Shown here: in pieces, positions 1 to 64,000 of the stretch | Numbering within the stretch: position 1 is the stretch's first letter | Layout of the letters: each line of letters opens with the position of its first letter | Virus record (IMG/VR): IMGVR_UViG_3300046648_000377 | Coordinates: 330 to 64,329 of that record | DNA from: a virus | Lineage: Duplodnaviria; Caudoviricetes | DNA: 64,000 nt | Reading direction: 5' to 3' (one strand) | The notes under the pieces: model-generated | The model's database searches: none | What the model was told of the DNA's origin: nothing | The model's input: only the letters and a program-made list of their open reading frames with translations | Translations under genes and position numbers: made by a program

Positions 1-322
1 CAACCGAAGGCGAGGCCGGAAGCATGATAGCCGACCGTTTTTCCACCAAGCCGTTGGCCAGGCGCTCACTGATCTCGATGGCTGGGTCTTCGATATTCTC
101 GGACGTCACCAACTCGTTGCCCGCATTGATCATGGCTACGGCGCCAAACAGACCGAACGCGGCCTTTCCCGCCGTCATGGCGGAGAAGTCCGGCTTTGCA
201 TAGTGCGAAACCACAACATGCTTGCCTTGCCAGGTCGAACCCGGATCCAACGATTTCGTTGGAGCAGACACACACCCACTCAAAACGACGGCAATAGCCG
301 CCGCACAGCAGAACGTCTTCAT
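1..322 (-). CDS. host lipoprotein, 3'-truncated by window edge
   Basis: Manually translated open frame from ATG 322: MKTFCCAAAIAVVLSGCVSAP..., signal peptide with lipobox LSGC, runs off the window; outside the left att site. Confidence 0.7.
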   Translation of the reverse strand, partial: MKTFCCAAAIAVVLSGCVSAPTKSLDPGSTWQGKHVVVSHYAKPDFSAMTAGKAAFGLFGAVAMINAGNELVTSENIEDPAIEISERLANGLVEKRSAIMLPASPSV

Positions 323-495
323 GTTGTCCCCTGTTAGATTCCATTCGGCCGAGCGGCCGAGGACATCCTAGCAATGGGGGGGGGAAGAATGGTCCAGCGT
401 CTGCTTGACGGTGAACATGTGCAGCGGGAAATACCTCACCAAGAAACACGACTTTTCCCGTTGTGCCGCGCAAGAGGAGGTTTCATCATCCCCCC

Positions 496-912
496 ATGAG
501 TGACATGACCCGCGATGAGATAAGAATGTATCTGGATACTGCCCGCGCCGAGGCAAAAGCGTCGGCGGCGGAAGTGACCAAGAGCCAGGCGGAGCTTCGC
601 GCAGATCTCAAGGCTGGCATCGCTGCAGTCTCGGTAGATGTCGCCAATTTGAAGATCGACTTCTCTGATCTGAAGAGCGATCTTCACGCGGCGCTCGCCG
701 TCCAGACCAAATGGATCGCTGCCATGGGATTCGGTCTCGTTGCCGCTGTCGGGGCGATCAACGGCATGTTCAAACCGGACTCTCGCTCCTCCCCGGCACC
801 TGTGCAGACTCCAGCGCCGTACACGAACTATGCGCGGCCGGTCGAACCTATGTCGAAATCGACCCTACTTCCGACACCGGCGACATTACCTGACCTCAGC
901 GGTCGACCGTGA
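496..912 (+). CDS. coiled-coil protein with C-terminal TM segment (DUF1640/CCDC90-like)
   Basis: Heptad-like AELRADLK..DLKSDL followed by KWIAAMGFGLVAAVGAI; start 496 or 505 uncertain. Confidence 0.55.
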   Translation: MSDMTRDEIRMYLDTARAEAKASAAEVTKSQAELRADLKAGIAAVSVDVANLKIDFSDLKSDLHAALAVQTKWIAAMGFGLVAAVGAINGMFKPDSRSSPAPVQTPAPYTNYARPVEPMSKSTLLPTPATLPDLSGRP

Positions 913-958
913 TGTGAGTCCTTTCCAGCAGTGTGTTCTGACAGCACGCTCGCGTTCG

Positions 959-1070
<112 letters not shown>

Positions 1071-1110
1071 GGTTATACGGGGGCTCTACAGAGCCTTTTG
1101 TCGGCCATTC

Positions 1111-1173
1111 TTTTTAGGGAATGGCCCCTCCTAAGCCCCGGATTGGTATGAGAGTGCCCGGTTATTTTTAGGG
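1111..1173. promoter_or_regulatory. putative integrase arm-type sites (TTTTAGGG x2)
   Basis: TTTTTAGGG at 1111-1119 and 1165-1173; the same core occurs twice inside the right end. Confidence 0.6.
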
Positions 1174-1197
1174 GGCTTCTGGCTCCTGAATCGCCCC

Positions 1198-1467
1198 ATG
1201 AGACGGCTCCGCGCGACGCTTCCCACATCCCAAGGAGGCAGCATGCGCCAGCGATATAACCGACCTCAAACCAGCGCCCAGATCCGCGCCGTAGCCGACC
1301 GCGAGAAGCTCAGCGAATCCCGGCCCTGCCTCAAGCACAGCGTCTACTACCAGACCCACCGCCGCATAGGCGCACGGATCGTGAAGACGGCTGGGTGCGA
1401 GAAGTGCCAGGAGGAACGTCTAGCCGAGTGGCGAGCCCGCGAGGCGACCGACGCTGCGCCCCTATGA
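1198..1467 (+). CDS. hypothetical protein (small, Cys-containing)
   Basis: ORF with CEKC motif; likely start 1243 after GGAGG. Confidence 0.4.
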   Translation: MRRLRATLPTSQGGSMRQRYNRPQTSAQIRAVADREKLSESRPCLKHSVYYQTHRRIGARIVKTAGCEKCQEERLAEWRAREATDAAPL

Positions 1468-1785
1468 CCGGTCGTCGCTACCCTTCGGCTTCCGTGGTGG
1501 AAGCTCGCCTTCATGGGGCATCCGAACCCTTTTCGGAGCCGGGTAGCTAATTGTCCGATTTGCGGCCCATCGTTCTATCCACCGCTTTGCCTGCGGCTCA
1601 GACGCGGCAACAACCTCGATCGCGTTCTCTCGGTTCCCATCGGGAAACACGCTAACCCGCCAGCCAGTGTCGTCCGCTCTCGGGCGGACCATGGCAAACG
1701 TCTGGCCCTGATCGGTGGCGGCATAGCGCTGAGGGAGAAGCCTACCCATGGATTCTTCACGGGGAAGCCAGATCACGTTGGTCAT
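1462..1785 (-). CDS. hypothetical protein
   Basis: 107-aa ORF downstream of SRAP in the same orientation. Confidence 0.6.
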   Translation of the reverse strand: MTNVIWLPREESMGRLLPQRYAATDQGQTFAMVRPRADDTGWRVSVFPDGNRENAIEVVAASEPQAKRWIERWAANRTISYPAPKRVRMPHEGELPPRKPKGSDDRS

Positions 1786-1812
1786 AGCGAAACAGAGTAG
1801 CCGGCGACCGTC

Positions 1813-2508
1813 TCATAGACTGATGGGCTGGACGACGTCCCTATCTTTGTTCGACGGAGTTCCGACTGCCTTCTTCACTGGGTAGTAGACCAACGCGGCC
1901 TCTGGTACCACCGTCAATACGGAGGCTGCCGCATCGGGCGTTCCCTCTACCCAAACGGCCCACAGGTCTGGCGGAAGGATGACCGGCTGTCGATCGTGGA
2001 TATCGCTGGAGACCTTTCCGGGCTCGCCAGTGATGATGGTGTAGGTGTGGGTCCATTCCTCGTCCTGCGAGGCACGCCAGCCCTCCCACAAGCCGGCGAA
2101 CATCAGGAGGTGACCGGCAGGGTCGTGGATGAAATACGGCTGCTTGTTGGGCGACTCGCCCTTCCATTCGAAGTAGCCGCTCGCCGGCACCAGGCAGCGG
2201 CGTTTCTGGAAAGCCGCGGCATAGGCCTTCGTGGTCCCGGCAAGCAGGCCCTCAGCCCTCGCGTTAATCATGCGCGCGCCGATTTTCGGGTCCTTGGCCC
2301 AGCGCGGAACCAGTCCCCATCGAAAGGCCTTTGCCTCGTAACCTTTTTCGCCGTGAGATACCACCAGCGCCTTCTGGGTCGGGGCAATATTGAACTGGTC
2401 GTCCCGCTGGTTTATCTCGCTGACGATATCCAGCTCAAGCTGGTCCAACACGTCCTTAGCCTCACGGCTAAGGGATACGGGTCCGAAGGTGGCGTAGCGT
2501 CCGCACAT
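1813..2508 (-). CDS. SOS response-associated peptidase (SRAP/YedK/HMCES family)
   Basis: N-terminal MCGRY, FNIAPTQ, WGLVP, INARAE, RCLVPASGYFEW, IHDRQPVIL. Confidence 0.95.
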   Translation of the reverse strand: MCGRYATFGPVSLSREAKDVLDQLELDIVSEINQRDDQFNIAPTQKALVVSHGEKGYEAKAFRWGLVPRWAKDPKIGARMINARAEGLLAGTTKAYAAAFQKRRCLVPASGYFEWKGESPNKQPYFIHDPAGHLLMFAGLWEGWRASQDEEWTHTYTIITGEPGKVSSDIHDRQPVILPPDLWAVWVEGTPDAAASVLTVVPEAALVYYPVKKAVGTPSNKDRDVVQPISL

Positions 2509-2553
2509 GCTGAAAGCATACCGCGCCGCCGTGAAGGCGACGCGGTCGACCAG

Positions 2554-3066
2554 CTAGGGAACGAAGAAAGACCTGGAGGTCACCCCAGAAGGTTGTGACA
2601 CCGCGAGAGTGGAGCGCACCCCATCGCGTACGGCGACTATCTCCCAGTCTTGGAACCACATGTGCTCGTATGGCGATCCATCGATAGCATTTGGCCGGCA
2701 TGTCTGGATGTCGAAAAGCATTCGCTCCCATTCGGCCTGCGGGAAGGGGCGAACGAACGCCGCAAGAGATAACGCTCCACCCACCGAAAGGACGAGGTAG
2801 CCGGCGCCCCATTTGGGGTCTTGATCGTATTTCACGGGGTCCCCGAGCGAAACCTCGAACTCGATGCCTTTCAGGCCCATAAGCATCGATGATTCCAAGT
2901 CAGGCACCTCGACGAACGGAGCCTCACCCACCATGGGTATGAATCGATCACCGGCAGGCGTATGGACAACCATCAGTTGGTTGCCCGGCGCGAAGTAATA
3001 CCCCGGCTTTGCATCTTTGGTGCGCACCAGTTCGAGATTCGCTGGTGCCATTGGTCCAAATGCCAT
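2554..3066 (-). CDS. hypothetical moron protein
   Basis: ORF with AGGAG RBS before ATG 3066. Confidence 0.65.
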   Translation of the reverse strand: MAFGPMAPANLELVRTKDAKPGYYFAPGNQLMVVHTPAGDRFIPMVGEAPFVEVPDLESSMLMGLKGIEFEVSLGDPVKYDQDPKWGAGYLVLSVGGALSLAAFVRPFPQAEWERMLFDIQTCRPNAIDGSPYEHMWFQDWEIVAVRDGVRSTLAVSQPSGVTSRSFFVP

Positions 3067-3227
3067 GAAATTCTCCTGTCTCCCCCGAGAGGTCGACATC
3101 GTATCGCACCCTTCGGACCGATGATCCCAGCCATTTGGCGGACTACTTTCAGCCGCAAACCGACCAACTCGCCCACTGATCGTGCAACGCCATGTTTCAT
3201 GGACTGATTTTCGGTGGACGAATCGGC

Positions 3228-6200
3228 CTAGTTGGCAGCAAATCCTCCCACCTCGGCACGGATCCGCGGCGCCAGCTTCCGGTTGAGCTGGATGCCGTTC
3301 TCGGCTTGCGCGGACTGATGAGCCCGCCGACGCAGCGACGCCTGCAGGTTGCCCATCCCGATCGAGATCTCAGGGTACTTCTTGTTGAACGTGCGGATCT
3401 TCGCCAGCGCCTCCGATCGCGACCCGCTGTCGCCGCTATTGGTTGCCATGGCGAAGGCGTTCATCAGGGACTGCCGGCGATCCTGGACGCCCTGCTGATA
3501 GTTCATCATCGCGCTGTTGACCCGCTGTTGCTCGGCGATTTTGGTCGGCTGGAACCCGATCGCCTGAATAAGTTTTTCCGGGCCGCTGACGTCCGACACG
3601 ATCGGGTCGCCACGCAGATTGTTTACGCCTTCCTTGGCGAAACGCACCGACTTCATCGCGTTCTTGATGAAGGTCGGCATCATGGTTTCGACGCCGCGCT
3701 CGGTGTGGCCCTGGCTGACCATGTTCGAGCCGACGAATAGGTTCTTCGTCAGTCCGCCGATCGGCCCTGCCATCGATTCCAGGAACTGGTCATACGCGGG
3801 ACCGCCAACGAGCTGCTTATCGGGCTCGCGAAACCACAGGTCACTGGTACCGACGCGGCCCGAAATGTTCGCGCCGAGCTGGTCGACAACACCGTCGGCG
3901 ATCACCGAAGCGGCGCGCGCCCCGAGGTGATCACTCAGCCAGGCGCGGAACTCGGTGTTGAAGTCCCATGGCGTGTCGTCGTCACCGGTGGCGGCGTGGT
4001 ACGCGTTCGCGCCAGCGGACAGCAGATTGTTGATCGGTGTACCCATGATGCCGGCGAAGAGAGTGGTCATGCCGAGCACGCCCGTCAGCGTGCGGCGGGC
4101 CACGCGGCGCACCTCTGGCGTCTCGCCGCGGAGGGACTGTTCGAGGTTCCGATACAGCACCCAGCTCATGCCCAGGGCGTAGTTCTTGAACTGGAAAAGC
4201 ACCTTCTGGGCGTTCCCCTGCATGAATCGCGCGCGGTTCGCGTTCGAGTAGTCGAAGTGTGTGCCGTTCACGATCTCATCGGCGTACTTGATCGCCTCGT
4301 TGAAGCTCTTCCCATCCTTCGTGGCCAGGCGGAACGCTGCGATGCCGGCGGACTCGCGGTTGATTACCTCGGCCTTCTGGAACATGTAGCCCATAGCCGT
4401 CATCACCTTGGCGTAGGCCGGATTCATCTTGAGCGCGTCGCCCTCGGCGATGCCGCCGAGGCTATGGGTCGCGGTACGAGCGAACGTGCCGTTTGCTTCG
4501 AGCGTATCGAACGCCCGACGCTCGTCGTCCGTGGCGAGTACCTGGCGGATGTTCCCGAAGGTCCGCATGGCATCGCGCGTGGCGGATCCCATCTCCCTCA
4601 TGGCTGCTGGCCACCCGTGGCGCGCGCCAAGAACCGGGAGCGTCACCATAGCGCCCTGTGAGAGGTTGACAAGGGCCGACGCCGGCGACGCACTCAGGTA
4701 GTACGTGAAGCCGACCGAGTTGATCATCGTCGCGAGCTTCGAGTTGGTCGGGTTCATGATCCATTGGTGGCGCTTGGCCAACTCCCCGACCAGGGCGTCG
4801 GCGTGCGCGGCCTGGCCAACACCCATCAGCGGCCGATTACCTTCCACCGTCGCCCGCATGTGCTCCATGGAGTCCTCCAACTGGTACCCGTAGCGGGCGC
4901 GGGCGATCTGATGGGCGCCGTGGAGGACGTTGCTGGCGAAGATCCGCGGCACATTGTCGGTGTAGCCGGCCACGTTGCTGCGATGGATCCCGCTCTTGCG
5001 CAGGGATAGTTCAGGAAGCGTGCGCAGGAACATCTGGTGGATGTCATCGAGGACTTTATCCGGCGCGCCGCCCTGCCGCAGCATGCCCGTCAGCTGGCCC
5101 ATGAAAGTGCCGGTGACCGGTTTCTGGGTCTCGTAGTCCTTGTTCTGCCTCCCGGTCGCTTCGATCGTGTGGCCAGCTGCCTGCAGTTGCTTCTCAGCAC
5201 GCTGTGCGGCGTACGCATCCTCGTACTTCGTGAAGTGGTACTCGCCGCCTTCCCCGTCCTCGCCAGGCAGCCGCGAGGCGATCCAGTAGTCCCCGAAGCG
5301 CGCCAGCGGGAAGTACACGCCCCCGACCTTGTTGTCGGCGAAGTTGGTGCGGACCATTTCAGCGGCGGCGCGCTTGTTCTGTTCGGGGATATCCAGAGCC
5401 TGGATGCGCGCCAGCGTAGCCTCCTCAAGGCGTTCCGACGTCTCGCGATAGTGGTCGCGCATCATGGTGAACATCTCTTTCGCCTGGGGCGACAGCGCGT
5501 TCCACTTGGCGACCTGTTCCGGGTACTTCAGCTCGCGTGCCTTCTCGCGCGCCGGTAGCTTTCGGAGATCCTTGATCTGGTCGAGCAGTGCCGTCTTATC
5601 GTCGCCGGCGCGGCCGCGCATCTGTTCCTGCAGGGTCTTGATCCGCTGCTTGCGAAGATCCTCGGTCCACGGCGTCTGCTCGCCGCGGTCGTCCCGCATG
5701 AGCAGCCGCTCGTAGTCACTAGTCGGGTCGACGGTGACCTGGGTGACTTCGTGCATGAATTTGAACAGGCCCTTGGCTTCCTCCGTGAGCTTGCCTGCCC
5801 AGCCAGCCGGGCCATGCTCGAACGACCACTTGTTCAGGCGATCGGCCTTGGCAGAACCCTCCATCGTCATGGTGTTGCGGTCTGCGTCCATGCGCTGGAA
5901 AGTGTCGGCGTAGAAATCAGCATGCCGCTTGAGCACCTTCGTGTCGCTGGCCAGCTCGAGCACATGGCGCAACTGCAGCGCACCCAGAAGGTGCGGCTCT
6001 GCGTCCAGAAGCTTGCCCTTCGCCCATTCCTTCGCACGCTGGAACGCGCCGTCGTCGAGCTTGGGCATGACCTCGTTCATCGACTCGATCGATTCGGAGG
6101 CCTTACTGAAGGGTTTGCGGGTGGTACCTGGCTCTTCGCGTTCGCCGCGGTCGTCCAGGGAGAAGTCGCTGCGCGGTTTCGGCGGCGCTTCCTTTACGGG

Positions 6201-9200
6201 GCCGGCTTCGTCCCGCCCGCCGGTCCCAGGTGCTTGAGCTCCGGATCGATCGCCAGCTGCTCCCTCGCCCACTTCGCCGAGGCCTGGGATTCGGTGCGCA
6301 ATGACTCTATCTCGGAGGGCGTCAGGCGAGAGCCTGCCTCTGTCATAGGTGAGGATGGTTCGTGCTTCGGATTCGGTGAGGCCGTCGAAGCCATGGCCGA
6401 ATTGCCGACGCCACCAACCTTCGATGCGGCCGAAGCGGTCACGTACGTTGCCGAGTGTGGTGGGATCTAGGGCGAGCTTGCGCGAGTAATCCTTGCCGGT
6501 CAAGGACGTCGCCAGCACCACGTGGCCGCCTTCACGCTCGATGTGGGTCTTCAGCTGCGCCAGGGTGCCGCCTTGGGTAAGGGTGTCGTCCAGCAGGACG
6601 TAGTCCTTCCCGGCCGTCACCTTGCCCTCGAACGTCGGCTGGTTGGCCAGCCGGTGCATGGCATCGCCGGCGCCGCGCCCGACCTTCTCCGCTTGGATCA
6701 TGCCGTGGTCGACCTCGAGGCCCAGCCGCTTAGCCAAGACCTCTGCCGCCATGACCGGGATTCGGTTGTTTCCGGTCGCTTCCCTGGCCACCACCGGCAC
6801 GATCGTGGGTTCGCTCCCTTCAGGGATCGCGGCCTTCACGCGATCGGCAAAGTCCTTCGTCACAGTGTCGCGCGCGAGCCGGAGCGCTGCCGCATCGTCG
6901 CCCGCCTTGGCAGCCGCGTAGTCCGGGTGCTCGCGGACGGTACCGAGCTTGTGACCGAGTACAACGTCGGGGAAGCCCTCGGGCCAGCCGTCGCGGGAGA
7001 ACGACATCGTCGACTGGCGCTCAACGCGTTCCTCGTACGATTCCCCACGCTCCAGGTACTCGCTCGAGCGCACCAGCAGCTGGCGAAGCTCCGCGGGGAG
7101 CAACTTGAGGTTCGGCATGATCCGGCGAAGGAACGCCTGCACTGCACTGACCGCGCGATCGAGCAGCCCGTTGCGCACCCCACGCTCTGCCATGACCGCA
7201 ATCGTCTCGCGAGCGAACGTGGTGTTGTCGACGTCCCCGTATCGCCGGCGAACCTCGCCCAGGATGCCCTGCATCTGCTTGCCGCCGGCGCCATCCTTTT
7301 CGAGTCGTAGCACGGAGGCCTCGATCTTCTTCCAGGCGTCGGCGCCGAGTTCGCGATTCACCACGCGATCGACACCGAAGTGGCCGACCGCTTCGTGCGC
7401 GAGCGTACGTGAGAGCCTCGCGTGGCCCGCGGCATCGTCCCTATGAGCGCTGGCCACCAGCCAGATGGTCTTGCCGTCATGAAACCCACTGGCCCACTTG
7501 TAGCTCGGGTCCGGTTTTCCGGTGATCGGGTCGACCTTGGCCGAATAAGGCAGTTGCTCCGGCGTGGCCACCACTTCGACGTGGGGAATGTCGTCGCCAT
7601 GCCACGCCTTCGTCGCTTCCCTGGCCACCTCAGTCATGCGCTCGGCGTGTTCGTTCTGCGTCGGCGTGGCCGCATCGCCTTCCGAACGTGACCCAGCACC
7701 GTCCCGGAAGCGAACAATCTGCTCGCTGCGAGGCACATCCTGCGTCTCGGTTGGAGGGGTGCTCCTGCGGTCCTCCGCAGTCATGTCCACGCGCCGCTGC
7801 GTGTCACGGGCTTCGACCTCACCGGCCAGGCGCCGATACTGCTCAGTGGCCACGCTCCGCACGCTCTCCTCGGACTGCAGGCGCGATCCGCTCAGCTCGT
7901 CATTTACCCTTTGCCGCTCCACCTCCAAGCTACGAACGCGCGCGGCGTCGTCGGCCTCGCGCGCGTTCTTCTGCATCTGTTCGATGGTCTGCTTGCGCAA
8001 AAGCAGGGCCTTTCGCTGGCGCTGTAAGGGCTCTGCAAACTCGGCCGAGCTGCCACCGCGGGCGAACCCTTCCTTCTCCTGGACGGCGTGCTGGATCTCA
8101 TGAAGGAGCACGGACTTGAACGAACGATTGCCCGTCCTCGGGTAGTCCGCCGGCGGACGCATCGTTACCTGGTTCCGGTTCGGGTCGTAGGATCCCCAGT
8201 GCCCCATCTCGCCGTTGATCTTCAGCGGCACGCTGGCCAGCTCCGGATACGCTTTGAAGAGGTCAGGGTGATCGAGTACATCACCCACTGTCGCAACTGT
8301 CGCTTTTGCGGCTGCAGCGGAGCTGGCGCGACTCGCCTCTGTCGCAGCGGTATTTCCTTCCTCGTCGCCAGCGGCACGCGCGGCGAGCGCACGATCGCTG
8401 TGCTCGATCGCGCTGCGAAAGTGTGTTGCCGCGTCCACGGCTTCCGGTTTCACCGTCGCTTTGCTGTCGTCGATCTCAAAACGCCATTTCCCGTCGGCAC
8501 CCCTGTGCCAGCCTGTCTCGGTATGCGTGTCCTCCACCGACCCAACGCGATGCCCAAAGCGATCGGGATCGGTACCGAAGCCCTCGCGCTCTCTGTCCCG
8601 GGCGCGATCCAGCGCCTCGAGGTCGGCCGTTCGGGCTGACTCGCCGGCAAAGCTGAAATCGTGCACCGGGGCGTTCGCGCTCGCCCTGCCTGCAGGCGCC
8701 CCTTTCGCGGGCAGCTCAGGCTTGCCCAAGACAGCGCGAAGATCGCGCGACGTTGGCGCAGTGGAGTGTGTCCGCTGCTCGCCTTGGCGTGCTGGCAGGT
8801 CGGAACCGTCGTCCCGTACGGAGTGCACGGTGACGTTCCATCGTCCATCGTTCCAGTTGAAGGCGTCGATCTTCTGCTTGCCGGCGTACCCGGGCCGAAC
8901 TTCACCGGGCTTGAAGTAAGCCTCCAAGGTCTCCCTAGCGTGCGGCACATATTCCAGCTTCCCGCCGGCGACGCGTACGCGAGCACCGTTAGTGGCAATG
9001 CCGCCGCGGCGTGCTGCGGGCGTCGGCGACGTCGCTGCAGCTGGTGCCGTCGCGGCTGTGGGCTTGACCGTCGTCGCCGGCGTTACCGGAGCATCCACCG
9101 CCGGGCTCTTCGTATCGCCGGACTTCAACCAGTCCTTGAACTGGTCCATGGTGAAGTCCCGCACCGGACCGACGTTCCACCCCTTGTCGAAGTTGCTCCG

Positions 9201-12200
9201 GTAGGCGGCAAGGGCATCGCGCTTGCTGGCGAAGCCCATCATCGCCTTGTGTTCATCGAACTTCCCCGTGTCCTGGTGGATCTGGTCGACAACGAACACG
9301 CGACGCGCTTCAGGCTTCGGCCCAACGTACACGTCGACGTGATCACCATCTGCGCCAACGGTGCCGCGCACGTAGCCATAGTGGTCGCTCATTGCGTGGG
9401 ACCACGGCTTTCCGCCGGCGTCGACGCCGCTGCGAACGGATCCGCGCGGATTCTCGATGCTGACGTCCAGGCCGTGGATCTGCACGTGACCCATCTTGTA
9501 GTTGCCGGCTTCCTTCTGCGCCTGCGTCGGCTCGGGGCGGTCGTTATGCGGAGAGGTGGCCGCCTCGGCAGCGGCGACATCGACCGGGTGCGCCGGTGCC
9601 GCTTCGGCTTGCGCAGCGACTGCCTCGGCCGTCGGGGCCTTTGCGGGCTCCGGCGCCGTGGCGTTGCGCTCGTTGCGCGCCGTCGCATCCTTGGCTGCAA
9701 CACGGGCCGATGCGATCGCCTCCTGTGCGTAGGGGAGAATGCCCGCGGGCAGCGGAACCTTCTCGCCCTCTGCGTTGACCAGGCGATGCTGCAGCTTGTC
9801 GCCCATGCGTTGGCTTTCGACCTGGTCGAATCCGGCGGCCACACGGCCATCGACGAAGCGCTTCGCGTTCACCTCGCCGTCGGCGGTCTTCACGCGCAAG
9901 CTGTCGGCCCGCTTGGCCGCCGGCGTCGGTTCGGGCAAGACCGCACGCGTGCCCGCGGTGTCAGCCTGCTCGATAGGCGTAGCAGCTGCGCGCGACGATG
10001 TCTCTGGAACGCGATCAGGGCCTTTTGTTCCGCTTTCAACCGGTTTTGTTCCGCTTTGTGCCGGTTCTGTTCCAGTTTCTGGCGAATTTTCCCCATCGAC
10101 GCCGGCATTCGCTGCATCGATCGGTGAGCCACCATCCGGTGCCACCGGCTGCTCCGATCCACCCGCTTCAGCCGGGGGAGCGGCACCTGCGTCAACGGTA
10201 TCGGCCGTTCCGTCAACGGGTTTCGGGCTTTCGTCAACGCTATCGGCCGATTTGTCATCGCCGACGACCGGCGTCTCTTCTGCAGAAGCGGCGGCTGGTT
10301 CGCCGCCAAGCGCTGCGTTCAGACGATCGCGGGATGCGTCGAGGCCGGCATTCATGTTGCGCTCGACATCGTCGAACGTCCGAGCAGGCTCATCGCCGGC
10401 TTCCTGCGATGCACGCGCACGAGCGTCCATTTCCGCGTCGAGTGAAGCGTCAGCCGGCGCGGCTTGGTCACGACCGGCTCCGGCCGCGATGTCGTCTTGT
10501 ACCGGTGCTGCGTCAGCCTCTGGGGCCGGGGCCGGCGAACGCTCGCGCTTGGCAATCGCATCGAGTGCACTGAGTTCGGCGGGACGCCGCGCCCGCTTCA
10601 CGTCATTCGCCGATACGCCCCACGCATCCGCAAGAGCGCCAGAGTTAATGCGGAGAATGCCCGATGCGTCGTACTGGGCCTGCATTTGCTGAGCGATGGC
10701 GCCGACCAGGTCGTCCTTGGTGGGCACACCGACTTCGCCCGTATCCGGATTAACCCATGAGGGCGTAATTGGATCGACCGGGCGGCGATCGGCGGTACCG
10801 GCATCCGCGGCCTGCGCCTGCCGCCCCGCTTGCGCCGCAGGCGCCGGTGCGGCCGCCGGCGGCTGCGCGCTATTGGGGTCTGGGATCCCAGCTGCGGCGA
10901 CCGGTGGAGCTTCACCGTTTCTTGCGGCCTGCGCGCGCTGGATGTCGGGAGTGAGACCGTAGTCGGCGCGGGCCTGTGCCACCTGACGAGCTCGCTCCAT
11001 GTCCGCGGTGTTAGCGACGCGGCCGTCGCTGTCGACGGGGAATACTGGCGCAGGAAGAGCGAGGCGCACAGCGGGGTCGCGCACGAGCGTGGCCGCTTCG
11101 CTGAGACTTCCCGGCGCGGGTCGGTGGAGACCACCCAACCCGCCGAAGATAGCACCGGGCAGCGCGCCGGCGCCGAACGTAGCGAGTGAATCCTCCAACG
11201 GATCCCGGGTCTCACCGGTGGCGCTGTTGGCTGCTGCCGTCTGAGCTGCCGTCTGCCCAACTGCGATCGCACCCTGGACAGGCGCCTCGATCGCAGCGCC
11301 GGCACCAGCGCGGCGCAGCGCACTCTCGCCGACGACCTTCGCCAGCGTGCCCTGTGCTTCGTGGAGCAGCGGCGCCGTCGTGATGGCGCCGGCGGCAGTG
11401 GCCACCGGCAGCGTCGTCGCGAACACCCGGGCGCGCACCTGGTCAGCGAGTGCGGTACGCGCATCCTCGGGCTTCATGCCGCGCGCGATCATGGAACTGT
11501 ATGCGGGGAGCTTCTGCAGGTCAGCATCCGACATCTGCTGGACACGCTGTGACTCACCCTGGGCTGCGTCCTCGGCACCCTGGACGCCACCGGTGGCCGC
11601 GCCAGCTGCAACTGACGCGCGGCCGCTGCGAGTTAGAGCCGCCTGGGCGACTTGCTGTGCTTCCGGCGCCAGCTCGGCGATCTTCCCTGCCCGGACAGCG
11701 GCGAGAATCTCGGCGGTCATGCCCGGGGCGCGCGAGAGCGCCTTCGCGGCCGTTGCTTCGCTCCCGAGCACCATCGGAGCCAGGTTACCGACGAGATCCG
11801 CGCCCTTGAGCGTCCAGTTCATGGGCGACGATGCGCCCTCGCCCAGACTCCAGCTCTTCGGATCGAGCAGCTTGCCCTGGACCAGCGGCGCCTCCTGCAC
11901 GGCCTTGGCCTTATCGCTCTCGGTACCCTTGATCCAGTCGCCGACCTTCTCGATGGGCGAACCGATGAAGTCACCGATCATCGTGCCCGGGCGCTTAATC
12001 CATTGCGGCTCGTCATCGCTCATGACCTGCCGCGAAATGATCCCCGTTGGATTCAACGTGTCCGATGCTTCACCGAGGCCGCGCACCGTCGCCCCAATGC
12101 CGTGCACGACGCCACCGACGAGCGCCTTCGGGATATCTAGAAGGCCATAGCCGTCGTCCTTCGGCGCAGGCTTCGGAGCATCCGCCGCCGGCGCGTCGTA

Positions 12201-12425
12201 GGAGAAGCCGGCTGGCGCTGCCGGGCGCGTGAGTACGTTCCCGCCGGTCGGTACTGACGCAGCCATCGGCGCCTGCGTCGGCCGCGCCAATGTCGGCGCC
12301 AATGTCGGCGCCGGTGCCGGCACGGGATTGCTCGGCACAGCCGCGGCAGCTGGTGCCGGGTCGTCGTCATGCTGGTAGTCGAAGCCCGGCGGCGGCGCCG
12401 GGCGTGCAGCGTTCAGTCCATCCAT
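3228..12425 (-). CDS. large polyvalent PLxRFG-domain protein (InPase, LPD23/MPTase, second MPTase, PRTase, PLxRFG), likely virion-ejected
   Basis: GNYKMGH..IENPRGS..YGY..GADGDHVDV (InPase-like); TGWHRGADGKWRFEIDDS and LLHEIQHAVQ; LAHEAVGH; VLLDDTLTQGGT; YFPLARFGDY; TAATG coupling to upstream gene. Confidence 0.88.
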   Translation of the reverse strand: MDGLNAARPAPPPGFDYQHDDDPAPAAAAVPSNPVPAPAPTLAPTLARPTQAPMAASVPTGGNVLTRPAAPAGFSYDAPAADAPKPAPKDDGYGLLDIPKALVGGVVHGIGATVRGLGEASDTLNPTGIISRQVMSDDEPQWIKRPGTMIGDFIGSPIEKVGDWIKGTESDKAKAVQEAPLVQGKLLDPKSWSLGEGASSPMNWTLKGADLVGNLAPMVLGSEATAAKALSRAPGMTAEILAAVRAGKIAELAPEAQQVAQAALTRSGRASVAAGAATGGVQGAEDAAQGESQRVQQMSDADLQKLPAYSSMIARGMKPEDARTALADQVRARVFATTLPVATAAGAITTAPLLHEAQGTLAKVVGESALRRAGAGAAIEAPVQGAIAVGQTAAQTAAANSATGETRDPLEDSLATFGAGALPGAIFGGLGGLHRPAPGSLSEAATLVRDPAVRLALPAPVFPVDSDGRVANTADMERARQVAQARADYGLTPDIQRAQAARNGEAPPVAAAGIPDPNSAQPPAAAPAPAAQAGRQAQAADAGTADRRPVDPITPSWVNPDTGEVGVPTKDDLVGAIAQQMQAQYDASGILRINSGALADAWGVSANDVKRARRPAELSALDAIAKRERSPAPAPEADAAPVQDDIAAGAGRDQAAPADASLDAEMDARARASQEAGDEPARTFDDVERNMNAGLDASRDRLNAALGGEPAAASAEETPVVGDDKSADSVDESPKPVDGTADTVDAGAAPPAEAGGSEQPVAPDGGSPIDAANAGVDGENSPETGTEPAQSGTKPVESGTKGPDRVPETSSRAAATPIEQADTAGTRAVLPEPTPAAKRADSLRVKTADGEVNAKRFVDGRVAAGFDQVESQRMGDKLQHRLVNAEGEKVPLPAGILPYAQEAIASARVAAKDATARNERNATAPEPAKAPTAEAVAAQAEAAPAHPVDVAAAEAATSPHNDRPEPTQAQKEAGNYKMGHVQIHGLDVSIENPRGSVRSGVDAGGKPWSHAMSDHYGYVRGTVGADGDHVDVYVGPKPEARRVFVVDQIHQDTGKFDEHKAMMGFASKRDALAAYRSNFDKGWNVGPVRDFTMDQFKDWLKSGDTKSPAVDAPVTPATTVKPTAATAPAAATSPTPAARRGGIATNGARVRVAGGKLEYVPHARETLEAYFKPGEVRPGYAGKQKIDAFNWNDGRWNVTVHSVRDDGSDLPARQGEQRTHSTAPTSRDLRAVLGKPELPAKGAPAGRASANAPVHDFSFAGESARTADLEALDRARDREREGFGTDPDRFGHRVGSVEDTHTETGWHRGADGKWRFEIDDSKATVKPEAVDAATHFRSAIEHSDRALAARAAGDEEGNTAATEASRASSAAAAKATVATVGDVLDHPDLFKAYPELASVPLKINGEMGHWGSYDPNRNQVTMRPPADYPRTGNRSFKSVLLHEIQHAVQEKEGFARGGSSAEFAEPLQRQRKALLLRKQTIEQMQKNAREADDAARVRSLEVERQRVNDELSGSRLQSEESVRSVATEQYRRLAGEVEARDTQRRVDMTAEDRRSTPPTETQDVPRSEQIVRFRDGAGSRSEGDAATPTQNEHAERMTEVAREATKAWHGDDIPHVEVVATPEQLPYSAKVDPITGKPDPSYKWASGFHDGKTIWLVASAHRDDAAGHARLSRTLAHEAVGHFGVDRVVNRELGADAWKKIEASVLRLEKDGAGGKQMQGILGEVRRRYGDVDNTTFARETIAVMAERGVRNGLLDRAVSAVQAFLRRIMPNLKLLPAELRQLLVRSSEYLERGESYEERVERQSTMSFSRDGWPEGFPDVVLGHKLGTVREHPDYAAAKAGDDAAALRLARDTVTKDFADRVKAAIPEGSEPTIVPVVAREATGNNRIPVMAAEVLAKRLGLEVDHGMIQAEKVGRGAGDAMHRLANQPTFEGKVTAGKDYVLLDDTLTQGGTLAQLKTHIEREGGHVVLATSLTGKDYSRKLALDPTTLGNVRDRFGRIEGWWRRQFGHGFDGLTESEARTILTYDRGRLSPDALRDRVIAHRIPGLGEVGEGAAGDRSGAQAPGTGGRDEAGPVKEAPPKPRSDFSLDDRGEREEPGTTRKPFSKASESIESMNEVMPKLDDGAFQRAKEWAKGKLLDAEPHLLGALQLRHVLELASDTKVLKRHADFYADTFQRMDADRNTMTMEGSAKADRLNKWSFEHGPAGWAGKLTEEAKGLFKFMHEVTQVTVDPTSDYERLLMRDDRGEQTPWTEDLRKQRIKTLQEQMRGRAGDDKTALLDQIKDLRKLPAREKARELKYPEQVAKWNALSPQAKEMFTMMRDHYRETSERLEEATLARIQALDIPEQNKRAAAEMVRTNFADNKVGGVYFPLARFGDYWIASRLPGEDGEGGEYHFTKYEDAYAAQRAEKQLQAAGHTIEATGRQNKDYETQKPVTGTFMGQLTGMLRQGGAPDKVLDDIHQMFLRTLPELSLRKSGIHRSNVAGYTDNVPRIFASNVLHGAHQIARARYGYQLEDSMEHMRATVEGNRPLMGVGQAAHADALVGELAKRHQWIMNPTNSKLATMINSVGFTYYLSASPASALVNLSQGAMVTLPVLGARHGWPAAMREMGSATRDAMRTFGNIRQVLATDDERRAFDTLEANGTFARTATHSLGGIAEGDALKMNPAYAKVMTAMGYMFQKAEVINRESAGIAAFRLATKDGKSFNEAIKYADEIVNGTHFDYSNANRARFMQGNAQKVLFQFKNYALGMSWVLYRNLEQSLRGETPEVRRVARRTLTGVLGMTTLFAGIMGTPINNLLSAGANAYHAATGDDDTPWDFNTEFRAWLSDHLGARAASVIADGVVDQLGANISGRVGTSDLWFREPDKQLVGGPAYDQFLESMAGPIGGLTKNLFVGSNMVSQGHTERGVETMMPTFIKNAMKSVRFAKEGVNNLRGDPIVSDVSGPEKLIQAIGFQPTKIAEQQRVNSAMMNYQQGVQDRRQSLMNAFAMATNSGDSGSRSEALAKIRTFNKKYPEISIGMGNLQASLRRRAHQSAQAENGIQLNRKLAPRIRAEVGGFAAN

Positions 12426-14044
12426 TACAGCGCCCTCCACGATCCATTGAGAAAGACCATCTGCTCGCCAGACTTCTGGTTGGTTACGAGCGGCAGGCCG
12501 ATCGCGCGTGCCTGCTGGCCACGCCAGTCAGCGATCTGTTTCGGCGAGACCTGGGTGCGGTCGGCTTCCGGCAGCAACGCCTGCGCCTTCGTGTGCTCTT
12601 CCATCTGCGTCTGGACGCCCTTGGTGAGCTGGTCGAGCACATCGTTCTCGCGACGCGTGCCCGAGTCGTCCTTGGTGACGGCCGCACGTGCCACGGATCC
12701 GTCGGGGAGCCGCGTGGGCGTGGCCACGCCGTTCGGCCCGATCTGTGCGATCGTGCCGTCGGACAAAGTGGTTTGCGGCAGCTGTCGGGTAAGCAGCGAT
12801 CGCGCGGCCTCGAGCGCACTCTGCTGCAGGCCATACTGCCCGCGTAAATTTTCGACAGCGAGCGCGCTGCCGCGCTGGGCCGCACCATTGGCCGCCTCAT
12901 TGTCGCCAGCCACGGCCTGTTCGCCGGCGCGGAGACTCCCAGCCAGCTGCGCACCGAGAGCACCAGCTGCTGCACGGCGGAGGCGCGGCGTGCCGGCGTA
13001 CTGGGCATCCATCCCCAGGTTGTTGGCGACGGTTCCGGCCGCACTCCGCCAGTCACCGCTGGCGATCGCATCGCGGTCAGACGCGGCGAACTGTGCGGCG
13101 GAGGGTCGGCTCCCCGTGATCGGGACGGCCGTAGGCTGGCGCAACGCGGCGGCCTGTTCCGACGAGGGCGTGTAGCCGAGCACATCGCTGGCGAGTGGAG
13201 CCTTGGGTGCGGGAGCCGTCTGCAGGCGCGCGCCGAGATTCTTGATGGTCTCGTCTGTCATCGTCCGCGGAATGCTTCCAGCAACGCCAGGAATGCCGCT
13301 GCTGCCGTCGCTGAAGGTCGGGACACCGTTGACCATGGCGCCGTACGGCAAATGACGGCCGTCGGCGGTCGTCACACCACCGTACACATCACTCGGGAGA
13401 TCACCCTTCGATGTTCCGAGGCCCGAGCTCTGCACGCCGGCGAGCGATGGCCGCTGCAGTGCCGCGCTCGGCGAGCTCGCAGCGCTCGGATCAAGCGGGC
13501 TGGTCGCTGGCGCAGTCGTGTCGACGCCGCCCGTCACTCCGGCAAACGACGCGCCAGCGCTGGGATTCCCGCCAGGCGCAGAGCCAGCTCCAGGAAATGG
13601 CCTGGACAACGGTGCCGCGGTTACACCCGGTAGCGGGTTGCCTGCGTTCGGCGATTCGGGATTGCCGGCGATACCGTTGTAGACATCGCGGGCGATCGGT
13701 GCCGCGTACCGCACAGGCGCAGTGAGCGTATTAACGACGCCGGTACCGACGTCGCGCCCCGCGTTGACCAGGTCGACGCCGCCATTGATTACGCTGCGGC
13801 CTTCGCCACCGATCGCACGGCCGACGCGCGTACCGATCGCGGCGTCGGGCGGAAGCGTGGGGTCGGGCTTGCTGGCAAGCGCGGCAATGGAGCGCGCATC
13901 AGATGCCTGCGCTCCGCCGAACACCAAGGGCGTTCGCGTGAGGGCGGGTGCCGAAGGAGCTGCCGGAGTAGGCACGCTGGAGCCAGCGGTGACGTCGTCG
14001 TCGGTAATCGGGCTGGGACGGCGGAGAAGCGAGGTCGTGGCCAT
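12425..14044 (-). CDS. putative internal virion/ejection protein
   Basis: 539-aa Ala/Gly/Pro-rich ORF directly upstream of the giant protein. Confidence 0.6.
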   Translation of the reverse strand: MATTSLLRRPSPITDDDVTAGSSVPTPAAPSAPALTRTPLVFGGAQASDARSIAALASKPDPTLPPDAAIGTRVGRAIGGEGRSVINGGVDLVNAGRDVGTGVVNTLTAPVRYAAPIARDVYNGIAGNPESPNAGNPLPGVTAAPLSRPFPGAGSAPGGNPSAGASFAGVTGGVDTTAPATSPLDPSAASSPSAALQRPSLAGVQSSGLGTSKGDLPSDVYGGVTTADGRHLPYGAMVNGVPTFSDGSSGIPGVAGSIPRTMTDETIKNLGARLQTAPAPKAPLASDVLGYTPSSEQAAALRQPTAVPITGSRPSAAQFAASDRDAIASGDWRSAAGTVANNLGMDAQYAGTPRLRRAAAGALGAQLAGSLRAGEQAVAGDNEAANGAAQRGSALAVENLRGQYGLQQSALEAARSLLTRQLPQTTLSDGTIAQIGPNGVATPTRLPDGSVARAAVTKDDSGTRRENDVLDQLTKGVQTQMEEHTKAQALLPEADRTQVSPKQIADWRGQQARAIGLPLVTNQKSGEQMVFLNGSWRAL

Positions 14045-14058
14045 GGCGGGTTCCCGGA

Positions 14059-15987
14059 TTAGGAGGAAGAGGAATCGTCGTCGTTGCTGTTGAGCGAATT
14101 GCTGACGCTGTAGCTGTTGCTGGCGCTGAGGCTGGCGCTGCCGCTCCCGGAGATCGAGGCAGCGACATGCGTCGCGCTCATGGCACCGGCCGCAAGCTGG
14201 CTGGCCATACCGCCGGCCGCTTGAATCGCACCCAGAAGGATCCGGGCCTGCTCCATCATTCGCTGCATGCGTGAGTCGAACTGCCGCGAGAGCACCTCGA
14301 AGTACGCCACGTTGTTCCGGGCATTGGCCTCGGTCGCACGCACGGCCACCTCACCCTTTTGCGCTTCGAAGTTCGCTTGCGCCGAGTAACGACCTGTATC
14401 TGCGGCGAAGGTCGACACTGCGGCCTGCAGCTGGAAGACGCCTGCCTGTACCTGCTCCCGTTCGGCCTGCACGAGGCCAAGGAACTTCGTCGTCCCCGTC
14501 TCGATGGCACGAAGGCGCGCCTGGACCACCTGAATCTTCACGTTGTTGCCGGTCTCGTAGGCCTGCACCGTGGATGCGAACGCGCGGGCTTCCGCCTCGA
14601 GGATGTTGGCCTTAGACGACTCGCCGGCCACCTGGGTGGCGTAGGCATCGAAGCGGGTCTTCTCGGCGGTGATCTTCTCGGACCATGCCTGGACGTCGAC
14701 GCGGTACATGTCGATCTTTCCGCGCTCGAGGTCCGCCGCAACCCGGACGGCGTCGACCTTCGCCTTGAAGATTTCGACGGTGGTACTGAGTGCCTGCAGG
14801 CGCGCGGTGTAGATCCGCACGGTCGCCTCGTTCACGCCAGTCTTAAGCTGCTCCGCCTCGATCTCCGCCTTGAAGATTTCCAGCTTCGACAGCTCCGCCT
14901 GGACCTTTGTCTGGAACACCCGGACCAACGTGTCGACCGACTGCATCTGCGCGTTGAAGGCGGAAACGCGGAGGTTGTAGCGATCGAACTCAACCTGCAC
15001 ACGCTGCCGCGCTAGCTCGAAGCTTCGGCGTGCCATGTTGTCGAACTGATTGATCAGTACCGTCTCCAGGGCGATGCCTTGCTGCACGGCCTGTCGAAGG
15101 TTCTCGATTTGCCACTCGGCCGCCTTGGTGAAGACATCGCGGCTAAGCGAATTCACCGCCAGTTGGTTCGCCTCTCGTACGGCGTTGACCTGCGCCACGA
15201 GCATGCCGGGGGGCATTGAGAAGCCGCGGCCGGCGTAATCGTCGAATGCATCCTGCGTCGCCTTGTGCGCGGTCATGTCCTCGCGCTCACGCGCGGCACC
15301 GAATAGCGCGTTCTGCACGATGGTGGGCATGGCGAAGTCGCCTGCCAGCATGGCGCGCACCGTCGTGGCCACGTCGTTGAGGACGGTGGGGCTGTATGTC
15401 GGCTCCGCCCAGTCCAGCCCGAGAGCCGGTACGGGATCATCGAACGTCGGTACGACGGCGTCGAACGTCGGCAATGTGATCGTGGGCCGGTCGGGAATGT
15501 CGATCGTCAGCAGTTGGTCAACCGCCGGCATCGTCGTGTCCGGCGCGTCCGGCAGCACGACCGCGGCGATGTCCGGCCGCTCAGGCGCGCCCGAATAGTC
15601 GATCGGCGCGGGCGCATCTGGGATGTTGATCGAGATGATGCTCGGATCCCACGTCGGGGGCGGATCCGTGCCGATCCCATCGATGAGGGACTGGAAGTCC
15701 TCGAACGCCGGCGCGATGAAGTCCGGAACCCGACCGAAGAGCTGGGCACTGGGTAACGTGACGTCACCGATATCGCCGCCCGTGACAACCAGGGGCTTGA
15801 GGTCAGGCGGGGTTCCCTCCTGCGGCATCTGCACGTTCGCGAGCTTCGTCAGCTCTTCGTACGTCGTGTTCAGGGCAGTGTCCGCACGCGCGTTCATCTG
15901 CGCGACCTGGTCCTGGACGATGCTGTACGGCCGGTCGTAGACGTCCGGCGGGATGCTGACGATGGGGATGAGAACTGGGTCGGCCAT
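14059..15987 (-). CDS. putative ejection protein, long coiled-coil
   Basis: Pro-rich N-half, helical C-half, Ser-rich tail; TAATG overlap with upstream gene. Confidence 0.6.
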   Translation of the reverse strand: MADPVLIPIVSIPPDVYDRPYSIVQDQVAQMNARADTALNTTYEELTKLANVQMPQEGTPPDLKPLVVTGGDIGDVTLPSAQLFGRVPDFIAPAFEDFQSLIDGIGTDPPPTWDPSIISINIPDAPAPIDYSGAPERPDIAAVVLPDAPDTTMPAVDQLLTIDIPDRPTITLPTFDAVVPTFDDPVPALGLDWAEPTYSPTVLNDVATTVRAMLAGDFAMPTIVQNALFGAAREREDMTAHKATQDAFDDYAGRGFSMPPGMLVAQVNAVREANQLAVNSLSRDVFTKAAEWQIENLRQAVQQGIALETVLINQFDNMARRSFELARQRVQVEFDRYNLRVSAFNAQMQSVDTLVRVFQTKVQAELSKLEIFKAEIEAEQLKTGVNEATVRIYTARLQALSTTVEIFKAKVDAVRVAADLERGKIDMYRVDVQAWSEKITAEKTRFDAYATQVAGESSKANILEAEARAFASTVQAYETGNNVKIQVVQARLRAIETGTTKFLGLVQAEREQVQAGVFQLQAAVSTFAADTGRYSAQANFEAQKGEVAVRATEANARNNVAYFEVLSRQFDSRMQRMMEQARILLGAIQAAGGMASQLAAGAMSATHVAASISGSGSASLSASNSYSVSNSLNSNDDDSSSS

Positions 15988-17147
15988 TACACTCTCCGGG
16001 AACCTTGGTCGATGGCCCACAAGAGGCTGCCCGCCGTGCGGAAGTCAGCGCCCTCCAGGTTGAAGATCTCGAACTGCCACATGAGCGACTTCACGCCGCG
16101 GCCGTACTTCACGCGCATCGGGCCGAGCTCGTCGTTGCGACGATCCTCGAACGTGTACGTATGGGCATGCCGCTGGCCACCAGCGGTATCGAACACGCGG
16201 GCGCCCATGAGGCCATCGGTTTTCATGGCACCGTAGAGGTAGCCGCCGCGGCGCAAGCTGGCCTCTGGCCCACCAGACCGCTGGTCGGTGATGAGTGAGG
16301 CGTCGATCGCGACGCCAGCGTCGTCCGCACCGTCGATGGCGTAGAGACCCGCGGGACCGGCCCCGTAAAGGCTTCCATCAATCGCCGCCAGCGAGTTGAG
16401 GTCGAAGCCGCTGTATCGGCTCCCTGCCCAGGTGTCGGTGTTAGCCGTCCACGCGCCGCCGGTGGCCGGGAGGGACGCGAGATCTTCGATGACGAGCTCG
16501 TCGCGGACGATGACGACGCTGTGCAGTGCCACGGCAGCCGAATCACGGACGCGCAGGACGTCGGCGACGAGGACCTCCTTGCTACCTTCCAGGATCGGCC
16601 CGTCCGAAACCGTCAGCACGTCGCCCACGGTGAACGAACGCCCGAAGGTGTACCCGTCCCCGGCGCGAAGTCCATCGTGAACCGCGAGTGCGACAGCGAC
16701 GGTTGCGCGGCCCCTCACGGTCAACGCATCGCGCGCAGCGAGGGCGATATGGACCTGCGGTTGTGCGGCGCTGGTCACGCGCAGCCAGTCAGCAGCGACC
16801 ATACCAAGAACGACCGTCGCGGCATCCGACACGACGAGCGTGTCCACGACCGTCTCGTTGAAACCCATGGACGCCCGATCGCGGACAACCAGGGCGTCGG
16901 CGGCCGCGGCGCGCATGGTCAACTTAACGTCTGCTGCAGCTGCCACTCGCAACGCTTCGGCCGCGCCGATCGTCACCTGGAAGGTGGCGCCATCGCTCAC
17001 CCGGAGGGTGTCCCCCACGGACATCGCGCGATTGAACACGAAGCCATCAGAGGCCTGAAGATGATCGGCTGCGACGATGGAGAAGCCGAGGGACGCCCCA
17101 TCGCTGACGTGCAGCTGGTCCTCGATCATGATGCATTGGTCAGCCAT
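15987..17147 (-). CDS. virion structural protein with DxLxVSD repeats
   Basis: Recurrent D-x-L-x-V-S/R-D motif; located in tail module. Confidence 0.6.
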   Translation of the reverse strand: MADQCIMIEDQLHVSDGASLGFSIVAADHLQASDGFVFNRAMSVGDTLRVSDGATFQVTIGAAEALRVAAAADVKLTMRAAAADALVVRDRASMGFNETVVDTLVVSDAATVVLGMVAADWLRVTSAAQPQVHIALAARDALTVRGRATVAVALAVHDGLRAGDGYTFGRSFTVGDVLTVSDGPILEGSKEVLVADVLRVRDSAAVALHSVVIVRDELVIEDLASLPATGGAWTANTDTWAGSRYSGFDLNSLAAIDGSLYGAGPAGLYAIDGADDAGVAIDASLITDQRSGGPEASLRRGGYLYGAMKTDGLMGARVFDTAGGQRHAHTYTFEDRRNDELGPMRVKYGRGVKSLMWQFEIFNLEGADFRTAGSLLWAIDQGSRRV

Positions 17148-19716
17148 TGATCACCCCGATGTAGGTGAGGAAGCCGGTTTCCATTCCGGACCATTGCGGA
17201 CCACCGACGATCGCCAGCCCACCGTTGAGGTTCGTGCTGTATCGAGCCACGGCACTCGTGCCACAGGCATTTGCGGTGCTCTCGATGTACTGATTGGAGC
17301 TCTCACCGTCGCCGCTATCCGGCGATGGAATGCCCCACTCGCCAAACGTGAGGCTGTCCACAGCGGCGGTGCGCACCGCGCCGAAGCCATTCGAGCTGAT
17401 GAGGTAGACGTCGTAGTGCCCAGTCGGACCGGTCTGCTCGTTGACTGGCGCCGGCAGCGGCGGAGGTGGTATCGAGTAGAGCTTCGCGTCGATGTTGTCG
17501 CCGCCGAAGGCCCACGGCCCGGAGTCGGCGATGTCACGGCACGGCCCGGAGCTGTCGTACAGAGGTGAGCTGGGATCCGCGGTGCGGTACTCGTTAGGCC
17601 CGTACCCGTTGACGTCTTGCAGATGCAGCGGACGCCACGGGTCATTAGGCTCACCGGAGCCCACATATGTCCCGTAGTAGCCGGGGAAATTGCGCTTGTA
17701 AGTGCAGTACCACGGGTCAGTCAGTTCCTGATACGCGGCGGATACTGTATGCGTGGTGGCCTGGCTCGATCGCTGCACGGCGTAGTACACGGCCTCGCGG
17801 TCGTAGAACGGCACCGCGATACCGGTACCGATACCCGGTGACGTGACCGTTCGAATATCTGTGGTGAGTCGAAACCGCTTCACCCGGGATGCAGATCCCC
17901 GCGATGGATTCACGATGTCGTCGTTCGGCGAGATCCTGCAGTACCCAAGGTCAATGCCACGGATTGACGCGTCGAGGGTGGATCCGGCCAACTCGGCGCG
18001 ATCGTCCAGGTCGTTGGTGTAGAACATCGGCGGGACCGCGACCGAGCCACCATCCGCGTGCTGCGACCACTGGCCGATGTACATGCACGCCTCGAAGTTA
18101 TCCGTCGAACCGCCGGGAATCGACCCAGAGTCACGGAAGAACTTCACCCACTTGAGCTCGTCGCCGGCGAAGAAGACATGTACCGTCGTGTCACAGCGCT
18201 TCGGCTCGGCGGCCGTCTCGCTTGCCGGCTTCATGCTGTGCGCGACCAGGAGACCGAGAGAGGAGTCGGGCCACCGAGCAACGGTACCGGTCTCGAGCTT
18301 GGCCCGGGGTGGATACCACAGTGTTCCCTCGCTGACCGAGGACAAATGACCTGATGCTGGCGCCAGCGGATCCAGCGCGAGCCCGTCGACGTACGCCAGC
18401 GCGTCAGCGGTACCGTATCGGGCCAGCTCGCCGACAGCGTGCTCGAGCTGGTCCGCTTCGAGGCGCGCAAGCTTCCAGATGGCAGCGTCCCGAATGTCCG
18501 TCGAGGGGGACGTGCGGAAGGCCCTGGCCAGCGCGTCCGTCGCGCCAGCCGGCTTCAACTGGCGCACGGCGCCGATGCTGATCGGAACCATGAAGTGGAC
18601 GCCGCGCTGGACGTCGTCGTCGCCGTAACGCCATGCCGTGTTGTGAGCCTCGTCCCCTCGACGGTTGAATGCCCAGCCCATCGCCTGGCTGTAGGCCGTG
18701 TGCGCGTAAAAGGGCTGCAGGTCGTCGTGGGCCACAAGGCGCAGAATCCGCCCTGCCCGGATCCACGCCGGCAGTTGCTCGGCGGGTGGAAAGGCCTCGC
18801 CGGTCGGGAACCCGCCGAATTGGTTAAGGAGAGCCAGACCGTCTTCGTCGCCTGCCTTCTCAAGGCGCTGGCGGAATGCCGCCGTCGTGGTCTCTGGGTG
18901 AACCTGCAGGGGCATCGCTACGACGCCCTGGGTGATCCCAATTTCGACGAGCCACGGCTGCGCGTCTGCCCCGTAGGTGATGCCGTGGGTGCGGGTGAAG
19001 TGCCAGTCGTAGCGGATCTGAAGACCCGTCTTCAGGAGCTGCTTGTCATACGCCGTGAGCGGCTGCAGACGCGGCTGGTCTTTATGCTTCGGCGGCTCGT
19101 CATAGATGCTGAACGACCGACCCTTTCGAAGGGTGCTCCGCGCGAAGCCCATGAGCGCCTGCACCAGTGAGCGCATGGTCCCGGAATACATCGTCGGCTT
19201 CAGTCGGGTGTACTGGGAGTACACCCGCGTCCCACTCTCTTGCGGGTTAGCCAGATCGCCGGCGAGCACGCTGTATGGCTCAACCGCCAGGCGTCGGACG
19301 TCCTGATAATTCGCGGAAAGGCCATACCGCTTCGCACAGCCGACCGTCGGGTGAAAGCTGGCCAGGGTTTTGTAGGCGGCGATCGGCGGATCGGCCGGGA
19401 CGTCCTGGATAAAGCCGTTCTGTACGGCACCCGACAGAAAATCGGGAATGCCGACCGGCGTGGCGATCTCCTCGAGGAGCGTCTCCTCCCCGTCGCCGAC
19501 AACGATGTGTACCGCATTGATTCCGCCCGCAAGGCTGACGTATGCATAGGCGCCGTCGTCGAACCGTTCCTGGGCGGATAGCTGGGCCAGATGACCCAGG
19601 CGCCGACGTTCCTGCGTCTTACGAAGAAGCGCCAGCGCCGCGGGCACGTACAGCTGCCCGCGGCGCTGATCGCCGGTCACGGAGATACGAGCGACATCGT
19701 CGTCCGGCGTCCGCAT
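17140..19716 (-). CDS. virion structural/tail protein
   Basis: 858-aa ORF coupled within the late operon. Confidence 0.6.
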   Translation of the reverse strand: MRTPDDDVARISVTGDQRRGQLYVPAALALLRKTQERRRLGHLAQLSAQERFDDGAYAYVSLAGGINAVHIVVGDGEETLLEEIATPVGIPDFLSGAVQNGFIQDVPADPPIAAYKTLASFHPTVGCAKRYGLSANYQDVRRLAVEPYSVLAGDLANPQESGTRVYSQYTRLKPTMYSGTMRSLVQALMGFARSTLRKGRSFSIYDEPPKHKDQPRLQPLTAYDKQLLKTGLQIRYDWHFTRTHGITYGADAQPWLVEIGITQGVVAMPLQVHPETTTAAFRQRLEKAGDEDGLALLNQFGGFPTGEAFPPAEQLPAWIRAGRILRLVAHDDLQPFYAHTAYSQAMGWAFNRRGDEAHNTAWRYGDDDVQRGVHFMVPISIGAVRQLKPAGATDALARAFRTSPSTDIRDAAIWKLARLEADQLEHAVGELARYGTADALAYVDGLALDPLAPASGHLSSVSEGTLWYPPRAKLETGTVARWPDSSLGLLVAHSMKPASETAAEPKRCDTTVHVFFAGDELKWVKFFRDSGSIPGGSTDNFEACMYIGQWSQHADGGSVAVPPMFYTNDLDDRAELAGSTLDASIRGIDLGYCRISPNDDIVNPSRGSASRVKRFRLTTDIRTVTSPGIGTGIAVPFYDREAVYYAVQRSSQATTHTVSAAYQELTDPWYCTYKRNFPGYYGTYVGSGEPNDPWRPLHLQDVNGYGPNEYRTADPSSPLYDSSGPCRDIADSGPWAFGGDNIDAKLYSIPPPPLPAPVNEQTGPTGHYDVYLISSNGFGAVRTAAVDSLTFGEWGIPSPDSGDGESSNQYIESTANACGTSAVARYSTNLNGGLAIVGGPQWSGMETGFLTYIGVING

Positions 19717-19717
19717 G

Positions 19718-20353
19718 TCAGTCGGTCAGGCTGACCTGGTAGCCGAGCGTGATCGTCTCGCCGTTGAACGCAGTGCGCGCGTTGTCGAACTTGGTGGCCG
19801 ACATTAAGACACCGGCAGTGCTCCCGCGCCCGTTATCGCTCAGCAGGCCGCAGCCGGTGATCGTGACGCTGGCTGCGGTGGCGAACGTGAAGGTCGCCTT
19901 GTTCGCATTGCTGTCGACCACGCCGGCGACAGGCGCGCCTGGGACCCACTGCGGGCGCGTCGGGCTGGTGTAGCCCTCGGATGTGCTGACGATTTCGCCC
20001 TGCGTCGCAGCGAAGCTGGCTGCGGTCAGGCCTGCCGCCGGAACGGCTGCGCCGTTGGTCAGCGCGAGGTAGAACTTCGGGAGCTTCGCCGCATCGGTTA
20101 GCGCGATGGCGAGGATCGTCGCGATGCCCTGGTCGGGGACGAGGTTGTGATCGAGGGTGAACTCGCTTTCGTGCTCGTTGAGGCGATGGAAGTATTCGCC
20201 GGCGACGCGAAGAGAGTCGGCGACGATGATCGCGCCACCCGAGATCCTGTACTTGCCGCCCAGGAGGCACTTGGCGAAGTGGAGCCGGTAGCGCTCGATT
20301 TCACGAGCGACGCGGCGCGTGGGGACGTGGATGAGCTGAAGTGGGTTGCGCAT
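19718..20353 (-). CDS. virion structural protein
   Basis: ATG 20353 after GAGGAAGG; HNLVPDQG and GVLMSATKF motifs typical of phage tail-associated proteins. Confidence 0.65.
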   Translation of the reverse strand: MRNPLQLIHVPTRRVAREIERYRLHFAKCLLGGKYRISGGAIIVADSLRVAGEYFHRLNEHESEFTLDHNLVPDQGIATILAIALTDAAKLPKFYLALTNGAAVPAAGLTAASFAATQGEIVSTSEGYTSPTRPQWVPGAPVAGVVDSNANKATFTFATAASVTITGCGLLSDNGRGSTAGVLMSATKFDNARTAFNGETITLGYQVSLTD

Positions 20354-20392
20354 GAGTGCCTTCCTCGTGAGGATGAAGGGCACTCATGCGCC
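20348..20392 (-). promoter_or_regulatory. leader RNA switch copy A (GGCGC-AUGA-GUGCC, alternatively a 13-bp stem over the start codon)
   Basis: 14-mer at 20379-20392; perfect inverted repeat with 20348-20360, which covers ATG 20353. Confidence 0.75.
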
Positions 20393-20431
20393 ACGTGACG
20401 TAGTACGCCGCACCAGGCGGCGGCTTGTCCG

Positions 20432-21619
20432 CTACGTGAGTGTAGCGGTGACGCGCCGGGAAAGCGCGCAGATTGAAGCGGTGCCGGAGGCCCCGATCGA
20501 GAGGCGATCCCCTTGCGGTTCGATGAGACTTCCGTCGTCGCAGCCAAGGACAAACCCGTTGCCAGCTATCCAGACAGCGACACGTCGACCAGCCTGCTGG
20601 TAGGTCGCTGGCAGCTGATTGCCATCGATGTACGCCACGCCGCCCGTGGCCGGTGGAAGCGCGCCCTTGCGCTCAAGTGTCCATTCACCAGGGCGACCGC
20701 CTCGAAGGAACTGCACGCCAAGCCGCGTGCCGACGTAAAGGCCGCCCTCGACAGCCGCGACCATGGTGATCCGGTTCGCAAACTGCACGAAGCCATGCCG
20801 CGGCGAGTGCAGGCCCGGGTTCATGGGCTGGCTCATGATCAGCGTGCGTCCTTTCGCGACAAGGAGCAGGCCGCGCCACGCGGTGATGAAGCTGCCCCCC
20901 GGCAGGCGTGCAAGGAGCTGGGTGGTGGCCTGGCGGCCGAGCTGGCCCTGTCCGATAAGAAACGTCGTCATGCCCAGTGGTACGTCGGCGCAGTGATACA
21001 GGACGGCACCGTTTGGCTCGGTGCGGTAGACCCTCGCGATATCCGCATCGGCGATGGCCTCGATCGGGCCGAGGGCAATACCCTGCCCGTCGGCCAAGTT
21101 CACCGTGCGAGCAGCTGATAGCGCGCCCTCCTGCCCTTCGCGTACGTAGGCGACGGCCATTGAATAGCGGCCCGCGACCAGGCCACCGATGGCATTGGCC
21201 GTGAGGTCCGGGAACGGACCATCGGGAGGCGCCAGGGGCCGCACCTGGTCGCCTACGATCTCAAACACGCCCAGGCGCTGGCTACCGACCGTCCTATCGT
21301 CGAGGTCGGCGAAGGAACACGGCTCGTCGGAAGGCAGGTCGCCCAGCGCGGTGGCGCCGGCGGTGGTGAGACGGTAAAGGATCGAGCTCGCGACGCCGAA
21401 CGTTCCACGCAACCCGGTCCACACGCTATGCAGCCCGGGCAGCGGAACCACGAGCCGCAGGCCTCGACGGCGCTGCGCGTCACCGCTGCGGTCGATGTCG
21501 ACGTTCAACGCGTCCACCAGCGCTATCGGGCGGCCCTTGTCGTCCGAGCGGACGGACGTCGGGTCCGAGACGTTGTCGATACCGAGAGGCCAGGGACCGA
21601 TCGCGACGGGCTTCTTCAT
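20432..21619 (-). CDS. tail nozzle/head-closure-like virion protein
   Basis: GPWPLGIDNV..DALNVDIDRSG..RRRG N-terminus typical of podovirus nozzle/stabilization proteins. Confidence 0.6.
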   Translation of the reverse strand: MKKPVAIGPWPLGIDNVSDPTSVRSDDKGRPIALVDALNVDIDRSGDAQRRRGLRLVVPLPGLHSVWTGLRGTFGVASSILYRLTTAGATALGDLPSDEPCSFADLDDRTVGSQRLGVFEIVGDQVRPLAPPDGPFPDLTANAIGGLVAGRYSMAVAYVREGQEGALSAARTVNLADGQGIALGPIEAIADADIARVYRTEPNGAVLYHCADVPLGMTTFLIGQGQLGRQATTQLLARLPGGSFITAWRGLLLVAKGRTLIMSQPMNPGLHSPRHGFVQFANRITMVAAVEGGLYVGTRLGVQFLRGGRPGEWTLERKGALPPATGGVAYIDGNQLPATYQQAGRRVAVWIAGNGFVLGCDDGSLIEPQGDRLSIGASGTASICALSRRVTATLT

Positions 21620-24600
21620 GTGCTGACCTCGAGCTTGGGTTGACCGAAGACGCCGGCGGCGCCGTCGTGAACTGCAATAGCGCGGTTTCCACACCAGCTG
21701 GCCACGAGCGTTGGCCCGCCGATCTCGCCCTCATCGATGGCAGCGGGGGCCACAGGCATTCCCATACGGGGTGAACCAACAGCCCCGACCATGCCCGTTG
21801 GGCGCACGAGACTGCCGATGACCGCCCTGCCGTATGCGGCCAGGTCGTCGCCGTACGGCTTCACCTTGCCTGCCTCCCATCGCTGCACGTCCCCGAAGAC
21901 GCCGTCTTCGAACCCGTCCGGATTGATCCGAGAGACCGGTGCCACCGCGACGCGTCCCATCCCCGGCGGTTCCATTCCAGCTGGCGCGATGCCGTGTCGC
22001 CCGAGCGAGGTCCACGGTGTGCCCATCACCGACGTGGAGCCCACGGAAATGTCGGTGATGCGCATCTGCTTAGTGACCCGCATGCGGTCACGGAACGAAC
22101 CCGGGCTGTCGGCTGCCACTGCCTCAGACTGCCATCCAGCAGGGTCGAGGTAGCGGATGTAATTGCTGATCCATGGATTGCCGAAGCTCGACTGGTCGAT
22201 CCCGACAAAGGGAAACGGCGCATACGCGTTGCTGATCCAGCTCGACGTGCGTGGCCACACCGGCGCCGCGGGTGGACTGATCAGGAAGGCGTTGAATCCC
22301 GACACCAGCAGCTGGCGGTTGAAGAGCTGTACATCCTGCCGCGGCATCGTACTGGCGGCGAGGCCGCCGGGACGAATCGTGCGAGGGCCCAGGTCCTCAG
22401 CGTGATTGACCGCGTAGCTGCCAAACACTGACATGTCGAAGCCGTAGAGGCCAACGTCCCCACCGCCGTTCAATGTCGGGAAGCCCAGCTTCTGGAACGT
22501 CGATCCCTGGGCACGGATGTAGAGCGGTCGCTGGACCAGGCCCGGCGCGCCGAACGATCCGTGCGACGAGCCAGTGAGCCGGAGTTCGCGATCGCGGTGC
22601 GTGACTACGGCACTTCCGAAGACAGGGCGCTCTGGATGGTCGGCACCGTGTACGCCGGCGTCCATCTGCTGACCTTGCTCTTGCCAGTAGCCCGTCGTGT
22701 AGGGGTAGCCCTGCGGTGCCCAGATGTAGCGCGGACCAACATCTGCCGCCGGAACGGTCGCGTTGCTCGGCGCATCGATGCCCGCCGGGAACAGGAAGCG
22801 CGTGCCGTTGAACGTCGGGATGCCGCACTGGACGCCGGTCGTCTCGTCATAAGGCGGAGTGATGCCCTTCGCAAGGATTCCGTTGTTTACGAACCGCGCT
22901 GATCCGAAGATGGACGAGTCGCTGCCTGACGCGTAGAGCACGTTGATCTGAACACCCGGGTGTCCAACCAAGCCCGTGTCGGTGCCCGTGGGAGCCAATA
23001 TCTGCGGCGACGGCGGATCCGGCGAAACCTTGCGCATCTGGTGAAGCTGCGAGATAGGCAACGGGCCAACGCCGAGCGGCAACACCGTGATTCGACGATC
23101 CTTGACGACATGCCGCCCGAAGGTTTCGCCCCCGAACGACTGGAACGCGAAGTGTTCGAACTGGTTGTGGATGGCGGCGGTACCGAACATCGTCGCCGTC
23201 CACCCGAAGATCGGCAGTTCCGGCGTGACGTTCTGGACGCGGCCCTCACCGAAGGCATTCGCCGGCGGGAGCGTGGAACTCGGCGCGATGATCGTGAAGT
23301 GCTGCTCGAGCGTGGGAACGCCGGCGCCGCCGGCGGCAAAGCCTGGAACCCGGACATACCGGATCCAGTTCTCGACATCGACATTGCCGAACGGCGGTGG
23401 CCCGGAGAGCGAGAACGGGCTGATCGTGCGGATGGCGAAGTCGACCATTTGGGTGCCGAACACCGACTGATCTGCACCGACCAGGCGCAGGGTCTGCAGG
23501 TTGCTCCAGACCCTTCTGGGCTTGCCCATCGTCCCAGGATCGATCCCGTTCGGAGCCAGCACGCGGGCGCCGTTGTAAACGATCGTGCCCACGACACTCC
23601 CCCAGCCGGTCGTCTCAGTGCCGACGAACTGGATCGTCCGAATCGCTGGCGCGACCAAGCTGTTCCCCCACAGCGTGAAGTCGATGAACGCTGGCGTGGC
23701 CACAATCCTCGCAGCGTTTCGAAGGTCGGGAGTGCCATACCGCCCTGCGGCCAGGCCGTCAGGGCGCGGCATCTGGTTCCGATTCATCACCAGGTTGAAG
23801 TCGCCGAACACGCCGCCGTCGCTTGGCGTCACTTCAAACTGCTGCTCGATGACCTGCTTGAGGTTGTAGATCTGGGTGCGGCCGAACTGTTCGGCCGACG
23901 TCGGGCCGCCACCGATCCAACCAGGAGGGGCAACGAACTGCTTGGCCAGCCGCAGCGTCGTCTCGCCCCACGCCGTGCCGCGGATCCCGAGATCCTGCAT
24001 GTCCACGATAAACCGGGGCCGGTACACCTCGGCCTGGCCGAACGTCTCGCTCCCGAAGGGCGCGGGGAAGACGTTGTGCTGAAAGTCCATGAGAGGCCTG
24101 CCCCACTGCGTGGCAATGAACCACGCAGGGAAGATCTCCCTTACCCGAAACGTCAGGACAGGCGCCGGCGGTGCGATTGGCGTAATCCCGCGACCCGCCA
24201 TATCGACGATACGGACGCCGCCCGACATGGTCGCGGTGCCGAAGTGGCTGGTATCAGCGAGAGTTACCGCGGTGAGCCGCCTCGTGCCCAGGCTTACCCA
24301 TGCCGTACCAGACGCGAACGCGCTGATGCCGCCAGGGCGAACTTCCTGACTGAGGTTGTAAAGCTTTGCTTGACCGAACGCTCCCGGCGCGATGCCTGGA
24401 ACCAATACGCTCTTCGTGAGAACCAGGTTGCCACTGACGGAACCGGAGTCCCAGCCAGCCGCGAAGATCTGCGCGGTTGCGTTCCGCAACGAAGCGGTGC
24501 CAAACAGGCCCGCATCGAAGCCCGCCGCAAACACGGTACCCGGCAAGCCGCCGAAGCGGAATGACACCTTGTCGCCTGCCGGGATAGCGTAGGCCGCTCC

Positions 24601-24654
24601 CGACACGAAAGGGAACGCTACCTTGTCACCGGGCGGGATCGTGTAGGTAGCCAT
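21616..24654 (-). CDS. large tail protein with ~22-25-aa I-x-P-x-G...FG repeats
   Basis: 1012 aa with many units such as VFAAGFDAGLFG, VLVPGIAPGAFG, INPDGFEDGVFG. Confidence 0.7.
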   Translation of the reverse strand: MATYTIPPGDKVAFPFVSGAAYAIPAGDKVSFRFGGLPGTVFAAGFDAGLFGTASLRNATAQIFAAGWDSGSVSGNLVLTKSVLVPGIAPGAFGQAKLYNLSQEVRPGGISAFASGTAWVSLGTRRLTAVTLADTSHFGTATMSGGVRIVDMAGRGITPIAPPAPVLTFRVREIFPAWFIATQWGRPLMDFQHNVFPAPFGSETFGQAEVYRPRFIVDMQDLGIRGTAWGETTLRLAKQFVAPPGWIGGGPTSAEQFGRTQIYNLKQVIEQQFEVTPSDGGVFGDFNLVMNRNQMPRPDGLAAGRYGTPDLRNAARIVATPAFIDFTLWGNSLVAPAIRTIQFVGTETTGWGSVVGTIVYNGARVLAPNGIDPGTMGKPRRVWSNLQTLRLVGADQSVFGTQMVDFAIRTISPFSLSGPPPFGNVDVENWIRYVRVPGFAAGGAGVPTLEQHFTIIAPSSTLPPANAFGEGRVQNVTPELPIFGWTATMFGTAAIHNQFEHFAFQSFGGETFGRHVVKDRRITVLPLGVGPLPISQLHQMRKVSPDPPSPQILAPTGTDTGLVGHPGVQINVLYASGSDSSIFGSARFVNNGILAKGITPPYDETTGVQCGIPTFNGTRFLFPAGIDAPSNATVPAADVGPRYIWAPQGYPYTTGYWQEQGQQMDAGVHGADHPERPVFGSAVVTHRDRELRLTGSSHGSFGAPGLVQRPLYIRAQGSTFQKLGFPTLNGGGDVGLYGFDMSVFGSYAVNHAEDLGPRTIRPGGLAASTMPRQDVQLFNRQLLVSGFNAFLISPPAAPVWPRTSSWISNAYAPFPFVGIDQSSFGNPWISNYIRYLDPAGWQSEAVAADSPGSFRDRMRVTKQMRITDISVGSTSVMGTPWTSLGRHGIAPAGMEPPGMGRVAVAPVSRINPDGFEDGVFGDVQRWEAGKVKPYGDDLAAYGRAVIGSLVRPTGMVGAVGSPRMGMPVAPAAIDEGEIGGPTLVASWCGNRAIAVHDGAAGVFGQPKLEVST

Positions 24655-24657
24655 AAC

Positions 24658-25749
24658 TTAGATGACGAACCGGCGGACTTCGGTCGGAGCCCATGCGGTT
24701 TGTCCGGTGACTGTCTTTTTGACGATCCACGTTACTGTGTCGTTGCTGGCCTCGATGGTGAAGTCCTTCGGCGCATAACCAGGATGGTCGTTCGATGCAT
24801 GGCTACCCATGATCGCCACCTCGGCCACGTGGGTGAACGTGCCGAAGTCGTAACTAATCCAGCCTTGCGGGATGGCCAGGGCATTAGACGTCCACTCGTT
24901 CGTCGAGTTGTCATCAAACGCCATGTAGTAGGCATTGATCGAGTTGGCGTCGCCGCTCGATGCGGCTTTCGTGATCGCTCCGCTTGGAGTGGTCATGTCG
25001 GCACCACCCACGGTGGCGCGGAATTCCAGCTCGACAACGACGACATAGTTCGTCAGGCCGTTGTTGGCGGTGATGTTGACGCGCCAGTAGCGGTACCCAT
25101 CAACCACGGCAAGCGCCTGTGCGCTGGTCGTCGCGGTCTGTCCATCGGAGGAATCGACAGAGGCGGTAAAGCTGTAATTCGCTGGGGTGCCTGGGGTGAC
25201 GCCAGAGAAGACGATCGTATCGCCTGCGACAGAGAGGGACATGCCCGCAGGCAGCGCACCGGTCGCCACGCGCGCATTGCTGTACGGCGGAAGCCCGCCG
25301 GTGATCGGTATGCTGCTGCTGTAGGTGTTGCTTATGCTGACCTGCGCATCGAACGCTCCGATCACGCTCAAAGGTGCGATAGCCGCCGTAATACGGGCGG
25401 CAATGATGTCGTTCTCGGTGTTGCTGCTGCCGCGTGCTATCACGTCGAACAGGCGACTGAAGGTTAGCCCGGTAAACTGATAGGTGCCGTTGGCGGCGGA
25501 TACCGTCGTTGCGATCAATGTGCGGGTGAGGCGATCGAACAGGTCGAGCGTACGTACCGCGCCAGCGCCGTTAAAAGTGACCAGACCATCAGGGATCGTG
25601 CCGGCGATATAACCAACGCCACGCCATGGCGGCATGGCGGCATCACGAAGCACCACCATAAATGGCTGTCGTGCACCCACGAAGTGGCAAGAGGTCCACG
25701 GATCGCCTGTCACCGTGTTCACGCGTGGACCTGCTACGACGGCAACCAT
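24658..25749 (-). CDS. tail fiber/spike-like protein (Ig-like plus discoidin/F5-8C-like domain)
   Basis: TGGLPPY Ig-like unit; YRYWRVNITANNG..AFD..W..WISYDFG..PKDFTIEASND..W. Confidence 0.7.
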   Translation of the reverse strand: MVAVVAGPRVNTVTGDPWTSCHFVGARQPFMVVLRDAAMPPWRGVGYIAGTIPDGLVTFNGAGAVRTLDLFDRLTRTLIATTVSAANGTYQFTGLTFSRLFDVIARGSSNTENDIIAARITAAIAPLSVIGAFDAQVSISNTYSSSIPITGGLPPYSNARVATGALPAGMSLSVAGDTIVFSGVTPGTPANYSFTASVDSSDGQTATTSAQALAVVDGYRYWRVNITANNGLTNYVVVVELEFRATVGGADMTTPSGAITKAASSGDANSINAYYMAFDDNSTNEWTSNALAIPQGWISYDFGTFTHVAEVAIMGSHASNDHPGYAPKDFTIEASNDTVTWIVKKTVTGQTAWAPTEVRRFVI

Positions 25750-25752
25750 TCA

Positions 25753-26652
25753 TTACTCCCAAAGCATGCCGAGCTGGCAATTGGTAATTTGCCCATAGTT
25801 AGACACGGCAAACCCGTCGTTCCCCATGTTGACGTAATTGCGCGATGTCGTGCCGACGAGTGGGATGGAGTATTGAGAAAACGCTGCCACCTCTGCCGGA
25901 ACGGTCGATGCAATACCAAATACCGGGCGCATCTTTGGCATCAGTAGATAGGTGCGGAAGGCTTGATAATTGGCTGGCGTCTCGTCCGTCAAAGATGCCG
26001 AGTATGGCCCTGGAACGAAAGTGTGAAACACCGTCCCGCCGGTGAACGTACTCAGAGCCCTGTTGTAGGTGTAGAGCGTTGGTGTACCGCCGTTGTAGGT
26101 GCGAAACCCAAACACAAACCCCTCTGTCGTAGGTAACCCCGAGTCATCTACCATCCGGGTTACAAAAAAGCGGCAAAGAGCCTGTGAATTGGCCCCATTG
26201 GGGGTAACGATCCCCATATAACACGCAACGCCGACGAAGCCATCAACACGGCAGCACCGTGTCACGCCTGAAGACGTGGCCGGAACGTTGTTGCTGTTGT
26301 CGTGCGACAACGGACCAACCTTTTGACCGGTGATGTTGCCAGCTCCATCCGTTGCTGTGCCGATGGAAACCCATGTGTTAGGCCGCGAGACACTGGCCGC
26401 GATGCCGTATTCGATCTTGATGCGGATCGGTGCCGTGGCATCTAGCGTGTCCGCCATGGCATACATTTCGTAGCCTGCGACGGTGTTAGCACCAGGAACC
26501 GCGACCGTGGCCCAATTGATCTGTCCAGAATCTGCCGTCTGCGTGAGGCCAATCGCCTTTAGGTGATCGGAAATCGTCTTCCCCCACTGCTGGAAGTGAG
26601 CGGCGGTGTCGTTGCCGTTGTATACGTCGGTGTTCGATGAGCGCGTCGTCAT
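25753..26652 (-). CDS. putative receptor-binding/tail protein
   Basis: ATGA overlap at 26649-26652; visibly more AT-rich than neighbours. Confidence 0.6.
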   Translation of the reverse strand: MTTRSSNTDVYNGNDTAAHFQQWGKTISDHLKAIGLTQTADSGQINWATVAVPGANTVAGYEMYAMADTLDATAPIRIKIEYGIAASVSRPNTWVSIGTATDGAGNITGQKVGPLSHDNSNNVPATSSGVTRCCRVDGFVGVACYMGIVTPNGANSQALCRFFVTRMVDDSGLPTTEGFVFGFRTYNGGTPTLYTYNRALSTFTGGTVFHTFVPGPYSASLTDETPANYQAFRTYLLMPKMRPVFGIASTVPAEVAAFSQYSIPLVGTTSRNYVNMGNDGFAVSNYGQITNCQLGMLWE

Positions 26653-27056
26653 GCGTCGGCGCTCCCTGCGGGAGCTCCACCGAAGGGATCCTCGTCCTTC
26701 CAGTAGCCCTTTGCGGTCCACCATTCGACGTATGACGCAATAAACGCATCCTCGCCCATACGCCCGATCGCGGCGATGCCACGCTCCGTGGCGTACCTCA
26801 CGCTATTGATCTGAGCCTCGTTCGGCTCGATCTGCTCGATGAACATCTGAAACGGCGGGTGCTCCGGCAGCCGCGCCATGCGATCGAGCGCAGACTTCTG
26901 CATCGCTGCCACAGACGTGAAGTCGGTGCCCGTCGGCGAGAAGCTCTGCGTTGGCGGCTTTTCGCTCGGTTGCGCCTGGTCGGGGCCGATCACGCCGGGC
27001 ACACCGAGGACTCCCGGCGGCGCATATTCCGGCGCTGTGTTCGTTTCGTCGCTCAT
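26649..27056 (-). CDS. hypothetical late protein (135 aa)
   Basis: MSDETNTAPEY..; contains KPPTQSFSP. Confidence 0.7.
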   Translation of the reverse strand: MSDETNTAPEYAPPGVLGVPGVIGPDQAQPSEKPPTQSFSPTGTDFTSVAAMQKSALDRMARLPEHPPFQMFIEQIEPNEAQINSVRYATERGIAAIGRMGEDAFIASYVEWWTAKGYWKDEDPFGGAPAGSADA

Positions 27057-27070
27057 GCGATCTGCCCCGG

Positions 27071-27484
27071 TCAGAGTTTGAAGATCTTGTTGGTGCCGTT
27101 GTCCCACGTGCAGATGATGTCGCCGCCGTTGGGGGTGATCGGCAGGCCGGTGGCCGTGTCGATGAACGCAATCAGGGGTGAGGTGCCTTCGGTACCGGTG
27201 TCCTTGAAGATCACCAGGGCCTCGATCGACGCACCGGTCACGGCGCTGAAGGTGATGTCCGCGGCATCGGCTGCACCGCCGGTGGTGGTCTTGCTGATAA
27301 GTGCGACGCCGCTCGACGTGCCGATGCGCGCCGACGTCGGGATGTCCGACAGGAACTGGTGGGTGGTGAAGTTGGCCGAGTACGAACCCGTGTCGACCAG
27401 GATGACCTTGATGGTGTCCGTCAGCCAATTGAACTGGCCCTCGAGGAAGCGCTGCCGACCGAAGTCGTAAAGGGTGTTTGCCAT
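27071..27484 (-). CDS. conserved virion structural protein (137 aa)
   Basis: MANTLY..DTIKVILVD..GLPITPNGGDIICTWDNGTNKIFKL, a common phage structural family. Confidence 0.8.
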   Translation of the reverse strand: MANTLYDFGRQRFLEGQFNWLTDTIKVILVDTGSYSANFTTHQFLSDIPTSARIGTSSGVALISKTTTGGAADAADITFSAVTGASIEALVIFKDTGTEGTSPLIAFIDTATGLPITPNGGDIICTWDNGTNKIFKL

Positions 27485-27521
27485 GGGTGTCGCTCCGATG
27501 TCGGGGCGGCACTCATGCGCC
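27481..27521 (-). promoter_or_regulatory. leader RNA switch copy B
   Basis: 14-mer at 27508-27521; CAUGAGUG can pair with CACCCAUG (one mismatch) at start codon 27484. Confidence 0.7.
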
Positions 27522-27547
27522 GTTGGTTGAGCTGGTCAGCGCCAGCG

Positions 27548-28234
27548 CTAGAAGGTCTGTACGTGCCTGACGCGAGGGGGGCTATCAGCCCAACGCGCCA
27601 TCGCCATCAGCGACGGCCGTGTGCCAAACCGTTGCTCGAACAGGCTGAGATGGGTACCCGACGCATCCTCTGCATTCGCGTCGGCATCCTTCTTGAGGTA
27701 TGCCTCATGGGCCACCCAGTGCCGAAGCTCCTCGATGTCTGGGATCTTGATCACTGGCTCGTCGGTATCGTTCACGAGCAGCTCGTCGCCGCGCGGTACG
27801 CGCCAGGCGCGAAGATGCAGGGTCATCGCCCGATCTGGGTTCGGCCAAAGCTGGATCGACTTCTGCGCAAGGTCCATCACCATGACCCTGGGCGTCCCGC
27901 TCTCGACACGGGCCTCATCCCAGCCGGGCTGAACCCGATCCATGTCGTACGACGCAAGCGCCCAAAGCTTGTGCGTCGCGCCGATGATCGATCCCGATCG
28001 CGGTACAAGGATCGAGCTGTCAAAGGACACGCGTCCGCCGGTGGCCGGATCGATCGCGATCACGCACGTCGCCGGATCCCCGACGGCGTCGACGTGAAGC
28101 AGGCGCGCACGGATGCAAACCTCGCGCACGGCGTTGTTGAGATACCGCGTCAGCTCCTCGTCGCTCCAGAGCTGAGGCTCGGCCTCGTCGTCGAGCATCG
28201 AGCGGATCACGGCAATGAAGTCGACGAGCTTCAT
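27548..28234 (-). CDS. head-tail adaptor protein
   Basis: LWSDEELTRYLNNAVREVCIR..WVAHEAYLKKDAD..FEQRFG. Confidence 0.75.
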   Translation of the reverse strand: MKLVDFIAVIRSMLDDEAEPQLWSDEELTRYLNNAVREVCIRARLLHVDAVGDPATCVIAIDPATGGRVSFDSSILVPRSGSIIGATHKLWALASYDMDRVQPGWDEARVESGTPRVMVMDLAQKSIQLWPNPDRAMTLHLRAWRVPRGDELLVNDTDEPVIKIPDIEELRHWVAHEAYLKKDADANAEDASGTHLSLFEQRFGTRPSLMAMARWADSPPRVRHVQTF

Positions 28235-28237
28235 GGA

Positions 28238-28798
28238 TCAGACCTGGCCGGACGCGGCAATACCGGACAGCGTGCTCTCGAGGAGCGCCTGGACGTTCTT
28301 GCGCGGCTTCTCGGACTGCACCTCGAGGTAAAGGGCAGCGCGGACCACGTCATTGTGCGAGACGCCGCCGACGCCGGTCGAGATATCGCTAGCGGAGCCC
28401 TTGAGAAGCTCGGTCGCCTCGACGACCACGGCCTCATTCCAGGGCAGCGCCTGGGCACCGGAAGGTGGAGTGCCGCCGGATCCTTCCTCCGTGTCAGCCT
28501 GGCCAGCTGCAGGAGCGGGTGCAGGCGTCGGTGCGGGCGCTGGACTCGGCGCCGGGGCCGGCGGCGGTACTGGGTTCGATCCGCGCAGCAGCTCGGGCAC
28601 GGGCTCGAGATCCGGACCGAAATGGTAGAAGTGATCGCTCCGCATGAGGGTAGTTGCCGCGGCCTCCTCGGTCACGTCGCTGACGAAGTGCACCTCGCCA
28701 TACTTATCGAAGGTCGGGGCGAACACGTACAGACGCTCGTGCACGGTCACGCGACGAACCGTGCCAGAACGCGGCTTGATCTTGGATCCGATTTTCAT
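28238..28798 (-). CDS. hypothetical late protein
   Basis: AAGGA RBS before ATG 28798; Pro/Ala linker. Confidence 0.7.
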   Translation of the reverse strand: MKIGSKIKPRSGTVRRVTVHERLYVFAPTFDKYGEVHFVSDVTEEAAATTLMRSDHFYHFGPDLEPVPELLRGSNPVPPPAPAPSPAPAPTPAPAPAAGQADTEEGSGGTPPSGAQALPWNEAVVVEATELLKGSASDISTGVGGVSHNDVVRAALYLEVQSEKPRKNVQALLESTLSGIAASGQV

Positions 28799-28856
28799 CG
28801 TGGGTTCCTTGTCGCTGAGGAGAGCTGGGGGCGACGTAGCGCCCCCAGAGTGGTCG

Positions 28857-29321
28857 TCAGACCGCGTCGACTTCCGGGCGCCAGTTCCGGATAGCCAGGT
28901 CGAGGATGACCTTGCCGGCGCCCAGCGTGGCCACCGCCGCCGAGGCGGTGAGGAAAATCGGCACATCGTCGGTGGGATCACCAATCACCCCGGTGAGCAC
29001 GAAATCTTCGGCGGTCAGGGACACAGCGGCGTTCCCGTTCTGCTCGAGCGCGAGCGCGTCGATGACCGTCTCGGTACCAATCTTGTACTTGCCGGTCGGT
29101 GCACCGTTCGTATCCAGCTTCGGAACGCGGAGGGCGCAAAGGTGCGGAATGAGGACGCAGCCCCCGGGCACGATGCCGATCTGAACCTGATCGGCGTTCG
29201 CCACCGCGGCCGGAAAAACGGCACGGTTGCCGAGATCGGTGACCTGTCGATCGATATAGACACCGCCGTTGGCAAAGGGCGTGATGCCTGCAACCAGCAG
29301 CGTGTTGATGTACTTGGACAT
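28857..29321 (-). CDS. putative capsid decoration protein
   Basis: 154 aa beta-rich, directly after the capsid gene; GAGGA RBS. Confidence 0.6.
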   Translation of the reverse strand: MSKYINTLLVAGITPFANGGVYIDRQVTDLGNRAVFPAAVANADQVQIGIVPGGCVLIPHLCALRVPKLDTNGAPTGKYKIGTETVIDALALEQNGNAAVSLTAEDFVLTGVIGDPTDDVPIFLTASAAVATLGAGKVILDLAIRNWRPEVDAV

Positions 29322-29397
29322 GAGCGTTTCCTCTCGAAGCGAAGGGGGTTCGTGCGATTCATGCAACTTGCGAAAATTCGCAAGCTGAAGGTGCCGA

Positions 29398-29422
29398 TCC
29401 CGCCCGGGTAGCCCGGGCGGGA
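29398..29422. terminator. strong hairpin after major capsid gene
   Basis: TCCCGCCCGGG-TAG-CCCGGGCGGGA, 11-bp stem, no clear U-tract (stabilizer or pause site). Confidence 0.5.
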
Positions 29423-29428
29423 CGACGT

Positions 29429-30550
29429 TTACGCGGCGATCGGGTTCGGGTCCGTGGCGAAGGTGTCGACCGACAGCAGGCCGAAGTCGCGATCCTTGTA
29501 GCGGGTCTTCTTCATGCCAAGGATCGTGCTCGAGGAGATGACGATCTGGTTGCCATCGTCCTCGGTACCCTCGTACCAGTCGTAGCGTAGGCCGGAACCC
29601 GGGCTACCGTATGCCTGGACGAGAGCCTGCGCACCCAGGAACAGTGCTCGCGCCGCGGGCTGGGCGTTGTCGACGCCGGCATTGTTGAAACGGATCACGC
29701 CGTTGTGGCTGTGCAGGATGACGCCGCGATGCATACCGAGCGCGCCGGTGAAGATCGGGTTGCCCTGCCCCTGCGCAGCGGCGGCCGCCTTCTGGATTTC
29801 GAGCCAGCCGGTCGTGCCCTGGTTCTTCGTCCGCAGGTCGTGCTCCTGGAACGAGTGCATGACCATGACGTAGCGATCCTCGCCATTGATCTTGATCGGG
29901 CGCAGCTTCACACGACCATCCGAACCGCCGCCCATCGTCGCCGCCTTGGTGACAGCCCGGTCGATCACGGAGAGGTCCATGTAGTCGTCGTTGCTGAGCG
30001 TCGCGAAGTTGGTCGCATCGCCGCCGAACAGCCAGTGGTCGCCGTCGGGCGTCGTGAACTGGTTGCCGGCGAAGCCCGCATAACCGAGGTCCTGGATGAA
30101 GTCGCCGTTGATGCCCCGGGAGCCAGACGCAGTCATGAAGGTCTCTTCATCGCTCCAGCGCGCCCACCACTCGGACATCTTGACGCGGGCAATCGAGCGC
30201 AGGTTGTGCAGCGTCCGCTTCCGGCTCATCCGGCCGCCGGCGTTAACGCCGCAGCGGACTTGGTCGATCATGATGGTGTCGCTGAAGTTCTTCAGCTTTT
30301 CGTGCTTACCGCGCAGCAGGTTGTCACCGAAGGTGGGCTTCTGCGTCAGCGGCGCGAACAAGTCGTACTTGATGGTGTCGCCCGCTTCATTCTCGAGCTC
30401 CGTGAGTACCTGGATCGGCACCGGAGCATCCTCCTTCTTGGAGGCAAAGCGGGACTGCCAGTACGAATCGCGTGCCTGGTCGGTGAAAAGCGTGGCGGAC
30501 CAGCGCTTCACCGCAATGGGGTTGTTCAAGCCAACAATGGTCTGCGACAT
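29429..30550 (-). CDS. major capsid protein (DUF4043/N4-gp56 family)
   Basis: AVKRWSA.LF, AGDTIKYDL, IDQVR.GV.AGGRMSRKRTLH.LR, NPIFTGALG, RALFLGAQA, DFG. Confidence 0.92.
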   Translation of the reverse strand: MSQTIVGLNNPIAVKRWSATLFTDQARDSYWQSRFASKKEDAPVPIQVLTELENEAGDTIKYDLFAPLTQKPTFGDNLLRGKHEKLKNFSDTIMIDQVRCGVNAGGRMSRKRTLHNLRSIARVKMSEWWARWSDEETFMTASGSRGINGDFIQDLGYAGFAGNQFTTPDGDHWLFGGDATNFATLSNDDYMDLSVIDRAVTKAATMGGGSDGRVKLRPIKINGEDRYVMVMHSFQEHDLRTKNQGTTGWLEIQKAAAAAQGQGNPIFTGALGMHRGVILHSHNGVIRFNNAGVDNAQPAARALFLGAQALVQAYGSPGSGLRYDWYEGTEDDGNQIVISSSTILGMKKTRYKDRDFGLLSVDTFATDPNPIAA

Positions 30551-30589
30551 GAGTTCTTTCCTCGAAATAAGGGAAGGCACTCATGCGCC
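30544..30589 (-). promoter_or_regulatory. leader RNA switch copy C (capsid gene leader)
   Basis: 14-mer at 30576-30589; CAUGAGU pairs with ACUCAUG at start codon 30550. Confidence 0.75.
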
Positions 30590-30623
30590 GGATCGAATTG
30601 TCGCGCTCTTGCGCGGGTGAGGT

Positions 30624-30872
30624 TTACGCGCTCTGCGTATGCCTCGTCAAAAAGGGACGACTCTCGTCCTTCGCCCCTTCTTTGATCGGTGGCCGCTGCC
30701 TCGCTAACGGAGCGGTCGCGGGTATCGGTACTCCAGCCTTGACGCGACTCACGTCGTCCGGACTGTCGATCACCAGGCGGGCCCGCTGTCCGGTCTTTTT
30801 CTCGAGCCGGATGCGCGTGCCGTCGCCGATGAGCAGTGTATCGCCTGGAGCGAGATCAAGGTGAAGCGACAT
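30624..30872 (-). CDS. CsrA/RsmA-fold RNA-binding protein (divergent)
   Basis: LHLDLAPGDTLLIGDGTRIRLEKKTGQRARLVIDSPDDVS aligns without gaps to the CsrA core ([40 protein letters not shown], recalled). Confidence 0.7.
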   Translation of the reverse strand: MSLHLDLAPGDTLLIGDGTRIRLEKKTGQRARLVIDSPDDVSRVKAGVPIPATAPLARQRPPIKEGAKDESRPFLTRHTQSA

Positions 30873-30877
30873 GGGCG

Positions 30878-31894
30878 TTATTCCGGCGTGCCAGAGGGCT
30901 TGCCCGAGGTCGTGGCCCCCGGCGCATCGCGCAGGTATGCCTCCACGGCGTCAGGGGTCATCTTGGCCAGGGCGAGCTCGAGGGAATTAATGTCGCTTCC
31001 GTCCAACGTGCCGTACGCGGTGTTGCCGGCCGGTCGTTCCATGGAGGCCGCCGCTGGCGCGCTGGCAAGTGTCTGCGGCACCGCCGGCGGCGTACGGCCC
31101 GCAGTCGCTGCTGCCAACGCTACCTCGGCCGCTGTTGGGCCGCCGGCAGCGGGCGCGGCTGTCGGCTTGTAGTCGAATGCTTCGAACGCGGCCTCTGCTG
31201 CGCGTGCGAGCAGCTCCTGCGAGGGAAGCTTTCCTCCGGTTTCGCGGTCGATGACCTCGATCGCCCGCTGCATCGCATCGCGACGCACCGGGTTGGCCAT
31301 GAAGGCCTTGTTGGCCTCCATCCACGCGGCCGAGGCAGTGTTGAAGTCCACGGTAGCGGCATTCGCGGCACGTGTTTGCTCTTCCTGCCAGAGCGTGAGC
31401 CGTGTGTTGAAGACGCTCTCTTCTTTGCTTAGCGCGCGGGACTGCGCCTGGAACTCACCGCTGTCGATCTCGCCGTCGTCATAGCGCTTCTGGACCGCGA
31501 GGAACTCGGCATCGAAGTCTTTCGGGGCGCTCGGCATCGCGGCCTGCGGTGGCGCAGGTGGCGCTGCCGCCGGCACGACGGGCGTCGGCACGCTGGCGGC
31601 TGCTGCCGCAGCTGCTGCGGCGGCGTTCGCGGCAGCATCGTCCGTGGCCGCGCCGCTGGCAGCGGCCGCCGGAGCACCTTCGGCCGCCGGCACGGCACCC
31701 GCGGCGGGCGGCGCTGCCGCCGCCGCTGCAGCTGCTGCGGCGGCAGCCGCGTCCGTTGCTGCTGGAGCTGCGTCAGGGTCGACCAGGGGGTTTTCACCGA
31801 TGGTTGCCAGCTGCGCGGTGAGCCGTGCTTCGTTGTCGGTGGGCGCGCCGGCGTCGATGTTGTGGGTCGGCTCGGTGTTCGTCGTGTCGTTCAT
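30878..31894 (-). CDS. capsid scaffolding protein
   Basis: Ala-rich N-terminus, helical core, located between portal and capsid genes. Confidence 0.75.
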   Translation of the reverse strand: MNDTTNTEPTHNIDAGAPTDNEARLTAQLATIGENPLVDPDAAPAATDAAAAAAAAAAAAAPPAAGAVPAAEGAPAAAASGAATDDAAANAAAAAAAAAASVPTPVVPAAAPPAPPQAAMPSAPKDFDAEFLAVQKRYDDGEIDSGEFQAQSRALSKEESVFNTRLTLWQEEQTRAANAATVDFNTASAAWMEANKAFMANPVRRDAMQRAIEVIDRETGGKLPSQELLARAAEAAFEAFDYKPTAAPAAGGPTAAEVALAAATAGRTPPAVPQTLASAPAAASMERPAGNTAYGTLDGSDINSLELALAKMTPDAVEAYLRDAPGATTSGKPSGTPE

Positions 31895-31901
31895 ATGGTC
31901 C

Positions 31902-34088
31902 TCACTGGATGGGAGCGGCGGGTGCTGCCGCCTGTGGGTCGTACAGACGGTCCGCCGCGGGAGCGAGCGGCGCCAACGCATGGAGCATTCCAGCGGTCTG
32001 AAGGGCTTGCGTCTTACCTTCCACCGTCGTGCTCCGCGCGGTTGCTTCGGCAGCCGACGCGCGTGCGTTGTCGAGCCTGGTCTTTGCCTGCTGGGCCTCG
32101 GTCGCGGTCTGCTCCTGTGCCTGCTTCGCGGCATCTGCGGCCTGCTGCGCCCGCAGGGCCTCTGGGCTGTTCTCCAGGCCGGGTGCCGTCTGGCCATTGA
32201 TCTGGCGGATTCGGTTGACGAGGGCCTGCTTGTTCGGAATGTCCGTGAGGTCGACGGCCATATCGAGCATCTGCACACCGACGTCGGGTGGCATGCGGCC
32301 GATGAGTTCGAACAACGACTCGGCCATGGCCATACGAACCGTCTCGCGATAGTCGGTCTGATCGATGACGAAGTCGGCCTCGCTGTCCGTGATGTCGTTG
32401 TTCCAGGTCACGTCGCCCGTCGCGTGGTTGTACTGCGGGCTGTTAATGGAAAAGAACTTGATCGCCCCATCTGCGCCGGCGATGCGAACGACCTTCGGCA
32501 GCGATAAGAACTTCTCGCAGTTGCTGAGCGTCTTCTGCCCGGACTCCTGGATGGCCTGGCGGAAGTTGTCGAAGAGTTCCGCAGTCGTGACGCTGCCCTG
32601 CTGCTGCTTGGCGAGGATCGCCCTGCCGCTCTGGTCGCTGCTGGCGCCCTGGCCCGTGTTCTCGCGTGTGACGCCACTCGCTTCGTAGATGTTGCCCTTC
32701 GATTCGGCGAGCATCGCGATCTGGCCGGTCATCGCGTCGAGGGCGCGATCGATCTTGAACTTCTCCATACCGTTCGGCGCCAAGCGGATCTCGCCATCCG
32801 GTCGCTTCGCCTCCTCGAGGTTGCGATCCTCGTCCGCCTCCTCCATCGCCCCGGTCTCGTAGATGACGCGCGTAGTCGACAGGTCGAACAGGATCTTCGA
32901 GCGGCGCTTGTTGTACTCGTCCTGGGCATCACGAGCTGGCCGGATGAGGCCGTAAGGCATGCCGTCCCGGTGACGGCGATACGCCCAGGTCGGGGTGAAT
33001 GGAAAGCGCTTGTGCTTGTAGGGCGACTTGTTCAGGCGCAGCAGCGTGCCAGGCGTCCAGAGGGCGAACCACATTTCCTCGGTTACGCTGTCGACCAGGC
33101 TGACGACGCCGGTGGAGAGAGCGTCCTGCATGACGGCATTCTTCGGGTCGAACGGCAGGCCATTAAGGTCGCTGGCGCTATCGCCCAAGACGAGCGGCGT
33201 ATTCACGGCACGCTTGAACCAGGTCTCGAGGCAGAGCACGCGCTTGCGCGCCCGACGAAACATGCTGCTCGACCCGTAGAGGTTGAACGAGCCAGAGTTG
33301 GCGGTGCGGTCTGACGAGAAGGGCGCCGGTGCGCCAAAGAACATCTGCGGTACCGACGACTCCATGATCAACGACTCCATCGGGGAGTCGAGAGTGTCGA
33401 TCGCGTGCTTGTCCAGCTCGGCGGCACGATCGGGCCACATAGCGATGGCGTAGTCGAGGTCGATCCACTTGGCGCGGGTCATGTACCGGCAGTCGCGCAT
33501 GACGTTGCTACGACTGTACGGATCCCACCACATGCCCTTCCAGTCCTGGTGGCGGACCGTGATGGCCTCCTCGGACTTGTCGTTGTTGTAGCACTCCTCG
33601 GTCCAGCCGATGCCAACCTTCGCCGCATCGGCGAACTGCGCGCTACGCTCCCAGCCGGCGCCGTTCACGTCGGAGATCCACTTCAGGACATCCTTCTTCA
33701 CCGCGGCAATGTCGACGTCCTGATCGGCCCGGGGCAGAACGTCCCAGTCGATACGCGTGCGGCGTTCGGTACCGATCACCCAGTCAACCATCTGTTTGAT
33801 GATCGGGAAGGTGAGCGGCGCCTGGCCACGCTCGAGGAGGACCTGGGCATCTTCAGCGCGCCATTGGATCGAGTCGTAGTAGTCCGCGTCGATGAGCTGC
33901 TCGCGACGACTGTCGGCGTGCTGGTCACGCGCCTCGGTCCACCAGTCTTCAAGGCGGCGGAGGATCCGCGTCCCTTCGTCGGTGTCAAGGTAGTGTGTCG
34001 GCGGGTTGTCCGCAGGATCAGCCGGCTGAAGCGCGCCGAACCCGTCGCCGTTATTCTGACCATGAACGTCAAGCATGCCCGTTGCCAT
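31902..34088 (-). CDS. portal protein
   Basis: DADYYDSIQW..ERGQAPL, KVGIGW, QDEYNKRRSK, SGRAILAKQQQG. Confidence 0.9.
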   Translation of the reverse strand: MATGMLDVHGQNNGDGFGALQPADPADNPPTHYLDTDEGTRILRRLEDWWTEARDQHADSRREQLIDADYYDSIQWRAEDAQVLLERGQAPLTFPIIKQMVDWVIGTERRTRIDWDVLPRADQDVDIAAVKKDVLKWISDVNGAGWERSAQFADAAKVGIGWTEECYNNDKSEEAITVRHQDWKGMWWDPYSRSNVMRDCRYMTRAKWIDLDYAIAMWPDRAAELDKHAIDTLDSPMESLIMESSVPQMFFGAPAPFSSDRTANSGSFNLYGSSSMFRRARKRVLCLETWFKRAVNTPLVLGDSASDLNGLPFDPKNAVMQDALSTGVVSLVDSVTEEMWFALWTPGTLLRLNKSPYKHKRFPFTPTWAYRRHRDGMPYGLIRPARDAQDEYNKRRSKILFDLSTTRVIYETGAMEEADEDRNLEEAKRPDGEIRLAPNGMEKFKIDRALDAMTGQIAMLAESKGNIYEASGVTRENTGQGASSDQSGRAILAKQQQGSVTTAELFDNFRQAIQESGQKTLSNCEKFLSLPKVVRIAGADGAIKFFSINSPQYNHATGDVTWNNDITDSEADFVIDQTDYRETVRMAMAESLFELIGRMPPDVGVQMLDMAVDLTDIPNKQALVNRIRQINGQTAPGLENSPEALRAQQAADAAKQAQEQTATEAQQAKTRLDNARASAAEATARSTTVEGKTQALQTAGMLHALAPLAPAADRLYDPQAAAPAAPIQ

Positions 34089-34564
34089 CAGCCCACCGTC
34101 CTTTTGCCATTCACTTCGACGAAGAAATCGAGCCCTTCCTGAGCGCAGCCTTCCATGAACGCGTCCATGCTCTTGTCCTTGTAGAGGTCCGGATCGGGTG
34201 GCGACTTGCGCAGATCGCCGAGGTAATCCATCACGGCATCCATCACCCGGAACAAGTCGTCCTTGGTCACGAAGCCGTACAGCTGCTGGGCAAGGGGCGG
34301 GATCATCAGGTGTATGGCGTTGTGCTCCGCGTACTGCCACATCATCGACAGCGGAATGAACACACCCTTCCCCGGGTCGTTGCGCCTGAGGAAGAGGGCC
34401 GCCTGTCGGCCGTGGCCAGTACCGAAGTTCCCGTAGTGGAGTTCGACGGTCAGGTCGCCCTTCTTACCGACGTGGCTATGCCTGGACGTGACGTGGTTGA
34501 CGCCGGCGTTGTTGCCGGCGCCGGGCGTCATTGCGTAAGCGAAGCTCTCCCGCTTCATCGGCAT
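34088..34564 (-). CDS. hypothetical protein
   Basis: 158 aa, TGATG overlaps on both sides. Confidence 0.7.
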   Translation of the reverse strand: MPMKRESFAYAMTPGAGNNAGVNHVTSRHSHVGKKGDLTVELHYGNFGTGHGRQAALFLRRNDPGKGVFIPLSMMWQYAEHNAIHLMIPPLAQQLYGFVTKDDLFRVMDAVMDYLGDLRKSPPDPDLYKDKSMDAFMEGCAQEGLDFFVEVNGKRTVG

Positions 34565-34827
34565 CAGACCCGAGGCGGCCAGTACGCGACGGGATTCGCG
34601 CCGTCGTACGCCGCCAAGGCCTCGGCCTCGGTGTCGTACAGCATCACGCTGCCGATGTGCTGCGCACCGGCGAGGTCCAGCTGCGCCGTGCAGTTGACCA
34701 TCACCGGCTCTGCGAGGGTGTCCTTGTCGGACCACGACCGGGTGATGATCGCCGGCGCGAGGTCGGTGCCGTTGCTGGTTACGACCTTGCCCTTCACGAT
34801 GATGATGCGACCGATCGAGCCCTTCAT
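34564..34827 (-). CDS. hypothetical protein
   Basis: 87 aa, SIGRII..PAIITR..WPPRV small phage family. Confidence 0.7.
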   Translation of the reverse strand: MKGSIGRIIIVKGKVVTSNGTDLAPAIITRSWSDKDTLAEPVMVNCTAQLDLAGAQHIGSVMLYDTEAEALAAYDGANPVAYWPPRV

Positions 34828-35681
34828 GCCTGCGTCTCCTGGGCTGCCGCAACAGGCACCGGTGCGGTGGCAAGCGCGCGGGCGATCCGCTGGAGGAGCA
34901 CGTCGTCGAGCTGATCCATCAAGCTCGCCTGGCGGCGGAGCAACGCTTCGTCCGTATCCGTGGGAGCGCCGTGCCCGTCCAGAAACGCGTTGAGCTTGAC
35001 CACGCGGGCCGCGAGCTCGGCTTGCTCGGCGCGCAGCCGGTCAAGCCACGTGTCCGCCGGCGGATCCTCGGCCTTCTTGCCGAAGCTGAAGACGTGTTCA
35101 AGCATCGCCTTCGCTTGCGGCCACGAGAGCAAATGAGTTCCGTAGCTCTGGGATCCCGGAACCACATCCGGGTGGACGTCTTCGGGCAGCGGATACTGCA
35201 GGAACGCCGTAACGTGCTCGTCGGTGACGGCGGTGGGCGCCACGGGCGTAGGCGGTGCAGCCTGCGCGGGATCGGCTGCCACTTCGTTCGTCGACGCGGG
35301 CTCCGCCTCCACGAGCTCAGCGCCGACCGTGCCGGCGGCATCGTCCGCCACCGTTGGCGCTGCCGCATCGACAGCAACCGGCTGCGGATCCACGCTCAGC
35401 TGTGATCCGGCCGCAAGCTGCTTGTAGAGGGCGTAACCCTCGAACTGCCAGAGCTTGCCAAGGATCTTGGGCTCCAGGCTCTGCGCGGCGTAGTCCTTGC
35501 CCTTCTCGGCGTCGAAGTTCGCCGGGTCCACGCAGGCGCTATGCCCGGTGTCCAGGTAGAAGCGGCCGTCGAGGAACGCGTGCGCAAACGTCGAGGTAGT
35601 CCCTTCCGGGTTGGTGAAAACGATCGTGACGCGAGCACGTAGGGCTGCGATCTGGTCCTGCGTAACGCTGTTCTGGTTCAT
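34824..35681 (-). CDS. three-domain fusion: Gp49/66-like + unknown + crAss001_48-like helical domain (candidate signal sponge)
   Basis: GHSACVDPANFDAEKG..LWQFEGY; FLQYPLPED..GTHLLSWPQAKAMLEHV; WLDRLRAEQAELAARVVKLNAFL..LLRRQ..M..L..RI. Confidence 0.7.
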   Translation of the reverse strand: MNQNSVTQDQIAALRARVTIVFTNPEGTTSTFAHAFLDGRFYLDTGHSACVDPANFDAEKGKDYAAQSLEPKILGKLWQFEGYALYKQLAAGSQLSVDPQPVAVDAAAPTVADDAAGTVGAELVEAEPASTNEVAADPAQAAPPTPVAPTAVTDEHVTAFLQYPLPEDVHPDVVPGSQSYGTHLLSWPQAKAMLEHVFSFGKKAEDPPADTWLDRLRAEQAELAARVVKLNAFLDGHGAPTDTDEALLRRQASLMDQLDDVLLQRIARALATAPVPVAAAQETQA

Positions 35682-35878
35682 GCTTCCTTCTCCTGCTTAG
35701 AAAACTGGACGTTGAACGCACGCTCGCTGTCGATCGTGATGTTCCGCTGGACCATGGCCTGGACGTCGTTGTCGTTCAGGCCATATAGGCCGGCGCAGAT
35801 GCACGTGGCGAGGTTGCTGAAGCGGAGCGCGCCCTCTCGGGCACCGGGCTGGTTCGCCGGTTGGTTAACGTGGTTCAT
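35678..35878 (-). CDS. hypothetical protein
   Basis: 66 aa, ATGA overlap with terL stop. Confidence 0.6.
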   Translation of the reverse strand: MNHVNQPANQPGAREGALRFSNLATCICAGLYGLNDNDVQAMVQRNITIDSERAFNVQFSKQEKEA

Positions 35879-37473
35879 GAGGTTCTCCAATTGCGCTCGC
35901 GCCGGTCGTACCGGCGCTGGGTTGTCGAGGCGTCGTTGACGCCGTTCATGGGATGGCCTTGGGAGAACTGTCGGAAGGCATCGGCAGCGTTGGACGCCCA
36001 GTCATGCAGGGGATGGTCGTGCCAGACCTCGAGCTTCTCGTTCCAGTCCTTGCGGTAGCTCATGAGTGCCGGCAGGCCGCCGCGGCCCGACCCGGGAGGA
36101 CTCTCGCCGCAGCGTGTGCGATCGAAGCGGCAGCGCGACAGGGACTGGCGAACCATGTCGATGCCATCCTGCAGGTTGTCGATCCGTTCGACGAGGACGA
36201 CCTTGCCCGGTAGCAGATCCTGCAGGACCTGCAGGCGCGTCTTGTTTCCGGTACCGGCCCACTCGATGTTGATGCCGTCGTGCGGCAGGTAGTGCTTCCC
36301 GTAGATGTATCGCTTCTCGCGCATGATCCGCACGTAGTGTTCGGCCTGCTCGCCTGACATCTCGTAGAAGTCGATGAAGTGGTGCCACGCGCCGACCTGC
36401 TGGTGGAACCAAATGTCGGTGGAGTCGGAGCGGCCGATGTCCCAGAAGGTGTTGACGGGGATGCCAGGGATGATCGGCAGGTCGGTGACCCGGCCTTCCT
36501 TCATGGCCTTGGCGATCTCCTTGGCGTAGTAAGCGCCCTCGATCGCCTGCTCGAAGGCTTCCTCGGGCGTCGACGGGTGCTCCTGCTTCATCTTGTCGCC
36601 CTGCTCCTCCGACTTCTTCGCGTACCAGGCACGCTTTCGGTCGGAGAGGACGATCCCGCTTTCGTTCTCGAGCTTCGTGAAGTATTCGAGGATCTCGGTA
36701 CCGAAGGTCACGCCCTCCGGGTCCAGCTCGTTGATCGGATCCTCGAACCAGCCGAAGAAGTTGAAGCGGTAGTCGAGCTTTGTCAGGACCGCAGTGCCCG
36801 CCTTCACCATGGCGTCCAGCTGGATCGAGCGCTGGACCATCTGGTAGAAGTCGCCGATGCGGCCGTGCGCCGTGGACTCGATCGTGACCAGGGCATCAGG
36901 CGAGACCGTGTTCAAGGCACCGGACTTCACCTCGGACGCGCGCAGCGGATAGAACGCGCACATCGGGCCGTACTCAGATATGTGCAGGAACTGCAGCGTG
37001 CCCGAGCGGTGGGACAGCGAGACGTAGAGCTTCGATCCGTTGGAGAATTCGAGCTCGCCACCCATGTCCCGCTTGACGATGCGCCTGGCTGCCTTCAGCC
37101 AGTCCGGCAGACGGTCGTACGCGAACAGGATCTTGCCCTGGAACACCTTCTCAGCATCGCCCTGCTTGTGCATGACGAGGCCGCACGTCGTGTTCGACCG
37201 GAACAGCGCCGTGTCTAGGGCGAGGATCGCGGCCATGGTGGTGATGCCGTGCTGGCGGCTCTTCAGCACCATGTTCCGGTTATGGAACCCCGCGAGAAAC
37301 AACTCCTGCACGGTGTTCGGCTTGAACATGACGACGTCGCCGTTCTTGTCGACGATCTTGTAGAGATTGCGCAGTCGCCAGTCGCGATCGGCGAGGAGCG
37401 CCATCAGGCGCGCCTGGGCATCAGCCCGGGCCGCGGCCTCGTCGTCAAGGTCGATGCGCTCAACTACCGCCAT
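35875..37473 (-). CDS. terL: terminase large subunit
   Basis: LKSRQHGITT Walker A-like, LHISEYG Walker B, IESTA, FWDIGRSDST nuclease motif, HDWASNAADAFR. Confidence 0.95.
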   Translation of the reverse strand: MAVVERIDLDDEAAARADAQARLMALLADRDWRLRNLYKIVDKNGDVVMFKPNTVQELFLAGFHNRNMVLKSRQHGITTMAAILALDTALFRSNTTCGLVMHKQGDAEKVFQGKILFAYDRLPDWLKAARRIVKRDMGGELEFSNGSKLYVSLSHRSGTLQFLHISEYGPMCAFYPLRASEVKSGALNTVSPDALVTIESTAHGRIGDFYQMVQRSIQLDAMVKAGTAVLTKLDYRFNFFGWFEDPINELDPEGVTFGTEILEYFTKLENESGIVLSDRKRAWYAKKSEEQGDKMKQEHPSTPEEAFEQAIEGAYYAKEIAKAMKEGRVTDLPIIPGIPVNTFWDIGRSDSTDIWFHQQVGAWHHFIDFYEMSGEQAEHYVRIMREKRYIYGKHYLPHDGINIEWAGTGNKTRLQVLQDLLPGKVVLVERIDNLQDGIDMVRQSLSRCRFDRTRCGESPPGSGRGGLPALMSYRKDWNEKLEVWHDHPLHDWASNAADAFRQFSQGHPMNGVNDASTTQRRYDRRERNWRTS

Positions 37474-38281
37474 TGCCGCCTGGCCTCGGTAAGCCTGTAC
37501 CGGCGCCATCGATCGCGGCGAGTATGTCGTTCATCGAATGCTCAACGGGGCCGCCGTCCTTGCCGGTCAGCTCGAGGCGTTCCTTGAATACACCCATGTG
37601 CTTACCGACGTTGGCGCGCGCCTCGGTCTGGCTATGCATCTTGATTTCGAGTCCGTGCTGCGTCGTCTTGACGCCGGCATACAGCCGAAGCGCGCTGGGG
37701 GACAGGTCGCGGGTGTCCTTGGCGATGACGCGCTCGACCCCGTCGCCGAAGCACTCGGGACAGTCGGGATTGGGATCGTTCTTCGGGTTGTAGCCGATGC
37801 CACCCTGCTCACTGAACTTGCGCGGCTTCTTGCCGTCGGCAACGAGCGCCCTGTTGTCCTCGGCGTTGCGGGCCCTCGCCTCTTCCAACTCGCGCGGCGT
37901 CGACTGGAACTTGTTTCCCTTTCCCCAGCAGTAGCGGCAGCATGAGCGGTGCAGCTCAATGAGCTCGCGGGGATCCGCCTCGGCGATCGCCCAGAAGCCT
38001 TTCACGACCTCGTCAGCGGTGATTCCGAGCTTGTCCATGCGCTCCGTCATCTTCGCCTGAACCTTCTCCTGCACCTCGGACGTGGCCAGCAGCTCGGAAG
38101 CCGTCTGTCGGGCTGACTGCGCGCTGTAGCCCGCCCGGATCGCCGCCTGCCTGCCGTTGAGGTCGACCAGGTACTCGGCCACGAACACGTCCACGCGGTT
38201 GACGCCGTGCACCGCCTTGCCAGCAGCCTTCTTGGCTGCCGGCTTGCTCTTCTTCGTGGTCTTGGCGGGGGATCGAGGCAT
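37460..38281 (-). CDS. terS: terminase small subunit
   Basis: FVAEYLVDLNGRQAAIRAGYS, internal CRYCWG/CPECFGDG, ELTGKDGGP. Confidence 0.92.
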   Translation of the reverse strand: MPRSPAKTTKKSKPAAKKAAGKAVHGVNRVDVFVAEYLVDLNGRQAAIRAGYSAQSARQTASELLATSEVQEKVQAKMTERMDKLGITADEVVKGFWAIAEADPRELIELHRSCCRYCWGKGNKFQSTPRELEEARARNAEDNRALVADGKKPRKFSEQGGIGYNPKNDPNPDCPECFGDGVERVIAKDTRDLSPSALRLYAGVKTTQHGLEIKMHSQTEARANVGKHMGVFKERLELTGKDGGPVEHSMNDILAAIDGAGTGLPRPGGNGGS

Positions 38282-38297
38282 GTTCGGAAATGTCAGG

Positions 38298-38819
38298 TCA
38301 GCCAGCCGGCTGCGCGCCCACGTCCGAGGCCGCTATCACGATGTCGGCGGTACCGTCGAATGCATGACCAGCGATCTGCCGCGCGGTCGCCAGCTTCGTT
38401 GCCGCAGCTGCTGTGCCTCCGGTTGCCAGCGCGCCAACTCCCGCCGCGGTGATCGCGATATTCGCTGTGCCGTCGAACCCGACGCCGGCGATGGTTCGAA
38501 CCGTGGCGAGTTTCGTAGCTGCTGCCGCCGTTCCGTTCGTCCCGAGCTTCGTCGCCAGGCCATCGGTCAGTGCCTGCGTCGACGCCTTCGCATCGAGGGC
38601 AGATTGCAGGCCGGCAACATCGGCGATCTGCAGATCGACGGGCGCGCCGCCTGCTCCGTCGGGAACACCTTCAATGACCGCCTGCACCAGCTTTCCGTTG
38701 AAAGCGATGGGCTGGCCAAATGGCTGCCACCCTGCGGTGATCGCGTTAGAGACTGCGAGGCTCAACCCGTCTGGGTAAGCGGAATCGGCTGTTACGAGCT
38801 TGTATGCCGTGATGCTCAT
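38298..38819 (-). CDS. DUF1737-like domain plus tail-fiber repeats
   Basis: GWQPFGQP N-domain; two copies of GTAAAATKLATxRxIAGxxFDGTA(N/D)I. Confidence 0.7.
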   Translation of the reverse strand: MSITAYKLVTADSAYPDGLSLAVSNAITAGWQPFGQPIAFNGKLVQAVIEGVPDGAGGAPVDLQIADVAGLQSALDAKASTQALTDGLATKLGTNGTAAAATKLATVRTIAGVGFDGTANIAITAAGVGALATGGTAAAATKLATARQIAGHAFDGTADIVIAASDVGAQPAG

Positions 38820-38838
38820 CGTGTTACTCCATCAGTGG

Positions 38839-39144
38839 TCAGCGTGCGCAGCGAATGGCTTGGGCGCGGATGGTCTGGTAGGCCTCGGAGTCGGACGCCT
38901 TCAGGTCCAGCAAGGTCTGAGCGCGGCCATGCGGCGAAAGCGTCTGGTAGTTGTCTGGCAGGCCGGCCAGTTCGGGTGCGAAACCCTCGAACGACGCTTT
39001 GAGGCATTCAGCGGGAGGTGGCACTGGCGGGATCACCGGTGGATCGATGAGCCGAACCCGCGGCGTTGTACAGGCGGATAAAGTCGTCGCTGCCGACAGG
39101 ATCAGGACAGACGCCAGCGCTCGCCGGCGGATCGAAGCGAGCAT
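38839..39144 (-). CDS. outer-membrane spanin (Rz1-like lipoprotein)
   Basis: Lipobox LSAC, Pro-rich, overlaps the i-spanin 3' end in another frame. Confidence 0.7.
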   Translation of the reverse strand: MLASIRRRALASVLILSAATTLSACTTPRVRLIDPPVIPPVPPPAECLKASFEGFAPELAGLPDNYQTLSPHGRAQTLLDLKASDSEAYQTIRAQAIRCAR

Positions 39145-39409
39145 TAGAGATCTCCAGACGGATATCGGTCATGGCGGCATGGATGCCGGCCTGGTCTTTC
39201 TGCAGGGCGAACGTGTTGCCCTGTTCCCGTGTCAGGTCGCCCTGGCGCTGGGCGAGACCCTTGTTCACGGTGTCCGTGATCGCATCGGTTCGAGCGTCGG
39301 CCGCGACAGCTTCCGCCTTCGAGCTGCTGGAACCGCCGGCGCGCCAACCGATGAAGATGCCCAGGGCAAACGCCACGAGGACCGCGGCCAAGATCGTCGC
39401 GGGTTTCAT
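39008..39409 (-). CDS. inner-membrane spanin (Rz-like)
   Basis: N-terminal TM, periplasmic helix, follows endolysin with ATGA overlap. Confidence 0.75.
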   Translation of the reverse strand: MKPATILAAVLVAFALGIFIGWRAGGSSSSKAEAVAADARTDAITDTVNKGLAQRQGDLTREQGNTFALQKDQAGIHAAMTDIRLEISNARFDPPASAGVCPDPVGSDDFIRLYNAAGSAHRSTGDPASATSR

Positions 39410-39906
39410 GGCTGATCTCCCGTGCAAAGCGAGTATTCCCACTCACGACGATCGGGTATGCCTGGGCAGCCGCTCGAAGCAATACGGCAATCCTTGCCGC
39501 CAGCGCGGTACCACAGCGGAATCTGGGCGCAGGCGCGCTTGTTCTCGCCCGCGTTGAGCAGGCGAGCAGCCGTCGAGTTGCAGAAGTTGGCAGTGCCGAC
39601 GTTGTAGGCGAAGTCGCCCCAGGCCCTGATCTCGTGGAACTCGAGCTCGGTGTGAACACACCCACCCATGTGCCCGAGCATCTTCGTGACGTAGGCCGCT
39701 TCGAGCCCATCGCACTCAGCCTTGGTGTACGTCTTGCCGGGGATGACATCGGGGCCGGTGATGCCGGCGCAGACGGTCCACACGTGACCGAGCTTGTCCC
39801 AATACGGGACATACTTTCGTCCCTCATGCGCAGGGAGCGAGGCGACGATGGCCATGACCAGCGCGACCCCAGCAGCGGCGAACGATGTCTTCCCCACCTT
39901 AGCCAT
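39406..39906 (-). CDS. SAR endolysin (GH24 lysozyme)
   Basis: Ala-rich N-terminal SAR helix; HEG..YWDKLGHVWTVCAG E-D-T triad; FAYNVG; RREWE. Confidence 0.92.
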   Translation of the reverse strand: MAKVGKTSFAAAGVALVMAIVASLPAHEGRKYVPYWDKLGHVWTVCAGITGPDVIPGKTYTKAECDGLEAAYVTKMLGHMGGCVHTELEFHEIRAWGDFAYNVGTANFCNSTAARLLNAGENKRACAQIPLWYRAGGKDCRIASSGCPGIPDRREWEYSLCTGDQP

Positions 39907-40132
39907 CGACCTTCGGCCTCCTGGTTACGACGCGGCCGATGAAGGTGGCCACCGAGACCACGGCGCCGGCGATGAATACCCACCGAAGCGGGACAATGCC
40001 CACGAGGGGTAGCGCCAACTTCATGCCGCCTGCGACGCACGCGAGTACGGTGTGTGTAGACGTGGACACCGCACTCAGCTGCACGGAGGCCCATTTCCAG
40101 GCGCTGCGCCAATCGTCGACCAGCTTGATCAT
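39899..40132 (-). CDS. holin
   Basis: MIKLVDDWRSAWKWASVQL, two hydrophobic segments, basic C-terminus, precedes endolysin. Confidence 0.75.
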   Translation of the reverse strand: MIKLVDDWRSAWKWASVQLSAVSTSTHTVLACVAGGMKLALPLVGIVPLRWVFIAGAVVSVATFIGRVVTRRPKVDG

Positions 40133-40389
40133 TGCGTCTCCCCGTCCTGGTTAATGCCGAGCAGCTGTTCGAGCTTCACGGCGTATGCCTTCCAGTCCGC
40201 CGCGTTCTTGCTGGTAGACGGCTTGGACTTCGCAACCGTCGGCGCGGGCGCCTGGCACACCGGGACGGGCAACTCCACGTTGACGGTCGCGCTTGGCGTC
40301 GGCTTCGTCGGTGCCGGGGCCTTCGGCGGGGCGGCCGCGCATGCGGACACGAGCGCCAGCATCAGCAGGGCGACTGGGCGGCGAGTCAC
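40129..40389 (-). CDS. lipoprotein in lysis cassette
   Basis: Lipobox VSAC, Pro-rich linker, C-terminal helix. Confidence 0.7.
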   Translation of the reverse strand: MTRRPVALLMLALVSACAAAPPKAPAPTKPTPSATVNVELPVPVCQAPAPTVAKSKPSTSKNAADWKAYAVKLEQLLGINQDGETQ

Positions 40390-40754
40390 TGCGCGGGCCT
40401 CGACTTCTGCACTTCCTGCGTGGCTGCCTGTTTCAGGTAGCCGAGGTCGAACTCGTTCTGCGTAACCCGACGGTCTATCGACTGAAGCGCCAGCACTGAG
40501 GCGTCGCTCACCTTCTGAAGGTTGTCGACCTTGGCCGTCGTATCGTGCTGAGTCAGCGTTAGATCCTGGGTCCGCTGCGAAGCGACCTTGATGTCGTCAC
40601 GCATCTCGCGAACGTAGCCGGTGGCCAGGGCGATCGAACCGGTCACCGTGGTTGTGACGAGCACCTTCGCGACGATCCATAGCAGGCGCGCGCTCGCGGT
40701 CTCACCAATGCGCTGCAGTGCCCCGATCGGAGGGGTGGGTGTGTTTTCGGACAT
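40386..40754 (-). CDS. membrane-anchored coiled-coil protein, first late gene
   Basis: Single hydrophobic segment followed by heptads; AAGGA RBS. Confidence 0.7.
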   Translation of the reverse strand: MSENTPTPPIGALQRIGETASARLLWIVAKVLVTTTVTGSIALATGYVREMRDDIKVASQRTQDLTLTQHDTTAKVDNLQKVSDASVLALQSIDRRVTQNEFDLGYLKQAATQEVQKSRPAQ

Positions 40755-40790
40755 GGGCGTTTCCTTGGTGGCGAGAAAGGCTCATGCCTT
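40750..40790 (-). promoter_or_regulatory. leader RNA switch copy D (AAGGC-AUGA-GCCUU)
   Basis: Different stem with the same loop at 40777-40790; GGCAUGAGCCUUUC can alternatively pair with GAAACGCCCAUGUC over ATG 40754. Confidence 0.65.
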
Positions 40791-40936
40791 GGAAAGGATG
40801 CGGCGGACGCGCGACGTCGGCCCGGGGAGGTGGCCGCTTATCGATCTAGGGGGTCACGTCTTTTGTAGGTCGCAGCGCTGCTGTGTCTCACGACACTGCA
40901 TGGAGGGCGCGTTCAGCCGGCCGCAAAGTAGAAACG

Positions 40937-40968
40937 AAAAAGCCCCGGCGCACATCGCGTCGGGGCTT
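40937..40968 (-). terminator. tR'-like intrinsic terminator
   Basis: AAGCCCCG..CCGGGGCTTTTT shortly downstream of the late promoter. Confidence 0.8.
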
Positions 40969-40999
40969 AGAATCTCGGAGGGATTCGTGGTTGTGGTGA

Positions 41000-41028
41000 T
41001 TTGTAGGCCGTGTGCACGCCGGTGTCAA
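41000..41028 (-). promoter_or_regulatory. pR'-like late promoter
   Basis: TTGACA-17 nt-TACAAA on the minus strand. Confidence 0.75.
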
Positions 41029-41100
41029 CACGTGCGCGCACTTGAATAGGTGTGCGCGTGATGTGCGAATCATGTGCGCGGTGATGTGCGTGAAAGCGGA

Positions 41101-41628
41101 CTATAGCGCCCGAACTGCCTGAGTCGCCCCTTCCTCTGCTTGCGTCTCCACGAAGCCAGCAATCCACTCGTACAGCGCGCGATAGACGCTTTCATTCATA
41201 CGCACGCTTGCCGATGCTTCCTTCCAAGACCGCACGGGACGCACCAGTGCCATGTCGTGGAAGACATCGTGCAGCACCAGCCTTATCCGGTACTGGCGAT
41301 GGTGCGCGACCAGGCTACGCATCGCTGCACTGTTGCGTAGATCGGTGAGGATCCGCGGGACGGCGAGCTCATGGATCTTCTTCCACTCGGCGGCGGTTTG
41401 GCATGAGAGCGCCAGCGCCAGGCACTGCATCAGCGGATCAGTGATGAAGTTGAGGGCTTGGGACAAATCGTCAGCACCGACCGAAAGGCTTCGCGACGCG
41501 CGGCCCACCGTAGGCTCGCGGAACGTACTCCCACCCGCTAGGCGCGAGAGACGTTCAAGCGCACCGCGGCCATCGAGCACGGACGTTTCCAGGGCGCGTC
41601 GTGGCCCTCGGGAGTTGCGGGTGGTCAT
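41101..41628 (-). CDS. putative late antiterminator/activator (Q position)
   Basis: Last gene before the promoter-terminator; C-terminal HTH-like segment; TGATG overlap. Confidence 0.6.
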   Translation of the reverse strand: MTTRNSRGPRRALETSVLDGRGALERLSRLAGGSTFREPTVGRASRSLSVGADDLSQALNFITDPLMQCLALALSCQTAAEWKKIHELAVPRILTDLRNSAAMRSLVAHHRQYRIRLVLHDVFHDMALVRPVRSWKEASASVRMNESVYRALYEWIAGFVETQAEEGATQAVRAL

Positions 41629-42035
41629 CAGGCGAGCACGATCCGAATCGGGTAGTGGTGCTCGACCTCGCGCTTCTTGAGGCGGAAGACCTGCGTCTCC
41701 CTGCCCTTTACGTCGACGTACTCCGCGAGGCGCACGGCGTCCTTGAAGAACACGAGGAAGTCGATGACGTAGCGCGTGCCGCCGGGGAGGTAGATCGGCA
41801 CCTGGCGCAGGAAATACCACACCTCGCCGGAGGCCTGCCGAAGCTTCAGCTGCTCGTAGTAGCGAGCCTCCTTCTTGCTGTCGAACCGGATGCCGTCGAC
41901 GACGGTGGGCTGATTCCGATACTTCCGCGGTGGTTCGACTTGTGGGGTTGCTGCAGCGCCGATCTGGGCCTCGATGCGCTGCCGCAACGCCGGCGGCAAC
42001 ACATCCATGCTGGTGAACCGGAGTCCGTTGCTCAC
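41628..42035 (-). CDS. DUF1064 family endonuclease-like protein
   Basis: KYRNQPTVVDGIRFDSKKEA..Y..DF..DVKG. Confidence 0.88.
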   Translation of the reverse strand: MSNGLRFTSMDVLPPALRQRIEAQIGAAATPQVEPPRKYRNQPTVVDGIRFDSKKEARYYEQLKLRQASGEVWYFLRQVPIYLPGGTRYVIDFLVFFKDAVRLAEYVDVKGRETQVFRLKKREVEHHYPIRIVLA

Positions 42036-42532
42036 CCGTGTTCACCCAGCCCTGCAGCCGCCAAGCGCTGACGAACCTTCGCGCGCGTGGTGGACAGATC
42101 AGCGAGGAACCGTGTCACGCATTCGATGAGAAGGTCTTGCCCATCCAGCAGGGTCGTTACCTGGTCGCGCGACATGCTGTCGATTTCCAGTCGAGCTCGT
42201 CCCGTGGCCACGCGCATACCCGGGATCTCCTCGGTGTACGGCGGCGGCGGTGGCGTCGTTCCCGCGGCGGTATCTGTGACCAGGTAGGCAGGCGTTGTTC
42301 GCCGAGCTCGGTCGTCATAGCCGGTGCCGGCCTTCCGTACCAAAGCCGCCTTCTCGAGCAGCTGCAGGCGAGCCGCGACGATGCGTCGCGTGAGGTTGGC
42401 CGTCTGCGCCGCTGTCCAGCCGTGTGACAGTGCCAAGCCCATTGCCAAGTCCAGGAGCGTGTCGCTGTTGGCTGGCTTCGCTTCTCGCGCCAGCGCAGCT
42501 AGGAGCAGCTGGTCGAATCTATCAGCCGCCAT
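42032..42532 (-). CDS. winged-helix-like hypothetical protein
   Basis: VAARLQLLEKAALVRK; coupled in the operon. Confidence 0.6.
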   Translation of the reverse strand: MAADRFDQLLLAALAREAKPANSDTLLDLAMGLALSHGWTAAQTANLTRRIVAARLQLLEKAALVRKAGTGYDDRARRTTPAYLVTDTAAGTTPPPPPYTEEIPGMRVATGRARLEIDSMSRDQVTTLLDGQDLLIECVTRFLADLSTTRAKVRQRLAAAGLGEHG

Positions 42533-43292
42533 GACCGCCCTCCTCGTCACGTGACCGGTACAGCAGCTCGCGGATCCGCGACAGGTGCTCCTCGACGACA
42601 TGGTCGGGGGCAGGTACCGGTTTCTCGCGCTTCTTCGAAGGGCCAGCAAGGTACCCAGCTGGCGCGGGTGGGACGTCGCCGCCCGCCATCACGTGTTCCC
42701 GCGCCAGCCCGTAGGCGTCGCGAACGGCGAAGGTGAATGATTTCGGATCGTCGTGATCCAGGCGCCACGTGTCGATGTTCCTCAGCACCAGGCGCACGAA
42801 ACCCTGCAACCATGGATCGTCCGCCAGGTCCTGACGGCTCAGCAGCAGCTGCACGCGCGCCAGAGGTGGAACGCCGAGACACATGGCGCGGAACTCAGGC
42901 AGCGTTGGAGGAAAGCCGTTCGCGCTGAAGACGGCACGACGCACGCCCGCAGCGATCGATTGTGGCGAGAGGGCGGTGAGGCCTTCGGCCCACACGATGC
43001 CCGCGTCTGTCAGCCCTGCGCCTCCCGCCGGCTTGTCCGGATCATCCCGCTCGGGCGAATCTCCGAACGCACTCGCCCACCTGTAGCCGTAGATGCCCGT
43101 CATCTTCGACCACAGGTGACGGAGGATCCGTCGCTCAGCCGGCGTGAGCGTCGGCTGATTCCCTTTCCCGTTCGAGTTCGTCGTCACGGGCGTCTGCCTC
43201 GCGTCGTTTGCGTTCTGCTCGGGCGGCAACGGATTCATTTTTTGGTGCTCGACGTCCACCAGCGTCGCCGCGACCTGTTTGGCCTGCTGCAT
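42522..43292 (-). CDS. lambda P-like replication protein
   Basis: LWSKMTGIYGYRW..W..GL..FPPTLPEFRAMC; start uncertain (43292 or 43238). Confidence 0.7.
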   Translation of the reverse strand: MQQAKQVAATLVDVEHQKMNPLPPEQNANDARQTPVTTNSNGKGNQPTLTPAERRILRHLWSKMTGIYGYRWASAFGDSPERDDPDKPAGGAGLTDAGIVWAEGLTALSPQSIAAGVRRAVFSANGFPPTLPEFRAMCLGVPPLARVQLLLSRQDLADDPWLQGFVRLVLRNIDTWRLDHDDPKSFTFAVRDAYGLAREHVMAGGDVPPAPAGYLAGPSKKREKPVPAPDHVVEEHLSRIRELLYRSRDEEGGHGG

Positions 43293-44130
43293 CGAAGTTC
43301 CCCTGCGAGAGATTGAAATCGGCGGCGCGGCCCATGAGGGTCGCCGCGAGGTAGTTGAGGTTCGGCAACTGGCCGTGCGCCTTCGGACGGTTCTGCAACT
43401 CCCGGGCCGTGTCGACCGCCTGCTCGATCGTGGCGCCAGCAGCGACCAGTTGCAGGAGCTCCATGCGGCTCGGGCTGACATCCTTCATGCCCAGATCCCG
43501 CAGTGCCTTGGCCATTGCGATCAAGACACCACGATCGACAGCGAGCGGGGGAACGCCCTCCCCTTCCTCAGTCACCACGCTCGTAGAAGAGTCTCCTACT
43601 GAGTAGGAAGAGGAAGATGAAGTAGAAGCACCGGCACCATGCCGTGGGTTAGGTGCGCCGTTTGATGCATCATCAAAGCCTCCACCAAAGTCATCACCAA
43701 AGCCCCCCTTGGGTGCGGGGTTTTGTTCGCTCCCGAACTGACCGCCAGCGCCCCGTACACGGCGCACGTACTCGTCTCGCACCATCCGCGGCGAGTACCA
43801 GATGGGCCCTTCCTGCGCCGCAATTAGCTCTACGGGATTACCAAGTTTTCGTCCCGATTTCGGGACGTAGATCATGGGCTCACATTCGCCCTTTTCTATG
43901 CCGTAAAGCACGCCTTTTTCGACAAGCTCCTTGAGCTCGCGCATCTTGGCGCCTGTTGCTTGGCCGATCTCCTTCAGGTGCCAACGGAGGACGCCGTACT
44001 CGTCGCTGTCGTGCATGTAGCAAAGTATGTCGACCCAGACTGCGCGTGCAGCCCAGGAGCAACGGCGGAGCTTGACGCTCTTGAGCCAGTCGCCTGGGTA
44101 GAACTGGAACGAGGGCCGAGCATCACTCAT
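43135..44130 (-). CDS. replication initiator (O-like, DUF1376/YdaU-type N-terminus)
   Basis: RPSFQFYPGDW..ARAVWVDILCYMH; internal short repeats. Confidence 0.8.
   Translation of the reverse strand: MSDARPSFQFYPGDWLKSVKLRRCSWAARAVWVDILCYMHDSDEYGVLRWHLKEIGQATGAKMRELKELVEKGVLYGIEKGECEPMIYVPKSGRKLGNPVELIAAQEGPIWYSPRMVRDEYVRRVRGAGGQFGSEQNPAPKGGFGDDFGGGFDDASNGAPNPRHGAGASTSSSSSYSVGDSSTSVVTEEGEGVPPLAVDRGVLIAMAKALRDLGMKDVSPSRMELLQLVAAGATIEQAVDTARELQNRPKAHGQLPNLNYLAATLMGRAADFNLSQGNFDAAGQTGRGDAGGRRAPKNESVAARAERKRREADARDDELERERESADAHAG
43670..43710. repeat. putative origin iterons within initiator gene
   Basis: CA(T/C)CAAAG three times at 12-bp spacing. Confidence 0.5.
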
Positions 44131-44190
44131 GCGACCGCCCGAGCGAGATCGTGCGCAGGTGCCAGCCCGCGCTGCTAGGGAGCGCGTACA

Positions 44191-44676
44191 TCAGAAGCCT
44201 CCTGTCGCCGGCTCGTCGCGCTCTACGAGCGAGAACCGCGGCGGCTGTCCCGGCAAGCCATGCGGCTCCGGCAGCTCTGTGCCCAGTCGGGCGAGTTCAG
44301 CGGTTGCAGCTGCGAGGAGACTGTTGTGCTGCTCGGTAGCAGTGGCGATGCGATCGAGTAGCGATTGCCTGCGCTCTTCGGTCGGGATACGACGGAGTTC
44401 GAAGCCGAGATCCCGGGCCATGGCGAAGAAGAGTTCGTGGCGCTCAAAGCGCAGCATCAGCGCCCACACTTCGCCGATCTTGAAGTACGCCGGCTTGCCC
44501 GGGTTAAGGCAGTCGTTGAAACGGCTGATCGCCGCGTCCCACGTTAGGCGGCTCCGATCCCAGAACCCTTCTTCGAAGAGGAACTCGATCATCTGGCGTT
44601 TGGTAGCGCCGTCGACGTCGAGTGTTGAGCGGAGGGCATCTGTCCCTCGCTGCAGCCACTGTGCGTCAATTCGCAT
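44191..44676 (-). CDS. CII-like transcriptional regulator
   Basis: RFNDCLNPGKPAYFKIGEV..; located between cro and the initiator. Confidence 0.6.
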   Translation of the reverse strand: MRIDAQWLQRGTDALRSTLDVDGATKRQMIEFLFEEGFWDRSRLTWDAAISRFNDCLNPGKPAYFKIGEVWALMLRFERHELFFAMARDLGFELRRIPTEERRQSLLDRIATATEQHNSLLAAATAELARLGTELPEPHGLPGQPPRFSLVERDEPATGGF

Positions 44677-45049
44677 GTTGTAACCCCGCGATGGCGTGAT
44701 CAGTCGTGCCGCACGTCTGGCTTGTGCCCGCACGCACGGCGTAAGTGGTGATGAGCGCCAGCAGGGCGCCGGCGATGAAACAGAAGACGATTGAGAGAGG
44801 CTGCTGGTGCATGGCCTCCCCAGGCGCGGAACCCTCGGCGCCAGCCATCTGCTCAACGAAGTGGTACTCGCTGATCAGCGGCGTATCGCAGCCTTCGCCC
44901 TGGGCTCGTAGCGCGACGAGGTAAGCGTCCATCCAAGCGCGTCGTCGAGGACGCGAGCGCGCCTTGCGCAGACGAAACGCAATGGCCGTGTACCTCAACG
45001 GCCTGGGCCCTCGTCGAACCTGAGCATTGCTGAGCGACGCGTCGCGCAT
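44666..45049 (-). CDS. hypothetical membrane protein
   Basis: ORF with C-terminal TM; start uncertain. Confidence 0.45.
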   Translation of the reverse strand: MRDASLSNAQVRRGPRPLRYTAIAFRLRKARSRPRRRAWMDAYLVALRAQGEGCDTPLISEYHFVEQMAGAEGSAPGEAMHQQPLSIVFCFIAGALLALITTYAVRAGTSQTCGTTDHAIAGLQHAN

Positions 45050-45127
45050 GTGTGTAACCCCCTGCGGTATATCGGTTTAGGCGCTGTGGCAGACTTGGTG
45101 CTCGTCTCTGAAGCGAAGGAATGCCCC

Positions 45128-45481
45128 ATGCCTGTCGCGTGCGCGCTCGGCCTCGCCGCTTGCCTGACCTTTGTGGACAGCCGGATTCCTGCGGACGACG
45201 CCCTTGCGATCAGGGATACCTGCGACCAGGTCGCGTCGCTGCCGGCGGCCTCGTTCGTTCAGCACCAGCCCAGAAGCGGCGCGCCGGCCGATATCGAGCA
45301 GGCCGCGCGCGCCAGCTGGGGCGAAGCGATGGGAGAGACGCTTCAAAGCAAAGGCCTGAAGTTGGCGTGGCCACCAGGGCCTGCCCAGCGCCAGGCGGCG
45401 TGGAACATCACGTGCCGCCAATTCGAGCAGGCGTTCAATGACCGATCCCGCTGGACGCACCTCGAGCACTGGCCCAAATAG
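45128..45481 (+). CDS. counter-oriented small protein, possibly exported
   Basis: AAGGA RBS, hydrophobic N-terminus, four Cys. Confidence 0.55.
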   Translation: MPVACALGLAACLTFVDSRIPADDALAIRDTCDQVASLPAASFVQHQPRSGAPADIEQAARASWGEAMGETLQSKGLKLAWPPGPAQRQAAWNITCRQFEQAFNDRSRWTHLEHWPK

Positions 45482-45531
45482 GCCGTTTGGCCATCGTGAT
45501 CGAGGATTGCTGAGGATTCGGGCGCTCATGT

Positions 45532-45873
45532 CTACTGCGCCTCCGAGGGCTTGATTCCGTGCGGCAGGTAGCCGTCAGTGATCAGCTGCGCAGTTTCAGG
45601 GGCGACGCCAAAGGTCTTGGGGCGCAACCGATACCGAGTCACAAACCCTTCGACAGCCTCCTCCATGGGGATCACCTGGTCGGCCGGAACGCTCTTCCGC
45701 TTCCGCCACATGCTCACCTGGTGAGGCGGCACCCCGAGAGCCAGAGCCATCTTCGAGACGCCACCGATATGTTGAATCGCCAGATCAAGAGCTTGAAGGA
45801 CCAAGTCGGCAGCAGCGGCGTCAGCATCGGCGTCGGTGGGGCGAGGAGCCAGGTCAAGAGCAGTGAGGGTCAT
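45532..45873 (-). CDS. cro: Cro/YdaS-like HTH regulator
   Basis: GGVSKMALALGVPPHQVSMW..VPA..VTRYRLRP..FG; divergent from cI. Confidence 0.85.
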   Translation of the reverse strand: MTLTALDLAPRPTDADADAAAADLVLQALDLAIQHIGGVSKMALALGVPPHQVSMWRKRKSVPADQVIPMEEAVEGFVTRYRLRPKTFGVAPETAQLITDGYLPHGIKPSEAQ

Positions 45874-45879
45874 GCGCGC

Positions 45880-45908
45880 ATTGTCACGCAACGTGACATT
45901 CTAAGCAA
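45880..45908 (-). promoter_or_regulatory. PR promoter with operator TGTCACG-N3-CGTGACA
   Basis: TTGCTT-17-GACAAT; palindrome at 45882-45898; cro ATG lies 6 nt after the -10 box. Confidence 0.75.
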
Positions 45909-45966
45909 CACACTGGGAAACATGGGTGATGGCGGCTTCACCGCAAAGCGCGAACCATCCCGCCCC

Positions 45967-46617
45967 ATGGATCCTCATCTGCTCGGCGCACGAATCGCCA
46001 ACGCCCGAAAGAGCCTCAACCTGACTCAGGAGAGGCTCGCGGCCCACCTCGGCTACTCGTCGACCAGTCGCCTGGGCAACTACGAAAGCGGGAACCGCAT
46101 CCCTTCGCTTGCGGATCTCACCGAAATCGCCAAGGCACTTGGGTACACGCTCGACGTGCTTGTCGAAGGCGACGAGATCCTGGGCGAAGAGCGCGCACCG
46201 ACCATTCGCGGCGACATCCCTGGCCACGTGCAGATCGACCGATTGGCCGGGTTCGACAAGCACACTGGGCCAAACGAGCTCTACCTACCTGAATTCCTCG
46301 TTCGCCAGCGTGTGCCTCATGCGAACCTGAAGAACGTCCGCTGGATCCGAAATCCGACCACCGTGATGCGACCACGTATCCAACCGGGCGCCTTGGTGCT
46401 CGTAGACGTGAGTCACAGCGACCTGGACCAGGTCATGGATGGCGAGACATACGCTGTGCGCCTGTACGGTCGTCCCGACATCCGGCGGATCCAGCTCATG
46501 CCGGGCGATGAGTCCATCCGCCTGGTGGGCGATCGCGAAACAGACAACCGTTTCGAGCTGGCGCGCGCTGACTACTCGAAGCTCGAGATCGGCGGCCTAG
46601 TCATAGACTGCCTGTAA
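45967..46617 (+). CDS. cI: CI-like repressor (XRE HTH + catalytically degenerate S24 domain)
   Basis: LTQERLAAHLG..LGNYESGNRIPS; C-domain NPTTVMRPRIQPGALVLVD..DIRRIQ; alternative start 45922. Confidence 0.85.
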   Translation: MDPHLLGARIANARKSLNLTQERLAAHLGYSSTSRLGNYESGNRIPSLADLTEIAKALGYTLDVLVEGDEILGEERAPTIRGDIPGHVQIDRLAGFDKHTGPNELYLPEFLVRQRVPHANLKNVRWIRNPTTVMRPRIQPGALVLVDVSHSDLDQVMDGETYAVRLYGRPDIRRIQLMPGDESIRLVGDRETDNRFELARADYSKLEIGGLVIDCL

Positions 46618-46683
46618 TCCATAGACTGGCGTTCATCCCAGTGGTAGCGTTCTCGGCCGGGGAGTCACCTTGCAGAACATTCA

Positions 46684-48327
46684 ATGATTGACCGTGCAGT
46701 GGATGCTTGGGGCGCGCGCAGCGCATTGGCAAGGAAGGCCGCACGGGCTTTGAGTCACGTTGCCATTGCGGCGACCTATGCGCTTGCTTATCTGGCGCTT
46801 CGCGAGACGTCAAACGACCAGTGGTATCTGCCGGCTGGCCTTCGCTTCGTCATGTTACTCATCACCCCGACGCGATACTGGCCCGCGTTGTACGCCGGCG
46901 ACATCGTTGCGCTGGGCCTATTCCGCATTCCCATGATTCCGCGCGACGGTATCGCTTGGGTGACGGCCTCGGTCTTCCCGGTGTGGCCCGCCGTAGCCGC
47001 GGTCGTGTACCAGCTTCGGAAGAAGTCGGCGCTCCCGCACATTCGCACGGCCATGGACGCCGGCTGGTTCGTCATCGCCGCACTGATTGCTGCAGAGCTG
47101 CCAAGCTTTCTCAACAAGGCATGCTCTGCCCTTCTGAGGCACAGCGCCGGCGCGATGAAGTTCTCGGACCTCTTCGTCTACACGATGGGCCACCTGCAGG
47201 GGATCCTGCTCTTCTCGTTCGTCGCTATCTGCATTTTCGGCAAATGCGTGGATCCACGGCGCGAGCGCATGCTCCGGATCGATGCCGGGGTCACTATCGT
47301 GCTTTCGCTCATCCTCGCTGCAGCCATCTCCGCCGCCACCGCCACTAGCGCCGATACGAACCTCATCCAGGGCATGCGCATGCTGTTGCTGGTTCCGGCC
47401 GTCGCGATGTCGGTCCGCTTTGGCTACCGGGGCGCGTGTGTCGGTGCTGTGGCATCCAACGTGGCGCTCTTCTTGACCATCCCTCACCAAGACGCCGGTC
47501 TCAGCGACCCGGGCGCGCTGGTGATGCAAGAGGCCTTCGCCCTGATCGCCTGCTCCATGTTCGTGCTCGGCGCCCGGATCTACGAGCGAATGCATGAGGC
47601 AACAGGGGCGAGCAACGCCGAGCGCGCGGCACGCCACCTGGCCAAGGCCAGCTTCGACTCGAGCGAATCGCTCATGCGCGAACGCGCCATTCGGGCCGAG
47701 GAGCTCCAGACGAGCAGCCGCACGGCCATGCAGTCGACGATTAAGTGGCTCAGGGCACAGGGCCATTCCGAGGTCGCCATGGGCTTGGTGGGTATCGCCC
47801 ACAGCCAAGCCGCGGCCTTTCAACAGATCATCGTCGACGCCCTTTACCCACTCACGCTCGAGCGCGACGGCCTTTACGCGGCGCTGAACTCGGAGGCGTT
47901 TCACCTACAGTTCGACATGGCATCCGTGGAGTGCAATCTCGACCTCCTGGGCTCGGCCCAGGATCTCCCGATCGCGACCCAGCGCGCTGTATACCGCGTG
48001 ATCGGCGAGTCGGTGGACTATCTGCTCGCCTCGATTCCCACAAGCATGCAGATCCGCGTACGCTGCACGACCCGCAATGGGCGTGGCCACGTAAGCATCG
48101 CTCTCTACGCTCGCGATCCAGCAGTGACCACGAGGTCGTCGGTAGACACTGCTCGCCTGGCCGGCCTTCGCACGCGCGCCATGGCCTACGAGGGATCGTT
48201 TCACAATAAGCCGCACCGTATCCGGGTCATCCTCCTGGACGAGGCGATGGAACGGCACGGGATACCAACGCTGCGAGGGCACGTCACCCGAAGAGCTCAA
48301 CGCGCTCAAAAAGAAAAGGCCCCGTGA
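46684..48327 (+). CDS. MASE1-domain membrane sensor with degenerate UhpB-like HisKA_3/HATPase
   Basis: QWYLPAGLRF..P.RYWP and multiple TMs; LYPLTLERDGL, VYRVIGESV, LAGLRTRA. Confidence 0.85.
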   Translation: MIDRAVDAWGARSALARKAARALSHVAIAATYALAYLALRETSNDQWYLPAGLRFVMLLITPTRYWPALYAGDIVALGLFRIPMIPRDGIAWVTASVFPVWPAVAAVVYQLRKKSALPHIRTAMDAGWFVIAALIAAELPSFLNKACSALLRHSAGAMKFSDLFVYTMGHLQGILLFSFVAICIFGKCVDPRRERMLRIDAGVTIVLSLILAAAISAATATSADTNLIQGMRMLLLVPAVAMSVRFGYRGACVGAVASNVALFLTIPHQDAGLSDPGALVMQEAFALIACSMFVLGARIYERMHEATGASNAERAARHLAKASFDSSESLMRERAIRAEELQTSSRTAMQSTIKWLRAQGHSEVAMGLVGIAHSQAAAFQQIIVDALYPLTLERDGLYAALNSEAFHLQFDMASVECNLDLLGSAQDLPIATQRAVYRVIGESVDYLLASIPTSMQIRVRCTTRNGRGHVSIALYARDPAVTTRSSVDTARLAGLRTRAMAYEGSFHNKPHRIRVILLDEAMERHGIPTLRGHVTRRAQRAQKEKAP

Positions 48328-48342
48328 GGGGCCTTTTCGTTT
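48313..48342. terminator. bidirectional intrinsic terminator
   Basis: GAAAAGGCCCC-GTGA-GGGGCCTTTTC between convergent genes. Confidence 0.85.
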
Positions 48343-48357
48343 CTAGAGCTCGAAGCC

Positions 48358-48801
48358 TTACTTGACGAAGACCTGCCAAGTGACAGTGCCGTCGGCATTG
48401 GTGACAACACCCACCACCGAGTAGTCGTCCTGATACACCACCACCGCAACTGGCGGCGCAACGGCCACTTGCTGCACCAGATCGCTGCCGATCGGCAGCG
48501 CCAGCACTCGGTCGCCCACAACGGTGTACGCAGCGCGCGGAACGCCGGTGGCGTCGGTCAGCTCGACATAGCGCACCGTATCCCGGGTGAAGACGTACAC
48601 GCGCCAGTCCGGCGCCGCCGAAAGGTTCTGTGCTTCCGGGGCTGCCTTGCCCAGGTCCGTTTGCGTCGGCACCGCCATCGCATGCGGCTTGCCGTTGTCC
48701 CCCGAGGCGCAGCACGGCAATTCCGCGTGGGCACTCAATGACACACCTAAACCGGTAAGTAACAGCGCAAATCCGATCCGTGAGAGCTGGGCGCGTCGCA
48801 T
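48358..48801 (-). CDS. secreted protein (Sec signal peptide)
   Basis: MRRAQ..LLLTGLGVSLSAHA cleavage site; DLG.AAP.AQNLSAAPDWRVYVF..VRYV..D; GGAGG RBS. Confidence 0.85.
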   Translation of the reverse strand: MRRAQLSRIGFALLLTGLGVSLSAHAELPCCASGDNGKPHAMAVPTQTDLGKAAPEAQNLSAAPDWRVYVFTRDTVRYVELTDATGVPRAAYTVVGDRVLALPIGSDLVQQVAVAPPVAVVVYQDDYSVVGVVTNADGTVTWQVFVK

Positions 48802-48850
48802 CTTGGAGAGCCTCCGATGGGTGAAGTTTCATGAATGCTTGATAAACGAT

Positions 48851-48925
48851 AGTCACGCAGCGTGACTGGCTGACTTGCCCTAAATGTCACGTTCCGTGAC
48901 TATGTCGGTGTCACGGGATGAAACA
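48851..48925 (+). promoter_or_regulatory. PL promoter with three operators
   Basis: AGTCACG-N3-CGTGACT at 48851-48867, TGTCACG-N3-CGTGACT at 48885-48901, degenerate copy at 48909-48925; TTGCCC-17-GACTAT. Confidence 0.75.
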
Positions 48926-48981
48926 AGCGTGTGGTTATACCACCGCCGTCCCAGTCTGCCACGCTCATTGGGGGTTCGCTC

Positions 48982-49254
48982 ATGCACGCTCAGCCCACGC
49001 GGTTCCCGCGGCCGGTCGACCGGTACCGCGACGTCCAGTCCGGGAATGCCCTGGTCACTCTGGACTCCGAAAGCAACGTCGTTCGGCTCCGCTTCCCCGT
49101 TTCCGACGTCGGTCCGCCCGACGACCCAGCCGCCCCGGGCGCGGACGGCACACCTCAATCCATCAGCGCCACCCAGTTCGGCGTCTTGATGGCACTCCTC
49201 ATCGTCGCGACCGCCTTCGTGTGGATCGGCCTGCTCCTGGACGGTCCACGGTGA
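48982..49254 (+). CDS. hypothetical membrane protein, first PL gene
   Basis: C-terminal TM segment. Confidence 0.55.
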   Translation: MHAQPTRFPRPVDRYRDVQSGNALVTLDSESNVVRLRFPVSDVGPPDDPAAPGADGTPQSISATQFGVLMALLIVATAFVWIGLLLDGPR

Positions 49255-49598
49255 GCGCCCGGACCTACACGGTCGGCAAGGCGCGCGTCCTCGAGCTGCC
49301 AGGCGTTCTCGATCTCGTGATCAACCTCAAGTCCTACCCGGCGAGCCTTCCAGAGATCTCCGTTGGGCTGTTCGAGCCGATCACCGCGGGGCAGGCGTTC
49401 CGCCCCGCCCTTGCCTGGTCCTGGGGCTCGCGCTGCGTGCTGCAGGACGACGCCCAAGGAAACGAGGCGCATGCCGCACTGTGGATCGCTGACACCCAGT
49501 TCCGCGTAGCGACGACCGACGTTCCTCTCCTCATCAACTTCCTTGGCGATGCCCTTCGGGATGGTCGCCACGACACCTCAGCGAGGGCCAGCGCATGA
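49251..49598 (+). CDS. hypothetical protein
   Basis: GTGA overlap. Confidence 0.6.
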   Translation: MSARTYTVGKARVLELPGVLDLVINLKSYPASLPEISVGLFEPITAGQAFRPALAWSWGSRCVLQDDAQGNEAHAALWIADTQFRVATTDVPLLINFLGDALRDGRHDTSARASA

Positions 49599-49780
49599 AC
49601 GTCCTGGATGAACCGGCAGATATCTGCGAAGTGGTCGCACAAGATTGCAGCTATGGCTTTCGCGCGTTCTGCGTGATGAGCGATGGCACGACCGCATTTC
49701 ATACCGCCGGTCTTCACGCTACGGCAGCGCAGGCGGTCGCCGAAACCGCGGCACGTGCTCGCGCCGGCGGTGTCGCATGA
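49595..49780 (+). CDS. hypothetical protein
   Basis: ATGA overlap. Confidence 0.55.
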   Translation: MNVLDEPADICEVVAQDCSYGFRAFCVMSDGTTAFHTAGLHATAAQAVAETAARARAGGVA

Positions 49781-49989
49781 TCACACCGACGGTCGAGCGC
49801 ACAACGGAAGCCATCGTGTTTCATGCGGTGGAGTGCGAGAAGTGCCTGCGACTCGCCAAGTTTGCGGAGGAGCACAACGAGGCATATTCCGCCGGCGTGC
49901 CCAAAGGGCTGCGCCAGCTCGCGGAAATGTCCAGCGCGGAGGCCTTCTCCTGGGCGCGCCATCTACGTACCGCTGGAGGCGCAGCATGA
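49777..49989 (+). CDS. hypothetical protein
   Basis: ATGA overlap. Confidence 0.55.
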   Translation: MITPTVERTTEAIVFHAVECEKCLRLAKFAEEHNEAYSAGVPKGLRQLAEMSSAEAFSWARHLRTAGGAA

Positions 49990-50216
49990 GCCGCGTCCGC
50001 AAGTCGCCCGAACAGCTGCAGCGTGAATGCGACCGATTCAACCAGCGATGCGCGGTCGGTGCGCCGGTTGTTGTCACGCGTGACAACGGCGACCAGTTCC
50101 GGTCGACCACCACGACACATGCGCAGGTCCTGGGTAGCCACAGCGCAGTGATCTGGGTACAGGACGGCCGTAGCTGCCTTCTGCTCGACCGCGTCGAGCC
50201 GGCCATCAGCGCATGA
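49986..50216 (+). CDS. hypothetical protein
   Basis: ATGA overlap; FNQRCAVGAPV..AQVLGSHSAVIWV. Confidence 0.65.
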   Translation: MSRVRKSPEQLQRECDRFNQRCAVGAPVVVTRDNGDQFRSTTTTHAQVLGSHSAVIWVQDGRSCLLLDRVEPAISA

Positions 50217-50611
50217 GCTGCCTCGCCATCACCGAGCTTTCCGTTTCCGAGCAGGCTGAGTTAACCCTTGCGGTAATCGCCAGGGCAGCCGAGGTGCTCG
50301 CCACTTTCGATCCGCGGGTCCCCGGGTTCTCCCCCCTGTCCACCGCAACTCGCCCCCGCGGGTCGAATCTTCCTCCGCAGGAGGCTTCACGCATGATCGA
50401 GCGCCAGCTTCAGAACCACCCGCCGTTGCGCGTGTGCAACTGCATCCGCCGGCCACACATGTACGAGGCCCGAGGGAACAACGCCGTGCGCTTCTACGTG
50501 GAATGCGCGCCGTGCGAGATCCGCACGCCGAGGGTCTCCACGGCCGACGCTGCAGCTGAAGCCTGGAACGCCCGCGACCTGGTCCCGCTCAACGTCCAGG
50601 CGGTGGCGTGA
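50213..50611 (+). CDS. Zn-ribbon protein, Lar-like C-terminus
   Basis: LRVCNC..VECAPC..AAEAWN resembles the Lar/Ral restriction-alleviation family. Confidence 0.55.
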   Translation: MSCLAITELSVSEQAELTLAVIARAAEVLATFDPRVPGFSPLSTATRPRGSNLPPQEASRMIERQLQNHPPLRVCNCIRRPHMYEARGNNAVRFYVECAPCEIRTPRVSTADAAAEAWNARDLVPLNVQAVA

Positions 50612-50883
50612 TGCTCACGAGCGTAACCGTCACGAAGATCGTGGAAGTCGAGGTCGATATCGACACCGAGGTCGAAATCAACCTCGACAAGATCATCGGG
50701 GAAATGGACTCGTTCGACCTCGCACTGCATGGCCTTGCGCGTGGCGAAGATGCCGAAGTGATCGAAGCCACGTGGCTGAACATCCGCAATGCCATGCGCC
50801 GCGGCGACCGCTACGCCGCCAGCCAGATGATCGCCGACATGACCTACAGCCAGGCCGGCGTGATCCTTCCTCCCCTGCATTGA
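50608..50883 (+). CDS. hypothetical protein
   Basis: Overlap-coupled ORF. Confidence 0.6.
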   Translation: MMLTSVTVTKIVEVEVDIDTEVEINLDKIIGEMDSFDLALHGLARGEDAEVIEATWLNIRNAMRRGDRYAASQMIADMTYSQAGVILPPLH

Positions 50884-50895
50884 CCGGAGTAGCCA

Positions 50896-51276
50896 ATGCC
50901 CACTTCCGCCCTTACCCCCGCCAACGTCACCGCGACCATCAGCGAAGCCGCTGAGAAGCTGCGCGAAGCGGGCAATCAAGATCTCGCCGGCCGTCTCATC
51001 CTCGCCGGCGCCAGCGTCTCGATCGGAAACGACAGCGCCGTGGTGCAGGCGCTGGTAAGCGCTCTCGTGCACGAGTGCCGCGCCGCCTCCGCGATCCTCC
51101 AGGCCACCTTGGCGGTCATGACGACGGAGCAGAAGAACGACCTCGCGAAACGCGTCGACGAGCGTGGATTCATCGGCAAGGAGGGTGGCGCGACCAGGCA
51201 CTGGGACCGCAACGAAGTCGTCGCCCGTGCCGAATGTTTCCTCTACGTCACCAACAAACCCGGCGTCCTTCACTGA
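50896..51276 (+). CDS. hypothetical protein
   Basis: GGAG RBS. Confidence 0.65.
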   Translation: MPTSALTPANVTATISEAAEKLREAGNQDLAGRLILAGASVSIGNDSAVVQALVSALVHECRAASAILQATLAVMTTEQKNDLAKRVDERGFIGKEGGATRHWDRNEVVARAECFLYVTNKPGVLH

Positions 51277-51306
51277 CGCCACCTACCCGCACGCCCCGGA
51301 GATCCC

Positions 51307-51609
51307 ATGAATGCAGTAGCAGCTTCGACCCGCCTTCCAAGTCACTCACCCGCTCCTTTGGCCGCGGTACCCGCCGCAATCGAATCGCTCGGGGGCAGCC
51401 TGTCCTACCTCCAGGATCGTCTCGCCGTCCTGCGCACGCGACTCGAACCGGTGCTCGCACCGCCTGACGTCGCCGGTCAGACCGCGAGCAAGAGCGTGGG
51501 CGATTCGCGTTACCTCGTCGCGGTCGCCGATCAGGTAAGCGATCACGACGCCATCGTGCGCAGCCTCTCGGCGACTGTCGACGATCTCATCCAGCGCGCA
51601 GCGCTTTGA
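51307..51609 (+). CDS. hypothetical coiled-coil protein
   Basis: GGAG RBS. Confidence 0.6.
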   Translation: MNAVAASTRLPSHSPAPLAAVPAAIESLGGSLSYLQDRLAVLRTRLEPVLAPPDVAGQTASKSVGDSRYLVAVADQVSDHDAIVRSLSATVDDLIQRAAL

Positions 51610-51614
51610 CCTCC

Positions 51615-52045
51615 CCGCCCCGTGGAGGAGCACGGGGCACAAGTGAGGTGGTTGCCTCTGGGCGGTTCCCGGGGGACGCAACAGCCACCTCACTTGTAAC
51701 GAACTGGCTGAAAGGCCTCCGAGGTGGAGTGACGCGAGCCGCTGCCGACCGACCACAGAAACGGGAACAAGCGCGGCGTGGGGTGATGGACCACTGGCAA
51801 AGCATCTGACAGCTGGGAAAGACCAGCACTGAACAGAGGGCCCGGCGAGCCCAGCGATAGATCCCAGGAGTTGGGGCAACGGCAGATCAGAGAGCGTGTA
51901 CCTGCCGGCACGATCGCAATCAATCGTCCTCGCCGCCCTGTCGAGTAGCACAGGGCACAAGCAAGTCACCTGGGTCATCCGATGTACGGGTGCGACGACC
52001 TGGAAGCCCCGGGGGCGTACCTCTCCAAGGTGACTTGCTTGTCTG
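51615..52045 (+). ncRNA. putative structured RNA, two related double-hairpin units
   Basis: Units 51617-51697 and 51935-52042 share architecture with a compensatory change; long intergenic gap in an otherwise coupled operon. Confidence 0.6.
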
Positions 52046-52192
52046 ACCGCTCGACAGCGTGCGCTAACCCTGGAGCGCGAATACCGGGATTTGTCACTCG
52101 TGTCTTGACGGACCACTGAGGTGTAACGGCCTCGGTCGAGCGTTCAGCTTTCTCTTTCAATGCGCTCCGGCACTGCCAGCAAGGAATCGAAC

Positions 52193-52549
52193 ATGTCGAA
52201 ATTCGCCGAAGGCTACATCAACGTGACAGGCCTCAACGTGCGTGCGTTCGCGACGGCAGCGTTCGATCTCAGTCCACCACCGCGGCTGGCGCATCTTGGC
52301 CTCGCGCCTCGCCAGATATCGCCCGACGTGCTCGACCAGATTCTTGCCGACTTCGACGAGGGTGCGCAGGAAGGAATCCTGCTTGCCTTGCGTCTCGACT
52401 ACGTCGAAGGCCGCGGATGCAAGATCAGCATCTGGCGCGATCATGACGGACAGCTTTACATCCGCGATACCTGGTACGACCACGACGAAGACGATCTCAC
52501 CGCCCTTCTGGCGCGCGCCCTCACCAGCGCCAGCGCATCGGTTGCTTGA
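52193..52549 (+). CDS. hypothetical protein
   Basis: AAGGA RBS; LDYVEGRGCK..WYDH. Confidence 0.7.
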   Translation: MSKFAEGYINVTGLNVRAFATAAFDLSPPPRLAHLGLAPRQISPDVLDQILADFDEGAQEGILLALRLDYVEGRGCKISIWRDHDGQLYIRDTWYDHDEDDLTALLARALTSASASVA

Positions 52550-52552
52550 CGC

Positions 52553-52816
52553 GTGATGTCCGGCATTCCTGTCCGCCACCGCGAGCGCCCGCGAATCATC
52601 CTCGACGCCAGTGATCTTCGCTGGGCCGAATCGTTCGCCGTGCCCGCTCCCAGGCCTTGCCGCGAATGCGGCGCGTGCCAGCACTTCCTTCCCAACCCTC
52701 TCAACCCGCAGGCCGGTCTCGGCTGGTGCAACGGCGAACGCGCCGGCATCGGCCAGTACCCCGGCGCAGATCCGATGTGCCCGGGTTGGTCAGCCGCCAA
52801 TGGAGATAATCAGTGA
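52553..52816 (+). CDS. Cys-rich hypothetical protein
   Basis: CRECGACQHF..C..C. Confidence 0.55.
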   Translation: MMSGIPVRHRERPRIILDASDLRWAESFAVPAPRPCRECGACQHFLPNPLNPQAGLGWCNGERAGIGQYPGADPMCPGWSAANGDNQ

Positions 52817-53511
52817 CGCAAACCAGCGACATCCTCGAAGCCATTCGTGGCGCCGGCATCCCGCTCAATACGACACAGCTCGCGGAGCAGTTGCCGCACA
52901 TTCCAAAACCCAGCATCTCGGCGGTTTGCAGCCAGCTGCGTCAGCAGGGCGTACTCACCGGCGCCGTTGAGGACGGACGTGTCGCCTTCCGAGTCGTCGC
53001 CGGCGCCGGCCCCAGCGACGCGTACAACGTCAACGTCAACGATGAAGCTGCCGACGCAGGGGACGACGAGCCCGCCGGCGCGATCCAGGGCCTGCTGTCC
53101 GAAGACGTAAAGCCGATTGACGTCGGTCCTGCCGCGGTGAAACCGCCGACGCAGTCGTTCAGCCCGCGCAGCATGGAACGTCGTCAGCGCCGGGAACCCG
53201 ATATGTCCATCGAAATCTCGCAGGATCCGCGCTCCTTCAGTGCCGTCCTTGAGGCGCTGACGAGCCAGGGCGACACCATGCGCCGGTACACCTTCGATCG
53301 GGACGAGCCCGAGAAGGACAACACGCAGGCAAATCCCGAGTTGGCGGCAGTTCGTTCCGAACGCCCGCCCGGGACCGTTACCACGCGCCCCGCGCGCAAC
53401 GACGGCCGCCTGTGCCGCGAGCTCGCCGCGGCCGTCCTCGCGCGCTGGCCCGGCGAGATCCCCTACGACGTCCAGCGCCTGGTCAATAGCGCCGCCACCC
53501 TTCCCCTCTGA
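52813..53511 (+). CDS. winged-HTH protein carrying KPPTQSFSP
   Basis: ILEAIR..LNTTQLAEQL..ISAVCSQLRQQGVL. Confidence 0.7.
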   Translation: MTQTSDILEAIRGAGIPLNTTQLAEQLPHIPKPSISAVCSQLRQQGVLTGAVEDGRVAFRVVAGAGPSDAYNVNVNDEAADAGDDEPAGAIQGLLSEDVKPIDVGPAAVKPPTQSFSPRSMERRQRREPDMSIEISQDPRSFSAVLEALTSQGDTMRRYTFDRDEPEKDNTQANPELAAVRSERPPGTVTTRPARNDGRLCRELAAAVLARWPGEIPYDVQRLVNSAATLPL

Positions 53512-53524
53512 GCAGGAGCTCTCC

Positions 53525-55705
53525 ATGACCACCATCGAATTCGACGACGAGATCTACTGGGTTCCCTACTCGCAGCTGCGCGTGTCCGACAAGAACGTAC
53601 GTAAGAAGCGCGATCCGAAGGAACTCCAGATTCCCCAGCTGGCGGCGCAGATCAAGGCCGAGACGTTGCTGCAGAACCTGGTCACCACGTTCGGCGAGGG
53701 CGGCAAGTTCGTCGTGGTGAATGGGAAGAAGACGCCGAAGGGACCGCTCGAGATCGTCGACGGATATCGTCGTTACCTCTCCATCGGCATGAATGCGGCT
53801 GAGCTGTTGCTGGATCTCGACCAGCTCGTTCCCGTCAAGATCCGCCCGCCCGACCACGCTGTGTCCGCCAGCCTGACGGCGGCCTTTGGCCAGCTCCCCC
53901 TTCATCCGGTAGAGCAGTTCGACGCGTTCAAGGCCCTCGTTGACGAAGGGAAGTCTGTGGTCGACATCGCCGCCGCCTTCGGCCTCGTGGAGAAGGCGGT
54001 CAGCCAGCGCTTGCTATTGGCGAAGGTCGCGCCCCAGATCCTGAAGGCCTTTCGAGAGGAAGAGATCTCGCTCGAAGTCCTGCAGGCGTTCACGGTCAAC
54101 GATGACCAGAAGCGCCAGCTGAAGGCGTTTCAGGGAATTCCATCCTATCTAAGCGACGCCCAGGCAGCGAAGCACGTACGCACGCACCTTACCGACAAGG
54201 AAATGTCGCTGCGAAACGAGCCTCTCGCGCGCCTGGTCGGCGTGGAGGCCTACCAGGCGGCAGGCGGGCAGGTTCGCTCTGACCTGTTCAACGAAGACAC
54301 TTACTTCGCGGACCCTGCCCTTATCCGCAAGCTTGCCAACGATCGCGTTGCCGAGCTCGAACCGCGTGTTCGCTCCGAGGGCTGGTCATGGGTCGAGGTG
54401 AAGCTGGAAAGGGTGCCGCTTTATGCATTCGCACAACGCAAACCCAAGGTGGCGCAGACCACGCCCGAACAAGATAGGGAACTGGCTTCGATCAAGACGA
54501 AACTCGCGTCGGTCGGGAAGAGAATCGCAAAGCTTCGCCAAGACGAACCTGATGACGATGAATCCCCCGAATACGCAGCGTGGCTTGCCACGTACGAAGG
54601 TCCGCGCGCTGAGCACCAGGAGCTGACTGAACGAGAAGAGCAGATTCAGGCCGATCGTTCGACGTGGAGTGCGAGGACGCTGAAAGAAGCGGGCGTGGTG
54701 ATCTGCCTCGATCATGAGGGAAACCTCAAGATCAATCGCGGCCTCGTCGACCCGAAGACGATGAAGCGCATCGAGAAAGAGAAAAAGAAGGCCGCGGCTG
54801 TTACGGCCGGCGGCCCTGTCGAGACCGTCGAAATCTCCGACTCGCTGCACCAACGCCTCACTGCGCACCGCTCCGCCGTAATCCGCCGCAAGCTGCAGCT
54901 CGACCTGAAGGCGATGCTTGCCGTGCTTGCTCATTCGTTGACGGGGCACACGTTCGGCCGCTCGAACTGGAAGGCCAACCTGACGGAGATTGGTGCGCCC
55001 CCGCAGGACAAGGCACACGCCACCGCCGGCGTCGACATGGACGAGTACGTTTCCCACCTCAACCTGTCGCTAGACCGTAGCGAGCTGATCCGGGAAATGC
55101 CGGAAGACGAGAAAGACGCCCTCGTTTGGTTGTTGGAGCAGAGCGAGGACTACCTGCTGAAGCTGATTTCGGCCTGCGTGGCCACGTCCTTCAACGGGAT
55201 CTACGGGAAATCAGGGTGGAAGGTTCCCGAGCGTCACGCTCTCACTGAGGTGCTCGTTGAGTACCTCGATATCGATATGCGCGAGCATTGGCAGGCCACG
55301 GTCAACACGTACCTTGGCCACGTTCCCAAGCCGTTGATCATCCAGGCGGTGACAGAAGCGAAGGGTGCTGCTGCCGCCAAGGATCTCACGACGATGCCGA
55401 AGGGCGCCGCAGCCGAGGCGGCGGAGTTACACCTCGACGACGAAGAATGGGTACCCGAGCTTTTTCGCCGAGTGCTGACTAAGCCCAAGGAGATCTCACA
55501 AGAGGAGGCTGTCGCACACATCCACTCCCTCCTTGAGGCGAAGCGGGCGCGCGACTCGCAGCCGTCGTCATGGCCCGCAACTCCCGAGGCGTCGCCGATC
55601 GCCGACCAGGCGAAGCCGATCCTGAAGGCGCCTCCTGTGACGAAGGTGGCCGGGAAGAAGGCTGCTGTGAAGAAGGTCGCTGGGAAGAAGGCAGCGAAGG
55701 CATGA
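53525..55705 (+). CDS. ParB/RepB/Spo0J-family protein (long plasmid-like type)
   Basis: LLQNLV..VDGYRRY, LHPVEQFDAF HTH, YQAAGG.VRSDLF, EGWSWVE; histone-like KKVAGKKAA tail. Confidence 0.85.
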   Translation: MTTIEFDDEIYWVPYSQLRVSDKNVRKKRDPKELQIPQLAAQIKAETLLQNLVTTFGEGGKFVVVNGKKTPKGPLEIVDGYRRYLSIGMNAAELLLDLDQLVPVKIRPPDHAVSASLTAAFGQLPLHPVEQFDAFKALVDEGKSVVDIAAAFGLVEKAVSQRLLLAKVAPQILKAFREEEISLEVLQAFTVNDDQKRQLKAFQGIPSYLSDAQAAKHVRTHLTDKEMSLRNEPLARLVGVEAYQAAGGQVRSDLFNEDTYFADPALIRKLANDRVAELEPRVRSEGWSWVEVKLERVPLYAFAQRKPKVAQTTPEQDRELASIKTKLASVGKRIAKLRQDEPDDDESPEYAAWLATYEGPRAEHQELTEREEQIQADRSTWSARTLKEAGVVICLDHEGNLKINRGLVDPKTMKRIEKEKKKAAAVTAGGPVETVEISDSLHQRLTAHRSAVIRRKLQLDLKAMLAVLAHSLTGHTFGRSNWKANLTEIGAPPQDKAHATAGVDMDEYVSHLNLSLDRSELIREMPEDEKDALVWLLEQSEDYLLKLISACVATSFNGIYGKSGWKVPERHALTEVLVEYLDIDMREHWQATVNTYLGHVPKPLIIQAVTEAKGAAAAKDLTTMPKGAAAEAAELHLDDEEWVPELFRRVLTKPKEISQEEAVAHIHSLLEAKRARDSQPSSWPATPEASPIADQAKPILKAPPVTKVAGKKAAVKKVAGKKAAKA

Positions 55706-56253
55706 GCTACGCGAGCTTCCTCTTCGCCCCGTTTGCTCGCCGCGCTCGCGAGAGCTGGCCGACGTGCGGCTTCAACCTCTGGCTGGTTGCGGGGACGTTG
55801 TCGCCGACACCGGTCGACAGCGTCGAGCTTGTCGACTTCGATGTGATCAGTCGGCCTGAGCCGATCCTGGGCCGAGTCATCGTGGACGGGCGTGCGGCGG
55901 ACGGGGACGACGTCCTTTTCAGCAGCATCCCTGAGGGCCGCACCGTTCGCGCCCTCCTGATTACCGAACTGCGGACGAATGAGGGCTCACCCGGGGCCAT
56001 GGGCCTGGAGACGCCCGCCGCACTGGTCTGGCAGGCGCATGGCATGCCCCTCGATACCAACGGCGGCGACATCATTGTCACTTGGGATAACGGTCCGAAC
56101 CGCATATTTTCGCTACCGAAAGCCAGTGCAGCCCCGTTGGCGGTCGAAGATTGGGTCACAGATCTGTTGTCGACGTGCGGCGACCAAGCGCTCGGTCAGG
56201 CGATTACCGCTCCGCTGCTTCTCCCTGAGCGCAAGGGCGAGGTTCGGGCATGA
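55702..56253 (+). CDS. early-operon paralog of virion protein 27071-27484
   Basis: GMPLDTNGGDIIVTWDNGPNRIFSL vs GLPITPNGGDIICTWDNGTNKIFKL. Confidence 0.75.
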   Translation: MSYASFLFAPFARRARESWPTCGFNLWLVAGTLSPTPVDSVELVDFDVISRPEPILGRVIVDGRAADGDDVLFSSIPEGRTVRALLITELRTNEGSPGAMGLETPAALVWQAHGMPLDTNGGDIIVTWDNGPNRIFSLPKASAAPLAVEDWVTDLLSTCGDQALGQAITAPLLLPERKGEVRA

Positions 56254-56882
56254 CGATCCCTGCCTACCCCCTCGTGTGGCCAGACGGATGGCCACGCCTA
56301 TCGTCTCACAGCCGTGCGGCGGCCAAGTTCGGAACGGTGCGTAGCGGCAGCGCGAAGCGCCAGCTCAGCGTGGCGGATGCCGTCGCGCGCGTGCGCGATG
56401 AATTGGGTCGCATGGGAGTGTCTGACGACGACCTGGTCGTCAGTACGAATATGCCGCTTCGCCTCGATGGTTGGCCGCGCTCGGACTCTGCAGCGCCGTC
56501 CGATCCCGGTGCCGCTGTCTACTGGCGCGAACCGAAGAATCGCGACAAGCCCGCTCGCTGCATGGCGATCGACCGCTATGAACGTGTTGCGGACAACCTT
56601 GCGGCGATCGCCGCAACACTCGAAGCATTCCGCGCGATCGAGCGACATGGCGGCGCCGCCATCCTGGACCGAGCTTTCACCGGCTTCGTAGCGATCGAGA
56701 ACCAGTCGAAGCCCTGGCCCCAGGTTCTCGGGGTTCAACCCGGCGCCAGCAACGACGAGGTTCTTGAGGCGTACCGCCGGCGGCGTGCTGCGACTCATCC
56801 CGATCGTGACGGTGGCGATGCCGAAGCCTTCCAGCGCGTGCAGGAAGCCTACGAGACCTTCAGCAAGGAACGCGGGCTGTGA
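56250..56882 (+). CDS. J-domain (DnaJ-like) protein
   Basis: AYPLVWPDGWPR N-domain; C-terminal VLGV..AYR..HPD..GG..F..VQEAY. Confidence 0.9.
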   Translation: MTIPAYPLVWPDGWPRLSSHSRAAAKFGTVRSGSAKRQLSVADAVARVRDELGRMGVSDDDLVVSTNMPLRLDGWPRSDSAAPSDPGAAVYWREPKNRDKPARCMAIDRYERVADNLAAIAATLEAFRAIERHGGAAILDRAFTGFVAIENQSKPWPQVLGVQPGASNDEVLEAYRRRRAATHPDRDGGDAEAFQRVQEAYETFSKERGL

Positions 56883-57283
56883 CCGACGAGACGACACCGA
56901 CACCGGAGCCGAAGAAGTTCAGCGGCGGTCTCCGGATGGCGAAAGCCACGCCCGAAGACATCGAGAACGCCTTCGAGCTGGCCAGCTTGCTTGACCAGGT
57001 CGAGCGAGGCGACTGGCCGTACCTTGGCGATGAAGAACCCGAAGACGCTCCAGAACGTATCGACGACCAGGACATCGAGCACCTTCAGCATGTCTACGAG
57101 CTGGTCAAGACGATGGCTCGCCGCGGCGGTTTGTGGCGCGTCGTCATGGGCTTCGACATGGTCCTGCGCAGCGATCTGCTGAATCCCGCGGTGGATTACA
57201 TCGAGGTGAACCCGGTCATCAATGCGCTCGTGGACAAGTCGAACGCCACAGACGCCGCGGCGGAGCAGGAGCCCAGCACGTGA
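56879..57283 (+). CDS. hypothetical protein
   Basis: LRMAKATPEDIE..GGLWRVVMG. Confidence 0.7.
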   Translation: MTDETTPTPEPKKFSGGLRMAKATPEDIENAFELASLLDQVERGDWPYLGDEEPEDAPERIDDQDIEHLQHVYELVKTMARRGGLWRVVMGFDMVLRSDLLNPAVDYIEVNPVINALVDKSNATDAAAEQEPST

Positions 57284-57570
57284 TCGCCCTGCTTCTCGCC
57301 ACCGGCCTTGCCGGATCGCCTGCTCCCGCTCCGGCCGCACGTGCGTGGTGCGGCCACTTGGCTCACAGCGCCAGCACGATCGAAGAGGCCCGCTTGTCCG
57401 GGATCCCGCGCCTGAAGGTTGTCCTCGGAGCCACGCTCATTGCCGACGCCCGCGAGCGCTCCGCGCAGTACGAACTCATCAGCCTGGTTTACGACGGCAA
57501 TGCCGGCGGCCAGGCGTCGCCCGCCGAAGTCGCGGGCATCACCTACACCGCTTGCATGCGAGGAGCCTGA
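57280..57570 (+). CDS. small secreted protein
   Basis: GTGA overlap, signal-like N-terminus, two Cys. Confidence 0.55.
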   Translation: MIALLLATGLAGSPAPAPAARAWCGHLAHSASTIEEARLSGIPRLKVVLGATLIADARERSAQYELISLVYDGNAGGQASPAEVAGITYTACMRGA

Positions 57571-57572
57571 CC

Positions 57573-58037
57573 ATGACCGTGCTCGACATCCTTGAACAGA
57601 AATGCCGCGTCTGCGGCTGCACCGAAATGCGGGCCTGCAAGGGCGGATGTCACTGGGTCACACCCGATCTCTGCAGCGCCTGCCAGGTCGACGAAGGCGA
57701 TGCCCTCGTCTTCGTCGAAAATAACGCCGGCGCTATGCGCATCGCCCGTGAGCGCCTGCGCCAGCTCGCCGAAGAGAACTACACGGTCGAGGGGGACCTT
57801 TCATACGTCACCGGCGAGCTGGCAGCAGCTGCGTGCTGCTACGCCATGCCCATGTATCTGCGCGAAATGGACGGCTTGAACATGTGGCTGCTATGGCCTT
57901 GGGGATCGGCCAGCTGGAAGCCCGCGCCTTCGCCCGTGACAACGGAGGGCCGCCTCCGCGAGCTTGCGAAGGCCGGCGCTCTTATCGCGGCCGAAATCGA
58001 TCGCTTGCTCGCCGCGGAGCCATCCCATGACGAGTGA
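57573..58037 (+). CDS. Zn-finger + MazG-like helical domain protein
   Basis: CRVCGCTE.RAC.GGC.WV..DLCSAC; ERLRQ..GELAAAACCY..WPW..WKP..KAGALIAAEIDR. Confidence 0.7.
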   Translation: MTVLDILEQKCRVCGCTEMRACKGGCHWVTPDLCSACQVDEGDALVFVENNAGAMRIARERLRQLAEENYTVEGDLSYVTGELAAAACCYAMPMYLREMDGLNMWLLWPWGSASWKPAPSPVTTEGRLRELAKAGALIAAEIDRLLAAEPSHDE

Positions 58038-58437
58038 AGAGAAGCTCTTCGACCCGGCCCGTATGCCAGCGCGCGACGACGAGGGCAAGGCCTGGCACCC
58101 AGACTTCGACGACCGCTGGGAGCACCCCGTTTTCGGGGAAGAGTACGTCTGCACGCTGAAGCTCGCACAGGCCGGATTCGCCTTCGCCTTCCATCACATG
58201 GATCCAAACGACGCGGACTTTGACAGGGCCTGCGAGAACAGCGACTTCTCGATGTGGACGCCGCGCGATATGTCGGCCGAGGGCTGGTGGATCGTCGGCA
58301 TCGGCGACACCGAGGACGGTCCTTGCGCCTGGTACGTCCGTCCGGTCGAGGGCGAGGCCCAAGCCGCGCTTATCGCCAGGGAGCGCGAAGCGCTCGACAA
58401 GCTGCAGGACCCGCGCTCCAACACGGGGCATCACTGA
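58027..58437 (+). CDS. hypothetical protein
   Basis: WHPD..W.P..GWWIVGIGDTEDGP small phage family. Confidence 0.7.
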   Translation: MTSEEKLFDPARMPARDDEGKAWHPDFDDRWEHPVFGEEYVCTLKLAQAGFAFAFHHMDPNDADFDRACENSDFSMWTPRDMSAEGWWIVGIGDTEDGPCAWYVRPVEGEAQAALIAREREALDKLQDPRSNTGHH

Positions 58438-58439
58438 CT

Positions 58440-59341
58440 ATGGATACCTCGATCATGCCCATCAAATCGTTCCAGATCGGCGTCTCCCAGTGGCTGATTG
58501 ACTGCCTCGGCGTCGACTGCGCCATGGATACGCACGAGCGGAATCACCGCTTTCTCGAAGAGGCCCTCGAACTCGTGCAGTCAAAGGGCTGCACCGCGTC
58601 CGAAGCGCACCAGCTCGTCGACTACGTATTCAACCGGCCTGTCGGTGAGCCGTCCAGGAAGTGGGTGGCGTCATGGTCACCCTCGCCGCCCTCTGCACTG
58701 CCGCGGACATCGACCTGGCTACCTCCGCCGACGACGAACTGCGCCGGATCTGGACGAAGGTCCCCGAGATTCGCGCCAAGCATGCCGCCAAGCCGAAGCA
58801 CTCCCCGCTGCCGGATACCGCCACCAATGACTGGGGCCGTCAGGACATGCGCAAGGCTTTCCAGGGACTGGCGCGTGCCACCCCGTCCGGCGCGAAGGTC
58901 ATGGGCGTTGATTGGGCTGATGGCGTTGACACGACCGTTTACGGCCGCGTCGACAGTAAGGGAATCACCTATATCGACGCGATCGAACAGGTGGTCTGGC
59001 AGCCGATGACAACCGCTCCCCGCGACGGCAGCGTGGTCATCCTGCGCTGGGGCGATGATGGTGAAACTGTCGCCTGGTACGTCGCCGACTCAGAGTTTCC
59101 CTGGGGCTTCGTCGACACGGGTTCATCGGCGAACGAGGCCGGCTACTTCATCAACCATGCGAAGGACGCCCCGGAGGGTGCGACACACTGGCGTCCGTTC
59201 ACCCGCGACACCAGCCGCCTTCTGGCGATCTCGCGCGGCATCGGTCTGCGCGAAGTCATGCACGGCATTCGCGCTACCGAAGCCAGGCAGCTTCTCGCAG
59301 CGTTCTTCTACGTTGCTTATCGGGAGGAGATCAGTGGCTGA
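58440..59341 (+). pseudogene. MazG-like + DUF551-like protein with 1-nt frameshift
   Basis: ERNHRFLEEALELVQ..RPVGEP continues as QEVGGVMVTLAALC in another frame at ~58654. Confidence 0.75.
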
Positions 59342-59561
59342 GTACACCGCCCGCTGTGCCGCCCGAGACACCCGTCGCGCTATCGCGCGAGCCGAGAAAG
59401 CGCTCGAGCAGCTGCGCAACTGCGCCGTTCACTGGGCCGACCTCGATCACTCATTCGAAAGCGACGTCGGCAGCATCGAAGTGCCGCAGGACATCGTTCG
59501 CCTAAAGGAAGACCTCGATGAGGTGTACCCAACTCGGGCGAAGGGACGGATGTCCCAATAA
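59334..59561 (+). CDS. hypothetical protein
   Basis: GGAGG RBS, GTG start. Confidence 0.55.
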   Translation: MAEYTARCAARDTRRAIARAEKALEQLRNCAVHWADLDHSFESDVGSIEVPQDIVRLKEDLDEVYPTRAKGRMSQ

Positions 59562-59767
59562 TGGACACGAAAACCGAGGAAATGAGCCCATTCGCCGACT
59601 GGATGCAGGCCTGCGGCCTCCCCACGATCAATGCGGCCGCCAACGCGCTTGGCGTCCACCGCCACACAGCCGAGAGGATGCACAAGCGCGAACTCACGAA
59701 GTTCGAGCGCCTCGCCATGGCAGCCGCCTATCACCGCATCAAGCCTTTCGACAGGACTTCGGCATGA
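59561..59767 (+). CDS. small HTH protein
   Basis: INAAANALGVHRHTAERM. Confidence 0.65.
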   Translation: MDTKTEEMSPFADWMQACGLPTINAAANALGVHRHTAERMHKRELTKFERLAMAAAYHRIKPFDRTSA

Positions 59768-59946
59768 ATTCCCGCCAGCGTCGCATTGCACTTCGCCGCG
59801 CCGTGCTCAAGAACGAGACGGCTCTCAATCGCAAGCTAGACCGCGAGGAGATCACGCTCACCGAGAAAGGTTGGTGGGATCTCCGTCCTCGATGCGCTGG
59901 CATCACCACCGTCGCGCGCCGTCGCCACACCCGGGGTCACCGCTGA
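59764..59946 (+). CDS. hypothetical basic protein
   Basis: ATGA overlap. Confidence 0.45.
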   Translation: MNSRQRRIALRRAVLKNETALNRKLDREEITLTEKGWWDLRPRCAGITTVARRRHTRGHR

Positions 59947-61001
59947 TGAACGAAGACCTCCTCCGCCGCGCCCTGCAAGCCTTCCACCGCGGCTACGCCG
60001 GCGAGCCGGGCACCTTGCGGCCACGACAGGCCGGCAAGACAGCTGCCGGCGTTCAGGCTGTTATCGAGCTACTCGCTAGGGAAGCGCTCCCGTTCCCGAG
60101 AGAGCCCTCAGATGCGATGGAATGGGCGTTCCACAACGGGGTGCCCGTAAACGCCCGCAAGAACTTCTTGAACCGATACCGCGCGATGCGCGCAGCCGCG
60201 GTGCACGAACTTGCCGCCCCGCCTGCGCCGCAAGCCGACGTGTGCAGCTGCCCGGAACATGGAAGCTGGTACCACGCCGAAGACATCGACCGGATGGTGA
60301 AGGAGATCTCCGACGCCCTCGGTTCTACGGCGACCCATCCGAAGCTCTGCGACATCGTCGTCGATACGGTTCGGGCCATTGGCGCCAGGGCCATTCATTC
60401 GGAGCAGGTGCAGGACGTGACCGATGAGCTCGTAGAGGTTGCCTGCCGCGCGTACTACAACTGTGGCGTGCGCGTCCGGTCGCCCGTGTTCGAAGGCATG
60501 CGTGCTGCGCTGCTTGCTGCCCTCGCCTATCTAGGTCGCCCGGGTAGCGCCTGGACGTGCTTCCACTGTGGCGAGACCTTCACCGAGCGGAACACCGCAG
60601 CGCTGCACTTTGGCACGCACGAATCGCAACAGCCTGCGTGCACGATCGACATCGTCGCGTTCCGCCAGTTGGAGGCGAGAAAGGATCGCTACGCTGAAGA
60701 GGATGCGGATATCCACCGCCAGATGCACCGCATGGGATGCGATCACCAACTCGCCCTGCGCCGGGCCGAGGAAGCTGGGTACGCAAGGGCTCTAAAAGAC
60801 ACCGGTTACGCGGCCCCCACGGGCGTGCCGGATGGGTGGCTGACTGATCCCGATAGCATCCCCAAGGCGGTCATCGACGCGTGCCGGGATGCGATCATTA
60901 TGGAGTTCGGAAACAACGGAACCGACGGCTACTACAAGCGCATCCTCGCGAAGGTCTTCGCGGCAACGGTCGTCGCCGCATCGGAGGTGCCCTGTGCCTG
61001 A
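59946..61001 (+). CDS. mosaic hypothetical protein (WTCFHCGE..HFG Zn module)
   Basis: TGATG overlap; several small phage modules. Confidence 0.65.
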   Translation: MNEDLLRRALQAFHRGYAGEPGTLRPRQAGKTAAGVQAVIELLAREALPFPREPSDAMEWAFHNGVPVNARKNFLNRYRAMRAAAVHELAAPPAPQADVCSCPEHGSWYHAEDIDRMVKEISDALGSTATHPKLCDIVVDTVRAIGARAIHSEQVQDVTDELVEVACRAYYNCGVRVRSPVFEGMRAALLAALAYLGRPGSAWTCFHCGETFTERNTAALHFGTHESQQPACTIDIVAFRQLEARKDRYAEEDADIHRQMHRMGCDHQLALRRAEEAGYARALKDTGYAAPTGVPDGWLTDPDSIPKAVIDACRDAIIMEFGNNGTDGYYKRILAKVFAATVVAASEVPCA

Positions 61002-61155
61002 TTCCTTCGTCAAGACCAAGGCCCTGGCCGACCCGAGCTACAACCCCTACTGCCTCCGCCACGCCGCTTGCGGTCGCATGGAGAAGGTCGAGCACCTCTT
61101 CTGGCGCTGCCCACGCTGCGGGGCTGAACATGACGAGCGAGAAGATCATGCATGA
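60994..61155 (+). CDS. Zn-ribbon hypothetical protein
   Basis: PYCL..C.RM..CPRCGA.HD; GGAGG RBS. Confidence 0.55.
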   Translation: MPDSFVKTKALADPSYNPYCLRHAACGRMEKVEHLFWRCPRCGAEHDEREDHA

Positions 61156-61384
61156 CGCCAACGTCGCTGACGCGACCGCCTTCGTTCGGCACTTCATGGT
61201 CGTCGAGTACGCACGTTCGTTCCGCCGGCAGGTGACGACCCACGACCTAATCGCCCGATTTGGGTGCTCCCGCGCCTCGGCCTATCGCTACATCCACGCC
61301 CTCCGCGACCTGGGCGTGCTCGGCCAGAACAACTGGCCCGTCCGCCCCACCCCCGCCAGATCTCAGACCCTTGAGCATTGCTGA
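61148..61384 (+). CDS. small HTH protein
   Basis: LIARFGCSRASAYRYI. Confidence 0.65.
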   Translation: MHDANVADATAFVRHFMVVEYARSFRRQVTTHDLIARFGCSRASAYRYIHALRDLGVLGQNNWPVRPTPARSQTLEHC

Positions 61385-61397
61385 GCATTTCCTCCCA

Positions 61398-61613
61398 GTG
61401 ATAAATGGCTGCCTCACAACCGAAGAACTGCAGTCTTGGAGCGGCTACGACCGCCCAGCGGACCTGCGCCACTGGCTTGATCAGCAGGGCATTCGGTACT
61501 TCCGTGGGAAAGGAGGCAAGCCGTGCACGACGATGGCGCTGGTAAACGCGGCCGCAGGCCTGGCACTGACCGTGGGCGAGCAGCCGACGATGCTCGGCGC
61601 GGACGACCTCTAG
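61398..61613 (+). CDS. DUF4224 excisionase-like protein
   Basis: LTTEELQSWSGY..WL.QQGIRYF.G..GKP.TT directly before the integrase; start uncertain. Confidence 0.75.
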   Translation: MINGCLTTEELQSWSGYDRPADLRHWLDQQGIRYFRGKGGKPCTTMALVNAAAGLALTVGEQPTMLGADDL

Positions 61614-62725
61614 TGGGTCGGGGACGGCCGCGCCAGCGGGACCTGACGATCCCTGCCCACATCGACCAGCTCAGCATCCCCCGCGGGGTGTACTGGAAGG
61701 CGAAGGATCGTGTCTGGTACACGCTGGTGAGCCAGGGCGAGGGCAAGCAGTCCTGGAAGCGGCTCGGTGGTCCGGAGGCGACCCTCGCGGATCTACAGGC
61801 GAGCCTCGAGGCTACGCGTGGCGTCGATCGCGCGAGCCTCGGCTGGTTGTGCGACGAGTTCCACGGCAGCGACCAATTCAAGCGTCTGGCCGAGAAGACC
61901 CGCGAGGACTATGACGCCCAGCGGAAGATCATCGCTACGTACCAGACGAAGCGGGGCATGCTGCAGGACCTCCCTTATGCCTCGCTCACGCCTGTCTTCG
62001 TTCAGAAGCTGATCGACACCATCGGCTCGGAATACCCTTCGAAAGCGAACCATGTCCTGCGCTACGTGCGTCGGGTCTACTCCTGGGGTCGGACGCGACG
62101 GGGATGCAAAACGAACCCGGCCAAGGGCGTCGAGCAGGCAGTCGAGCGTAAGCAACAGCGGCTACCGAAGGAGCACGCCTACATGGCGTTGCTCAACCAT
62201 GCGAAGGCGAATTACCCGGCGTACCTGTGGATCGCGACGGAACTCGCCTTCCTAATGCGACTGCGTGGTATCGAGACGGTCACGCTCGACGACACGTACG
62301 TCCTCGAGGAGGGCATGCTCACCAACCGCAGGAAGGGATCGGCAGACAGCGTGATCGAGTGGTCGCCCCGGCTTCGCGAGGCGGTGCGTGCCGCCGGTGC
62401 CGAGCGCTCGCGGATCTGGTCGAAGAAGAAGATGCCGACGCCGCTGGACCCGCGCCAGCGTCCGATCCTCGTCAACATCCATGGGAAACCGGTGAGCCGG
62501 CACACGCTCAGCACCCTGTGGCAGACGTGCATCAAGGACGCGATCCAGAAGGGGCTTATCTCCCCGGACGACCGTTTCGCGATCCACGACGCGAAGCGCA
62601 AGGGCGTGACGGAAACCGTCGGCGACAAAGCGGCCAAGAAGGCAGGCAGCGGCCACAAGTCCGATTCGATGCTGGGCGTCTACGACAAGAGCATTCCCCG
62701 CGTCAGTACCCCAGGGAGCGTCTGA
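61613..62725 (+). CDS. int: tyrosine integrase
   Basis: LMRLRGIE (R), RRKGS (K), HDAKRK, GHKS..VY; adjacent to att. Confidence 0.92.
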   Translation: MGRGRPRQRDLTIPAHIDQLSIPRGVYWKAKDRVWYTLVSQGEGKQSWKRLGGPEATLADLQASLEATRGVDRASLGWLCDEFHGSDQFKRLAEKTREDYDAQRKIIATYQTKRGMLQDLPYASLTPVFVQKLIDTIGSEYPSKANHVLRYVRRVYSWGRTRRGCKTNPAKGVEQAVERKQQRLPKEHAYMALLNHAKANYPAYLWIATELAFLMRLRGIETVTLDDTYVLEEGMLTNRRKGSADSVIEWSPRLREAVRAAGAERSRIWSKKKMPTPLDPRQRPILVNIHGKPVSRHTLSTLWQTCIKDAIQKGLISPDDRFAIHDAKRKGVTETVGDKAAKKAGSGHKSDSMLGVYDKSIPRVSTPGSV

Positions 62726-62997
62726 TGGAACAGTTCCAGGTGCAGCTACTCGCGCGCGAAGCCGGTTTCGTCGTCGAGCGATCGCCGGCATTACCCCAGC
62801 CGTGGATCACCGGTCTTGGCACTACTGATACGAACATCGCCGCCATGCTCGTGCGCTTCGCCGAGCTCGTCGCAGAGGCCGAACGCCAGGCGTGCGTGCG
62901 CGCCTGCAGGAGCGTCATGGCGTACGACGAAGAGGACCCCGCGCATGCATTCATTGCCGCGCTGAGTGACCGAAATGCGCTGGGAATTTTAGGGTGA
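62725..62997 (+). CDS. hypothetical protein
   Basis: TGATG overlap; LAREAGF..RFAELVAEAERQAC. Confidence 0.6.
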   Translation: MEQFQVQLLAREAGFVVERSPALPQPWITGLGTTDTNIAAMLVRFAELVAEAERQACVRACRSVMAYDEEDPAHAFIAALSDRNALGILG

Positions 62998-63006
62998 ATT
63001 TTAGGG
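62984..63006. promoter_or_regulatory. putative integrase arm-type sites (GAATTTTAGGG x2)
   Basis: Tandem 11-mers at 62984-62994 and 62996-63006. Confidence 0.6.
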
Positions 63007-63010
63007 AAGC

Positions 63011-63152
<142 letters not shown>

Positions 63153-63295
63153 GGGAACGGTCGACGGCAGGGCTTTCGCTCTGCCGGGCCAGCAATGATA
63201 GTGGGTCTCTCCTGCCGTGACAACAGACTTTTGATGGGGCATCCTCTCTGTGCATTCCGGCGCCGTGGCGCCCTTTCCCAGCACCTAAGGCACCC

Positions 63296-64000
63296 ATGAT
63301 CGAGTTCGGACACGGCACGCATACCGGCCTCCGCCGCACGCGTAACGAGGACACTTATTACGCCGACGCCGGGCTCGGGTTGTTCCTGGTCGTGGACGGC
63401 ATGGGCGGGCACAAGCACGGCGAGGTGGCCTCGGCCACGGCGCGCGACGGTGTGGTGGCCCAGGTCACCGCCGGCCAGTCGCTAGTGGATGCGATCCAGC
63501 GGGTGAACGAGGCGCTGATTGCCCGTTCCAGCGGCCTCTCCGAATCCCGGCCCATGGGCACGACCATCGCCGCCGTGCGCCTGGTCGGGCGCTCCTACGA
63601 GGCGGCCTGGGTCGGTGACAGTCGCATCTATATCTGGGACGGCGAGCTCAAGCGCCTCTCGCACGACCACTCCATCGTGGAAGCCCTGGTCGAGGCCGGT
63701 GAGCTGACCGAGGCGCAGGCGCGCACTCATCCGCAGCGCAGCGTGCTGACGCAGGCCCTGGGCATCACCTCGCCAGACCAGCTCCACATCGGTCTTGCCA
63801 AGGGCGAGCTGTCGTTCGGTGCACGGCTGCTGCTATGCACGGACGGTCTCACCGATGAAGTGGACGACGAGCGCATCGGCGCGATCGTCTCGCGGACGGA
63901 CATCGCCGCGCAGGAAGGCGTCGATCACCTCCTGCTCGAAGCACTCTCGGGCAGCGCACGCGACAACATCACAGCAATCTTGTTGCGCGCAGCGGCCTGA
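63296..64000 (+). CDS. PP2C-family Ser/Thr protein phosphatase (host)
   Basis: RTRNED, DGMGGH, GTT, VGDSR, CTDGL, DNIT. Confidence 0.93.
   Translation: MIEFGHGTHTGLRRTRNEDTYYADAGLGLFLVVDGMGGHKHGEVASATARDGVVAQVTAGQSLVDAIQRVNEALIARSSGLSESRPMGTTIAAVRLVGRSYEAAWVGDSRIYIWDGELKRLSHDHSIVEALVEAGELTEAQARTHPQRSVLTQALGITSPDQLHIGLAKGELSFGARLLLCTDGLTDEVDDERIGAIVSRTDIAAQEGVDHLLLEALSGSARDNITAILLRAAA

What the first reader, a model, noticed from the sequence alone, without database searches (positions are those of the whole stretch)
20348..40790. Candidate phage translational switch: CsrA-fold protein plus repeated AUGA-tetraloop leader hairpins that compete with start-codon-occluding stems
Seen: the identical 14-mer GGCGCATGAGTGCC (mRNA sense) lies 24-26 nt upstream of three late start codons: 20379-20392 (ATG 20353), 27508-27521 (ATG 27484) and 30576-30589 (capsid ATG 30550). 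It folds on itself as GGCGC-AUGA-GUGCC. A fourth copy before the first late gene (40777-40790, AAGGC-AUGA-GCCUU) has a different stem but the same C-AUGA-G loop, which is covariation. In all four, the element can instead pair with the sequence around the start codon (13 bp perfect in copy A), burying the AUG and flanking the SD. The gene immediately upstream of copy C (30624-30872) aligns gap-free to the CsrA core (about 13/43 identities by eye against recalled E. coli CsrA), with the R6/R7/R44 RNA-contact positions changed. Known: CsrA/RsmA bind short hairpins with GGA loops. Inference: this divergent CsrA binds the AUGA-loop hairpin, blocks the inhibitory long stem and switches on or tunes capsid, tail and lysis translation. 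I do not recall this being described.
Basis: partly seen in the sequence, partly recalled or inferred. Interest (0 to 1): 0.92.

Follow-up and report, generated by a model that had tools for sequence, protein, structure and literature searches.

The report
Phage CsrA-like protein and leader hairpins
This phage carries a small relative of the bacterial RNA-binding regulator CsrA next to its capsid gene, and a conserved RNA hairpin in front of the capsid and two other virion genes that is probably its docking site and may switch their translation on.

Summary
GGCGCATGAGTGCC occurs exactly three times, always on the minus strand, 23-25 nt before the start codons of the capsid gene and two other virion genes (0 expected by chance). 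The window is nearly a whole 64-kb Bcep22-like podophage. ORF 30624-30872 is a diverged CsrA-family protein (PHROG 8397 "CsrA-like regulator", E 1.6e-11; family profile against RsmE 2jpp, E 1.2e-7; the top 15 fold matches are all CsrA/RsmA/RsmE).

In 80 related loci the hairpin is [covarying stem]-CGC-ANGA-GUG-[stem]. It runs 96 sense to 3 antisense, and 71 of 77 unique copies lie within 70 nt upstream of a gene start. It nearly always travels with a CsrA-like gene. One complete relative lacks both.

The 3' half of the hairpin also pairs with the region just before the AUG. Folding predicts a long helix that buries the AUG in all window leaders, and forcing the small hairpin frees the ribosome site.

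- The loop is ANGA, and U is only the local variant.
- The basic residue at the R44 position is kept, as K.
- The fourth copy (40777-40790) is not supported.

Binding, and whether it activates or represses, are untested. The gene family is already annotated in print. I found no paper describing the hairpin or its link to the protein. This scan has noted the same system in other genomes.

The parts
30624..30872 (-). 82-aa CsrA-family gene ('CsrA-like regulator') between the scaffold-like gene and the capsid gene. Its start follows the scaffold-like stop by 5 nt.
   Evidence: PHROG 8397, E 1.6e-11. Pfam CsrA, E 0.0015. Family profile A4 against RsmE 2jpp, E 1.2e-7. AF2 pLDDT 85 and top 15 PDB fold hits all CsrA/RsmA/RsmE.
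30576..30589 (-). Hairpin C, GGCGC-AUGA-GUGCC, in the capsid leader, with 25 nt between it and the capsid AUG.
   Evidence: Model R1 23.4 bits, E 0.0022. The same position is conserved in nearly all related capsid leaders.
30602..30615 (-). Upstream tandem hairpin CGCGC-AAGA-GCGCG. It starts 9 nt after the CsrA-like stop codon.
   Evidence: Sequence. R1 13.4 bits, E 0.58, which is weak. Relatives L003, L005, L006, L023 and L033 have a second hairpin at the matching place.
29429..30550 (-). Major capsid gene. The bases -7..+3 around its AUG pair with the loop and 3' arm of hairpin C.
   Evidence: Pfam Phage_capsid_3, E 5e-57. Folds.
27507..27522 (-). Hairpin B, CGGCGC-AUGA-GUGCCG, in the leader of gene B.
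   Evidence: R1 26.3 bits, E 0.00046, the best hit in the window. The homologous leaders in L003, L004 and phage F116 carry the hairpin too.
27071..27484 (-). Gene B, 137 aa, virion-module gene of unknown function (phrog_644). It follows the SU10-type adaptor gene.
20379..20392 (-). Hairpin A, GGCGC-AUGA-GUGCC, in the leader of gene A.
   Evidence: R1 24.3 bits, E 0.0014. The homologous leader in L003 has two hairpins in tandem.
20347..20359 (-). Perfect 13-nt complement of hairpin A that includes the AUG of gene A. It is the 3' strand of the long occluding helix.
   Evidence: With the small hairpin enforced, the unpaired probability of the AUG rises from 0.00 to 0.60.
19718..20353 (-). Gene A, 211 aa (phrog_8123; weak Pfam match to GP4 fibre I protein gp80). 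It follows the head-closure Hc3 gene.
40777..40790 (-). Membership is not supported.
   Evidence: Present. Not among the R1 hits at E<=10. Its gene has no homologue in the 5 relatives searched.
44122..44135 (-). Possible extra site, GUCGC-AUGA-GUGAU. The loop AUG is the start codon of the 331-aa ORF 43135-44130 in the early region. Unverified.
   Evidence: R1 19.3 bits, E 0.022. ORF and sequence. In G001 all 4 R1 hits (E<=0.1) are the late-leader sites already seen in L003.

Best explanation
The 82-aa product of 30624-30872 is a phage-encoded, diverged CsrA-family RNA-binding protein. Its operators are the small hairpins [stem]-CGC-ANGA-GUG-[stem] in the mRNA leaders of the capsid gene, gene B and gene A.

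Each leader can fold in two mutually exclusive ways. One is a long helix in which the motif pairs with the stretch from the Shine-Dalgarno spacer to the AUG; this form is thermodynamically favoured and closes the ribosome site. The other is the small local hairpin, which leaves the ribosome site open.

I propose that the protein, made from the gene just upstream on the same late transcript, captures the small hairpin as it forms and so turns on or tunes translation of these virion genes. This is the logic of CsrA activation of ymdA.

Shown here: the motif, its strand specificity, covariation of both helices, its position in leaders, family membership of the protein, and their joint occurrence.

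Inferred: that the protein binds the hairpin, and that binding activates.
For: Motif statistics:
- 3 exact 14-mers against 0 in 100 shuffles.
- Across 80 related loci plus the window (1.09 Mb), the strict core CGCANGAGTG occurs 96 times in the sense of the capsid gene and 3 times antisense.
- 74 of 75 unique sense copies extend the stem beyond the 3 core pairs, and 71 of 75 reach at least 5 bp.

Covariation:
- In the 62-row alignment A5, pair 5-18, which was not used for selection, is paired in 59 of 62 rows with 6 pair types.
- Pair 6-17 shows UA 31, GC 27, CG 2, AU 1, UG 1. This pair was required to be paired when rows were picked, so only its variety counts.
- 85.9% of cells are paired, against 25-47% with slid partners.
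- The G.U pair in the core is invariant. That fits RNA and not a DNA palindrome, although the core was fixed by my selection.

Position:
- 71 of 77 unique copies have an SD-preceded start of an ORF of at least 80 aa within 70 nt, against 7.7% of random positions.
- In complete or near-complete relatives, 11 of 11 model hits at E<=0.1 are in sense, with 0-4 per genome.

Alternative helix:
- The longest helix between the hairpin's loop plus 3' arm and bases -12..+4 of the start is at least 6 bp in 63% of 46 cognate leaders. It reaches that in 15% of tests against non-motif genes and 43% of tests against non-cognate motif genes.
- The predicted unpaired probability of the ribosome site is 0.23, against 0.45 for 992 control starts.
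- In the window the AUG is buried in A, B and C.
- Enforcing the small hairpin raises P(unpaired AUG) to 0.60-0.65, at a cost of 17.9 (A), 5.8 (B) and 9.0 (C) kcal/mol.

Protein:
- (36 of 93 family members hit Pfam CsrA at E<=0.01).
- K45 aligns with CsrA R44 and L5 with L4. The review PMC7652899 (passages read) marks L4 and R44 as critical.

Link between protein and hairpin:
- Of 65 unique capsid leaders with enough upstream sequence, 44 have both, 13 have the protein only, 3 have the hairpin only and 5 have neither.
- One hairpin-only case, L046, does have a diverged 63-aa ORF in the slot.
- The complete 52-kb relative G009 has neither gene nor hairpin.
- In F116 the gene sits elsewhere, directly before the gene-B homologue, and the hairpins are there.
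- Bcep22, L063 and L029 carry CAGGA(U/C/A)G loops. These equal the CsrB repeat CAGGA(U/A/C)G quoted in PMC7652899.

Functional hint: knock-down of the csrA homologue of phage PTXU04 gave smaller plaques (PMC11879866, passages read). I did not check whether PTXU04 has the hairpin.
Against: - No binding, structure-probing or expression data exist here, and no RNA run was listed.
- The window loops are AUGA and lack the GGA that defines classical CsrA sites.
- The protein lacks R6/R7, and no C-terminal helix is predicted.
- 13 of 65 unique leaders have the protein but no hairpin by my strict definition. Several of these carry variant loops by eye, but L072, L073, L075 and L079 show none, and their records gave no model hit.
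- Gene and motif are both near-universal in this clade, so their co-occurrence is largely shared ancestry. Only a few independent events bear on it: the G009 lineage, L016 and F116.
- For leader A the 17.9 kcal/mol gap is too large for an equilibrium switch, so kinetic capture would be needed.
- In relatives the scaffold-like gene carries the hairpin 5-14 nt from its start, with the loop or 3' arm acting as the SD (24 of 24 instances, not deduplicated). There, binding should repress. The sign of regulation is therefore not uniform and may also be repression here.
- In JC1 the protein gave one peptide in virion mass spectrometry (PMC9144972), which hints at some other role.
Confidence: 0.55

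Rival explanations
1. The same protein-hairpin pair acts as a classical CsrA-type repressor. One face of the dimer binds the hairpin loop and the other binds the GGA inside the Shine-Dalgarno sequence (or stabilises a closed fold), so ribosomes are kept off. This would limit or delay capsid and virion-protein synthesis.
For: - All three window leaders have GGA in the SD region.
- Tandem hairpins 25-35 nt apart in C and in relatives suit two-site binding by a dimer.
- Two-site repression of glgC is the standard CsrA mechanism (PMC7652899).
- In relatives the scaffold-like gene has the hairpin loop or 3' arm as its SD (24 of 24 instances), an architecture that can hardly do anything but repress.
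Against: - The leaders are already predicted to be closed without any protein, so a repressor seems redundant for the most abundant virion protein.
- The small hairpin, which covariation shows is under selection, has a predicted equilibrium probability near 0 in 41 of 46 leaders. It therefore seems to need a stabilising factor, and forming it opens the ribosome site.
Confidence: 0.2
2. The leader structures work without the phage protein, for example as mRNA-stability or RNase-processing elements, or as structures opened by ribosomes or temperature. The CsrA-like protein would act on host mRNAs (the 'moron' view) or have a virion role.
For: - The JC1 paper treats the gene as a moron and found one peptide of it in virions (PMC9144972).
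- 13 of 65 leaders have the protein without a strict hairpin.
- The window loops lack GGA.
Against: - The invariant CGC-ANGA-GUG core across capsid proteins only 48-77% identical, with freely varying outer stems, points to sequence-specific recognition and not mere structure.
- The gene keeps a fixed slot in the head module in most of 80 loci, which is unlike a moron.
- In F116 gene and hairpins moved together.
- G009 lacks both.
Confidence: 0.15
3. The hairpins are bound by the host's own CsrA/RsmA, which ties late phage translation to host physiology.
For: Relatives carry loops that contain GGA, as classical CsrA sites do.
Against: - The window's loops are UGA, not GGA, and N varies freely.
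- Burkholderia cepacia and B. cenocepacia, hosts of the related Bcep22-type phages, are reported to lack chromosomal csrA (PMC7366521, passage read).
- The host of this window was not determined.
Confidence: 0.05
4. The motif is a DNA site, such as a late promoter, an activator box or a near-palindromic operator.
Against: - 96 sense against 3 antisense copies.
- Outer-stem covariation includes G.U and U.G pairs.
- An invariant G.U would be a mismatch in DNA.
- The hairpin is integrated with the SD (loop or arm equals the SD in 24 scaffold leaders) and is complementary to the start-codon region.
Confidence: 0.03

Closest known systems
CsrA/RsmA/RsmE with their hairpin operators (glgC, hcnA; PDB 2jpp)
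   Same: A small beta-rich RNA-binding protein of the same family. The operators are short hairpins with a purine-rich loop, often two per leader, near the ribosome site. Relatives' loops match the CsrB repeat CAGGA(U/A/C)G.
   Different: The loop consensus here is ANGA, and the window uses UGA, so the defining GGA is not required. The stem core CGC/GUG with a G.U is invariant. R6/R7 are absent and no C-terminal helix is predicted. The protein is encoded by a phage inside its head module and its sites are on the phage's own virion genes.
CsrA activation of ymdA translation in E. coli (Renda et al. 2020, as described in review PMC7652899; passages read)
   Same: A leader hairpin sequesters the ribosome site when the protein is absent. 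Binding sites lie inside and just upstream of that hairpin. Binding is proposed to open the site.
   Different: Here the site itself folds into a small alternative hairpin that is under covariation. There are three leaders per genome. None of this is tested experimentally.
Annotated phage 'CsrA-like regulator' or 'carbon storage regulator' genes (Bcep22 gp54, DC1, JC1 gp47, GP4, SopranoGao, F116 p47; PHROG 8397)
   Same: The same protein family and, except in F116, the same slot between the scaffold-like and capsid genes.
   Different: The published notes I read treat it as a moron or as unknown (PMC9144972, PMC7366521). [quoted passage not shown] None of them mentions a leader hairpin.
Phage translational regulators that bind an operator hairpin at a ribosome site (MS2 coat protein on the replicase operator, T4 RegA; recalled, not checked here)
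   Same: A phage protein controls translation of phage genes through a small RNA hairpin.
   Different: The protein folds are unrelated, those systems repress, and they are not CsrA-family.

Membership tests
CsrA/RsmA family (Pfam PF02599) | Sequence match to the family profile | tested here: met
   The window protein alone scores E 0.0015 and 18.9 bits, below the curated 27 bits. The 93-sequence family profile hits RsmE 2jpp at E 1.2e-7, and the 9 best PDB sequences are all CsrA/RsmA-family. 36 of 93 members hit PF02599 at E<=0.01. Homology is shown, but the Pfam cutoff is not reached by this one sequence.
CsrA/RsmA family (Pfam PF02599) | [quoted passage not shown] | tested here: inconclusive
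   AF2 monomer with mean pLDDT 85.3. The top 15 Foldseek PDB hits are all CsrA/RsmA/RsmE, with rmsd 0.6-4.3 A (most about 2 A) over 37-46 columns, but E-values are only 0.017-0.29. DSSP strands and no helix. The tail after residue 50 is Pro/Ala-rich.
CsrA/RsmA family (Pfam PF02599) | Interdigitated homodimer | tested here: inconclusive
   One complex job was run and gave no verdict. It carries no weight either way; see Tried and rejected.
CsrA/RsmA family (Pfam PF02599) | RNA-contact residues L4 and R44 (marked as critical in PMC7652899, Figure 1 legend) | tested here: met
   By alignment, L5 matches L4 and K45 matches R44, and the family has K or R at that column. R6/R7 are replaced by L7/A8.
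CsrA/RsmA family (Pfam PF02599) | Recognition of GGA in a hairpin loop | tested here: not met
   This was tested at the level of candidate sites only. The window loops are AUGA or AAGA. Across relatives the loop is ANGA with N = G, U, A or C. Binding itself cannot be tested with these tools.
PHROG 8397 'CsrA-like regulator' | Profile match | tested here: met
   E 1.6e-11, 45 bits, residues 1-41.
Any Rfam RNA family | Covariance-model match at the family threshold | tested here: not met
   The whole window at gathering thresholds gave only a tRNA. The capsid leader at E<=10 gave only two chance-level hits.
ymdA-type CsrA-activated leader | Ribosome site sequestered in a hairpin without the protein, with the candidate site inside that hairpin | tested here: met
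   Prediction only.
ymdA-type CsrA-activated leader | Protein binding opens the site and raises translation | not testable with these tools
   This needs footprinting, toeprinting and reporter fusions.

The most novel reading that the evidence does not exclude
A widespread clade of podophages uses a CsrA-family protein with relaxed specificity (ANGA instead of GGA) as a dedicated assembly-programme regulator. It captures a metastable hairpin co-transcriptionally to switch ON the capsid and other virion genes whose ribosome sites are otherwise locked. In many relatives the same protein would switch OFF the scaffold gene, whose SD lies in the hairpin. One RNA-binding protein would then set scaffold-to-capsid stoichiometry by acting in opposite directions on neighbouring genes.
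Probability: 0.3. Interest if true: 0.8.

Novelty: new variant of a known kind. Interest (0 to 1): 0.7.

Why it matters
Phage genomes have carried "CsrA-like regulator" annotations since Bcep22, without a known target. [quoted passage not shown]

A conserved, covarying hairpin in the phage's own capsid, scaffold and virion-gene leaders gives that gene family a concrete candidate operator that is cheap to test. It moves the family from "host-manipulating moron" to "regulator of virion gene translation".

It would also show that the CsrA fold can work with a loop that lacks the canonical GGA. It adds a bistable leader design that is absent from Rfam.

Cultured phages in which I saw both the gene and a hairpin are available for experiments: Bcep22, F116 and SopranoGao. 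JC1, DC1 and GP4 carry the annotated gene, but I did not inspect their leaders.

Tried and rejected
- Homodimer prediction (complex prediction, two copies of residues 1-52 with alignment A4): no verdict (0.36 against a mark of 0.42). It is not used as evidence either way.
- RNA-seq support (look-up of sequencing runs, kind rna): no RNA holder was listed. This is no evidence on expression.
I used the search for related loci and handles instead.
- Word-based protein search: only 3 close relatives. The full HMMER scan gave 184.
- Searching Bcep22 for further copies of its own 13-mer with up to 3 mismatches: 50 matches against 44 expected, so only the capsid-leader copy stands. Model R1, which is built on tetraloops, does not score the pentaloop variants well. 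It finds no significant hit in Bcep22 (best E 0.32) and only E 0.95 in SopranoGao.
- Copy D: rejected as a supported member.
- A sigma-54-like reading of the plus strand: rejected by eye, because the spacing and the strand are wrong. No tool was used.
- A small ORF starting in the motif: the GTG inside the motif is in frame with the downstream ATG in A and C. The Pfam capsid match starts at residue 7 of the ATG-started protein, so I kept the ATG starts.
- The idea that loop identity tracks protein residues was dropped, because single phages mix loops: L003 AUGA with ACGA, L008 AGGA with AAGA, L033 AAGA with AGGA.
- Literature: searches found no paper on the hairpin or on a target of the phage protein. 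Gill et al. 2011 (PMC3187461) is not held, so I could not see whether it mentions leader structures. Supplementary tables of PMC7366521 and PMC11879866 were not seen.
- Selection caveat: alignment A5 was picked by a regex for the core and by requiring pair 6-17. Core invariance and the zero unpaired cells at that pair are therefore by construction.
- Counting caveat: the counts are not deduplicated for near-identical loci.
- L002 is identical to the window and was left out of all counts.

Full report
**What is in the window.** The window is positions 330-64329 of a 64,329-base virus record. It has 64% G+C. Its late genes lie on the minus strand:
- a P22-type portal (ORF 31902-34340);
- a 338-aa scaffold-like gene (30878-31894);
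- an 82-aa ORF (30624-30872);
- the major capsid gene (29429-30550, Pfam Phage_capsid_3, E 5e-57);
- an SU10-type adaptor (27548-28234);
- gene B (27071-27484);
- a head-closure Hc3 gene (20432-21694);
- gene A (19718-20353).

By DNA and gene order it resembles the Bcep22-like podophages. Those carry an annotated "CsrA-like regulator" directly before the major head gene.

**The observation.** GGCGCATGAGTGCC occurs exactly three times, all on the minus strand, at the coordinates given. None of 100 shuffles gave a match. The copies lie in short intergenic gaps, 25, 23 and 25 nt before the ATGs of gene A, gene B and the capsid gene. Copy A has a perfect 13-nt complement that includes its own start codon.

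A second, weaker hairpin (CGCGC-AAGA-GCGCG, 30602-30615) precedes copy C.

The covariance model does not find it at E<=10. Its gene has no homologue in five relatives. Hairpins with an ATGA loop are not rare in this window, with 14 having a stem of at least 4 bp. I do not count it.

**The protein.**
- Alone it matches Pfam CsrA only weakly (E 0.0015, below the cutoff), but it matches PHROG 8397 "CsrA-like regulator" at E 1.6e-11.
- A full HMMER scan with a 4-sequence profile found 184 representatives at E<=0.001.
- A 93-sequence alignment of them (A4) hits RsmE (2jpp) at E 1.2e-7, and the nine best PDB sequences are all CsrA-family.
- 36 of the 93 members hit Pfam CsrA themselves.
- An AlphaFold2 model (pLDDT 85.3) has CsrA, RsmA or RsmE chains as all of its top 15 Foldseek hits, though at modest E-values (0.017-0.29). 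No C-terminal helix is predicted.
- By alignment, L5 and K45 correspond to CsrA L4 and R44, and the family has K or R at that column. R6/R7 are replaced.

**The RNA element in relatives.** A capsid-protein alignment retrieved 80 viral-contig loci with capsids 48-100% identical.
- Nearly every capsid leader holds a hairpin of the form [variable stem]-CGC-ANGA-GUG-[variable stem], with N = G, U, A or C. Some clades have five-base loops (AGGAU, AGGAC, AGGAA) that equal the CsrB repeat CAGGA(U/A/C)G.
- The strict ten-base core occurs 96 times in sense and 3 times antisense in 1.09 Mb. One of the three antisense cases is the start-codon complement of copy A.
- 74 of 75 unique sense copies extend the stem, and 71 of 75 reach at least 5 bp.
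- On 62 unique copies the outer pairs covary. Pair 5-18 has 59 of 62 rows paired and six pair types. Pair 6-17 has UA 31, GC 27, CG 2, AU 1 and UG 1, but being paired there was a selection criterion. Slid controls give 25-47% pairing against 85.9%.
- 71 of 77 unique copies have a gene start within 70 nt, against 7.7% of random positions.
- In five complete or near-complete relatives the model finds 0-4 hits per genome at E<=0.1, and all 11 are in sense.
- Nothing in Rfam matches.

**Position depends on the gene.** Before capsid genes the hairpin ends 23-41 nt from the start in 48 of 54 instances, 55-60 nt away in 5 (the upstream member of a tandem pair) and 9 nt away in one. Before scaffold-like genes it ends 5-14 nt away in 24 of 24, so the loop or the 3' arm is the Shine-Dalgarno sequence (instances not deduplicated). 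The window's scaffold-like gene has no hairpin. Its start follows the portal stop by a few bases.

**A second, competing helix.** The loop plus 3' arm of the hairpin is complementary to the stretch just before and into the start codon. The longest helix is at least 6 bp in 63% of 46 cognate leaders. The figure is 15% against non-motif genes and 43% against other phages' motif genes, so part of it covaries.
- Thermodynamic folding puts the small hairpin at about zero probability in 41 of 46 leaders.
- The ribosome site is less open than in 992 control starts (0.23 against 0.45).
- In the window, leaders A, B and C, and also D, bury the AUG.
- Enforcing the small hairpin opens it (P unpaired 0.60-0.65), at a cost of 17.9, 5.8 and 9.0 kcal/mol for A, B and C.

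A hairpin that covariation shows to be under selection, yet that is not the equilibrium fold, suggests a factor that stabilises it.

**Link between protein and hairpin.** With the A4 profile, a CsrA-like ORF lies just upstream of the capsid gene in most loci.
- Of 65 unique leaders with enough upstream sequence, 44 have both, 13 have the protein only, 3 have the hairpin only and 5 have neither.
- Among the hairpin-only cases, L046 has a diverged 63-aa ORF in the slot.
- Among the protein-only cases, several carry variant loops by eye, but L072, L073, L075 and L079 do not.
- The complete 52-kb relative G009 has scaffold directly followed by capsid, with no CsrA-like gene and no model hit anywhere.
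- In phage F116 the CsrA-like gene is not next to the capsid gene. It sits directly before the homologue of window gene B, and the hairpin lies in its own 3' end. A second hairpin whose loop is the SD precedes the next gene, and a third lies elsewhere.

Because gene and motif are both near-universal in the clade, most of the co-occurrence is shared ancestry. The few independent events agree with a link.

**Mechanism.** I judge it most likely (0.55) that the protein binds the small hairpin and thereby shifts these leaders from the closed to the open fold. That is the logic described for CsrA and ymdA (PMC7652899, passages read). Classical two-site repression is the main rival (0.2), and it is the more natural reading for the scaffold leaders of relatives. 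Protein-independent function (0.15), host CsrA (0.05) and a DNA site (0.03) are less likely, for the reasons given under the rivals.

**What is known.**
- The gene family is annotated in Bcep22-like phages.
- The JC1 paper calls it a moron and found one peptide in virions (PMC9144972, passages).
- Sobrero and Valverde list phage CsrA homologues (PMC7366521, passages).
- The CRISPRi-ART paper reports smaller plaques on knock-down of the csrA homologue of PTXU04, and says the role had not been tested (PMC11879866, passages).
- Six full-text searches found nothing on the hairpin or on a target. Gill et al. 2011 is not held, and supplements were not seen.

Earlier notes of this scan describe the same system in other genomes. 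I reached the same picture independently here and did not let those notes change the scores.

**Verdict.** This is a new variant of a known kind, CsrA-type control, applied to a phage's own virion genes with a non-GGA operator. Interest 0.7.

Noticed in passing
window 44122-44135 (-), ORF 43135-44130 (-): A motif-like hairpin GUCGC-AUGA-GUGAU (model R1 19.3 bits, E 0.022) whose loop AUG is the start codon of a 331-aa early-region ORF. Its N-terminus (FYPGDWL) recalls DUF1376-type proteins; that name is recalled, not tested. It could be a late shut-off site or chance. In relative G001 all 4 R1 hits are the late-leader sites already known from L003.
   Followed up: partly
window 40930-41110 (-): Upstream of the first late ORF there is a GC-rich hairpin followed by a T run (terminator-like), and further upstream a cluster of CGCACA(T)-type boxes. 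This may be a late-promoter or regulator region.
   Followed up: no
window 63066-63152 (-): A tRNA gene (Rfam tRNA, 60.8 bits) near the end of the virus record. The window's CsrA-like protein is also on record on a 2.6-Mb contig, so the phage probably also exists as a prophage.
   Followed up: no
window 30624-30872 (-), residues about 70-78; alignments A1 and A4: After a Pro/Ala-rich tail, the CsrA-like proteins of this clade share a short C-terminal motif (RPFLTR-like). Bcep22's shorter protein lacks it. It may be a docking peptide.
   Followed up: no
related loci, e.g. L010:8643-8656, L014:2728-2743: In many relatives the scaffold-like gene carries the same hairpin 5-14 nt before its start, so that the loop AGGA(G) or the 3' arm (GUGAAG|GAG) is the Shine-Dalgarno sequence. 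That architecture implies repression on binding. The window lacks this copy.
   Followed up: partly
L082 (phage F116, NC_006552.1) 2483-3110: In F116 the CsrA-like gene is separated from the capsid gene and sits directly before the homologue of window gene B (N-terminus MANTLYD...). One hairpin lies inside its own 3' end and another has its loop as the SD of the next gene.
   Followed up: yes
window 27523-27560 (-): Just upstream of hairpin B lies another small hairpin, GCUGG-CGCUGA-CCAGC, with UGA in its loop. It is not a match to the model.
   Followed up: no

Follow-up and report, generated by a model that had tools for sequence, protein, structure and literature searches.

An undescribed cassette of a CI-type repressor, a MASE1 pseudokinase and an exported protein in phages and mobile elements of Xanthomonas-like bacteria

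Results and Discussion

Here we describe a cassette shared by many phages and mobile elements from Xanthomonas-like bacteria, in which a MASE1 membrane protein with the features of a histidine pseudokinase and a small exported protein form a genuine conserved pair. In the window, by which we mean the whole 64,000-nucleotide stretch of DNA analysed, a CI-type repressor joins the pair, and the resulting three-gene cassette, whose anatomy is close to certain, is housed in the immunity region of a ~62-kb lambdoid prophage with a tRNA-Ser gene as integration site. Neither the 3.5-kb region nor the MASE1 protein had a match in 50,697 deposited phage genomes (blastn, tblastn), and a literature search for the cassette gave no match either. 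An earlier reading of the same DNA (the original prediction) had proposed a sensing or communication module at this place; what it had observed is confirmed and what it had concluded is partly supported. The region contains the following features:

45532..45891, minus strand: Cro-like regulator, likely ATG at 45873 (Pfam YdaS_toxin 2e-14, P22_Cro 1.5e-6; PHROG transcription regulators)
45883..45897: operator palindrome GTCACGCAACGTGAC between cro and cI (perfect palindrome match)
45922..46617, plus strand: CI-type repressor, start at 45922 or 45967 (HTH_3 N-terminal and S24-like C-terminal domain)
46684-48327, plus strand: putative MASE1 pseudokinase, ORF of 547 aa (ORF list)
46684..47568, plus strand: MASE1 membrane domain, residues 1-295 (Pfam MASE1, AF2 helices, hydropathy, positive-inside count, conservation)
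47569..48327, plus strand: cytoplasmic DHp-like helical hairpin and CA-like alpha/beta domain, residues 296-547 (Foldseek, alignments)
48313..48338, both strands: bidirectional intrinsic terminator, MASE1 stop codon within the stem (folding, shuffles)
48358-48801, minus strand: predicted exported protein, ORF of 147 aa, convergent to the MASE1 gene
48358..48723, minus strand: mature periplasmic protein, as predicted (AF2 pLDDT, Foldseek, library searches)
48724..48801, minus strand: signal peptide, residues 1-26, predicted cut after AHA (sequence, hydropathy, homologues)
48852..48866: operator palindrome, 51-65 nt upstream of the ATG of the exported gene (perfect palindrome match)
48886..48900: second operator palindrome, 31-45 nt upstream of the early ORF 48931-49254 (perfect palindrome match)
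48931-49254, rightward: first rightward early ORF

The cro gene is the first of the leftward early operon, with a cII-like gene at 44191-44856 and the replication genes further left. As originally predicted, a polytopic MASE1 protein is encoded behind cI and co-oriented with it, and the claim that no response regulator is nearby was borne out by the absence of any receiver domain match (PF00072) across the whole 64-kb provirus record.

Conservation of the pair

A neighbourhood survey had been proposed earlier as a check on co-occurrence; using an HMM of the exported protein, a convergent and adjacent homologue was found in 85 of 99 related loci. Four of the 14 misses have at most 150 nt of downstream DNA and three have only partial MASE1 matches; full-length pseudokinase loci without a detectable exported gene number seven. 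The 3' ends of the two genes overlap by 4-58 nt in about 50 loci. Altogether 78 distinct pairs have open full-length frames at 25-50% identity among members, with up to five divergent copies per genome. A few copies are broken: L062 and L068 are cut short, and stop codons interrupt some of the matches. The cassette is widespread: out of 301 genomes sampled from the order, 55 have a MASE1-family match, a figure that includes genuine host kinases, and the module is present in 20 viral contigs. Locus contexts were derived by clustering all ORFs and a Pfam scan of 140 cluster representatives, followed by protein-level checks. They show the cassette in lambdoid (window) as well as in P2-like (gpU/gpD) prophages. 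In a well-supported nested clade from Xanthomonas, which makes up 24 of the 78 rows, the pair persists but this CI is absent, in settings as different as an ICE with TrbL/VirB6, an integrase island, a place beside a holin and one beside a chromosomal sugar transporter.

The MASE1 protein as a histidine pseudokinase

The N-terminal half matches Pfam MASE1 (PF05231) at residues 26-302 of the 547-aa protein (E 3.8e-18, 66.1 bits vs a cut-off of 29.8). AF2 helices, hydropathy and the positive-inside count give about ten TM helices with the N-terminus inside. The periplasmic loops of this domain are all short (residues 40-48, 86-89, 148-170, 220-225 and 269-276), and that MASE1 exposes so little counts against signalling by contact as considered below. 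The first of these loops, 40-48, reads S-x-DQWYLP and is nearly invariant, with D45-Q46-W47-Y48 being family-specific.

NCBIfam UhpB covers residues 30-507 end to end, but its score is just 51 bits where the cut-off is 408. Ten members were scanned in their C-terminal halves with Pfam HisKA_3 and HATPase_c, and none of the ten gave a hit even at E<=10; a PDB sequence search with a profile of 78 pseudokinase sequences gave no true match but only designed helical repeats (E 0.29-0.99). With the AlphaFold2 model (pLDDT 90.9), Foldseek returned DesKC, which we take to be a HisKA_3-class core, as the top match (E 2.3e-5, prob 1.00), 33 histidine-kinase cores at E<=1e-3, and RetS and RetS-GacS structures among the fold matches. 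The cytoplasmic half is therefore predicted to keep the DHp and CA fold of a DesK/UhpB-type kinase core.

The catalytic residues are gone throughout the family. The H of 'ELHDELGQ' in six genuine paralogues aligns to E339 or a gap of the window protein. Among the 78 aligned members His occurs once at column 339 and three times at column 342, no column of DHp helix 1 has His in more than 17 of 78, and the N-box column holds Asn in three. In the window protein the G1 box DxGxG is replaced by RDPAVTT and the G2 box (GxGL) is absent, and the ATP lid is 7-14 residues shorter than in the genuine paralogues. The earlier reading of a dead UhpB-like kinase thus stands as to the missing phospho-His, N-box Asn and G1/G2 boxes, but it had placed the lost His at Q342, three residues off the register found here. 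Judged from these alignments the 547-aa protein is a histidine pseudokinase that lacks the residues needed for ATP binding or phosphate acceptance. Framework residues are conserved. The retention of the fold together with the family-wide loss of catalysis implies selection on a non-enzymatic role.

The related chromosomal proteins L100-L105 carry MASE1, HisKA_3 and HATPase_c in six of six cases. A divergent REC+GerE regulator stands beside both genuine paralogues examined in this respect, and the exported gene was found near none of the genuine paralogues. Pseudokinase and genuine host kinases align end to end with ~195-213 bits at 21-25% identity, a kinship that identifies the pseudokinase as a paralogue (descendant or sister) of the chromosomal MASE1-HisKA_3-HATPase kinases of the same bacterial order.

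The exported protein

The 147-aa protein begins with MRRAQLSR followed by a hydrophobic core and AHA|E, which was read as a signal peptide by eye and hydropathy only, and an N-terminal hydrophobic segment followed by an AxA-like site was seen in the 78 aligned homologues. This predicts Sec-type export, as had been claimed, with the periplasm of the diderm host as destination, and the earlier term 'secreted' has to be read in this sense. A lipoprotein was considered as well and rejected: in many members K, R, H, W and P are found ahead of the first Cys, and cleavage by type I signal peptidase is the better fit.

The mature protein starts out disordered, in a part that bears the motifs C(G)CPxDGHG and GLG, and continues into a beta-domain of eight predicted strands (residues ~60-147, AF2 pLDDT >90 for those residues). 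It had no match at E<=1e-3 with Foldseek against the PDB and none in Pfam, NCBIfam, PHROGs or PADLOC; its ESM Atlas matches were unnamed clusters and PepSY-like models at TM 0.36-0.38, below any fold claim. With 310 representatives the exported protein constitutes an undescribed family without known relative. When the full-length pseudokinase and the mature exported protein were modelled as a complex (alignments of 77 rows each), the score was 0.02, which is counted neither way.

The CI repressor and its linkage to the pair

The window CI matches Pfam HTH_3 (6.3e-13) as well as phrog_4 (repressor, 7.4e-20) and phrog_6201 (CI-like, 4.5e-9) of PHROGs, and Peptidase_S24 only with E 0.035 (14.2 bits vs a cut-off of 23.3). 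Its N-terminal domain is a helix-turn-helix, and three perfect palindromes at the two divergent promoter regions are the matching operators. At the S24 motif positions, which we take to be G-D-S-M and K-R, the window CI has T-T-V-M and R-R, that is Val at the catalytic Ser position (TTVMRP) and Arg at the Lys position (DIRRI). The other 44 CI rows mostly show A-M or A-L at the first motif position and all R-R at the second; Ser and Lys are absent from 45 of 45 aligned rows, the motif positions being assumed rather than computed. A distant relative with a significant S24 match has D-M and K-R. In agreement with the original prediction the repressor apparently cannot cleave itself.

An HMM of the CI C-terminal domain (CTD) matches the upstream co-oriented ORF in 47 of the 99 loci, and tblastn gives 49. 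In a FastTree phylogeny of 78 rows rooted on a long branch, 43 carry the CI label, including deep branches, and only 4 changes are needed to explain its distribution compared with a shuffle mean of 28.1. The HTH varies (HTH_3 in the window, YdaS-like in L050) while the CTD stays. Searching in the reverse direction, both CTD matches from the 301 genomes sampled in the order are followed closely by a MASE1 match, and viral contigs scanned with a DNA pattern gave five CTD-bearing matches, each with MASE1 downstream; this is a small test of seven cases, and the DNA pattern was built from module-linked CIs. The CI-CTD family was found only beside the module (7/7 independently found genes), and the tree shows CI family and module to be linked across deep divergence. 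The linkage could also merely reflect the need for a lysogenic promoter and co-transfer via CTD homology.

Terminator, operators and expression

The two convergent genes share a strong bidirectional terminator, as had been noted before: the hairpin at 48313-48338 has U-tracts on both sides, its folding energies are -28.9 kcal/mol (z -5.4) on one strand and -30.9 kcal/mol (z -6.2) on the other, and 0 of 200 shuffles were equally stable. The gap between cI and the MASE1 gene is 66 nt long and holds no terminator-like site, so expression of the MASE1 gene in the lysogen, which the original prediction had assumed, is plausible, and the gene is probably co-transcribed with cI.

Within the 64 kb there are exactly three copies of the palindrome core GTCACG-N3-CGTGAC (0.36 expected; one of 100 shuffles reaches three). 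The perfect palindrome reported earlier upstream of the exported gene is indeed there, as one of two, and both together (48852-48866 and 48886-48900) presumably form the OL region. That the window operators flank the region upstream of the exported gene counts in favour of signalling by contact as considered below. The proposal that the repressor controls the exported gene fared less well: what speaks for it is the position of the operators, palindrome operators common to the cI side and the exported-gene side occur in only three of 42 CI-bearing loci (0/42 in controls), and it is weakened by the layout of the P2-like relatives, in which the gene lies after the tail genes gpU and gpD. Exact words of at least 12 nt shared between the cI-upstream and exported-gene-upstream regions (3/42 loci; 2/42 and 0/42 in controls) were uninformative, as was a search for a LexA box with a Xylella/Xanthomonas motif (0 matches vs 0.65 expected).

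Both genes of the pair are transcribed together in one locus of the CI-less Xanthomonas clade, as seen in a raw-read run; the RNA-library contigs X2, X3 and X13 cover the homologous locus but cannot show transcription. As this clade keeps the pair and one of its loci transcribes it, CI cannot be the sole partner, and the earlier idea of a pair tied to the CI circuit has to be widened to a pair that also works without CI.

Proposed mechanism and alternatives

Our preferred reading, which we put forward tentatively, is that of a kinase-dead envelope sensor with a periplasmic co-factor, acting by contact on a non-cleavable CI; all binding steps, the signal and the direction of control are inferred, as is the co-transcription with cI. 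In favour of this reading we count the conservation of the pair, the fold retained without catalysis, the genuine paralogues with their regulators, the linkage to CI in both search directions and on the tree, the varying HTH on a constant CTD, the presence in two prophage types, the lost S24 Ser and Lys, the family-specific D45-Q46-W47-Y48 of the first periplasmic loop and the absence of a receiver domain; against it we count the CI-less clade, the seven loci lacking the exported gene, the smallness of the reverse test and the rarity of shared operators. The periplasmic protein would be an accessory partner of the MASE1 membrane domain, after the manner of CpxP, ExoR and YfiR, and would bind or release the sensor on a periplasmic or envelope cue. 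The pseudokinase, unable to phosphorylate, would relay a conformational change by binding a cytoplasmic partner, in prophages most likely the non-cleavable C-terminal domain of the co-inherited CI, and the cassette would thereby give the phage a control of repression independent of RecA-stimulated repressor self-cleavage. In the CI-less Xanthomonas clade the two-protein device would act on another partner, e.g. the NarL-type regulator of a related host system. In the layouts looked at, lambdoid as well as P2-like, the exported gene is on the strand of the lytic direction, next to OL/PL in the window and behind late tail genes in the P2-like relatives; its dose would hence rise when repression fails, giving feedback. 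A complete SOS-independent lysis-lysogeny input of Gram-negative temperate phages, in which the periplasmic protein reports the state of envelope or periplasm to the MASE1 sensor, the sensor holds or releases the dead CI C-terminal domain at the membrane, repression is set by this sequestration in place of RecA-stimulated cleavage and the lytic-strand exported gene provides feed-forward commitment, is unlikely to hold in its entirety.

Superinfection exclusion and lysogenic conversion are close rivals of contact with CI. Exclusion or defence, which we consider possible but doubtful, would mean that inner-membrane and periplasmic proteins expressed in the lysogen block phage DNA entry or envelope penetration independently of CI, or conjugative elements in the case of ICE copies, with the pseudokinase domain as scaffold or gate. 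The module sits in the slot behind cI, as rexAB does in lambda, its location in membrane and periplasm suits an envelope block, its carriers are prophages of two architectures and an ICE, and up to five divergent copies per genome, only 25-50% identity among members and the persistence of the pair without CI are in line with it. However, neither protein matches any family of PADLOC (E<=1) or PHROGs, proteins of this kind normally do not keep a complete, well-folded kinase core under selection, and the stable chromosomal copies by the sugar transporter in several Xanthomonas species resemble host genes more than defence cargo. Exclusion also leaves unexplained why the CI-CTD family was never found without the module (7/7).

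Lysogenic conversion, which appears rather improbable, would have the pseudokinase mimic a host MASE1-HisKA_3 kinase, via dead heterodimers or titration of a NarL-type regulator, similar to RetS on GacS, so that envelope traits (EPS, LPS, motility, biofilm) are altered and the periplasmic protein tunes the effect. The end-to-end alignment with host kinases of the same order, which have NarL-type partners, is in line with this, as are the RetS and RetS-GacS structures among the fold matches and the expression of chromosomal copies. A pleiotropic Tn5 mutant of XAC1778, a MASE1 'sensor kinase' of X. citri, is reported to be affected in biofilm, EPS, LPS and motility (PMC3130047); XAC1778 is only a putative member of the pseudokinase family and the phenotype therefore serves as a lead only. 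On the other hand identity to the host kinases is only 21-25%, framework residues are all that is shared with them, no host partner was identified and the linkage to a CI with a dead S24 domain is left unexplained.

Communication similar to arbitrium, in which the exported protein would pass out of the cell and reach the MASE1 sensor of other lysogens nearby, is very improbable, even if the lysis-lysogeny region does combine a membrane sensor with a neighbouring gene for an exported product, and in the window an operator precedes that gene. In a diderm, Sec export leads no further than the periplasm and such a circuit would need passage of the outer membrane; neither a secretion system nor a processing protease is linked to the product. 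Arbitrium uses a pro-peptide cut to a short signal and an intracellular receptor; here the product is modelled as a folded beta-domain of ~120 aa (~90 residues of it confident) rather than a processed peptide, the candidate receptor is a membrane protein, and the pair is also present in chromosomal, non-phage settings. That the module is what is left of a host two-component sensor, once captured and now decaying without present function, is disfavoured and hardly credible, because the loss of all catalytic motifs and the few broken copies stand against full-length open frames in 78 distinct pairs at 25-50% identity, a confident predicted fold (pLDDT 90.9), conserved framework residues, a conserved partner gene and transcription in one relative.

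Coming back to the preferred contact with CI, an SOS-independent exit from lysogeny in Gram-negative temperate phages is known for very few systems, the inputs of which are cytoplasmic transcription factors, and the cassette unites a repressor apparently without self-cleavage, a sensor without phosphorylation and a periplasmic protein of unknown fold. Whether it serves as a switch input, for exclusion or to rewire host signalling, it would be a clear example from nature of mobile elements taking up a two-component kinase and converting it into a protein that signals by contact alone. Culturable Lysobacter and Luteibacter lysogens allow direct tests of the cassette. Furthermore, the cassette brings to light two protein families without a name in current libraries; one of them may include the Xanthomonas gene tied to biofilm, EPS and LPS phenotypes in the report mentioned above.

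Comparison with known systems

The closest known proteins are the UhpB/MASE1-HisKA_3-HATPase_c kinases, which are like the window protein in length and in the order of MASE1, long linker helix, DHp hairpin and CA domain; the genuine paralogues have the framework residues E328, R332, P389, G396, G423, Y437-R438, R498 and G504 in common with it. In contrast to them, it lacks the phospho-His, the N-box Asn and the G1/G2 boxes, its ATP lid is shortened, and it has its own periplasmic partner gene instead of an adjacent response regulator and is carried by prophages and ICEs. RetS is likewise a kinase-fold protein; it acts on GacS by contact rather than by phosphotransfer to a cognate regulator, and action through protein contacts is what is proposed for the pseudokinase. 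Unlike the latter, RetS is a hybrid sensor encoded in the chromosome and has receiver domains as well as a periplasmic domain.

Sensors with periplasmic accessory proteins are found in CpxP-CpxA, ExoR-ExoS and YfiR-YfiN, where a small Sec-exported protein is likewise encoded beside a membrane sensor and conserved together with it. Here the sensor is without enzymatic output and has almost no periplasmic domain, and the accessory protein, whose partner role is putative, has an unrelated, undescribed fold.

In lambda, rexAB occupies the slot behind cI and is co-transcribed with cI in the lysogen. The original prediction had assigned the pair to this slot, which holds for the position directly downstream of cI, the orientation and one product being a polytopic membrane protein; it is a positional analogy only, as PADLOC and PHROGs revealed no sequence relation and the second gene of the window is convergent and encodes a predicted exported protein. 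The linkage of module and CI presumably spans a far deeper divergence than that of rexAB and cI in lambda.

Repressors without self-cleavage are known from phage 186 and the Gifsy phages, where they are controlled by antirepressors. SOS-independent induction inputs are reported for VqmAPhage-Qtip of VP882 and for transcription factor/small-protein modules of Vibrio linear plasmid-like phages (PMC10432266; bioRxiv 10.1101/2019.12.16.877910). These likewise concern temperate phages with an accessory sensory module by the switch, for which repressor cleavage after DNA damage is not needed; their inputs are cytoplasmic transcription factors and small antirepressors, whereas in the cassette described here the candidate input is a membrane pseudokinase together with a periplasmic protein.

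Results and Discussion

The window is a provirus record, and a 112-bp perfect direct repeat overlapping the 3' end of a tRNA-Ser gene most likely represents attL and attR, which bound a prophage of ~62 kb. Between the repeats lie an integrase gene as well as genes for a ParB-like protein, terminase, portal, major head and a 3070-aa virion protein. The latter, by its appearance an ejected virion protein of giant size, is encoded by a single ORF (3228–12440, minus strand). Against PHROGs it resembles DarB-like antirestriction proteins (1.6e-186), has an endolysin/lysozyme-like segment at residues about 930–1115 and is weakly similar to virion RNA polymerase in its N-terminal part.

Features of the prophage ends and the immunity region
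959–1070 and 63011–63122, 112-bp perfect direct repeat
Near 45873/45891, minus strand, end of the cro-like gene
45883–45897, perfect palindrome GTCACGCAACGTGAC between the cro-like gene and cI
45922 or 45967 to 46617, plus strand, cI
66-nt gap between cI and the MASE1 gene, without a terminator-like site
46684–48327, plus strand, MASE1 gene
48313–48338, hairpin between the MASE1 gene and the 147-aa gene
48358–48801, minus strand, gene of the 147-aa exported protein
48852–48866 and 48886–48900, two further perfect copies of the palindrome core
From about 48931, rightward early ORFs
61523–62725, integrase
63063–63152, minus strand, tRNA-Ser, 3' end overlapped by the 112-bp repeat

The anatomy that the original prediction had described for the MASE1/exported-protein region was confirmed in the window and can be extended to the related loci. 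Three perfect palindromes were found in the window against 0.36 expected, a number reached in one of 100 shuffles. As the matches obtained with three mismatches allowed do not exceed expectation (53 versus 59), only the perfect copies are meaningful. Folding of the hairpin is strong on either strand (−28.9 and −30.9 kcal/mol, z −5.4 and −6.2), with flanking U-tracts on both sides. The likely ATG of cro (45873) and the first possible ATG of cI (45922) are ~48 nt apart with one operator in between and no evident Shine-Dalgarno sequences, and the two divergent transcripts may be leaderless.

The 547-aa MASE1 protein is a predicted histidine pseudokinase. Pfam detects MASE1 (E 3.8e-18) and nothing kinase-like in the window protein, and the NCBIfam UhpB model spans its whole length but scores 51 bits against a cut-off of 408. 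In the C-terminal halves of ten family members HisKA_3 and HATPase_c gave no Pfam match in any case, even at E ≤ 10, and no solved kinase was found by sequence with a profile of 78 pseudokinases. The AlphaFold2 model (pLDDT 90.9) shows the last TM segment continuing into a long helix, a helical hairpin and an alpha/beta domain, and Foldseek matched it to histidine-kinase cores with DesKC on top (E 2.3e-5), followed by RetS, AdeS, CusS, HK853 and others (33 matches at E ≤ 1e-3). Taken together, hydropathy, the positive-inside rule and the model place the N-terminus inside and give ~10 TM helices with short periplasmic loops, the first of which (residues 40–48) carries a family-specific, nearly invariant S-x-D-Q-W-Y-L-P motif.

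Searching 301 genomes of the order Xanthomonadales with the MASE1 family yielded, next to the strong matches, a weaker end-to-end class of about 190–215 bits. All six fetched members of this class are genuine MASE1+HisKA_3+HATPase_c kinases. The neighbouring genes of two were examined, and both adjoin a divergent REC+GerE regulator within the core chromosome, near recN and bamE in the first case and near prfB, which encodes a release factor, in the second. No exported gene was found near any of the six. These chromosomal loci (L100–L105) represent a conserved host two-component system in six genomes, for which we know of no characterisation, and among genuine kinases its kinase is the one most closely related to the phage pseudokinase.

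Catalytic motifs in the genuine paralogs and in the pseudokinases (window protein and family)
H-box His: AAELHDELGQ in the paralogs, E339 or a one-residue gap in the pseudokinases
N-box: ATN in the paralogs, VD- in the pseudokinases
G1 box: RDNGTGL in the paralogs, RDPAVTT in the pseudokinases
G2 box: GRGLQGM in the paralogs, TARLAGL in the pseudokinases
ATP lid: full length in the paralogs, 7–14 residues shorter in the pseudokinases

Among the 78 family members a histidine occurs once at column 339 and three times at column 342, the register of the original prediction, no column of DHp helix 1 has it in more than 17 members, and three members have Asn at the N-box column. Residues kept in the family and common to real kinases are E328, R332, L356, P389, G396, G423, Y437, R438, R498 and G504, which are framework residues. 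The claim of a kinase part without catalytic residues therefore holds, since the motifs are lost and only framework residues are kept; the one correction concerns the histidine register given with it, which was shifted by three residues.

Pattern and tblastn searches based on the family alignment identified 99 loci, 79 of them in species-representative genomes and 20 in viral contigs. An HMM of the exported protein found a homologue in 85 of these loci, in every case convergent and directly downstream of the MASE1 gene, and the two genes thus make up a conserved module. From the 14 loci without a partner match, four have ≤150 nt of downstream DNA and three are partial MASE1 matches only, and the remaining seven encode full-length His-less pseudokinases with no partner detectable by the HMM. 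In about 50 loci the 3' ends of the two reading frames overlap by 4–58 nt. Two pseudokinase genes in tandem with one partner were found in L106 (3045–7109) and L107 (2952–7203), the partner gene is repeated two or three times in a row in L042, L049 and L126, and a genome can harbour up to five copies of the module. The genomes include Luteibacter, Lysobacter, Luteimonas, Xanthomonas, Dyella and Rhodanobacter; outside these genera there are two Paracidovorax loci and one record labelled Pseudomonas. The copies in the betaproteobacterial, plant-associated Paracidovorax cattleyae (L051, L052) nest within a Xanthomonas clade and that of the Pseudomonas sp. record (L037) is near-identical to the Xanthomonas ICE type, which points to recent horizontal transfer or mislabelling.

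All 78 aligned homologues of the exported protein share an N-terminus with a basic stretch, a hydrophobic core and an AxA-type site. A lipobox is disfavoured, with K, R, H, W or P often preceding the first Cys. The mature protein starts at or next to C-C-P or C-G-C-P, followed by x-D-G-H-G and a G-L-G motif; this region is predicted to be disordered and precedes a beta-domain of eight predicted strands (residues about 60–147, pLDDT above 90). The C-C-P (or C-G-C-P)-x-D-G-H-G motif just past the predicted signal-peptide cut (about 48690–48723, minus strand) recurs in homologues, is missing in those of Dyella and Rhodanobacter, and could be a metal- or redox-sensitive site. Pfam, NCBIfam, PHROG and PADLOC contain no match to the protein, and no PDB structure matches its fold at E ≤ 1e-3. 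In public databases its family comprises 127 clusters, all unnamed or 'hypothetical', and a set of 1.84 billion proteins contains 310 representatives at E ≤ 1e-3. Its predicted Sec export in a diderm host would place it in the periplasm, and nothing suggests that it leaves the cell.

In 47 of the 99 loci by HMM, and in 49 by tblastn, the co-oriented gene upstream of the module is a member of one CI family. The CI C-terminal domain (CTD) is conserved (31–49% identity) and the HTH varies, being HTH_3 in the window and YdaS-like in the related locus L050. At the presumed S24 Ser and Lys positions the window repressor has V and R, and Ser and Lys are absent from all 45 aligned CI rows; L095, a distant relative with a significant S24 score, has D and K. 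In the reverse direction, a CTD-only profile matched twice in the 301 genomes, each time with a MASE1 match directly downstream, and 26 viral stretches matched a degenerate GRPDIRR DNA pattern, of which five encode the CTD, all five with MASE1 downstream; these cases are few, and the pattern itself came from CI genes linked to the module. In a FastTree phylogeny of 78 pseudokinases, with the six genuine kinases as the root, 43 rows and the deep branches have the CI-adjacent state, which requires four changes (shuffle mean 28.1). The CI-linked cassette is found in lambdoid prophages (window, L081, L082) and also in P2-like prophages, where the exported gene shares the strand of gpU and gpD and lies behind them after a gap of about 70–100 nt (Pfam-confirmed for L099); the gpD cluster was found in ten loci. 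The pseudokinase and its periplasmic partner are the invariable core of the cassette; its third member, a CI whose S24 domain is dead, is frequent and old.

The 24 CI-less rows from Xanthomonas and Paracidovorax form one nested clade of this tree with 100% local support. Here the module adjoins TrbL/VirB6 and other conjugation genes (five rows, near-identical across several Xanthomonas species), an integrase and a LysR gene, or a holin, or lies downstream of a chromosomal MFS sugar transporter (five rows, four Xanthomonas species). In a second non-CI clade some loci have a different HTH_3 gene upstream. For L055, a locus of the sugar-transporter type, 915 reads were placed from about 2% of a stranded raw-read RNA run (X21). 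Depth is 30–102 on one strand signal and 8–25 on the other for the MASE1 homologue, and 52–74 versus 0.6–9 with opposite bias for the partner gene, the pattern that sense transcription of the two genes from opposite strands would produce. A low antisense signal (about 10–25) continues past the partner gene and enters the 3' part of the pseudokinase gene (L055:3209–3439), as expected for convergent overlapping genes without an intervening terminator. L055 is a 25–27% identical relative and not the phage of the window, and its transcription says nothing on CI control.

As for function, we tentatively rank first that the pseudokinase would be an envelope sensor working by contact alone with a periplasmic co-factor, whose target in prophages would be the co-inherited non-cleavable CI. 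This is favoured because the CI linkage is deep and exclusive, the fold is retained and no other induction route is evident, and it is weakened by the existence of a CI-less clade. Among the layouts examined, lambdoid and P2-like, the exported gene occupies the strand of the lytic direction and converges on the cI-MASE1 transcript, and therefore dose feedback or transcriptional interference is possible, the latter of which the strong terminator of the window would limit. Exclusion or defence at the envelope, a somewhat doubtful second, fits the slot behind cI and the mobility of the module; however, the defence catalogues contain no match and the preserved kinase core would be left unexplained. 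Lysogenic conversion by interference with the related host MASE1/NarL system ranks third and is rather unlikely; it fits the ancestry of the pseudokinase. A candidate lead that also fits is XAC1778 of X. citri, a putative family member, which is annotated as MASE1 'sensor kinase, similar to sugar transporter component' and whose Tn5 mutant forms less biofilm and EPS, is less motile and has an altered LPS (PMC3130047). Extracellular communication, raised by the original prediction, is very improbable as the fourth reading, and a functionless remnant comes fifth as the least probable of all.

Conclusion

Full-text searches of the literature turned up no account of the MASE1/exported-protein pair or of any prophage-borne MASE1 pseudokinase, PHROG and PADLOC contain no family for either protein, and the MASE1 protein was found in no deposited phage genome. 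The parts of the cassette belong to known kinds, namely MASE1, pseudo-histidine-kinases, sensor accessory proteins and genes behind cI, and what is new are their combination and the linkage to a CI with a dead S24 domain.

Follow-up and report, generated by a model that had tools for sequence, protein, structure and literature searches.

A diverged paralogue of a small tail-appendage protein among the accessory genes of a temperate, podovirus-like phage

To our knowledge, a virion gene nearly always exists as a single copy and is expressed late. What, then, might be the role of a second, strongly diverged version of such a gene that lies outside the virion module? This question is raised by the window, i.e. 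the entire 64,000-nucleotide stretch of DNA analysed here (from IMG/VR record IMGVR_UViG_3300046648_000377), whose source is a temperate, podovirus-like phage. The canonical late copy of the gene, a member of the phrog_644 family, encodes a protein of 137 aa (P0002; 27071..27484, minus strand), while the diverged version is an open ORF of 183 aa (P0001; 55702..56253, plus strand), separated from the former by 28.2 kb. The preliminary description had presented the latter as a copy of a virion structural gene on the opposite strand 28 kb away, carrying a C-terminal extension of ~45 aa and inserted between ParB-like and J-domain genes, and each of these elements was recovered in the current analysis.

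The late copy is found directly downstream of its usual upstream neighbor, a gene for a phrog_399 structural protein (27548..28234, minus strand), in a module with PHROG matches to a terminase, a portal, a major head protein, the phrog_399 'structural protein', a tail protein and the head closure protein Hc3. The phrog_399 protein shows a weak match to chain T of PDB entry 26fb, an entry cited in the report on podophage A1002 for its portal-adaptor complex and nozzle-base (PMC13730344). P0002 itself recovered phrog_644 with an E-value of 5.7e-47 and, by sequence, chain Ra of PDB entry 9d93 (Bxb1 gp31) with an E-value of 4.5e-14. Members of the phrog_644 family were common among the searched phage and prophage sequences, and those with a visible context belong to the late module, whereas P0001 belongs to the probable early one.

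Sequence comparisons between the two proteins gave consistent results: a BLASTP alignment of residues 63-138 of P0001 with residues 69-137 of P0002 showed 42% identity over 76 aa (E 3e-15), an HMM built only from late-type sequences matched residues 17-138 of P0001 (E 1.1e-25), and an hhalign comparison of a profile of the early clade (i.e. P0001 and its closest relatives, see below) with the late profile recovered a relationship over 135 columns with a probability of 99.9% (E 1.4e-31; residues 3-144 of P0001 and 1-137 of P0002). Hence, the similarity spans the domain in full and greatly exceeds what chance would give, and all three motif pairs that had been quoted in its support are present. 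P0001 also matched phrog_644 (E 4.6e-5), and the family profile matched 9d93_Ra (E 2.7e-14). Column counts in the alignment (A3) revealed 18 internal positions conserved in both the early and late sets, mainly in two motifs and including G63, D67, D70, F73, A112, G114, L/M115, P116, N120, G121, G122, D123, W128, D129, G131 and I135. P0001 retains both of these family motifs, namely G-A-A-D-x-x-D-x-x-F and G-L-P-x-x-x-N-G-G-D-x-x-x-x-W-D-x-G. Its two ends are altered: the canonical N-terminal MANxLY..R is absent and an FLFxxF segment is found instead, which in the early-type proteins forms a hydrophobic core between basic residues, and while canonical proteins terminate two residues after a conserved I-F, the P0001 chain continues for a further 45 aa. 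P0001 comprises the domain (residues 1-138) followed by a non-conserved C-terminal tail (residues 139-183).

Structure prediction with AlphaFold from the single sequence was unusable (pLDDT 32), and the model used was accordingly one based on an alignment of 69 sequences, with a mean pLDDT of 83; over residues 1-140 the means of ten-residue blocks lie between 89 and 98, except for residues 1-10 (77), 31-40 (71) and 91-100 (70). The best match of this model in the PDB is 9d93_Ra (probability 1.00, TM 0.69 normalized by the target, 104 columns, Foldseek E 2.4e-2), while its matches in BFVD are small uncharacterized viral proteins, with E-values down to 2.4e-7. The pairwise and structural alignments proposed as a check in the preliminary description thus converge on full-domain homology and show that P0001 is a genuine paralogue of the small tail-appendage protein of this phage. 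A predicted complex of P0002 with P0001 scored 0.02 against a mark of 0.32, which speaks neither for nor against binding of the two proteins. Two other apparent resemblances were considered and rejected. That to CW_7/Cpl-7 (5i8l) reached a phmmer E-value of 8.7e-5 only through the sum of three near-identical repeats (a single repeat gave 0.46) and is attributable to chance, as six early-type proteins showed no Pfam match at E-values up to 10. That to GP4 gp80 (PF23140), indicated by an ESM Atlas link of 0.86, had no counterpart in Pfam for either P0001 or P0002; in this genome PF23140 gave a signal only on 19718-20383, with 26.1 bits against a cut-off of 27. P0001 likewise had no matches in PADLOC, Pfam or NCBIfam.

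The diverged gene is tightly embedded in its operon. Its start (55702) overlaps the stop (55705) of a gene for a 726 aa ParB-like protein (53525..55705, plus strand; phrog_7783), and its own stop (56253) overlaps the start (56250) of a gene for a 210 aa J-domain protein (56250..56882, plus strand; phrog_9210, with PF00226 at residues 158-207), both overlaps being of the 4-nt ATGA type. A CI-like repressor (45559-46617) and an integrase (61523-62725) are encoded on the same strand, and the accessory operon extending from the one to the other also contains a Lar-like restriction-alleviation gene on the plus strand. It is this gene content that makes the region a probable early operon. A terminator-like hairpin (48302-48349) and an operator-like repeat (48883-48904) lie upstream of P0001, and its position downstream of both suggests that it may be repressed in the lysogen. 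A search of sequencing runs for this stretch listed three DNA runs, one of which may be its source, and no RNA run. The surroundings of the ParB/P0001/J cassette showed no conspicuous parS-like repeat family, and a megablast search with the region from 53 to 58 kb recovered no match among GenBank phages.

P0001 is not a recent duplicate, but belongs to an old and rare clade of its own. The early clade including P0001 was recovered as a single group with a support of 98/89, and of 97/80 in a second tree. Its members are 33-51% identical to P0001 (i.e. they differ by 49-67% in protein sequence), and the reading frame is open in all of them; five aligned early sequences, one of which is a C-terminal fragment, share 15 invariant columns that include both core motifs. 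The clade amounts to six clusters at 50% identity among 1.84 billion representatives, if P0067, the sister to the clade, is counted, and none of the 43 loci from species-representative genomes contained an early-type copy. The other members, P0003, P0038, P0040/P0118 and P0067, were not among the matches listed in the metagenome scan; IMG/VR scans with P0040 and P0067 recovered no loci, and that with P0038 recovered late-type loci only. The C-terminal ends of P0003 and P0038 resemble that of P0001, suggesting that they too might come from an early context. The length of the tail varies in the clade from about 6-8 to 45 aa.

Second copies and duplicated domains are also found elsewhere in the family. 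Among 291 loci with a family hit, seven have two hit ORFs and represent three distinct elements; in the one with its ORFs listed the two copies are adjacent, the second following an adaptor-like gene. In all three the diverged second copy is inside the late module, beside the canonical gene. Additionally, P0082, P0088 and P0107 are fusions of two full domains. In every diverged copy the same two ends are altered and the partner copy is canonical. Together, the second copies in late modules and the fused double domains suggest that a second subunit of heterotypic nature exists. Judged by BLAST bit scores, most comparisons place the early clade nearer to the canonical copies than to the second copies found in tandem in late modules, and its grouping with two of the latter has a support of only 90/84 with a long-branch warning. 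The 'type II' likeness of the early clade might therefore be convergent.

A comparison with a sister phage (G001) sheds light on the recent history of the locus. Sliding 150-column nucleotide identities delineated a divergent island (53525..57160, plus strand): the two phages are 99-100% identical up to about 53.5 kb, 43-76% identical over the ParB-like gene, which forms the left part of the diverged cassette, and 23-46% identical over P0001, where identity is lowest, with 98% being regained by about 57.16 kb. The left edge of the island is sharp and coincides with the start of the ParB-like gene, whereas identity recovers gradually through the J-domain gene. The sister phage has the same ParB-like/paralogue/J-domain order, with frame, motifs and both ATGA overlaps preserved. 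Of the genes in this operon, the paralogue has diverged most at the amino acid level: its identity is 37-41%, compared with 56-58% in the ParB-like protein, 68-70% in the J-domain protein and 93-96% in the products of the next two genes. The G001 contig stops about 1.3 kb short of the position of the late copy. Between the two alleles available as DNA, pN is 0.41 and pS 0.80, values that are given in place of a proper dN/dS ratio because synonymous sites of the paralogue are saturated. As this saturation extends across the whole cassette, the island looks like an old allele swapped by recombination rather than the product of rapid evolution in place. Decay, which the preliminary description had named as the outcome speaking against its reading (dN/dS near 1), was not seen, given the excess of pS over pN and the conserved core motifs; as judged from these sequences, the comparisons show P0001 to be maintained by selection.

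A scan of IMG/VR with a profile of the ParB-like protein recovered the sister phage only. Of the 80 IMG/VR loci that encode this J-domain protein, just one, again the sister phage, has a family member within 4 kb, and the J-domain gene has a hypervariable upstream neighbor. In the genome G002 an unrelated ORF comes after the ParB-like homolog, and a homolog of the J-domain protein was not found there. None of the 82 hits of an all-length search joins the domain to a ParB or J domain in one protein.

We lean tentatively, and with less than even confidence, towards P0001 being a diverged second ('type II') subunit that acts in wing-arm assembly, a plainer possibility than the assembly poison, sensor decoy or assembly timer put forward in the preliminary description. 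As such, it would still belong to the wing-arm assembly pathway. With both conserved loops of the family retained, it should bind the partner or ligand of the late protein, and with both of its ends changed its pairing or docking would differ from that of the canonical subunit. Its binding partner could be either the canonical subunit itself or the docking site of the latter, and it might either be built into the virion or only modulate or cap assembly. This reading draws on the full-domain homology and the Bxb1 gp31-like model, on the shared internal columns, the maintenance of the gene and the two overlaps kept in both alleles, on the precedent of second copies and fusions in virion modules and, by analogy, on the A1002 fibers with their two paralogues. 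Conversely, a role in the virion is made less likely by the location of P0001, which lies outside the late module, among accessory genes and on the same strand as the repressor and integrase. Its exchange as a cassette with the ParB-like gene also speaks against a second subunit and allows for a role outside the virion, and the non-conserved length of the C-terminal tail and the possible convergence noted above count in the same direction.

It is also possible, if doubtful, that P0001 is a structural mimic which the phage produces ahead of its late proteins and which, with its loops kept and its ends disabled, acts as a decoy by capping the appendages of rival phages or by soaking up a host or prophage factor that targets tails; were this so, the diverged alleles of near-identical phages might be specificity types of an arms race. 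In the first form, which we consider unlikely, P0001 would be a dominant-negative decoy directed at related co-infecting or superinfecting phages: produced early, it would take up the docking partner or pair with the canonical subunits of the related phage, its altered ends would stop the appendage, and timing, dose or allele specificity would spare the assembly of the phage itself. The retention of the conserved loops alongside change at both termini fits such a role, as does placement in the accessory operon beside the Lar-like gene, and an identity minimum exactly over P0001 in phages that are otherwise 99-100% identical is what might be expected of a conflict interface. However, the saturated cassette looks like an old recombined allele. 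Blocking of tail assembly is a known strategy, as in Tab (PMC10884400) and Tai (PMC11364771), and the use of a structural-protein homolog for interference is known from Ccm of SaPIbov5 (PMC8569155). Yet Tab is described as constitutively expressed from the prophage (PMC10884400), whereas P0001 lies downstream of the terminator-like hairpin and operator-like repeat. Moreover, the late copy of the same phage has the same conserved loops, so that the phage would need some way not to poison itself, and no gene for a counter-measure was identified. In Bxb1, deletion of gene 30, on which assembly of gp31 is thought to depend, is reported to impair growth only modestly, and homologs of genes 30, 31 and 33 are reported to be missing from a related phage (PMC12646305); if the appendage were as dispensable in the present phage, interference with it would make a weak weapon.

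We give an equally low probability to P0001 being an exapted, non-virion protein that works with its cassette neighbors, for instance as an adaptor or client linking the ParB-like protein to host DnaK via the J-domain protein. The joint exchange of the ParB-like gene and the paralogue, apparent from the sharp left edge and gradual right recovery of the island, and the gene order and overlaps kept in both alleles are in line with this proposal, and the FLFxxF core flanked by basic residues presumably resembles a DnaK-binding peptide. But four-base overlaps are ordinary in packed phage operons, and the J-domain gene is independent of the paralogue, with no family member within 4 kb in all but one of its 80 IMG/VR loci. 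The arrangement in G002, with an unrelated ORF after the ParB-like homolog and no J-domain homolog, and the lack of fusions with either neighbor in the 82 hits also count against a dedicated partnership.

The second form of the mimic, an anti-defense decoy that saturates a host or prophage defense protein sensing or blocking the canonical tail protein, appears still less probable. Early timing, the kept surface motifs and the accessory-gene neighborhood would agree with it, but we know of no defense system that targets the phrog_644 family. The gene is also rare (six clusters and none of the 43 species-representative loci), and P0001 found no match in PADLOC, the 2023 library of which covers defense systems and not counter-defense proteins. 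Counter-defense proteins of the lytic cycle that act against tail-assembly blockers are nevertheless known (PMC10884400, PMC11364771). Finally, that P0001 is a functionless relic of a captured late gene, open only through its position in a packed operon, is very improbable: although conservation in the operon is lowest for this gene, which has a variable tail and is absent from almost all relatives, pN is well below pS, the frame is open throughout an old clade with 49-67% protein divergence, 15 columns are invariant among the five aligned sequences, and the protein still folds confidently onto the family.

A tail-appendage gene has thus given rise to a separate, selected lineage among what are probably early accessory genes, which is exchanged together with a ParB-like gene between near-identical phages. 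If P0001 is a second subunit, genes that lie beyond the late operon could in part determine the composition of the virion. A decoy, in turn, would be a structural-protein mimic that a phage itself encodes and uses in conflict, the closest citable case, Ccm, being that of a satellite. With 183 aa and a known canonical partner gene, P0001 offers a small and tractable test case in a family for which a single cryo-EM structure is the only functional anchor.

That structure is chain Ra of PDB entry 9D93, the 'tail wing arm' gp31 of mycobacteriophage Bxb1, and no other relative of the phrog_644 family has been solved. The gene for this small protein lies among tail genes; the protein lacks about the first 28 residues of the proteobacterial family, and in this siphovirus sits on the gp30 tail wing base (PMC12646305). 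P0001 differs from it in being encoded in the accessory operon of a podovirus-like phage, in its altered N-terminus and in its 45-aa tail. Among GenBank phages, four of the 40 listed tblastn rows for the family bear a label of (putative) minor tail subunit, and each of the 56 matching records has a single place, such that none of the 56 shows a second phrog_644 copy. Tab and Tai block phage tail assembly while a counter-measure protects their own element (PMC10884400, PMC11364771); the abstracts of these reports do not describe them as homologs of the structural proteins they block, and no paired counter-defense gene is evident in the present phage. The PADLOC library of 2023 predates both of these 2024 papers. 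Ccm of SaPIbov5 is, like P0001, a diverged homolog of a virion protein, in this case of the capsid protein, and redirects capsid assembly of the helper (PMC8569155), but it is encoded by a satellite and has no sequence relationship to P0001, a phage-encoded paralogue of a tail protein. The chain-like fibers of podophage A1002 consist of dimers of gp40 and gp41, two proteins with closely similar folds but a sequence similarity of 16%; along with GP4 gp80 and VP1 gp11, these are proteins of about 140-170 aa that form dimers docking on a carrier protein (PMC13730344). The A1002 paralogues are products of adjacent late genes, unlike P0001 and P0002, which are encoded far apart and have no Pfam match. 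Nevertheless, by analogy with these two-protein fibers, the phrog_644 family has tandem paralogues and fused double domains of its own.

P0001, the 183-aa product of the early-operon gene at 55702-56253 (+), and P0002, the 137-aa product of the canonical late gene at 27071-27484 (-), are both encoded by open ORFs in a window with a G+C content of 64%, drawn from an IMG/VR provirus record of 64,329 bases; a 2.6-Mb contig encoding P0001 is also on record. BLASTP comparison of the two proteins recovered 42% identity over 76 residues (E 3e-15), and an HMM constructed from late-type sequences alone matched residues 17-138 of P0001 at E 1.1e-25. Profile-profile comparison aligned P0001 3-144 with P0002 1-137 over 135 columns (99.9% probability, E 1.4e-31). 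The pairwise and profile-profile matches bear out the preliminary description, which had regarded P0001 as a diverged copy of the late gene on the opposite strand; every motif pair quoted there was found in the two proteins, and the C-terminal extension, estimated at ~45 aa, measures 45 aa.

Neither P0001 nor P0002 matched any Pfam model; both matched the functionally uncharacterised family phrog_644 (P0002 at E 5.7e-47, P0001 at E 4.6e-5). The sole solved match of P0002 (E 4.5e-14) and of the family profile (E 2.7e-14) is PDB 9D93 chain Ra, the 'Tail wing arm, gp31' of mycobacteriophage Bxb1. In PMC12646305, gp31 and gp33 are described as being seated on gp30, the tail wing base, with no direct seat on other tail proteins; gene 30 is deletable with a modest growth defect, and homologs of genes 30, 31 and 33 are missing in one related phage. 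The family is present in 56 GenBank phage records, at one place per record, and the label '(putative) minor tail subunit' is attached to 4 of the 40 GenBank rows listed for it. The AlphaFold model of P0001, based on a 69-sequence alignment, has a mean pLDDT of 83 and is mostly confident over residues 1-140 (with dips to ~70-77 at 1-10, 31-40 and 91-100), the tail being modelled as two low-confidence helices (residues 148-169). Structural alignment agrees with the proposed relationship, in that the top PDB match of this model is again 9d93_Ra (probability 1.00, TM 0.69 normalised by target); its BFVD matches are small uncharacterised viral proteins. P0001 retains the fold and internal motifs of the family, with changed ends.

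The two genes reside in distinct settings. PHROG matches place P0002 in a structural module with the terminase large subunit, portal, major head protein, a phrog_399 'structural protein', a tail protein and the head closure Hc3. The phrog_399 protein weakly matches PDB 26FB chain T (E 8e-4), an entry cited for the portal-adaptor complex and nozzle-base in the podophage A1002 paper (PMC13730344). P0001 shares its strand with a CI-like repressor (45559-46617), a Lar-like restriction-alleviation protein (50213-50611; PF14354 at E 1.3e-4, below cut-off, and phrog_599 at E 7.8e-6), a ParB-like gene (53525-55705), a J-domain gene (56250-56882) and an integrase (61523-62725), all on the + strand. P0001 overlaps both of its neighbors, the ParB-like stop and the J-domain start each forming an ATGA junction with it. 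Given the gene content of this strand, together with a terminator-like hairpin (48302-48349) and an operator-like inverted repeat (48883-48904) upstream, it is a reasonable inference that P0001 belongs to an early accessory operon. After the CI-like repressor come an unknown 547-aa gene (46684-48327) and then the hairpin, which is strong and bears a T run; the repeat just upstream of the accessory operon, TGTCACG..CGTGACA, is also found at 45879-45900.

When 69 family members were placed in a maximum-likelihood tree, P0001 fell into a six-sequence group with P0003, P0038, P0040, P0118 and P0041 (98/89 support), beside which P0067 branches, and P0002 lies in the opposite half of the tree. P0001 is thus not a recent copy of P0002, from which the tree sets this early clade apart. 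Among 1.84 billion cluster representatives searched, 82 proteins matched at E <=0.001. Four repetitive ones, each with 6 to 11 matched stretches, were discounted as spurious: P0047 and P0049 after inspection, P0039 and P0044 by the same pattern alone. The other hits mostly measure 130-150 aa; 57 of them were aligned for the tree and, P0067 excepted, group away from the early clade. Loci were scored as early-type by a higher score to the early than to the late protein and by ParB-like or J-domain neighbors. The only such loci among the first 238 family-scan loci classified were the window and one IMG/VR contig from a sister phage, G001 (L087, L158); a further 46 loci, 43 of them from species-representative genomes, were all late-type.

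The G001 fragment (36,231 bases) shares ~95-100% protein identity with the window over most common genes, as well as the ParB-like/paralogue/J-domain order and both ATGA overlaps. Nucleotide identity is 99-100% at 50.7-53.5 kb, falls sharply at the ParB-like start codon to 43-76% through that gene, reaches a minimum of 23-46% over P0001, and then rises across the J-domain gene and the one that follows, with 98% regained by ~57.16 kb. The corresponding protein identities are 56-58% for the ParB-like protein, 37-41% for the paralogue, 68-70% for the J-domain protein, 93% for the next gene (56879-57283) and 96% for the one after it (57964-58437). The paralogue is saturated for synonymous differences (pS 0.80), and its two neighbors also show high levels of them; therefore, the divergent island appears to be an old allele acquired by recombination rather than a product of fast evolution in place. 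As pN in the paralogue (0.41) is half of pS, the gene is evidently constrained, and the decay (dN/dS near 1) held by the preliminary description to contradict its proposal was not seen in this comparison of two alleles with saturated pS. The paralogue is thus real, old and constrained. The G001 contig ends ~1.3 kb short of the expected position of the late copy.

Further divergent islands in the otherwise 99-100% identical G001 lie at 58732-59320, 51225-51450 and 12.2-14.0 kb. A giant ORF on the virion-gene strand (3228-12440(-), 3070 aa) is 96% identical in G001, with lower identity at ~4.4-5.6 kb, under overlapping frames. In place of the integrase end of the window (61.6-64.0 kb) and the first 1.1 kb of the window, G001 has ~1.8 kb of unrelated DNA (10.4-12.3 kb) joining the equivalents of 61.6 kb and 1.1 kb, and the integration module therefore differs from that of the window.

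The location of the identity minimum over P0001, and its retention of loops while the ends are altered, would be in keeping with the earlier proposal of a dominant-negative decoy against related phages. If true, this would be the most interesting of the readings; however, it fits the saturated synonymous sites more poorly and self-protection is not visible, and we consider it unlikely. A role outside the virion, exerted together with the ParB-like or J-domain neighbors, would fit the cassette linkage of the gene, and its chances are likewise slim. The J-domain protein (phrog_9210) is a widespread, conserved anchor in many phage contigs, and the slot upstream of it is hypervariable, the largest similarity cluster among 80 upstream ORFs having 4 members. 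A family member lies within 4 kb of the J-domain gene in one of 80 IMG/VR loci encoding this protein (L239-L318), namely G001. Another genome, G002, encodes on one contig a late copy 90% identical to P0002 and a ParB-like homolog (40% identity) followed by an unrelated ORF; neither a J-domain homolog nor an early-type copy was found in the five genomes searched, including G002. From these counts and the G002 comparison, the paralogue only rarely fills this variable slot and is tied more tightly to the ParB-like than to the J-domain gene; with the former it forms a cassette. That P0001 is an anti-defence decoy is improbable, and that this constrained gene is a functionless relic is more improbable still.

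Duplication within phrog_644 is recurrent. Two hit ORFs were found in 7 of the 291 loci with a family hit, counted as three distinct elements: L030; that of genome G006 (L040, L121, L329, L368 and L370, the copies in L370 being at 1489-1890(-) and 868-1317(-)); and L345 (5239-5652(+) and 4686-5198(+)). The second copy of the G006 element lies in the late module, between an adaptor-like gene and the adjacent canonical copy, and fusions of two complete domains are seen in P0082, P0088 and P0107 of the representative set. In all these cases the partner copy is canonical and the diverged copies mostly keep both internal motifs; these share with the early clade an altered N-terminal MANxLY..R and a chain extending past the canonical C-terminus. 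By pairwise score, the early clade mostly resembles canonical copies more than tandem second copies, and it groups with two of the latter at 90/84 support with a long-branch warning; hence, the likeness may be parallel rather than inherited.

We tentatively prefer the reading in which P0001 acts in the wing-arm assembly as a second, heterotypic subunit. This would be the simplest mechanism, since virion modules repeatedly contain diverged second copies of the gene and fusions of two domains. As the conserved loops are retained, P0001 probably still binds the ligand or partner of the canonical protein, and might be either built into the wing-arm assembly or modulate its assembly. The phrog_644 family and its virion role were already known from one structure; a separate, selectively maintained lineage in the early region would add to this, the literature covered being that on the structural role and on assembly-blocking analogs. 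In podophage A1002, according to PMC13730344, the chain-like fibres are built from dimers of two small fibre proteins that are 16% similar in sequence and closely alike in fold. These two-paralogue fibres offer an analogy for the family in the window and not a case of membership. PF23140, the Pfam model of the related fibre I protein Gp80 of podophage GP4, matches a different gene of this genome, 19718-20383(-), at 19745-20062, just under the cut-off (26.1 bits vs 27). That gene also matches phrog_8123 (E 9e-49) and is probably the chain-fibre monomer of this phage, separate from phrog_644.
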